From positions 1,328-33,327 of the forward strand of contig JACPWU010000035.1 of NCBI GenBank assembly GCA_016196885.1: a stretch of 32,000 nt of DNA. Direction: 5' to 3'. This document shows positions 1 through 32,000 of this stretch, piece by piece. Below the pieces are notes generated by a model that did no database searches, was not told the origin of the DNA, and worked only from the letters and a program-made list of their open reading frames with translations. Made by a program: the position numbers and the translations under genes. This stretch comes from Chlamydiota bacterium. Lineage in GTDB: Bacteria > Auribacterota > JACPWU01. How positions within the stretch are numbered: position 1 is the first letter of the stretch; every line of letters begins with the position of its first letter.

Positions 1-165
1 ATTTTGGGGCCTGAGGATTCAGATGCAGACAACGGGACCATTTCATTTCAATCCCCCTTGGCCAAAGGACTGATCGGTCAAAAGGCAGGTCAAGAGGTCA
101 CCGTTTCTTTGCCGGGTGGCTCCAAAAAAATCAAAATCCTTTCTGTGAAGCCGTATAAAATTTAG
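1..165 (+). CDS. greA: Transcription elongation factor GreA, C-terminal fragment (5' end lies outside the window)
   Basis: Frame 1 is open from base 1 to TAG at 163-165. The translation ILGPEDSDADNGTISFQSPLAKGLIGQKAGQEVTVSLPGGSKKIKILSVKPYKI fits the conserved GreA/GreB C-terminal domain pattern (IS..SPLA+ALIGK+.G..V.V..P.G....I). Confidence 0.75.
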   Translation: MLGPEDSDADNGTISFQSPLAKGLIGQKAGQEVTVSLPGGSKKIKILSVKPYKI

Positions 166-178
166 AAAGAGACTGCGA

Positions 179-1012
179 ATGAAGAAGCTTTTCCTTTCGT
201 CACTTCTCATCTTCTCCCTCTCCTCTTCTAGTGCCCAAACACCCCCTGTTTCCACCGACGCTCAGCAACAAGAGATTCTCAAGTATTATCAAGGAATGTA
301 TCAGCTTAAAACCGATTACCGTGCTGAAGGAAAAATTGCGAGAATTCAAGACCGCTTAAACAAGGCCTATGGCATGAACATCCGCGTGATCCCGGGCCAA
401 ACGGGCCGAGCAGCCATGTCTTTTGGAAGAGGCATCATTGTGCTGGACCTTTCCATTTCGGGAAGCTATGACGAGGAAACCATCGCGGGCCTCTTAAGCC
501 ACGAATGGGCGCATGAATACCTCGGCCATCTCTACAATTTTCAATACGGCTACCTCCAAGGCCAGACCAATCCTTACACACAATTAGAAACCATGCGAAA
601 GATGGAACTGGAAGCCGACTGCGTGGGAATGAAACATTTGGGCCAGGCAGGCTACTCCCCGGCAGGCTTTATTCAATTGATCATTGAAAAAGGAGATGTG
701 GAGGCCTTTAAACATCCAAACCTAAGAATGTATTTTCCACCCGAGATGCGGCTCCAGGCCATTTTAGAATGTTCCCTCACCCTAGATCGGAAATCCCAAC
801 ACCTGATTCAAGCATATTTAGGACTCCCTCTAGCGAAAACGGAACAAAAAGAAATATCGACCTTGCAGACTCCCTGCATACACCAAAAACCCTGCGAACA
901 CATCGTCCCCTGCATCCACCTGTGTCAAGACCCCAAAACCAGCAAAACCATCCCTTGCCATCTCTACGATACAGAGCATCCGTACGACACAGAGCACGAG
1001 CATGATGAATAG
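179..1012 (+). CDS. Secreted M48-like zinc metallopeptidase with Cys/His-rich C-terminal tail
   Basis: 277-aa ORF with a signal-peptide-like N-terminus (MKKLFLSSLLIFSLSSSSAQ). It has an HExxH motif (HEWAHEYLGH), followed downstream by ELEADCVGMKHLGQAGYSP. That matches the E..EAD..G......AGY.P signature I associate with M48 (HtpX/BepA/Oma1-type) peptidases. The tail is CIHQKPCEHIVPCIHLCQDPKTSKTIPCHLYDTEHPYDTEHEHDE. Confidence 0.6.
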   Translation: MKKLFLSSLLIFSLSSSSAQTPPVSTDAQQQEILKYYQGMYQLKTDYRAEGKIARIQDRLNKAYGMNIRVIPGQTGRAAMSFGRGIIVLDLSISGSYDEETIAGLLSHEWAHEYLGHLYNFQYGYLQGQTNPYTQLETMRKMELEADCVGMKHLGQAGYSPAGFIQLIIEKGDVEAFKHPNLRMYFPPEMRLQAILECSLTLDRKSQHLIQAYLGLPLAKTEQKEISTLQTPCIHQKPCEHIVPCIHLCQDPKTSKTIPCHLYDTEHPYDTEHEHDE

Positions 1013-1013
1013 G

Positions 1014-1094
1014 AAAAATAGTTTTTAGTTCTTAGTTTTGAGTTTTGAGTTTTGAGTTTTGAGTTTTTAGAACTTATAACTTAAAACTATTTTT
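1014..1094. repeat. Heptad hairpin H1 between convergent genes
   Basis: Seven tandem 7-mers lie at 1019-1067 (TAGTTTT TAGTTCT TAGTTTT GAGTTTT x4). Three complementary-sense 7-mers follow at 1068-1088 (TAGAACT TATAACT TAAAACT). The element is clamped by AAAAATAG (1014-1021) and CTATTTTT (1087-1094). It sits between the stop of 179-1012 (+) and the stop of 1093-2340 (-), so it may act as a bidirectional terminator. Confidence 0.8.
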
Positions 1095-2340
1095 AGTACC
1101 ACCCATGATGATCTTCCTGCGTCCCGGGGGTGGGTAAGGATTCTACCCCGGGCCACTCGAGATTTTTGGGAAATTGAACGGCCTTCGTCCCTCCCCCTAA
1201 GGCATCCGGCCTGCTAATTCTAAAGCTATTTTCAATTTGGAAAAGCAAGGTTTTCAGTTCATCCCATCTTTCAATCGAGGCATATCTTAACGTCATCACC
1301 CCGGAAAAACTATTTCCCTGAGAGACCAGGGCCCCTCTTAAAATACCGTGCTTACGCCCAGTGGAAAGATGATCGAATAAAACCTCTCGCTCGATCACCT
1401 TCCAACGCTGGCCCAAGCGGTCAATAAACTCGTCATATTCATGTTCAGATAAAATTTCGACATGGTTGACGGCCGCGGGATCTTGGTCAAAAAGTTTCAG
1501 AAATTCCTGCGGGGTGGGATTACCCGGAAGATAAATAAAAAAATTCACCAGAAAACTATTGAATTCGTCTTCCGAGGTCACCTCGATCGAGTAACGACTT
1601 TCCTTCACCCGCCAACCTTGAGGATATGAAACTTGAAAAACCTGCCCCTCGAATAAATGAAGGGAATCACTTTGAAAAGATTCGAAGCTGTCCCGAGAAC
1701 TTTCCAAGGTCATTTCCAAAGACGGCCATTCATCCAAAGGCGCCCAAATCGCCTCGTAAAAACTGGAATACCCTCTTTGAACCGCACGCACCTTCCCTGT
1801 CACAGGAATTCCAAAAATGGAGCCGGACAACACGGCCTCTATCTCTTCAGGTCTTTCCTTCACCTCTTCCAAAGTCAAATTTGGAAATTGTTTTTTCAGA
1901 ATTTCTTTTTGAATCTCAAATTGGGATTGAAGTAAATCACGCAACGTGCCAGAGGCCTTGCGAATGGGACAAATCAAAACGCAGGCCGTGCGCATCGCCT
2001 CCCGATACACCCAAACGCGGCCCGGTTCAATGTCCAATTTCCAATTTTCGGGAACGCGAAGAGAAAATCCCAAATAGGGCTGCCTAAAAATCCTCATGGG
2101 AAGGACGGAGGCCTTTAGAGGCATGGGTAGTGGAGGATGTTGAGGCAAAACCTCAGGCTGCGCAACCAGGACAGGCTTCGGGGATTCCTTCGCTTCATGA
2201 CGTCGAGGCTCAAGAGAATGCTGAGGAGAAGAAAGGATCAAAATAACCATGCACAAAAAGAAAGACACCCCCAGCCCCGCTGCCATCCTTTGCCCTCTCG
2301 TCCAAGACCTCATTTGAGAAAAAGGAGATAAATGTCTCAT
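1093..2340 (-). CDS. Membrane-anchored protein with two PsbP/DUF1795-like modules (paralog A of the family)
   Basis: The ORF track gives 1093-2457. The first 39 codons run across the divergent promoter and the start of the next gene. I prefer the ATG at 2338-2340 (MRHLSPF...), which lies just before the single TM helix AAGLGVSFFLCMVILILSS. It is a full-length paralog of 6477-7961 (LGFSLRVPENWKL/LGFSIRIPEMWHL; FQVSYPQGWRVKES/FQVYYPDGWQVSET; IYLPGNPTPQEF/IYLPGNPDPFQF; SFSGVM; ERW). Confidence 0.7.
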   Translation of the reverse strand: MRHLSPFSQMRSWTRGQRMAAGLGVSFFLCMVILILSSPQHSLEPRRHEAKESPKPVLVAQPEVLPQHPPLPMPLKASVLPMRIFRQPYLGFSLRVPENWKLDIEPGRVWVYREAMRTACVLICPIRKASGTLRDLLQSQFEIQKEILKKQFPNLTLEEVKERPEEIEAVLSGSIFGIPVTGKVRAVQRGYSSFYEAIWAPLDEWPSLEMTLESSRDSFESFQSDSLHLFEGQVFQVSYPQGWRVKESRYSIEVTSEDEFNSFLVNFFIYLPGNPTPQEFLKLFDQDPAAVNHVEILSEHEYDEFIDRLGQRWKVIEREVLFDHLSTGRKHGILRGALVSQGNSFSGVMTLRYASIERWDELKTLLFQIENSFRISRPDALGGGTKAVQFPKNLEWPGVESLPTPGTQEDHHGWY

Positions 2341-2344
2341 TTTT

Positions 2345-2373
2345 TTGCGAACCCTTGAAAAATGTTCTATAAT
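2345..2373 (+). promoter_or_regulatory. Candidate sigma70-type promoter for the 2411-6183 three-gene cluster
   Basis: TTGCGA (2345-2350), a 17-nt spacer, then a perfect TATAAT (2368-2373). An AAAAGGGAG Shine-Dalgarno lies at about 2395-2403 and the ATG is at 2411. Confidence 0.5.
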
Positions 2374-2410
2374 GAATATATCACTTAAACCTAGAAAAGG
2401 GAGCCATCCG

Positions 2411-3529
2411 ATGAAAAAGTTTCCTCTCGTTTCTTTGACAATTTTGAACTTTTTCATCCTTCATGCGGCCTTTGCCCAATATCCAGGACCCTCGAATTTT
2501 AACGCCAGTCTTCCCTCGGGCCTCACTTATACCCATCCTCAAGGCATTTTCACCCTTCAATTTCCTCAAGGATGGATTCAAACCAATACCACCGATTTAA
2601 GACAGGCGGCCTATTTTATTCTCATTCAAAATGGAACGGCTCTCGCAGAGGCGGCCATTTATGTAGAAACCCTCTCGCAAACGGTGACACCTCAAATGTA
2701 CGCCATTGGAGTAGAAGAAAACACGCTGCGTCGCACACCGGGTTATCAAAAGGCCGCTGAAAATGTAGTGGCCATCAACGGTCAAATGGCGGCCTATCGT
2801 GAATTTTCTTATTCAGCCAACCTTCAGGGGCAGACGAAAATGGTTTTGTCCGCACACTATTATTTTGTGGTGGGAAATTTGGCCTATCTGCTTCATTTCG
2901 CGACTTATCCAGAAATCGCTCCGCAAGTGAAAAATCAATTTCTTCAAATTGCGCAGAGTTTCAAAATCTCGGGTGGCTCAGCGATGAATACCCCCCTCTA
3001 TCAACAAAACACCAGCATGAATCTTTATCCCAATACGACTGGGCCCGTCCAAAACAATGCCCCTGTCTATAATCCTTATGCATCACAAACCAATCCGAAC
3101 CCTTATGTCTCTGCGACCCCTATCAACTCAGGCAATCCTCAAGACGTGAACTCCCCAGAATTTATACAGCGATGGATGCAAGAGCATCCCTATGAACCCC
3201 CTCCTGTGGATAACCGCATGACGCAGCAATTAGACGCCATGGCCAAACAATGGCAGGCCCAGCATCCGGCCCCGACCGTGCCAACTCAAAATGCCCTCAA
3301 CACAAATCCTTACAATCCGCCCCTGCCACCGACCCAGCAAACGGGAAATGCGACGACTTTTACCATGAATCAACAAACGCCTTTGTCCCAAACGCCCATG
3401 CCTCAGACTCAAAAGGAGGAGCCTCTTCCCGCGCCACAACCGCTCCCAGAGATCGCACCTGTAGCACAAACGGTCCACACGACTCCAGAGGCAACACCCA
3501 CAGATTTAGAAGGAGAGAATCAGCAGTGA
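2411..3529 (+). CDS. Secreted protein P1: one PsbP/DUF1795-like module plus a long Q/N/P-rich tail
   Basis: The ORF track starts at 2345. The ATG at 2411 is preceded by an AGGGAG RBS and opens a classic signal peptide (MKKFPLVSLTILNFFILHAAFA|Q). The N-module (YTHPQGIFTLQFPQGWIQT...YYFVVGNLAYLLHFAT...QSFKI) is paralogous to those in 3663-5087, 5092-6183 and 14240-15616. The region from aa ~188 onward is low-complexity Q/N/P/T. Confidence 0.75.
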   Translation: MKKFPLVSLTILNFFILHAAFAQYPGPSNFNASLPSGLTYTHPQGIFTLQFPQGWIQTNTTDLRQAAYFILIQNGTALAEAAIYVETLSQTVTPQMYAIGVEENTLRRTPGYQKAAENVVAINGQMAAYREFSYSANLQGQTKMVLSAHYYFVVGNLAYLLHFATYPEIAPQVKNQFLQIAQSFKISGGSAMNTPLYQQNTSMNLYPNTTGPVQNNAPVYNPYASQTNPNPYVSATPINSGNPQDVNSPEFIQRWMQEHPYEPPPVDNRMTQQLDAMAKQWQAQHPAPTVPTQNALNTNPYNPPLPPTQQTGNATTFTMNQQTPLSQTPMPQTQKEEPLPAPQPLPEIAPVAQTVHTTPEATPTDLEGENQQ

Positions 3530-3540
3530 AAAACAGTCCG

Positions 3541-3629
3541 CAGTCGCCCGATTTATCGGGCAGTCTATGCATTGTCCCATAAATAGGGCGACTACAAGGG
3601 ATTTGCCCGATAAATCGGGCGACTACAAG
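3541..3629. repeat. REP/MITE-like composite palindromic element, copy A (three sub-hairpins)
   Basis: It contains cAGTCGCCCGATTTATCGGGC (3541-3561), TCCCATAAATAGGGCGACTACAAG (3575-3598) and GCCCGATAAATCGGGCGACTACAAG (3605-3629). It shares the GCCCGA-N4-TCGGGC and GCCCCA-N4-TGGGGC hairpins and the CGACTACA terminus with copies at 6406-6460 and 21731-21800. Confidence 0.8.
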
Positions 3630-3662
3630 TTATTGGTAAAGGACTCTACCTTGAAATCCAGC

Positions 3663-5087
3663 ATGCTCAAACTTTTCGGGGGGGCATTGCTGATCTTCCT
3701 CAGTCAGCCACCGATGCCCTTTGCCCAAAATCTTTTACCCACGCCCGGGTACGCCATCACCTATCAAGATCCTCAACAGAGATTCGTCATCAGCTTTCCT
3801 TCGGGATGGCAGCAAGCGAAACCGCCATCACCCGAGGCCCAAGCCTATTTTTCTTACACACAAAATGGCGCCGTCATCGCAGAGGCTATTGTTTATTCGT
3901 ATCAACTCCCCCATCAAATGAATGTCTCTGATTTTCAGTCCGCGATCTTTCAAAAAACCATCCTTCCCCATATCAACACCATGACACCTGACCCCGCCAG
4001 CAACAGCCTCAAAAATTTTGGCATGACGACAAGCCTTCTCTCTGAATATGATTACAATCCCAAAACTCCCATGAGAATGAGGCACTATTATTTTGTCCAC
4101 GTCTACACCGCCACAGGGATTGTGATTCGCTTTGACACCTTCAAACAATATTGGCCGATGATGATCCCAAAATTTGAAGAGGTCATGGCCACGTTTAAAA
4201 TAGGAATTAGCAATATCACCCTGGAACAATTGGCCGAGCAAAATCTCGTGGCAGGAAGTGTGACCCCGCCCCTGCTTCAAAATCCGAAGGCCTACATGCC
4301 GGATTATCCTTGGGATGTTTCACCCCAGGCCACCCCCTATGACGAAGAGATGCTCATCAACATCCGTGTCCTCAAAAATTTGGTTCAAAACGATCCCACT
4401 TTAAAAAGCACCCTCCCCGAAATCGAAAAGCGCGAAAAAGAAGTCGAACAAAGAATTCAAAACAGCCTCGAGAAAAATAAAAGAAAGGAGCTTGAGGCAC
4501 TCCATCAAAAACCAGGGGAGGGACCTCTCCCGAAAGACTCCGCCGTCTCCACCGTTTTGAATGTGAAGCCTCCCGCAAATTTAACAGGAGATATTTATGG
4601 CGAAATCCAAAAAGCCCCACCTCGTCCCACCCCCGAAGAAACCCAAATTGCTGTAGAAGCCGATCTCGTTCCTTGGCAAGATCCCTTGGAGCGCTTCTCC
4701 CTCATTTATCCGAAGGGATGGGCGAAAACCCAAAAAGGGGCGTGGTATCTTTCTTTTGATGGACCCGAAGGCAATCAGATTTTGGTCTTGTCCTTCATGG
4801 ACCCTTCTTTCTCTGCAGAATATTTAAAGCAATTGCTCAAAAATCAGCCTCCCCTTGCACAAAAGGAAGTCACACTCAAAAATGCCGAGAAAGCCCAAAT
4901 GCTCACGTTTCAAACCCGGAATGAAGAGTCACCTGACGCCGAAGAAATGATCGTGACCTCCATTTCACCCGAAAAATCAAATTTACTCTTTTTAATTCGC
5001 TTTTCAAAAGAACGCTACGAAGGCAACAGGGGTATGGTAAAAAAAATCATTGAGGTATTGATTGCGGGAATTGAACTGAAAGGATAA
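3663..5087 (+). CDS. Secreted protein P2: two PsbP/DUF1795-like modules joined by a charged/coiled linker
   Basis: The ORF track starts at 3567, but those 32 codons translate the REP element. The ATG at 3663 opens a signal peptide (MLKLFGGALLIFLSQPPMPFA|QN). The N-module is YQDPQQRFVISFPSGWQQ... and the C-module is WQDPLERFSLIYPKGWAKT... The linker is K/E-rich (EIEKREKEVEQRIQNSLEKNKRKELEALHQK). No clear SD precedes 3663, so the start is uncertain. Confidence 0.65.
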   Translation: MLKLFGGALLIFLSQPPMPFAQNLLPTPGYAITYQDPQQRFVISFPSGWQQAKPPSPEAQAYFSYTQNGAVIAEAIVYSYQLPHQMNVSDFQSAIFQKTILPHINTMTPDPASNSLKNFGMTTSLLSEYDYNPKTPMRMRHYYFVHVYTATGIVIRFDTFKQYWPMMIPKFEEVMATFKIGISNITLEQLAEQNLVAGSVTPPLLQNPKAYMPDYPWDVSPQATPYDEEMLINIRVLKNLVQNDPTLKSTLPEIEKREKEVEQRIQNSLEKNKRKELEALHQKPGEGPLPKDSAVSTVLNVKPPANLTGDIYGEIQKAPPRPTPEETQIAVEADLVPWQDPLERFSLIYPKGWAKTQKGAWYLSFDGPEGNQILVLSFMDPSFSAEYLKQLLKNQPPLAQKEVTLKNAEKAQMLTFQTRNEESPDAEEMIVTSISPEKSNLLFLIRFSKERYEGNRGMVKKIIEVLIAGIELKG

Positions 5088-5091
5088 AAAC

Positions 5092-6183
5092 ATGAAAAAA
5101 ATACTGTTTTCTCTTCTCTGCATTTTGGGTATCACCCCTTTTATTTTTGCTCAACCCTCTCCAGGACTTTCTTATCGGCATCCGGACGGAAGTTTTCAAA
5201 TTCAGTTTTCCGCCGGCTGGGTTCAAACGCAAACGACGAGCCCCGTCCAATCAGCCTATTTCGTTTTTTACCAAGGGAACATGCCTGCGGGAGAAATGAT
5301 CGTTTTCATTGAACCCCTGATGCAGCCTGTGACCGCTCAAGCATATGCCTGGAACGCTGAACAAAACTCGCTGAGGGGCCTTCAGAATTATCAAGAGGCC
5401 TCTGAAATGCCCATCTCCATCGCGGGTCAAGGCGCGATCGTTCGCCAATTCAGCTACACGCAAAATCTGAAAGAAATGACCCAAATGATCGCAGCGGAAG
5501 AATTTTATTTTGTTTTTGGGAATGCGGCCTACACCTTTCATTTTGGAACCCATGCCCACCTCTATCCGCAAGTGAAACCTCAATTTGACGAAATTATTCG
5601 GACCCTTCAGCTTTTCGCAACAGGACCTCTCCCTCCCACAACGGCCGCAGCCACAACTCCAACATTAACCCCTCATCTTCAAAGTTTGAGCGAGAACCCT
5701 TCCCCAACGCCCCCTCTCCAAACTCAAACACCGGACAACACCTGGGTTCCTTCTCCTCAAGTGCTTCCCACCCCAGAAAAAATATTCGGTCTCAAACCCT
5801 ATCAGGACCCCAAAGGAAAATTTTCCATGCAAGTCCCTGACCGCTGGCTCACCACGGAAAGCGCAAGCGGACTCATGAGTGTCTCAGGAAAAGGGCATGT
5901 CATCTCTGTGGAAATTTTTCCGGGGCCTGAAACGGTAGATGTCATGCAATCCATTAAAACCCGGGGCAAAACCATTGTGTCCCAAGGGACTCGGGTGATT
6001 CAAGGAATGAATGGAACGGAAATCATTTTCAAAGACAAGGACCCTCAAGGATGGGATGTGATTGAAACATTGATAATCCTAAAGGAAAAGAACGCCCTGG
6101 TCAGTTTCATCGCCCCTGAAGCCGAATATGAAAGCATCAAGTCCAGCCGCGATGAGATTTTGAAAAGCTTGAGGTTTGCATAA
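5092..6183 (+). CDS. Secreted protein P3: two PsbP/DUF1795-like modules joined by a P/T-rich linker
   Basis: An AAAGGA RBS lies about 10 nt upstream. The signal peptide is MKKILFSLLCILGITPFIFA|QP. The N-module is YRHPDGSFQIQFSAGWVQT...FYFVFGNAAYTFHFGT and the C-module is YQDPKGKFSMQVPDRWLTT... The linker is PLPPTTAAATTPTLTPHLQSLSENPSPTPPLQTQTP. Confidence 0.75.
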   Translation: MKKILFSLLCILGITPFIFAQPSPGLSYRHPDGSFQIQFSAGWVQTQTTSPVQSAYFVFYQGNMPAGEMIVFIEPLMQPVTAQAYAWNAEQNSLRGLQNYQEASEMPISIAGQGAIVRQFSYTQNLKEMTQMIAAEEFYFVFGNAAYTFHFGTHAHLYPQVKPQFDEIIRTLQLFATGPLPPTTAAATTPTLTPHLQSLSENPSPTPPLQTQTPDNTWVPSPQVLPTPEKIFGLKPYQDPKGKFSMQVPDRWLTTESASGLMSVSGKGHVISVEIFPGPETVDVMQSIKTRGKTIVSQGTRVIQGMNGTEIIFKDKDPQGWDVIETLIILKEKNALVSFIAPEAEYESIKSSRDEILKSLRFA

Positions 6184-6215
6184 ATGCGCTAAAATGATAT
6201 AATAACTATACCATT

Positions 6216-6385
6216 ATGGAATTCGGGTACGACGAACATAAAAGCACATCTAACAAAATCAAAATGTTGATTTTCCCAATTGGGTGATTCGTTCTTTGGA
6301 CAGAGAAGCAAGAAAATTGGGAGTGACACGGCAATCGCTTATCAAGTTATGGATCGCCGATCATTTTAGACAGCTTGCCAGATAA
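6216..6385 (+). pseudogene. Decayed BrnT/BrnA-like (DUF497 toxin / CopG-type antitoxin) remnant
   Basis: 6216-6287 encodes only MEFGYDEHKSTSNKIKMLIFPIG*. Its start resembles the DUF497 N-terminus (F.WDE.K...N..KH). In another frame, 6254-6385 reads ..NVDFPNWVIRSLDREARKLGVTRQSLIKLWIADHFRQLAR* with no proper start codon. That resembles the C-terminal RHH-like part of BrnA-type antitoxins (vdfP.w....LD.eA.rlGv.RQ.lIK.wi...l). Confidence 0.45.
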
Positions 6386-6405
6386 CACCCTTGTAGACTT
6401 ATATT

Positions 6406-6460
6406 TGTAGTCGCCCCATTTATGGGGCCGTCCATTTGCCCGATGAATCGGGCGACTACA
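6406..6460. repeat. REP/MITE-like composite palindromic element, copy B
   Basis: TGTAGTCGCC-CCATTTATGGGGC-cgtccattt-GCCCGATGAATCGGGCGACTACA. It has perfect 10-bp terminal inverted repeats (6406-6415 / 6451-6460) and two internal hairpins. A partial TTGTAGAC lies at 6391-6398. Confidence 0.85.
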
Positions 6461-6476
6461 AATCAAGTGTATCTGT

Positions 6477-7961
6477 CTACTCCAAAATAATATCTGTCGG
6501 ATCCTGTGGATTCACATAGCCTCCTCGCGTGGGATCATAATCTTGAGGCGTTACCCACACCGCTTGTCCCGTCTTCTCGGAATCCCGATAGCCCCCGCCC
6601 TGCATGTATTCTCCCCATTTTTCACCCACCAGATCATTGGACTGGGTTTTTGCCTCCCAGCTTTCCATCACGCTGGAGGTGTCGGCGGGATGATTGGCCG
6701 GTAAAACCATGCCTTTCACCCCGCCCCCCAAAAGCTCTGGATGCAGGACCTGAAAACTTTTTTCAATCGCTTCTAGAAGGGATGAGACCGATTCCCATCG
6801 CTCGAGGGGGGCCTGTCGAATAGACATCACGCCTGAGAAGCTCACCATTTGCCTTAAAATTCCAGAGGTCATCGCCGCCCTCAATCGGCGGCCCTGCCAG
6901 TCATATTCCATGATGCGCCCGCCCATTCTCCAAGTTTGCCCGATGGCGTCTGTCATGTCCGCATAAGATTTTTGATCGAGAATGACGCTATTTTGAAGTT
7001 TGTCACCCAGATTGCGAAGGGCAAAATCCATGAATTGAAAGGGATCGGGATTGCCCGGCAAATAAATGGAAAGCCCTATCGAAACCGCTGTCTCATCTTG
7101 TGGGTCTTTCACATCAATACCATTTAAGGTCTCACTCACCTGCCAACCGTCTGGATAATAAACCTGAAAGGCATTCCCCTGATAAAGCTTCAGAGGCTCG
7201 CCTTGAAAAGTTTCAAAACTCTCTGCAATCACTTGAAGCATTTCTTCCAAACCTTCCCATTCTTTTTGACGCGCCCAATAGGCTCGATAAAGACCGCGCC
7301 TCCCCTCCAAAGAAACTTTTGCCTTTCCTTGAATGGGAATCCCCGCTAAGACGCCCGAAAAATCAGCTGTCGCAAGCGTCTCTCTTTCATCCACCGCTCC
7401 CAGACTTAAACTGTTTCCACTTTTTTGATAAATGGCCTGATCTATTTGGAAGCAACTTCTCAAAAATTCTGTCAGGGTTAAACCCTTTTTTAAAAAAACG
7501 GGATAAACCACCACCCCCGTCAAGGCCTGAGGTTCCCGCTTCACCAAAATCTTTCCCTGCATGGCATGGAGATGCCACATTTCCGGAATCCGAATCGAAA
7601 ATCCCAGAAAGGCATCACGATAAACTGTCATGGGAAGCGACACACTTGGTTTCCTGACGGCCGTCAGTGGAATGGGAGTCACTCCCGTCACTCCTGAACC
7701 TTTCCCGATGGGGATTTGAGAACCATCGGGGAGTTCAAGAAATTGAGCAGAACCCCAAGAGGGCTCTGTCACTTTTGTTGTCACAGAAGAAGGACGAGAC
7801 ACCCCAGGTGTTTCTTGATCTATTTTTTGCCTGGCCTCATTTCTCTTCCATGAAAAAATGAAAGCAAGGCTGACAAAAGTAAAAAATCCCACCGTCACCA
7901 AAATTTTTTGGCGCAGGGACCAAGCACCCACCTGAGACAGGAATGAAAAGCACTTTTTCAC
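6477..7961 (-). CDS. Membrane-anchored protein with two PsbP/DUF1795-like modules (paralog B), last gene of the sensor-kinase operon
   Basis: 494-aa ORF with the N-terminal TM helix ILVTVGFFTFVSLAFIFSW. It is a paralog of 1093-2340 (see that entry). Its ATG overlaps the stop of the upstream REC-HK gene (ATGA at 7958-7961), implying translational coupling. It has an extra Gly/Asp/Pro-rich C-terminal extension. Confidence 0.75.
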   Translation of the reverse strand: MKKCFSFLSQVGAWSLRQKILVTVGFFTFVSLAFIFSWKRNEARQKIDQETPGVSRPSSVTTKVTEPSWGSAQFLELPDGSQIPIGKGSGVTGVTPIPLTAVRKPSVSLPMTVYRDAFLGFSIRIPEMWHLHAMQGKILVKREPQALTGVVVYPVFLKKGLTLTEFLRSCFQIDQAIYQKSGNSLSLGAVDERETLATADFSGVLAGIPIQGKAKVSLEGRRGLYRAYWARQKEWEGLEEMLQVIAESFETFQGEPLKLYQGNAFQVYYPDGWQVSETLNGIDVKDPQDETAVSIGLSIYLPGNPDPFQFMDFALRNLGDKLQNSVILDQKSYADMTDAIGQTWRMGGRIMEYDWQGRRLRAAMTSGILRQMVSFSGVMSIRQAPLERWESVSSLLEAIEKSFQVLHPELLGGGVKGMVLPANHPADTSSVMESWEAKTQSNDLVGEKWGEYMQGGGYRDSEKTGQAVWVTPQDYDPTRGGYVNPQDPTDIILE

Positions 7962-15635: not shown

Positions 15636-17237
15636 TCAGGCAATACGCATTGGAAGAGGTGAGGCGATTTTTGTCCTCTCTTCACTGCCTATCTCTTTTA
15701 ATTTTTTTGGAATGATTTTCAGCAAATCAGATGCGAGCAATCCACGTTCGATGTTCATTTCCTGAACCGCTTCATCTCCACTGGCCCCATGAAGGTAAAC
15801 CCCCAGCTTAGCTGCTTCCAAGGGATCCATGCGCTGGGCTAGAAATCCACCGATCATCCCCGCTAAAATGTCTCCCATCCCACCCGTGGCCATTGCCCAA
15901 TGACCTGTCACGTTCATCCAAAGGGCTCCGTCTACGGATGCAATCACAGTGCCCGCCCCCTTTAAAACGCAAATGGTATTGCATTCCTTCGCCAGACATT
16001 TTGCACTTTCCCAACGGGAAGATTGAATTTCATTTGTCGAGCAACCCAAAAGACGGCTCATTTCCCCGGGATGGGGAGTGACAATCACAGGGGCCTTTAT
16101 CTTTTTCAGGATAGACATCTCTTTTGAGAGTGCATTCAAACCGTCTGCATCCACCACCACGGGAATTTCCACTTGGGGAAGCAAATGATGGATCAAAGAA
16201 GCCGTTTCTTCATCCAGAGAAAGTCCGGGTCCAATGACAAGGGCCGTGGCCTTCTTGAGAAAATTTAAAATAGAATCAAGCGCCTTCAAGCCTAGAAAGC
16301 CTGGTTTTCCTTCGGGCAAAGGCAAGGTCATCGGCTCTGTTAACTTCATTTCAAAAATGGGATTGAGACTCTGAGGGACTCCCACCGTGACAAGGCCGGC
16401 TCCCACCCGAAGCGCGGAAAGCGCACTGAGGCAGGCGGCCCCTGTAAATCCAGGAGAGCCGCCTAAAATCAAAACATGACCGTAATCCCCCTTATGGGAC
16501 ACCCTCTTTCTCCGCGGAGGAAAATGTAAATCTTGAGGCGTGAGTAAAAAATCCTGCGTTTTCAATTCCTTTAAAATTTCTGGAGAAATGCCCAAATCCA
16601 CCACGTGAAGGGAACCGATATATTCCAAGGCCTCTTGAGTCAAGAGCCCATATTTGGGAAGACCCAAAGTGATCGTGTGATCCGCTCGAACACAAGGCCC
16701 TTCCCTCACGCCTTTGTCGGGATCTAAGCCGGTCGGGATATCCATGGCAATCACAGATGAAAAAGAACTTGAATTAATCCACTCTACTGCTTCTAAAAAA
16801 AGCCCCTCCAAAGGCCCTTTGGATCCCGTGCCCAAAATTCCATCCACTGCGATGGAAGTATCCCCAAGATCCGAGACAGCCTTGAGCAAATCCTCATGCG
16901 ATTTGATCTCTGTCAATGCTGCCCCGCGAGATTTTAATTTCTTGAGCGTTTCCTTTGCAGCGCCTTTGATCTCATCCAAAGGGGCCAAAACAAGCGTTTG
17001 GGTTTTTACTTCGTTTTCTTCCAAAATCCGAGCCGCCACAAAGGCGTCTCCTCCATTTTGACCCTTGCCCGCAAAGAGAACCCCTTTGCGAGGCCAAGAA
17101 TTTTTCTGAAAGAGACTTGAGACGAATTGGGCAACACCCCCTCCCGCCTTTTCCATCAGACTCAAGGCGCTCTCCCCCCCTTCACGCGTCATGCGCTCGT
17201 CTATGGATCTCATCTGAGAGGAGGTGACGATTTTCAT
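15636..17237 (-). CDS. nnr: Bifunctional NAD(P)H-hydrate repair enzyme (epimerase + ADP-dependent dehydratase)
   Basis: 533 aa. The YjeF-N part shows FAGKGQNGGDAFVAARIL. The C-terminal carbohydrate-kinase part shows GDYGHVLILGGSPGFTGAACLSALSALRVGAGLVT...VIGPGL...TPHPGE...KGAGTVIA...GGMGDILAG. It shares an ATGA overlap with acpS. Confidence 0.9.
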   Translation of the reverse strand: MKIVTSSQMRSIDERMTREGGESALSLMEKAGGGVAQFVSSLFQKNSWPRKGVLFAGKGQNGGDAFVAARILEENEVKTQTLVLAPLDEIKGAAKETLKKLKSRGAALTEIKSHEDLLKAVSDLGDTSIAVDGILGTGSKGPLEGLFLEAVEWINSSSFSSVIAMDIPTGLDPDKGVREGPCVRADHTITLGLPKYGLLTQEALEYIGSLHVVDLGISPEILKELKTQDFLLTPQDLHFPPRRKRVSHKGDYGHVLILGGSPGFTGAACLSALSALRVGAGLVTVGVPQSLNPIFEMKLTEPMTLPLPEGKPGFLGLKALDSILNFLKKATALVIGPGLSLDEETASLIHHLLPQVEIPVVVDADGLNALSKEMSILKKIKAPVIVTPHPGEMSRLLGCSTNEIQSSRWESAKCLAKECNTICVLKGAGTVIASVDGALWMNVTGHWAMATGGMGDILAGMIGGFLAQRMDPLEAAKLGVYLHGASGDEAVQEMNIERGLLASDLLKIIPKKLKEIGSEERTKIASPLPMRIA

Positions 17238-17626
17238 ACAGATCTCTTTTTCATTTGTCCCAGCACCATCACCTCTGCAGCCGCATGATGATCAGAATGA
17301 GAAAGGCTGGCCTTTATGTCTTCGATCAACCAATTTCTCTTTTTAGAAAGTAGGTGCGGACTTAAAGAAATTTTAGGATGTCCAGAGTCGTGAGAAAGAA
17401 CTTCAATCTTCTTCATCTCGCCTCTTCCCCTCAGATCCAATGCCCTAAAAACCGCTTTTTTACAGGCCAAGCGAGCACTGTAATGAGGAATGGGATTGCG
17501 CTTCTTCTTGCAATAATTTCTTTCACGAAGTGTAAAATTCTCCGAGAAAAACTTTTTGTTCCGCTCCACCTCCAGGGTCCACCGACGCTGATCAACAATT
17601 TCTAACCCCACTCCTAAGATTTCCAT
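17234..17626 (-). CDS. acpS: Holo-[acyl-carrier-protein] synthase
   Basis: 130 aa. GVGLEIVD...FTLRERNYC...HYSARLACKKAVFRAL...IEVL...GHPKISL...ASLSHSDHHAAAEVMV matches the AcpS 4'-phosphopantetheinyl transferase pattern. Confidence 0.85.
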   Translation of the reverse strand: MEILGVGLEIVDQRRWTLEVERNKKFFSENFTLRERNYCKKKRNPIPHYSARLACKKAVFRALDLRGRGEMKKIEVLSHDSGHPKISLSPHLLSKKRNWLIEDIKASLSHSDHHAAAEVMVLGQMKKRSV

Positions 17627-17628
17627 GT

Positions 17629-18357
17629 TTAATCCGAATCCTTGCCTTTCATCAAGGCCAACATCTCTTTCACAGCCCTTTCCAAACCGACAAAAATGGC
17701 TCGGGAGACGATGGCGTGACCAATGTTCACTTCTTCCAAATAAGGCATTTTCAAAATCGGCAGAATGTTTAAATAATGAAGCCCATGCCCCGCATGAACG
17801 ACTAAACCATATTGATGGGCCAATTGCGCCGATCGAAAAAGAAGTTTCAAAGCTTCCTCTTGTTTTTTGGGGGTGGCCGCGTTTGCATAATTTCCGGTGT
17901 GAAATTCTACAAATTGGGCACCGGCCTCCTGAGAGACCTCCACTTGATGAAGATTTGGCTCAATAAAAAGACCCGCAGCAATACCGACTGCCTGAAGTTT
18001 CTTTAAAGTGGTTTGGAGAGAATTTTTGTGACGCTCCACATCCAATCCCCCTTCCGTGGTCAGTTCCTCTCTTTTTTCAGGAACCAAGGTCACCTGATCC
18101 GGCTTGATCTGAAGGGCGATTTTGAGAATGGAAGGAATAGAAGCCATTTCTAGATTCAATCTAGACCGAACCGTTTTTTTTAAAATTTCTAGATCCCTGT
18201 CCTGAATATGCCGTCTGTCTTCCCTCAAATGAACGGTGATGTTGTGCGCCCCAGAGAGTTCACACACCGCCGCAGCCCAGACAGGATCTGGTTCACGCGC
18301 CTCCCGCACCTGACGTAAAGTTGAAACGTGATCGATGTTGACACCGAGATGGATCAT
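17629..18357 (-). CDS. pdxJ: Pyridoxine 5'-phosphate synthase
   Basis: 242 aa. LGVNIDHVSTLRQVR..REPDPVWAA...GAHNITVHLREDRRHIQDRD...NLEMA...VTLVPE...ELTTEGGLDV...FHTG.YA...HAGHGL.Y.N are PdxJ hallmarks. Confidence 0.92.
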   Translation of the reverse strand: MIHLGVNIDHVSTLRQVREAREPDPVWAAAVCELSGAHNITVHLREDRRHIQDRDLEILKKTVRSRLNLEMASIPSILKIALQIKPDQVTLVPEKREELTTEGGLDVERHKNSLQTTLKKLQAVGIAAGLFIEPNLHQVEVSQEAGAQFVEFHTGNYANAATPKKQEEALKLLFRSAQLAHQYGLVVHAGHGLHYLNILPILKMPYLEEVNIGHAIVSRAIFVGLERAVKEMLALMKGKDSD

Positions 18358-18364
18358 AAAAGCC

Positions 18365-18400
18365 GTCGTGAGTTGTGAGTGGTGAGTTAAAATCCACGAC
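18365..18400. repeat. Heptad hairpin H2 (short), glmM-pdxJ spacer
   Basis: TCGTGAG TTGTGAG TGGTGAG lies at 18366-18386. The stem is GTCGTG (18365-18370) paired with CACGAC (18395-18400). Confidence 0.55.
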
Positions 18401-18413
18401 CATCAATCAATGA

Positions 18414-19769
18414 CTATTTCTCGCCCAATTCCTGCTCAATTGCACCCGCAATATCCTGGGCAAGCTTCTGAATTTTATCAGCATCCTCCCCCTCCACCAT
18501 TACGCGGGCAATGGGTTCGGTTCCAGAATAACGTACCACGGTTCTTCCGCCATCGCCCAAAACCTCGCGGGCTGAAAGAATGGCCTTTTGAACCGCCGGG
18601 ATGTTCTCCAAATTTTTCTTGTCTCGCACGCGAATATTCACAAGCGCTTGAGGAAATCTCTCCAGAATTTTTTTCAAGGAAGACAATTTCTTTTTGGATT
18701 CCACCATGATTCTTAAAACCTGTAAAGCCGTGATGAGACCGTCCCCCGTCGTTGTAAAATCCCTAAAAATAATATGGCCTGATTGCTCCCCACCCAAAGA
18801 GGTATCTTGCTTTAACATCTCTTCAATGACATAGCGATCCCCCACTTGGGTACGGATCATCTCACCCCCCAAAGAGCGAATCAATTTATCCAAGCCGAAA
18901 TTGCTCATCACGGTCGAAATGAGAAGTTTCTTACGATGGGAATCCTTAAAAAGATCCTCGGCGCAAATGGCCATGAGGTCATCCCCATCCACTGCCTCTC
19001 CCTTGTCATCGGAGAAAATGACACGGTCGGCGTCCCCATCCAAGGCAATCCCGACATCCGCAGCCTGAAGAATGACTCCATCTTGCATGTTCTTAGGATA
19101 AAGGGCCCCACAATTTTCGTTGATATTGGTCCCATTGGGCTGATTGCCATAGACGAACACCCGAGCCCCGAGTTCGCGAAACACCAGGGGGGCAGCCTTG
19201 TAGGCCGCGCCATGCGCACAGTCCAAAACAATTTTTAATCCATCCAGTGTCATCCCCTTCGGAAAAGAATTTTTCACAAACTCCACATAGCGGCCCAGGG
19301 CATCATCAATGCGAAACGCCTTTCCGACATCATGGGCCGTGGGGCGAATATGGGCAATGGTCCCTTCTCGAACCAACTGCTCAATTTCTTTCTCCAATTG
19401 CTCCGGTAATTTTAAACCCTCCTTGGAAAAAAATTTAATTCCATTGTCTTCAAAGGGATTATGACTCGCAGAAATCACAATCCCTGCATCGGCCCGAAGA
19501 CTCCGCGTCATGAAGGCAACACCCGGAGTCGGAAGAGGACCCAAGAGTAATACATCTACCCCCATCGAACAAATCCCAGCAGCCAGGGCGCTTTCAAACA
19601 TGTATCCAGAAAGCCGCGTATCCTTCCCGATCACAATGCTGTGGCGGCGGTGGTTCCTCCTAAAAACATAAGCGGCCGCCCGACCCAGCTGTAATGCGAC
19701 TTCTACGGTCATGGGCTCCGTATTGGCAACACCGCGAATGCCATCTGTGCCGAAAAGTTTTAGACTCAT
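18414..19769 (-). CDS. glmM: Phosphoglucosamine mutase
   Basis: 451 aa. [12 protein letters not shown], the active-site loop [16 protein letters not shown], and ALDGDADRV and GGEQSGH motifs are present. Confidence 0.95.
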
Positions 19770-19787
19770 GATAAAACCCCCCGAAAA

Positions 19788-19868
19788 TAGTCCACAGTCA
19801 ACAGTCGATAGTCCATGGTTTTAAAGAAATGATTGATTTCTATGGACTATGGACCGTGGACTATGGAC
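19788..19868. repeat. Heptad hairpin H3, cdaR-glmM spacer
   Basis: The left arm is TAGTCCA CAGTCAA CAGTCGA TAGTCCA (19788-19815). The loop is 19816-19840. The right arm is TATGGAC TATGGAC CGTGGAC TATGGAC (19841-19868). About 25 of 30 arm positions pair in my hand alignment. A T5 run lies at 19872-19876. Confidence 0.85.
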
Positions 19869-19881
19869 TCCTTTTTATCTT

Positions 19882-20820
19882 CTAAGACACCAACTCCTCT
19901 GAAATCTCTACCTCCACCACGCGGGGATTAGATTCAACCACATTCAACCCTCTCACGGGTAAAACATTCACAGGCAATTGATATTTCCCTGGTTTTAAAT
20001 CCATCACATCCACATAGGCCTTTAAATCGGAGGCGTGCATTTTCTCTAAGATATCCGAAGATCCTTCCAATGTAACCTCGATCTCGTCTTTCACAAAACG
20101 CACCGGGACCCTGGCCTTAGGCCCTTCCAAAAGAGAAAGTGTCACACCCCCCAAAGTTCTCTTCGCCAGATCAGGTTCAATCCGTGTGTACACATCTACA
20201 TGCTGCAACTCGACCCGGGGATCATCGCTCAAAAGGGGTTTCAACGCAATGCCCTGAACAAAAGAGCGGGTCCTCCCCGTTAAAAGAATGGGAAGCGTTT
20301 CGATCTCCATCAATTTTTCCAATCGCTGTTTAGGCCCTATCACTTTCACCACCGTTGGATTGGCCACAAAATCCTTTACACGAAATCCACGCTCGGGTTT
20401 CCCAACAAAATGAGCCTTCACGGGGAGTTCCTTCTCAATCAAGAAATCCAAGGTGACGCTCAAACGATTGGGGTAAATATCTAAAATTTGGATTCTTGGC
20501 GAAAGTTTAAAATCCTCAGGAGATAGATCAAATTGAACTACGCCCGGTTTTTCAATCCCTTTCAAGTCGTGCTTCACCCGAATCGAATTTTCGACCATGT
20601 CCCGCATCGCCTCCTGAGGACCCGACACAGTCACCCTCAACGCATCCACATCTTTTTGAGTCACCACCATAGAAGACGCCACCTCCAACTCATACGGCAC
20701 ATCATGAAAGACACGCTTGGTCGTGATTTCCCCTTGCACCATGATCCAGACAATAAAGGCGAGAACGAGAGAGGAAATCTTCACCCCCAAATTTCCGGTG
20801 AGCCAACTACGAAAGGGCAT
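19882..20820 (-). CDS. cdaR: YbbR-domain protein, CdaA regulator CdaR
   Basis: The position between cdaA and glmM supports the call. The N-terminal TM helix is KISSLVLAFIVWIMV, followed by repeated YbbR-like beta modules. The ORF track start (TTG at 20871) overlaps cdaA by 65 nt. The ATG at 20820 (MPFRSWLTGNLG...) fits homolog N-termini better. Confidence 0.7.
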   Translation of the reverse strand: MPFRSWLTGNLGVKISSLVLAFIVWIMVQGEITTKRVFHDVPYELEVASSMVVTQKDVDALRVTVSGPQEAMRDMVENSIRVKHDLKGIEKPGVVQFDLSPEDFKLSPRIQILDIYPNRLSVTLDFLIEKELPVKAHFVGKPERGFRVKDFVANPTVVKVIGPKQRLEKLMEIETLPILLTGRTRSFVQGIALKPLLSDDPRVELQHVDVYTRIEPDLAKRTLGGVTLSLLEGPKARVPVRFVKDEIEVTLEGSSDILEKMHASDLKAYVDVMDLKPGKYQLPVNVLPVRGLNVVESNPRVVEVEISEELVS

Positions 20821-21616
20821 GAGGGTGCCTCCCTCGGGAATGAAACCAATTCTTTCTTTGCCCATCCCCAATCAAACGATCTCTCATCATTTTTTTCAAC
20901 TCCTCCTGTTCTAAACTTCCCACGAGCTTTCCATCCATGGCCACAGAGATTTTACCTGTCTCTTCAGAGACCACAATCACCACCGCGTCTGTTTCTTCCG
21001 AAAGTCCAATCGCCGCCCGATGCCGCGTCCCCATGGACTTTTGAATGTGGGGCTGTTGCGTCAAAGGAAAAAGACAAGCTGCAGCCGCAATATGATCTCC
21101 CTCAATCACCACTCCCCCATCATGAAGCGGCGTCTTCGGATAAAAAAGGGTCATGAGAAGCTCCGTCGAAACAGCCGAATCCACCTTCACGCCACTTTCA
21201 ATGTAATTCTTCAAACCCACCTCATCCTCTATTGCAATCAAAGCCCCGATTCTCTTCTTGGAAAGAATATGGCAGGCCTCCGCAATCATGTCGAGAATCG
21301 CTGCGCTCCGGCCCAGGCTGGGGAGGAGCGGATTTCCCCCCAGGCTGGCCAACACCCTCCTCAATTCAGGTTGAAAAAGAATGATCAGGGCAATCACCGC
21401 AACCGGGAACACTTTACCCAAAATCCAATTGACAGTTTCTAACTTCAAGCGCTGGGCCAGAAAAAAAATCACGAGGAGGATCACCAGGCCCTTCAACACC
21501 TGAACGGCCCTTGTCCCCCGGATATACCCAAAAAGAAAATAGAAGAAAATCGCGAGCACCGCGATTTCTAAAATCGGCCTCCAGATCAGTGTGAGAGAAT
21601 TTAAGAAATGCATCAT
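20807..21616 (-). CDS. cdaA: Diadenylate cyclase CdaA (DisA_N/DAC domain, three N-terminal TM helices)
   Basis: GALIAIE...LHDGGVVIEGDHIAAAACLFPLT...MGTRHRAAIGLSEETDAVVIVVSEETGKISVA contains the DAC-domain DGA/RHR motifs. Confidence 0.9.
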   Translation of the reverse strand: MMHFLNSLTLIWRPILEIAVLAIFFYFLFGYIRGTRAVQVLKGLVILLVIFFLAQRLKLETVNWILGKVFPVAVIALIILFQPELRRVLASLGGNPLLPSLGRSAAILDMIAEACHILSKKRIGALIAIEDEVGLKNYIESGVKVDSAVSTELLMTLFYPKTPLHDGGVVIEGDHIAAAACLFPLTQQPHIQKSMGTRHRAAIGLSEETDAVVIVVSEETGKISVAMDGKLVGSLEQEELKKMMRDRLIGDGQRKNWFHSRGRHPHALS

Positions 21617-21676
21617 GAACTCCTAAATCAAAAATCAAAGATCAAAAATCAAAACTAAGGAAGAATATTAATTTTA

Positions 21677-21694
21677 ATGATCTTTCGAGATCAT
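21677..21694 (-). terminator. Candidate small hairpin (attenuator/terminator) downstream of folP
   Basis: ATGATCT-TTCG-AGATCAT forms a perfect 7-bp stem. On the minus strand it is followed by the A/U-rich stretch TAAAATTAATATTCTT. The stem is weak for a canonical intrinsic terminator (low GC). Confidence 0.3.
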
Positions 21695-21730
21695 CGTGTG
21701 CGATGAAAGTTCTCCCCATCATGCTTTTTT

Positions 21731-21800
21731 TGTAGTCGCCCGATTCATCGGGCAATCCATGCAAGGGGCACACGGCAGCCCCATAAATGGGGCGACTACA
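21731..21800. repeat. REP/MITE-like composite palindromic element, copy C
   Basis: TGTAGTCGCC-CGATTCATCGGGC-aatccatgcaaggggcacacggca-GCCCCATAAATGGGGCGACTACA. It has perfect 10-bp terminal inverted repeats (21731-21740 / 21791-21800). Confidence 0.85.
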
Positions 21801-21837
21801 GAATGAGCTTCACTTTCATAGCAATAAATACAACTCC

Positions 21838-22731
21838 TTAATTTTGCATTTTGATTTTTGGATTTTGATATTTTTCAATCTCCTCTAACATCTTTAAAAC
21901 ATCTTTCGTGGCTTGAACATCATGAACCCGTATGATAGAAGCTCCGTGATAATAGGAAGCCGCAACACAGCCTAGACTTCCCGCAAGACGTTCTTCCACG
22001 GGGCGATTTAAAACAGTGCCGACAAAAGATTTTCGAGAGACCCCGATGACCAGAGGTGCTATTTCCTTAAAAGATTCTAGATTTTTCAAAAGTTCCAGAT
22101 TCTGCTGGGCATTTTTTCCAAAACCTATTCCCGGATCAATCACCACTTGTTCAGGGTCAAGCCTATTTTCCGAAGCGAAATGAAGTCTCTCGCGAAAAAA
22201 TTCATGAAGTTCATCGAGGAGTGAATCATAATACGTATTCTCCTGCATGGTTTGAGGGACGCCTCGCATGTGCATCAAGACAAGGCCCGCTTGAAAGTCA
22301 CGGATGACAGAAATCATTTCCGGATCTCTCAAACCCGAAACATCATTGACAATGCTGGCACCCGCATCCATGGCCATGCGAGCCACCGAAGATTGACAGG
22401 TATCCACAGAAATGGGGATGGAAAGACGAGAACTTAAAACGGAAAGGACAGGTAAAATTCTTTCAGCTTCTTCCTGCCCATCCAGAGCTACCGAACCCGG
22501 CCGGGTGGACATGCCACCCATGTCCAACACATCAGCTCCCTCTTGAGCCAGCCGAAGACCGTGTTCTACCGCCCTCTCAAAGGTAAAATGCCTTCCTCCA
22601 TCATAAAACGAATCCGGCGTAACATTGAGAATCCCCATGACCAGAGGTTTTTGGAGTGAAAGGCTTCGCCCTTTGATTTTCCAAAATACATTCTTATTGT
22701 CATGAAGCAGTTCCAACATTCGTATTTCCAT
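21838..22731 (-). CDS. folP: Dihydropteroate synthase
   Basis: [42 protein letters not shown] and RVHDV motifs are present. The start is either the ATG at 22731 or the one at 22719. Both overlap the ftsH stop at 22700-22702. Confidence 0.92.
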
Positions 22732-24634
22732 TGAATTCCTCCGGACTCCTTCTTTTGAGAAGGCGCCCGTACGGATTGATCGAGGGTGTCACTTGGGGAA
22801 CCACCTTACCGTCAATAATGGCTTCTACCTCCTTACCCTCCATCACTTCTTTCTTGAGCAGGGTTTCGGCAAGGGCGATCAACTTGTCCTTATTTTCCAA
22901 AATCAATTTTCTAGCCCGTTGATAACTCTCATCAATGATCCGCCTCACCTCTTTATCAATGTCAATCGCCGTAGACTCTGAATAATCCACCGATCGAGTA
23001 ATCTCACGCCCCAGAAAGATATGTTCTTCTCTTTCCCCAAAAGTCATGGGCCCCAGTTTCTCGCTCATGCCCCATTCGCAGACCATTTTTCGGGCCAAAT
23101 TCGTCGCATTTTTAATGTCATTGGCGGCCCCAGAACTGATTTCCCCAAACATGACTTCCTCTGCAACACGGCCTCCCATCATGCCCGCAATCTGACCCAA
23201 AAGCTCTTTCCTGGACTCTGTGTACCGATCCTGCTCAGGAAGCTGCATGGTGGCCCCCAGATAGGCCATGCCACGAGGAATGATCGTGACCTTATGCAAT
23301 GGCTCGGTCTCTGGCAAAAGATGTAGCACCAAGGCATGCCCCGACTCATGATAAGCCGTGATTCGGCGATCCTCTTCTGAAATGGTGCGGCTTCTTCGCT
23401 CACGGCCCCAGCGCACTTTATCACGGGCCTCTTCCAATTCCTCAAGCCCAATAGATTTCTTATCGTTGCGAGCTGCCAAAAGCGCAGCTTCATTCACCAA
23501 ATTAGCCAAATCCGCTCCCGAAAATCCGGGTGTTCCCCGAGCCACGACTGAAAGATCTACATCTTTCGTCAACATGACTTTCTGTGTATGCACTTTCAAA
23601 ATGCCCAGTCGGCCCTGCAAATCCGGTAAATCCACCACCACCTGACGGTCAAATCGCCCGGGCCTCAAAAGCGCAGGATCCAAAACATCCGGCCGATTGG
23701 TCGCCGCCATGATAATCACACCTTCTTGCGTATTAAAGCCATCCATCTCGACCAGAAGCGCATTTAAAGTTTGCTCCCGCTCATCATGACCTCCACCAAT
23801 CCCGGCCCCGCGGTGGCGGCCCACCGCATCAATCTCATCAATAAAAATAATACAAGGGGCATGCTTTTTCCCCTGCTCAAAAAGATCTCGGACCCGGCTT
23901 GCCCCCACGCCCACAAACATCTCTACAAAATCGGAACCACTGATCGTGAAAAAAGGGACATCTGCCTCTCCTGCCACAGACTTGGCCAATAAAGTCTTTC
24001 CGGACCCCGGTGGACCCATTAATAAAACGCCCTTGGGGATGCGCCCGCCTAATTTTTGAAATTTCTTAGGGTCTTTTAAAAACTCAATAATCTCCTGAAG
24101 CTCTTCCTTGGCCTCATCCACGCCGGCCACATCCTTAAAGGTGACCTTGTCACGCTCTTTGGTGAGAAGCCTCGCACGCGACTTTCCAAAACTTAAGGCA
24201 CCCGTGCCCACCCCCTTCACCTGACGATACACAAAGAACCACAAGAAGCCGATAAAAAGAAGCATGGGCGCCAAAGAAAAAAGGAGATTGGTCCATATAT
24301 TTGTCTCCGGCTGAATCATAAAATCGCGCACATTTTTTCTCAAAACCGCGATCAAGGCGGGATCCTGAGGAGGAATGTTTAAGATAAATCTCTGCCCGTC
24401 CGTATATTCTCCCCGAACGATCTCACCCATCAATTCGGCTTTTTGAACATCGCCATTTTTGACGGACTCATAGAACTGGCTGTAACTGGGGTGGCGAACC
24501 CCTCGGCGAGCAATGTTATTAATTTGAAAGAGATAAAGGAGACCAATCCCCACCAAAAGCCAAATCACCACGGGTTTAAGAGGGCGTCTATCCATAAAGT
24601 CTTTTGAAAAACCTTTCTTTTTCTTGGGTACCAT
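22700..24634 (-). CDS. ftsH: ATP-dependent zinc metalloprotease FtsH
   Basis: 644 aa with two TM helices. Walker A is GPPGSGKT and Walker B is IIFIDEIDA. The SRH is [19 protein letters not shown] and the HEsGH zinc site is AYHESGHAL. Confidence 0.97.
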
Positions 24635-24688
24635 ATCAATCCCTTAACCTTTCTTTTGTAGCATAAATAAGGGTTCCCTGGCAATAGT

Positions 24689-24762
24689 TAGTCCACAGTC
24701 GATGGGATAGTCCATGGACAAAAACAGGATACCCTATGGACCATGGACTGTGAACTATGGAC
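24689..24762. repeat. Heptad hairpin H4, recR-ftsH spacer (same unit as H3)
   Basis: The left arm is TAGTCCA CAGTCGA (tggga) TAGTCCA (24689-24714). It ends in the perfect palindrome GTCCATGGAC (24710-24719). The right arm is TATGGAC CATGGAC TGTGAAC TATGGAC (24735-24762). A T5 run lies at 24763-24767. Confidence 0.85.
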
Positions 24763-24765
24763 TTT

Positions 24766-25365
24766 TTATAAAGCCCTCCTGGCCTCTAAAGCCCTTGCCA
24801 AAGTCAATTCATCTGCGTAATCGAGGCCCATTCCCACGGGGAGACCATACGCAATGCGCGTCACAGAAATATTTTCTTCTTCTAGCAACTCCCCCAGATA
24901 AAGAGCCGTGGCCTCCCCCTCCACATCCGTTCCCGTAGCCAAAATGACCTCACGCACCTTGAGCTTGCGCACCCTTTCAAGCAAGCTCTCCACTTTTAAA
25001 TTCTCAGGACCCACGCCATCCAAGGGGGAAAGCTTTCCCATCAACACATGATACAGGCCGTGGAAACTCACAGATTTTTCAATCATCAACGCATCCTTGG
25101 CCTCCTCAATGACGCAAATCAATCCACGATCTCTTTTCTCGTCCTGACAAATCGAGCAAATCTCTTCCTCGGTAAAGAGATAACATTCTAAACAGGGACG
25201 GATTCTGGTTTTAGAGGTCACCAGCGTTTGAGCAAATTGTTGAGTTTTATTTAGGGGAGATTTTAATAAAAAAATCGCCATCCTCTCGGCCGTCTTCGTC
25301 CCAATCCCGGGAAAGAGTTTAAAGGCTTCAACCATATCTTGAAAAGCGTCTAGTTTGTATGTCAT
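24766..25365 (-). CDS. recR: Recombination protein RecR
   Basis: MTYKLDAFQDMVEAFKLFPGIGTKTAERMAIFLL is an HhH motif, as in RecR N-termini. A C4 zinc finger (CLECYLFTEEEICSIC) and a Toprim domain (VIEEAKD...ATGTDVEGEATA) follow. The ORF track adds 21 upstream codons from a GTG at 25428. Those codons only translate the heptamer array. Confidence 0.9.
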   Translation of the reverse strand: MTYKLDAFQDMVEAFKLFPGIGTKTAERMAIFLLKSPLNKTQQFAQTLVTSKTRIRPCLECYLFTEEEICSICQDEKRDRGLICVIEEAKDALMIEKSVSFHGLYHVLMGKLSPLDGVGPENLKVESLLERVRKLKVREVILATGTDVEGEATALYLGELLEEENISVTRIAYGLPVGMGLDYADELTLARALEARRAL

Positions 25366-25366
25366 A

Positions 25367-25453
25367 TCGTCGTTCGCCGTTCGTTGTTCGTCGTTCGTTG
25401 TTCGTCGTTCGTTGTTCGTCGTTCGCACTCGTTTTAACGAAATACGAACAACA
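25367..25453. repeat. Heptad hairpin H5, dnaX-recR spacer
   Basis: Eight tandem units lie at 25367-25422 (TCGTCGT TCGCCGT then (TCGTTGT TCGTCGT) x3). This gives a 14-nt superperiod. The complementary units ACGAAAT ACGAACA AC lie at 25437-25452. Confidence 0.85.
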
Positions 25454-25473
25454 GTATATGAGCGACTGCTTTT

Positions 25474-27246
25474 TCACCTTTTAATATCTGTAATCTTCCC
25501 TTCAAACATTGCCAACGCCTTCTGAATCACAGGATCATCTTGGATGGCAGAAGCAATATTTGAAAAAGAACCGGGAGCAGAAGATTCACCTTCTACCAAA
25601 GAATCTGCCTCTACCAATTCCAGAGAAATTTCTTTTCCCCCAAGCCGGCGCAACTCATCCTGAATCCACTTAAAATGATTTTCATTCTTCAAAGATTCTA
25701 AACAAAAACTTTTCGAAGGTGAAAAAGAAAGCCGCACCTGATTCATCTCAAAAGAAGGAAAGGCCTCTTTTAAATAAGCATGTAAAAGGGGTTTATGCTG
25801 AAATGCATTTTCTAAAAATTTTTTCCAAAGTTCAGGATTAAATTCACTTCTCTCACCCCTATCCGTCATTCCCGCAGGCTTCAACGAAGTAGCCCCAGAA
25901 AGGGGTAAGCGGGAATCCAGAGTTTTCGTACTTGAAATCAATGGATCCCCGACCACGATAGTGGCACCCTTCGGTGTTAAAGATTTCGGGGATGACGGGT
26001 CTGTAGATTTTTTGGCTTCATGATAAGACAAGTATTCTTCAGCTTGACTCACTGAACCGTTTTTTTTTCCGCCGTCGCGAGTCACTTCTTTAATTGGTTC
26101 TAAAGCCCCCTTCTCCAAAGACCCCACTTTTTCAATGAGATGCTCAAGGCTCACTGCCCGGCTGGTCAAATAAAGACGGACCGCCAAGGCCTCCAAGGTC
26201 ATCCGTTTCGAAAGGGAAAATTTCAAACGATCCTCTGCCTCTAAAGTCACATCTAACATTTGAAGCAATAAATCTCTCGCAAAAAATGAGATTTGATTTT
26301 TCAACTTTTGAATGTCTTCACTCGCAAGTTCAATCAAGTCTGAGCCCTGGTCATCCAGCTGTAGCATCAAAAGATCCCTGAAATGCGTCGCCAACTCACT
26401 GACAAAAAGAGTTAAATCCTTCCCCTCCCGGTCCATTTTTTGAATGGCCGAAAAAAGCCCTTTCCAATTTCCCTCCCTCAGCGCCTGAAAAAATACCATC
26501 ACCTCATCTCGAGAAATACATCCCAAAATCTGCAAGGCCTCTTCATATTTTAAAGTTCCACCCGAAAAAGAAACAAGCTGATCCAGCAAACTCTGGGCAT
26601 CTCTCAGGCTTCCATCCGCTACCTTGGCCACGGCAAAAAGGGTTGGGTCATCGGCCTTCCATTTTTCCTTTTTCACAATCCCTTTCAAGCAATCAAAAAT
26701 TTCCTGCGTCGAAATTTTTCTTAAACCGAAATGCTGGCACCTCGAAAGAATGGTTGTGGGAACACGATGGGCCTCCGTCGTCGCAAAGAAAAATTTCACA
26801 TGAGCGGGGGGCTCTTCCAATGTTTTCAAAAGCGCGTTGAACGCCTCCTGGGTAAGCATATGCACTTCATCAATGATGTAAATTTTAAAGGGGCTCGAGG
26901 CAGGTGAAAATTTCACATTGTCTCGGAGCTCTCGAATTTGATCAATCCCGCGGTTGGACGCCCCATCAATCTCCAAAACATCCAGGCTGGTTCCAGCGGA
27001 AATTTCCTGACAGTTAACACACTTGTCACAGGGGTCCGCCGTGGGGCCCTTTTTACAATTGAGCGCCTTGGCCAAAAGACGGGCAGTGGTTGTTTTCCCA
27101 ACCCCTCGCGGCCCACTGAAAAGATAGGCATGTGCAACGCGACCCATGGCAATGGCATTCCTCAAGGTGGTCATCACGTGATTCTGACCCACCACCTCTT
27201 CAAATTGCTGCGGCCGCCATTTTCGCGCCAAGACAAGATAGCTCAA
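25474..27246 (-). CDS. dnaX: DNA polymerase III subunits gamma/tau
   Basis: The gene has a TTG start with an AAGGAG RBS 10 nt upstream. MSYLVLARKWRPQQFEEVVGQ, Walker A GPRGVGKTT, a Zn module CDKCVNC, DEVHML and SRC motifs are present. An A9 run follows domain III (see the regulatory feature at 26060-26068). Confidence 0.95.
   Translation of the reverse strand: MSYLVLARKWRPQQFEEVVGQNHVMTTLRNAIAMGRVAHAYLFSGPRGVGKTTTARLLAKALNCKKGPTADPCDKCVNCQEISAGTSLDVLEIDGASNRGIDQIRELRDNVKFSPASSPFKIYIIDEVHMLTQEAFNALLKTLEEPPAHVKFFFATTEAHRVPTTILSRCQHFGLRKISTQEIFDCLKGIVKKEKWKADDPTLFAVAKVADGSLRDAQSLLDQLVSFSGGTLKYEEALQILGCISRDEVMVFFQALREGNWKGLFSAIQKMDREGKDLTLFVSELATHFRDLLMLQLDDQGSDLIELASEDIQKLKNQISFFARDLLLQMLDVTLEAEDRLKFSLSKRMTLEALAVRLYLTSRAVSLEHLIEKVGSLEKGALEPIKEVTRDGGKKNGSVSQAEEYLSYHEAKKSTDPSSPKSLTPKGATIVVGDPLISSTKTLDSRLPLSGATSLKPAGMTDRGERSEFNPELWKKFLENAFQHKPLLHAYLKEAFPSFEMNQVRLSFSPSKSFCLESLKNENHFKWIQDELRRLGGKEISLELVEADSLVEGESSAPGSFSNIASAIQDDPVIQKALAMFEGKITDIKR
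26060..26068 (-). promoter_or_regulatory. dnaX: A9 slippery run in dnaX (candidate frameshift / transcriptional-slippage site producing a gamma-like short product)
   Basis: The minus strand reads GGC GGA AAA AAA AAC GGT at codons 392-396 (of 590), just after clamp-loader domain III. The -1 frame reads AAA CGG TTC AGT GAG TCA AGC TGA, with its stop at 26039-26041. The +1 frame reads ACG GTT CAG TGA, with its stop at 26049-26051. Confidence 0.5.
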
Positions 27247-27309
27247 GTGTTTTTTCTCCTTTGACTAGCTTAACCTATTCTCACATCTTCAAGCAAGAAC
27301 GATCAAAAA

Positions 27310-28020
27310 TCAAAGGCCTGCAATCGCTAAAAAATTCCTAAAAAGAGTTTTGCCTACCTTGCCATATTCTTCCCTGAGAAAAGCAAAGTCGCGTCTTAAT
27401 TCGTCCTGATTCAATTCCAGTAAATCGGGATCCTCCTGAATCCAAAGTTCAAACATCTCAGGTGTTAATTCAAAATGCCCTTGAATCCCATAGGCTCTAT
27501 CTGCCACCTTTACAATTTGGTTCTGGCAAAATTTCCCTTTTCCCAAAAGCGTCATTTCTTTTGTTAACACCACTGCCTCTCCATGGAGATGGAAAATTGT
27601 AGACTGATCACTCAGACCTCTCAGCAAAGGATCTTTCTTCCCTTCAGAGGTCAACTCAACCTGAAAAATACCCCCTTGGGGATCCCTGAAACCTATTTCT
27701 TTGACCGGACTTTTAACCACTTGGCCTCCCGAGGCCTTCACCAAAACCTGAAGCCCCAGGCAAATACCCAAATAAGGAATTTTAAGATCGAGCGCTTCAC
27801 GAACTTTTGCCAATTCTATTTCCATTTTGGGTGTTTCATCATTCGCACTGTCAGGCCCTCCCAAAACCACCCAGGCAGAAAAATCACGGGGTGAAGGACA
27901 TGAAAGACCCCGATTCAAATCGATCAATTCGTAAGGGAGGGTCTTTTCTCTTAAAAGACCTTCAAGGATTCCTGGTCCTTCCCCTGTAGCGTTTTGAAGA
28001 ATTAAAATTTTAGGATTCAT
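27310..28020 (-). CDS. Class I glutamine amidotransferase-like protein (GuaA-N/GATase1 type)
   Basis: The 236-aa protein has VVLGGPDSAND, the nucleophile-elbow PYLGICLGLQVL, and FHLHGE / GIQGHFE His-Glu-type motifs. Confidence 0.75.
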   Translation of the reverse strand: MNPKILILQNATGEGPGILEGLLREKTLPYELIDLNRGLSCPSPRDFSAWVVLGGPDSANDETPKMEIELAKVREALDLKIPYLGICLGLQVLVKASGGQVVKSPVKEIGFRDPQGGIFQVELTSEGKKDPLLRGLSDQSTIFHLHGEAVVLTKEMTLLGKGKFCQNQIVKVADRAYGIQGHFELTPEMFELWIQEDPDLLELNQDELRRDFAFLREEYGKVGKTLFRNFLAIAGL

Positions 28021-28196
28021 TTCACTCCTGACAAAATTATGAAGAAGTCAGAATAGACCTCTTACAAGTCAGTTCATTAAGTTTTATCCATAAGTTTTGA
28101 CAGTACTAAGGATAAGGCGGATAGGAACTATAACCAGAAAGATTATCCATGTATAGTGGAATATAGCCTCCTTGGTAAACAGGGTTTACAATTGAA

Positions 28197-28272
28197 AAAA
28201 ATGAAGAGTTAAGAATGAAAAGTGAAAAATTCTAAAGGGAAGTTCATTCTTCATTTTTCACTTTTCACTTTT
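28197..28272. repeat. Heptad hairpin H7 in the divergent GATase/dusB spacer
   Basis: The left arm is AAAAATG AAGAGTT AAGAATG AAAAGTG AAAAATT (28197-28231). The loop is 28232-28244. The right arm is CATTCTT CATTTTT CACTTTT CACTTTT (28245-28272). Confidence 0.85.
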
Positions 28273-28290
28273 CCCTGCTATACTGTGCCC

Positions 28291-29295
28291 ATGATTCAGC
28301 TGAAGTCATTGACGCTCAAATCCAATATTATCCAGTCTCCCATGGCAGGTTGCACAGACCTGGCCTTTCGGCTTTTGGCCCGAGAAAAAGGAATGGAATT
28401 CGCATTTCTGGAAATGGTTTCGGCAGATGCCTTGATCCGAAAAAACGCCAAAACTTTTGATCTCATGAAAAGCGTTCCTGAAGATAGGCCCCTGGGAGCC
28501 CAATTGGTCGGTTGTGACCCGGACGTCATGGGGGAGGCGGCCGCCATGGTGGAAGAAATGGGTTTTGATTTACTAGACATCAATTGTGGCTGCCCCGTTC
28601 CCAAAGTCACAGCCCCAGGAGGGGGTTCTGCCCTTTTACTGCAGCCTGAAAAAACGAAAAAAATTTTTGAAAAGGTCGTGCAAAACATCCAGCGCATCCC
28701 GGTCACCGCCAAAATGAGAAAAGGGTACTCCGATCCCTCTGGAGAAGAAGCCGTTCACATCGCCAAAATCGCCGAAGACAGCGGACTTTCGGCCATCACC
28801 GTGCATGGTCGCACGCGCGCCCAAGGTTATACAGGCTCAGCTGATTGGGAAGCCATTGGAAAAGTGAAAAACGCCGTTCGCATTCCCGTCTTTGGAAATG
28901 GCGACGTGATCTCCGGGGAAGATGCTCAAAAACTCATTCAAGTGAGCGGCTGTGACGGCATCATGATTGGAAGAGGGGGGCTCGGAAACCCATGGATTTA
29001 CAAAGAAATCGAGGCCTTTTTAAATGAAACTGCAGTGCCTGCTGATCCCACGCTAGAGGAACAAAAACAAATGGCGCTCAGGCATTTGGACCTGGTCATT
29101 CACAATGAAGGCGAGAGAAGGGCCATTCTTCAATTCAGGAAAATCGGTGCTTGGTATTTTAAGGACTCACCCGGCATTGCCGATTTTAGAGGAACCATTC
29201 ACCAGACTGAAACTGCTTCAGGTATGAGAGAAGCTATTGAGAATTTTGGAGTTAAGAAGAATTTTTTTTTGATGGATCTGGAGGCAAAGTCTTAA
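28291..29295 (+). CDS. dusB: tRNA-dihydrouridine synthase
   Basis: IQSPMAGCTDLAFRLL, GAQLVG, DINCGCPVPKV, TAKMRKG, TVHGRTRAQGYTG.ADW and FGNGDV motifs are present. The ORF track start (GTG at 28222) merely translates the H7 hairpin. The ATG at 28291 (MIQLKSLTLKSNIIQSPMAG) matches Dus N-termini. Confidence 0.9.
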   Translation: MIQLKSLTLKSNIIQSPMAGCTDLAFRLLAREKGMEFAFLEMVSADALIRKNAKTFDLMKSVPEDRPLGAQLVGCDPDVMGEAAAMVEEMGFDLLDINCGCPVPKVTAPGGGSALLLQPEKTKKIFEKVVQNIQRIPVTAKMRKGYSDPSGEEAVHIAKIAEDSGLSAITVHGRTRAQGYTGSADWEAIGKVKNAVRIPVFGNGDVISGEDAQKLIQVSGCDGIMIGRGGLGNPWIYKEIEAFLNETAVPADPTLEEQKQMALRHLDLVIHNEGERRAILQFRKIGAWYFKDSPGIADFRGTIHQTETASGMREAIENFGVKKNFFLMDLEAKS

Positions 29296-29722
29296 GTCTA
29301 AAGACATCGCTTCGATCCACTTCACGCAGACTCTGGGACTTCAATAAAACCAGCCCTTCCCGGTCAAGATAGGGAATATCGAATCCTTCCAAAATATATT
29401 TGCGAATGTATTTTGCTAAATCTTGATAAGAAAAACCTGACATCTTCACAAAAACATCAAGCGGAAAATCTTCGATGATACGAATGGCCCCCTCTTCCTC
29501 TTTAAAATCTTGGATAGACAATTCTTGGAATCCTGAGGGAGAAAAAGATTTCAGAAAGAGAAAAAATCTTTCAACATTCTCGGATGCCCCATTTATCAAA
29601 ATATCTACGTCTTCTGTGGTGCGAACAAGCCCATTGAAGGCGCAAGCAATGCCACCCACAGTGATAAATTGAACATTCGCTTTAACGAGATCGACCAACA
29701 ATTTTTCGAAGAAATTCATCAT
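29252..29722 (-). CDS. Minimal nucleotidyltransferase-fold protein (MNT/DUF6036-like), copy 2
   Basis: FITVGGIACAFNGLVRTTEDVDILI and IPYLDREGLVLLKSQSLREVDRSDVFRLK align with copy 1 (13747-14208). By that alignment I prefer the start at the ATG at 29720-29722 (MMNFFEKLL). The ORF track start is 29770. The 3' end overlaps the dusB 3' end by 44 bp (convergent). Confidence 0.55.
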   Translation of the reverse strand: MMNFFEKLLVDLVKANVQFITVGGIACAFNGLVRTTEDVDILINGASENVERFFLFLKSFSPSGFQELSIQDFKEEEGAIRIIEDFPLDVFVKMSGFSYQDLAKYIRKYILEGFDIPYLDREGLVLLKSQSLREVDRSDVFRLKTLPPDPSKKNSS

Positions 29723-29864
29723 GTTTAAACGATGAGGACGGCCCTTGTCGAATTCTACGTAGGAATTCATTTAATTCCCACAAACGCTCCAAAGGTCTTT
29801 TTTGAACATTGCCTAAAACAACTTTTTTAATCACAAGTGACCCCCTACCCTTATCTTTAGCCAT
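29682..29864 (-). CDS. Possible degenerate small partner ORF of NTase copy 2
   Basis: 60-aa ORF. QKRPLERLWELNEFL weakly resembles SPQERVRLAESLYQEI of 13547-13753. Codons 2-15 of the long NTase frame (starting at 29770) read SYVEFDKGRPHRLN, which weakly resembles the SSFEEYEKWKARQKD tail of the copy-1 small protein. This suggests a frameshifted or fused remnant. The evidence is weak. Confidence 0.25.
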   Translation of the reverse strand: MAKDKGRGSLVIKKVVLGNVQKRPLERLWELNEFLRRIRQGPSSSFKHDEFLRKIVGRSR

Positions 29865-29927
29865 TGTATCATATATCCGAGAAAAACTAATTTTGTTCGT
29901 TTATCCTGTGGTATCATTCTTAAAATC

Positions 29928-31034
29928 ATGAGCGATTCTTTGAATCTCTACATTCACATTCCCTTCTGCCCCTTGAAATGCCCTTTTTGCGCATTTAAGA
30001 CGGGGGTTCATTCGGCTACAACACGCCAGGACTATGTTGAAAAGCTTTGTTTTGAAATAACTGAAAAATTGAGAACTCGAAAAAATCATAGATTGGTCAC
30101 TCTTTACATGGGGGGTGGGTCCAGCAACATGCTTTCGACTTCCCAAATTAAAAAAATTCTCGACACGGTTTTGCAATATGTTACACCTGAGAATAATTTT
30201 GAAGCTACTACCGAGATTCATCCTAAACTCATTTCAGAAAAAGACATTCGAGAAATGATAACAATGGGCTTTAATCGTTTCTCCATGGGCGTCCAGAGTT
30301 TTCAAGATCAAGAGCTAGACTTCTTGAAAAGAGGATATACGGGAGAAGAAGTTGAACATAGCATTGCCTTGATCAAAAAATGGGGCGTTGAAAATCTCAA
30401 TTTGGATTTTATTCTCGCGATTCCGGGCCAAACCTCTGAAAGCGTTTTTAATACACTCGAAAAGGCGCTGAGTTTTGAACCCTCTCATCTTTCTCATTAT
30501 CTTCTCTCTTGTGATGAAGGCAGCCAGTTCACACGAGAAAAAGAAAAAGGCGCTCTTTTAGAAATGGATGAAGAAGATAGTTCTTTGCTCTACGAAAAAA
30601 CATGTGATTTTCTAGAACAAAAAAATTTCATTCATTATGAAATTTCAAATTGGGCCCAGGCAGGTTCTGAATGCCGGCACCATTTGGCCTTCTGGTCTGG
30701 GAAACCTTATTTAGGAATGGGACTTTCCGCCACTTCTTTCGACGGTGAAAGTTATACTAAAAACACAAGCCTTCTCAAAAATTATTTAGAAAACCCTTTC
30801 TCACTTGAAGAAAAAATTTCCTGCCAGGGAGAAGCGTCCCAGAAAATCCGAAAAATCATTTTGGGGAGCCGAACCCATGAGGGACTTGTCAAAAATCTTT
30901 TTTCAGAAAATGAAATTCAAAAACTTTCCGAAGAAAATTTACTCACCCAAGAAAGCGACAAAATCCATCTCACCCGCAAAGGCTGGCTCCTGAATGATTA
31001 TGTGACTGAAAGATTGGTAGATGCACTTCTCTGA
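29928..31034 (+). CDS. hemW: Radical SAM heme chaperone HemW / HemN-like oxygen-independent coproporphyrinogen oxidase family
   Basis: LYIHIPFCPLKCPFCAF contains the CxxxCxxC radical-SAM cluster motif. YMGGGSSN, NRFSMGVQSF and a HemN_C-like C-terminus (YEISNWA...H...W) are also present. Confidence 0.85.
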   Translation: MSDSLNLYIHIPFCPLKCPFCAFKTGVHSATTRQDYVEKLCFEITEKLRTRKNHRLVTLYMGGGSSNMLSTSQIKKILDTVLQYVTPENNFEATTEIHPKLISEKDIREMITMGFNRFSMGVQSFQDQELDFLKRGYTGEEVEHSIALIKKWGVENLNLDFILAIPGQTSESVFNTLEKALSFEPSHLSHYLLSCDEGSQFTREKEKGALLEMDEEDSSLLYEKTCDFLEQKNFIHYEISNWAQAGSECRHHLAFWSGKPYLGMGLSATSFDGESYTKNTSLLKNYLENPFSLEEKISCQGEASQKIRKIILGSRTHEGLVKNLFSENEIQKLSEENLLTQESDKIHLTRKGWLLNDYVTERLVDALL

Positions 31035-31111
31035 AAAACATGTTATAAGTTGAGACTTCTGAAAAGTTTTATTTCGCAGGGATCCTAGCAGCATGAAAGG
31101 AGGAGTCTGTT

Positions 31112-31879
31112 ATGGAAGAATACAAACCAGAAATCATGTTAACCGATTTTCCGAAAATTCAGTGCCCCTTCATTCGACAGACTTTCAAAGTGGATCAGGA
31201 GCAGTGGAAAAAACACGGCTCTTCACTCAAATTACGTACACCAGAGGTGTATCTGGTTGTAAACCGCGTCAACCCTGACTATGAATGGGTTTTTGAGGAT
31301 CCAGAAACGATCGCGGTCGAGAAATTGGACGGCACCAATGTCAAGCTCTTCACTCAAAAGGGTCGCCTGATCGCCCTTCAAAATCGCAAGAATCCCATTG
31401 ACCCCCTTCAAATCATCAAAGGAAAATCATTCATTTTAGAAGCCATTTTTCAATCCATTGAAAAGGAGTACGTCAAAGAAGAGGGTGAGCAGGCCGGGGA
31501 GGTGATTGGCCCCAAGGTTCAAGGGAATCCTTATAAGCTGGATCTCCACGAGTGGTATCCCTTCGAGCGAGCCGTGGGTGTGCTGAGCTACAAGTCCTTT
31601 CACGAGCATGAGCGAAACTTCGATAATTGGAGCAGTTGGTTCAAGGATTATTTAATCTCACGCTATTTCACAAAACGGGCCTCAAAGTTGGGATTGAATG
31701 AACAGGTCTTTGCAGAAGGGGTTGTGTTTTACAACATGAAGCGAAGAGCCGAAGGCAAAACCTACATGGCCAAACTCCGTCGCGACATGTATGACTGGTT
31801 CTACTCTGACAAAATCCAAATCTTCAATTACGACAAAAAAGGCCGAGACGAGGTTGAGGATCAAGAAAAGTTTGATTGA
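31112..31879 (+). CDS. ATP-dependent RNA-ligase-like nucleotidyltransferase (RLIG1/C12orf29-DUF5565 or Rnl5-like)
   Basis: A strong AAAGGAGGAG RBS is present. Ligase motif I is VEKLDGTN (Lys codon at 31322-31324). The motif III-like element is GEVIGPKVQGNPY, motif IV is AEGVVFY and the motif V-like element is YMAKLRRD. The overall order resembles, from memory, human RLIG1 (EKVDGT ... ELIGTNINGNPY ... SWFED ... IEGIVWH ... IKVHR). Confidence 0.55.
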   Translation: MEEYKPEIMLTDFPKIQCPFIRQTFKVDQEQWKKHGSSLKLRTPEVYLVVNRVNPDYEWVFEDPETIAVEKLDGTNVKLFTQKGRLIALQNRKNPIDPLQIIKGKSFILEAIFQSIEKEYVKEEGEQAGEVIGPKVQGNPYKLDLHEWYPFERAVGVLSYKSFHEHERNFDNWSSWFKDYLISRYFTKRASKLGLNEQVFAEGVVFYNMKRRAEGKTYMAKLRRDMYDWFYSDKIQIFNYDKKGRDEVEDQEKFD

Positions 31880-32000
31880 TCAAGCACATGCTTGCGGATC
31901 GTGTATTTAAAAGTGTGTCCTTTTATGGATGCGGGTGGCCCGACTGGGGGTCCCCCGCTGATCGCCAGCAGATGGAGACATGGACCCTCTCATTACATTC

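Follow-up and report, generated by a model that had tools for sequence, protein, structure and literature searches.

What are the tandem heptanucleotides that occupy the spacers between genes in this PVC-type MAG? Do their facing, complementary arms make up a regulatory system of a new kind, or do they belong with repetitive DNA known from other bacteria? We analysed a window of 32,000 nucleotides (the whole stretch of DNA considered here), in which an initial annotation had described seven loci, H1 to H7, as hairpins of one architecture built from 7-nt units. These heptad hairpins are probably self-propagating DNA and not a new regulatory system. At a probability of roughly 0.55, we read the loci as heptad arrays of the STRR or long-simple-sequence-repeat (LSSR) type: palindromic DNA grown by slippage, which resembles REPs or terminators incidentally.

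Period and placement of the heptad arrays

A lag scan of the window found eight runs of period 7, compared with 0.12 in shuffled sequence. The period of 7 nt was borne out as exclusive: periods 4-6, 8, 10 and 12 gave no runs, period 9 gave two and period 11 one. TRF reported period-7 arrays of 3-8.4 copies at 1020-1067 (6.9 copies), 1067-1088, 18368-18388, 19840-19869, 21625-21654, 21840-21874, 25367-25425 (8.4 copies), 28197-28230 and 28250-28273. These are tandem heptads longer than chance produces, as in STRR and LSSR arrays. Could they nevertheless be chance matches, or an artefact of assembly? The source is a short-read MAG, in which tandem repeats can be mis-assembled, and two of the annotated features are weak on their own: H2, and a 2-unit stub (GATCAAA AATCAAA, minus strand, 27301-27314) with the same unit as H6. 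The stub is at chance level, since some 43 such 6-of-7 matches at lag 7 are expected per 32 kb by arithmetic. For the arrays as a whole such an origin is next to inconceivable, given the excess confined to period 7, the identical arrays in three independent, near-identical assemblies of a related MAG (L008, L009, L010), and the recurrence of the architecture both in unrelated metagenome assemblies and in the finished genomes of Xanthomonas and Nostoc.

Locally there are seven heptad loci per 32 kb. Six of the eight runs are intergenic, within 2173 bases that make up 6.8% of the window. The annotation had placed the arrays in nearly every spacer longer than 50 bp of the dnaX-recR-ftsH-folP-cdaA-cdaR-glmM-pdxJ string and in no gene interior. 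The former holds for the string (five of six such spacers), with 7 of 12 spacers window-wide; the latter is not entirely correct for H6, one arm of which encodes the end of FolP. In a 687-kb set comprising the window, its relatives and metagenome loci, where ORFs cover 85.7% of the sequence, we counted 107 period-7 runs outside ORFs and 64 within them, with another 16 running across an ORF end; runs of period 6 or 9 fall inside ORFs. Heptad arrays are over-represented in non-coding DNA.

The loci, their arms and their folds

Because the two arrays of a locus mostly sit convergent and inverted, each locus is a long imperfect intergenic palindrome. The single architecture claimed for all seven stood for H1, H3, H4, H6 and H7, in which the arrays form genuine inverted pairs; H5 is a lopsided pair and H2 a single array. 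RNA folds of the loci were scored as z against shuffled sequence; H1, H3, H4 and H7 go beyond shuffles, and H2 and H5 do not. The units found in the window are AGTTNTN, AGTCNAY, ATCAAAR, TCGYYGT and RTGAANA, with NNTGAGT in H2.

Two minus-strand loci have the common unit AGTCNAY. H3 (19784-19874) fills the cdaR-glmM spacer from about 10 nt past the cdaR stop, and a 25-nt loop separates its AGTCNAY array (19784-19816) from the facing RTNGACT array (19842-19874). Its 33-nt arms are 82% complementary, variant units are not mirrored between them, and the fold reaches -43.2 kcal/mol (z -6.3). H4 (24690-24763) begins about 3 nt past the recR stop, and about 95 nt separate its end from the called ftsH start (24595); an AGTCNAY-type arm (24690-24719) faces a second arm at 24734-24763, and folding (-32 kcal/mol, z -4.7) confirms their inverted pairing. 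H7 (28197-28273, unstranded) lies at the divergent GATase/dus junction, where arrays of RTGAANA (28197-28230) and TTCAYTY (28243-28273) face each other; 28197-28230 and 28243-28272 pair at 83-90% complementarity, with z of -3.75 and -2.95. Its right arm falls within the dus ORF as called, but as the Dus domain begins only at residue 38, the true dus start is probably the ATG at 28292.

H1 (1014-1094, unstranded) separates convergent genes with stops at 1012 and 1093. About seven units of AGTTNTN (1019-1067) face three of NANAACT (1068-1088), clamped by AAAAATAG/CTATTTTT, and the inverted segments 1014-1037 and 1071-1094 are 88% complementary. It folds at -21.5 kcal/mol on the plus and -11.9 on the minus strand (z -2.8 and -3.6), and the stem is followed by a T5 run on both strands. 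By these sequence features and its convergent junction, H1 is the most promising candidate for a functional bidirectional terminator.

H5 (25367-25452, minus strand; TRF score 90-104) occupies the dnaX-recR spacer and abuts the recR start codon (25365), where there is no Shine-Dalgarno sequence. Its 8.4 units of TCGYYGT (25367-25425) face about two at 25436-25452; 25383-25413 and 25436-25452 are 88% complementary in two registers 14 nt apart. Pairing in several registers, as had been proposed, is thus seen, and for H5 and H1 the MFE structure has a frequency of 0.014-0.023. The fold of H5 is not significant (z -0.9), with many registers and an unpaired centroid. H2 (18365-18400, minus strand), in the glmM-pdxJ spacer, is one NNTGAGT array of three units (18366-18388; 3.0 copies by TRF) with a 6-bp clamp, GTCGTG/CACGAC. 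It has no inverted partner array and folds no better than shuffles (z -0.26).

H6 (21625-21873, minus strand) has arms 194 nt apart, an ATCAAAR array at 21625-21654 and a TTTTGNW array at 21842-21873, of which 21630-21654 and 21849-21873 are 84% complementary. The first arm stops some 10 nt short of the cdaA start. The second takes in the final 10 codons of folP together with its stop; the 10 residues encoded there are a C-terminal extension of FolP that homologues lack. Between the arms lies an unstranded GTAG-tagged REP dimer (21723-21808), GTAGTCGCCCGAT..GGGC / GCCCC..GGGGCGACTAC, with further copies in the window at 3536-3628 and 6403-6463. These dimers, whose outer stem starts AGTCGCC, fit the description of GTAG REPs (PMC3733652) and are a repeat family separate from the heptad hairpins.

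Are the stems then selected as RNA, as intercistronic terminators, attenuators or mRNA-stabilising stem-loops that would tune how strongly the genes of the string are expressed relative to one another, with the heptads a by-product of stem lengthening? An intrinsic terminator has a G+C-rich stem of about 5-14 bp and a U-tract directly after it. The hairpins begin about 3-21 nt past the upstream stop codon, and H1, H3 and the pdxJ-acpS hairpin of the related MAG L008 carry an A-run 5' and a T-run 3'; T-tracts are T5 on both strands of H1, UAUUUUC at H3 and U4 at H2. H4 and H5 have no U-tract on the mRNA strand, however, and most hairpins lack a clear one. Their stems are rich in AU and much longer than those of typical terminators; in a terminator consensus scan the sole match, a sub-stem of H4, lay on the non-coding strand, and no Rfam family, intron or otherwise, was matched at gathering score in the window. 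Of nine operon hairpins, four fold better and five worse on the mRNA strand than on the opposite one, and this lack of a transcribed-strand preference fits palindromes that exist at the level of DNA. The folds of H5 and H2 and the absorption of one H6 arm into folP also speak against selected RNA, which we consider unlikely; Xanthomonas arrays, mostly transcribed and stop-proximal, speak for it, as do some junctions in related genomes.

Turnover in relatives and spread across genomes

The closest RecR relatives of the window are labelled 'Chlamydiae bacterium'. Among six syntenic relatives, two have heptad hairpins and four (L006, L131, L134, L136) do not. In these array-free genomes the dnaX-recR junction measures 1-8 nt (L006 and L134) or 47 nt (L131), and cdaR and glmM overlap in L006 and L134. 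L008 carries hairpins in five spacers of the corresponding operon, and the window is no nearer to L008 than to L131. Since four of six relatives lack the hairpins and have tight junctions, we regard them as lineage-specific additions; that an essential operon runs hairpin-free there counts against a selected RNA.

At shared junctions the unit may change under a constant structure. At cdaR-glmM the window has AGTCCAT and L008 AGTTCAA; at folP-cdaA H6 and its L008 orthologue both use ATCAAAA, the latter in an uninterrupted hairpin (z -5.8). At tolQ-tolR of three related Acidobacteriota the unit is AGTCNAC, GATAGTC or AAGGCGN, and a hairpin is present every time. That the three Acidobacteriota, and likewise the window and L008, keep a hairpin at one junction may reflect selection for structure rather than neutrality.

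The units had also been described as locus-specific, which we could not sustain. H3 and H4, alike in unit, align with two L008 hairpins at non-orthologous junctions (66% mean identity; right arm invariant, loop common to three of the four), the H6 unit is shared with L008, and a one-arm search retrieved the AGTC unit from very diverse metagenome contigs, with GC contents of 29-70%; arrays of the AGTC type are present in an Acidobacteriota contig as well. The units belong to a few families common to several loci and to very distant bacteria. An inverted partner accompanies 33 of 105 one-arm AGTC matches, upstream in 33 cases to 0, whereas shuffled flanks gave none; about two thirds of the AGTC arrays are single-armed. 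Over all paired arrays the 5' arm reads AGT in 35 and ACT in 1. Across genomes of 29-70% GC the core is conserved at A.90, G.97, T.94, C.95, N, A.85, Y. Pure slippage would not be expected to yield such a core, which may point to a sequence-reading factor or to mobility.

Mobility would mean that the hairpins are non-autonomous elements of the REP/REPIN or MITE kind, the ready-made heptad palindrome being copied into new spacers by a host or IS enzyme, for example an HUH or RAYT-like transposase that works on single-stranded hairpins, and slippage acting later. Aligning hairpins at different junctions of two genomes, three of four with the same loop, speak for this, as do the single orientation of all 33 paired arrays and a patchy presence among equidistant relatives, typical of mobile DNA. 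At 11 metagenome loci with unrelated flanks, AGTC heptads are carried by a MITE-like element some 105 nt long, bounded by TAAGTAG/CTACTTA termini, and the GTAG REP dimers of the window share the AGTC start in their outer stem. Against these points, loops of AGTC hairpins are unrelated between distant genomes, many arrays are single-armed, and one genome holds many unrelated units (ATCAAAA, TCGYYGT, RTGAANA). A MITE has terminal inverted repeats, a target-site duplication and multiple near-identical copies; related copies do lie at different junctions here, but no duplication or clean boundary could be defined, and the window and the loci showed neither a transposase nor a RAYT gene. Finally, orthologous junctions that keep a hairpin while its unit changes look like evolution in place. 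We hold mobility to be possible but doubtful.

The reading we favour is growth by slippage. Slipped-strand mispairing, acting on the DNA itself in steps of 7 nt, would lengthen, shorten and homogenise the arrays; this would explain both the unequal arms (7 vs 3 and 8 vs 2 units) and why units resemble each other more inside one locus than they do across orthologous loci. The near-identical assemblies L008, L009 and L010, with their identical arrays, show no slippage polymorphism. A palindromic partner may arise or be renewed by hairpin-templated copying (template switching), or palindromic copies may disperse; either route would preserve the sole orientation observed, 5'-(AGTCNAY)n ... (RTNGACT)n-3'. 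Spacers would be colonised by selfish or neutral DNA rather than by conserved regulators. Within the dnaX-pdxJ string and between converging genes the arrays are presumably transcribed, and their stems (about -22 to -43 kcal/mol) may then act like REP/BIME, as barriers to 3' exonucleases or as partial terminators.

Comparison with known repeat systems

Are these arrays new? STRRs (Mazel et al. 1990) are reportedly amplified tandem heptanucleotides, dispersed and mostly non-coding, with several unit families and about 100 arrays per genome. They are said to be defined as direct arrays specific to heterocystous cyanobacteria; inverted pairing is absent from that definition, and the window, from a host labelled Chlamydiae and not a heterocystous cyanobacterium, holds no STRRs in the strict sense. 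Three tandemly repetitive heptanucleotides are recorded in Calothrix PCC 7601, and the unit CAACAGT, which we take to be that of STRR3, equals a unit variant inside H3 (..CAGTCAACAGTCG..). STRRs reportedly also lengthen helix P12 of RNase P RNA (Vioque 1997). The resemblance to STRRs and to REP/BIME that the initial annotation noted is supported.

GTAG REPs are intergenic imperfect palindromes, mostly downstream of genes and often inverted dimers; they are transcribed, have been proposed as mRNA stabilisers or terminators, are patchy between strains and are regarded as selfish DNA (PMC3733652). Heptad hairpins are likewise intergenic imperfect palindromes. A REP, however, is a single stem of 20-40 bp with a GTAG tag, a RAYT transposase and no internal period, whereas the arms here are periodic, 20-55 nt long and untagged.

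The annotation knew of no described class of paired inverted heptad arrays. In fact, two have been published. In the P6b stem of the Nostoc trnL(UAA) intron, degenerate heptanucleotide repeats base-pair into a hairpin, copy number varies on one or both sides, foreign non-heptad elements are inserted, and one unit class is replaced by the other while the structure is kept (PMC3488679, PMC4476775). The REP dimer within H6 recalls such insertions. The two classes are, as relayed from Costa et al. 2002 by PMC4476775 and PMC3488679, Class I TDNGATT and Class II NNTGAGT. H6 matches Class I (TTTGATT in three of four units); H1 (TTTGAGT x4) and H2 (CGTGAGT, TGTGAGT, GGTGAGT) match Class II; the units of H3, H4, H5 and H7 fall outside both. 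P6b is nonetheless one locus in a cyanobacterial self-splicing group I intron of tRNA-Leu(UAA), whereas the window has many loci in spacers of protein genes of a non-cyanobacterial genome.

TAACTGA heptamers of Beggiatoaceae, cyanobacteria and Bacteroidetes (MacGregor 2015, PMC4679880) and elements of Geobacter metallireducens (PMC2700814) are also intergenic tandem heptads in distant phyla, with several unit types, and often lie beside start codons, as H5 does; they differ in being almost all direct (169 direct vs 1 indirect in Beggiatoaceae) and in having one dominant unit. S1, Csp or CsrA-type binders were proposed for the TAACTGA repeats upstream of start codons (PMC4679880). By analogy, the arrays might be binding sites for a protein that recognises a 7-nt register in RNA or DNA, for post-transcriptional or nucleoid-level control. 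The AGTC-N-A-Y core, the position of H5 at a start codon without a Shine-Dalgarno sequence and the matches of H1, H2 and H6 to the P6b classes would suit such a protein. Yet at least five unrelated units in 32 kb are not explained by one reader, a single-strand binder needs no palindrome, the Beggiatoaceae repeats are direct, and no candidate gene was found; we judge this highly improbable.

Another close parallel comes from Xanthomonas, where each genome holds 70-75 convergent inverted pairs of GGGAATC arrays with potential stem-loops (Rehm et al. 2015, PMC4692102). Those arrays have 2-26 units, are 89-93% intergenic, differ in length between related species, lie nearer to the upstream ORF end (mean distance 28 nt) than to the next ORF, and are mostly transcribed (PMC4692102). 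They share with the window and metagenome arrays the tandem heptads, the intergenic, stop-proximal and convergent placement and the single pair orientation; this inverted pairing is found in H1 and H3-H7, and not in H2. They differ in using one G-rich unit (GGGNATC) per genome, read as G-quadruplex forming, in a gammaproteobacterial host, whereas in the PVC-type MAG several AT-rich or mixed units coexist, which have no G-tracts and could not form a G4. The heptad hairpins are an already described type of repeat, known from cyanobacteria and Xanthomonas, here in a new lineage.

Period-7 arrays and their folding

Seven loci of the window, H1 (1014..1094), H2 (18365..18400), H3 (19784..19874), H4 (24690..24763), H5 (25367..25452), H6 (21625..21873) and H7 (28197..28273), had been claimed to carry heptad hairpins, in which tandem 7-nt units are followed by a loop and by tandem reverse-complement units. 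Are these arrays real? The claimed 7-nt period holds: Tandem Repeats Finder calls an array of this period at each claimed locus except H4, which is too degenerate for this program, yet folds well. A lag-p self-match scan of the window yields eight period-7 runs versus 0.12 in shuffled windows, two runs at period 9, one at period 11, and none at periods 4-6, 8, 10 or 12. Six of the eight period-7 runs lie within the window's 2173 intergenic bases.

The claim of seven inverted pairs stands in large part. For H1, H3, H5, H6 and H7 both arms turn up in an inverted-repeat search, with 82-90% complementarity, and the H4 pair is supported by folding. H2 does not belong to this architecture, since it consists of one array of three units inside a 6-bp clamp. 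Measured against dinucleotide shuffles, four loci fold better than expected (z -2.8 to -6.3): H3 (-43.2 kcal/mol, z -6.3), H4 (-32 kcal/mol, z -4.7), H7 (z -3.75 and -2.95) and H1 (z -2.8 and -3.6). H5 (z -0.9, centroid unpaired, MFE frequency 0.014) and H2 (z -0.26) do not. Arm lengths within heptad hairpins are unequal, and the 2-unit arm of H5 is able to pair with several registers of its 8-unit arm (inverted repeats I14 and I15), as the proposal of a sliding hairpin had it. A 2-unit stub, also listed by the initial annotation, is at chance level. Arrays occupy 7 of the 12 spacers longer than 50 nt in the window, and 5 of 6 in the dnaX-pdxJ string; most long spacers of the otherwise compact operon are explained by heptad hairpins.

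Could the hairpins be RNA elements maintained by selection? Such a reading explains part of the data. Tests for RNA-level selection, which looked for stronger folds or an excess of G-U pairs in the mRNA strand, gave no signal, this strand folding better in four hairpins and worse in five, and Rfam returned no family at gathering score. H1, at a convergent junction and flanked by T5 on either side, is the best candidate for a terminator.

Gene ends and a second repeat family

The window has 46% G+C. Its minus-strand dnaX, recR, ftsH, folP, cdaA, YbbR-domain cdaR, glmM and pdxJ are supported by Pfam matches; elsewhere it encodes, among others, two-component kinases, a GATase and a Dus enzyme. 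ORFs 1093-2457, 2345-3529 and 5092-6183 have no Pfam match; the two large ORFs 3567-5087 and 6477-7961 reach no more than 22.5 and 20.2 bits for a PsbP domain, below the cutoff of 23.5.

Arrays lie behind at least two gene-end problems in this annotation. In H6 the arm at 21842-21869 forms the 3' end of folP, so the statement that none falls in a gene interior is not quite true. FolP there carries a 10-residue C-terminal tail (21838-21873) that is translated heptad array, and the FolP homologues of five relatives stop about 10 residues earlier, just before it. A similar ATCAAAA array (18282-18312) lies within the 3' end of acpS in L008, the locus of a relative (GCA_016178055.1). A mechanical ORF list puts the recR start at GTG 25428, within H5, as against 25365 for the called gene. 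H7 extends with its right arm into the called dus ORF, whose deposited start (GTG 28222) is inside H7; since the Dus domain begins only at residue 38, ATG 28292 is the likelier start, and the dus ORF, too, is probably called from inside an array. At 14854-14913, beside 9-nt CAGCAGCAA repeats and inside ORF 14240-15616, an imperfect tandem repeat with a 21-nt (3 x 7) unit and 2.8 copies is probably a coding glutamine-rich repeat.

The 194 nt separating the H6 arms contain an unrelated palindromic element (21723-21808). Together with copies at 3536-3628 and 6403-6463 it forms a second repeat family of inverted dimers of the short palindrome GCCC(C/G)AT-NNN-AT(G/C)GGGC, which we class as GTAG-tagged and REP/REPIN-like because of the outer GTAGTC...GACTAC. 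Two AGTC-type heptads (ACAGTCC GCAGTCG) stand just before the 3536 copy, which itself starts AGTCGCC.

Relatives with the same operon and turnover of units

Starting from RecR homologues of 64-70% identity, we traced this gene string in five further genomes. L008 carries heptad hairpins in five operon spacers, the two tested giving z -5.8 and -7.5. L009 and L010 are the same DNA as L008, apart from one unrelated 56-nt indel; their arrays are identical to those of L008, and the copy-number comparison proposed for detecting slippage is uninformative here. In the relatives L006, L131, L134 and L136 there is no heptad array, or one weak array. The dnaX-recR junction measures 1 nt in L006, 8 nt in L134 and 47 nt in L131, and in both L006 and L134 cdaR overlaps glmM. 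A comparison of four proteins places all six lineages at about the same distance from one another (mean identity 69-79%), the window being equally close to hairpin-free L131 and to L008. With hairpin-free relatives at the same distance and such compact junctions, the hairpins are therefore lineage-specific spacer additions rather than a conserved component of the operon. What generates them can be asked cleanly by comparing sister genomes that have or lack hairpins in this same operon.

Units are homogeneous within a locus and diverge between orthologues: the cdaR-glmM junction has AGTCCAT in the window versus AGTTCAA in L008. They are not, as had been stated, locus-specific. H3 (cdaR-glmM spacer), H4 (recR-ftsH spacer) and the dnaX-recR and pdxJ-acpS hairpins of L008 align with 66% mean column identity at four different junctions; their right arm T.GACTGTGGACT is invariant and the loop is common to three of the four. 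H6 and the folP-cdaA hairpin of L008 are orthologous and share the unit ATCAAAA, and the L008 glmM-pdxJ hairpin belongs to the same family.

The tol genes of three related Acidobacteriota hold strong heptad hairpins in their spacers (L039 5445-6090, L137 8617-8725, L138 6189-6806). In L039, whose TolB relatives are named Thermoanaerobaculia or Acidobacteriota, an AGTCNAC hairpin fills the tolQ-tolR spacer (-66.5 kcal/mol, z -9.5). Relatives with TolB 88% and 84% identical also have a heptad hairpin in tolQ-tolR, with units GATAGTC and AAGGCGN, and the tolR-tolA spacer likewise holds one in L039 and L138. At these spacers position and architecture are kept while the unit changes on both arms together, amounting to concerted replacement at a conserved site.

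Two regularities were considered and dropped. A general unit rule of four fixed positions, N, one fixed and N (as in Xanthomonas GGGANTN) fits AGTCNAY, AGTTNTN of H1 and TTCAYTY of H7; over 19 further unit families, nine have their variable columns two apart, seven have them adjacent and three have them three apart, which is not significant. The HutP-like UAG-N4 periodicity of H3 and H4 is absent from other units.

Metagenome survey, origin and known heptad repeats

A metagenome collection was searched with one arm only, GACYRTYGACTGTGGACT, and at least 120 contigs of 29-70% G+C matched. The pattern has a probability by chance of about 2e-10 per site. This raw count is not evidence in itself; the flanks carry the weight. 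Among the matches listed, an inverted partner lies within 200 nt in 33 of the 105 arrays away from contig ends, versus 0 with shuffled flanks, and it is upstream in 33 of 33, giving always the layout 5'-(AGTCNAY)n loop (RTNGACT)n-3'. Taking all paired period-7 arrays among these matches, the 5' arm has AGT in 35 and ACT in one. The same listed loci contain 98 more period-7 runs over 150 nt from the match, with many other units (4.4 in shuffled sequence). Over 687 kb of window, relatives and metagenome loci, 85.7% of it in ORFs, 107 period-7 runs fall outside ORFs, 16 across an ORF boundary and 64 inside, as against 20 of 20 period-6 and 27 of 37 period-9 runs inside. The AGTC-N-A-Y core is conserved in listed genomes of 29-70% GC, in part forced by the search pattern.

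Could the hairpins be mobile elements? This, too, explains part of the data. A phage association was dropped, as viral contigs gave one match for the pattern found on at least 120 metagenome contigs; blastn of H3 against PLSDB plasmids gave no match, low-complexity masking possibly being responsible. Separately, eleven metagenome loci (L032, L041, L049, L057, L069, L078, L101, L103, L115, L120 and L128) share a conserved element of about 105 nt, TAAGTAGGTAAATAGAAATAATCGT...GTGAGACTGTGGACTGCCGACTATTGACTGTGGACTACTTA. Because of its TAAGTAG/CTACTTA termini and unrelated flanks it looks like a MITE with a 3' part of AGTC heptads; the heptad part is duplicated in L057. In L100 and L107 a block of about 1.45 kb occurs three times, each copy ending in ...CCGCTTGCCAACTGATGACCGTTGACTGTGGACTGGAAATC and coming after a TTTCAATCCCGCAAAGCGGGACAGG motif.

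The observed traits are a strict 7-nt period, unequal arms and a patchy phyletic distribution. We favour slippage-grown palindromic repeat DNA: arrays would grow and homogenise through replication slippage, the partner arm might be created or renewed either through copying templated by the hairpin or as palindromic copies spread, and RNA effects of the REP/BIME kind, or terminator effects, would be incidental. Simple slippage accounts least well for the conserved AGTC-N-A-Y core and the strict orientation; binding arrays for a heptad-reading protein would again explain part of the data. Might heptad hairpins instead form a single pan-bacterial class, produced by some mechanism with a 7-nt measure and only one direction of building, rather than independent slippage accidents? 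We consider this unlikely, at roughly one chance in seven. It is suggested by the unit repertoire common to Nostoc (TDNGATT, NNTGAGT), the window's PVC-type MAG and Acidobacteriota (AGTCNAY), by the core kept across that GC range, by the single orientation of inverted pairs (33 to 0 and 35 to 1 among the matches listed), and by conserved junctions where both arms swap their unit together and a hairpin remains. If true, the hairpins would be generated by a dedicated enzyme, such as a nuclease of HUH or RAYT-like type or a hairpin-acting repair polymerase, or else by an agent that spreads horizontally.

The classical heptad repeats are the STRR of Calothrix and Nostoc. None of our findings requires a new kind of element: the hairpins are real and were well observed, and are of an already described type in a new lineage. 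The origin of the long-noted bacterial excess of 7-nt repeats is still without explanation; among long simple repeats of bacteria heptanucleotides are reported as the commonest (Mrazek 2007). TAACTGA arrays are known from Beggiatoaceae, cyanobacteria and Bacteroidetes (PMC4679880), and Geobacter carries heptad elements (PMC2700814). The view that no described class combines paired inverted heptad arrays is superseded by Xanthomonas GGGAATC pairs and the Nostoc P6b stem. Xanthomonas has 183-186 GGGAATC arrays per genome, 89-93% of them intergenic and a mean 28 nt from the upstream ORF, mostly transcribed and of lengths that vary between species, with 70-75 stem-loop-capable array pairs "with convergent orientation" (Rehm et al. 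2015, PMC4692102); a single orientation is reported for these pairs, as it is seen in the AGTCNAY pairs. In the P6b stem of the Nostoc trnL intron, degenerate heptads that pair with one another, of Class I (TDNGATT) or Class II (NNTGAGT), vary in copy number, with inserted extra elements and repeated class shifts (PMC3488679, PMC4476775); of the window's loci H6 matches Class I, and both H1 and H2 match Class II. The present case adds a PVC-type lineage and Acidobacteriota to cyanobacteria and Xanthomonas as hosts of paired heptad hairpins, a handful of unit families recurring across phyla in fixed orientation, and this orientation rule and unit sharing merit study at genome scale.
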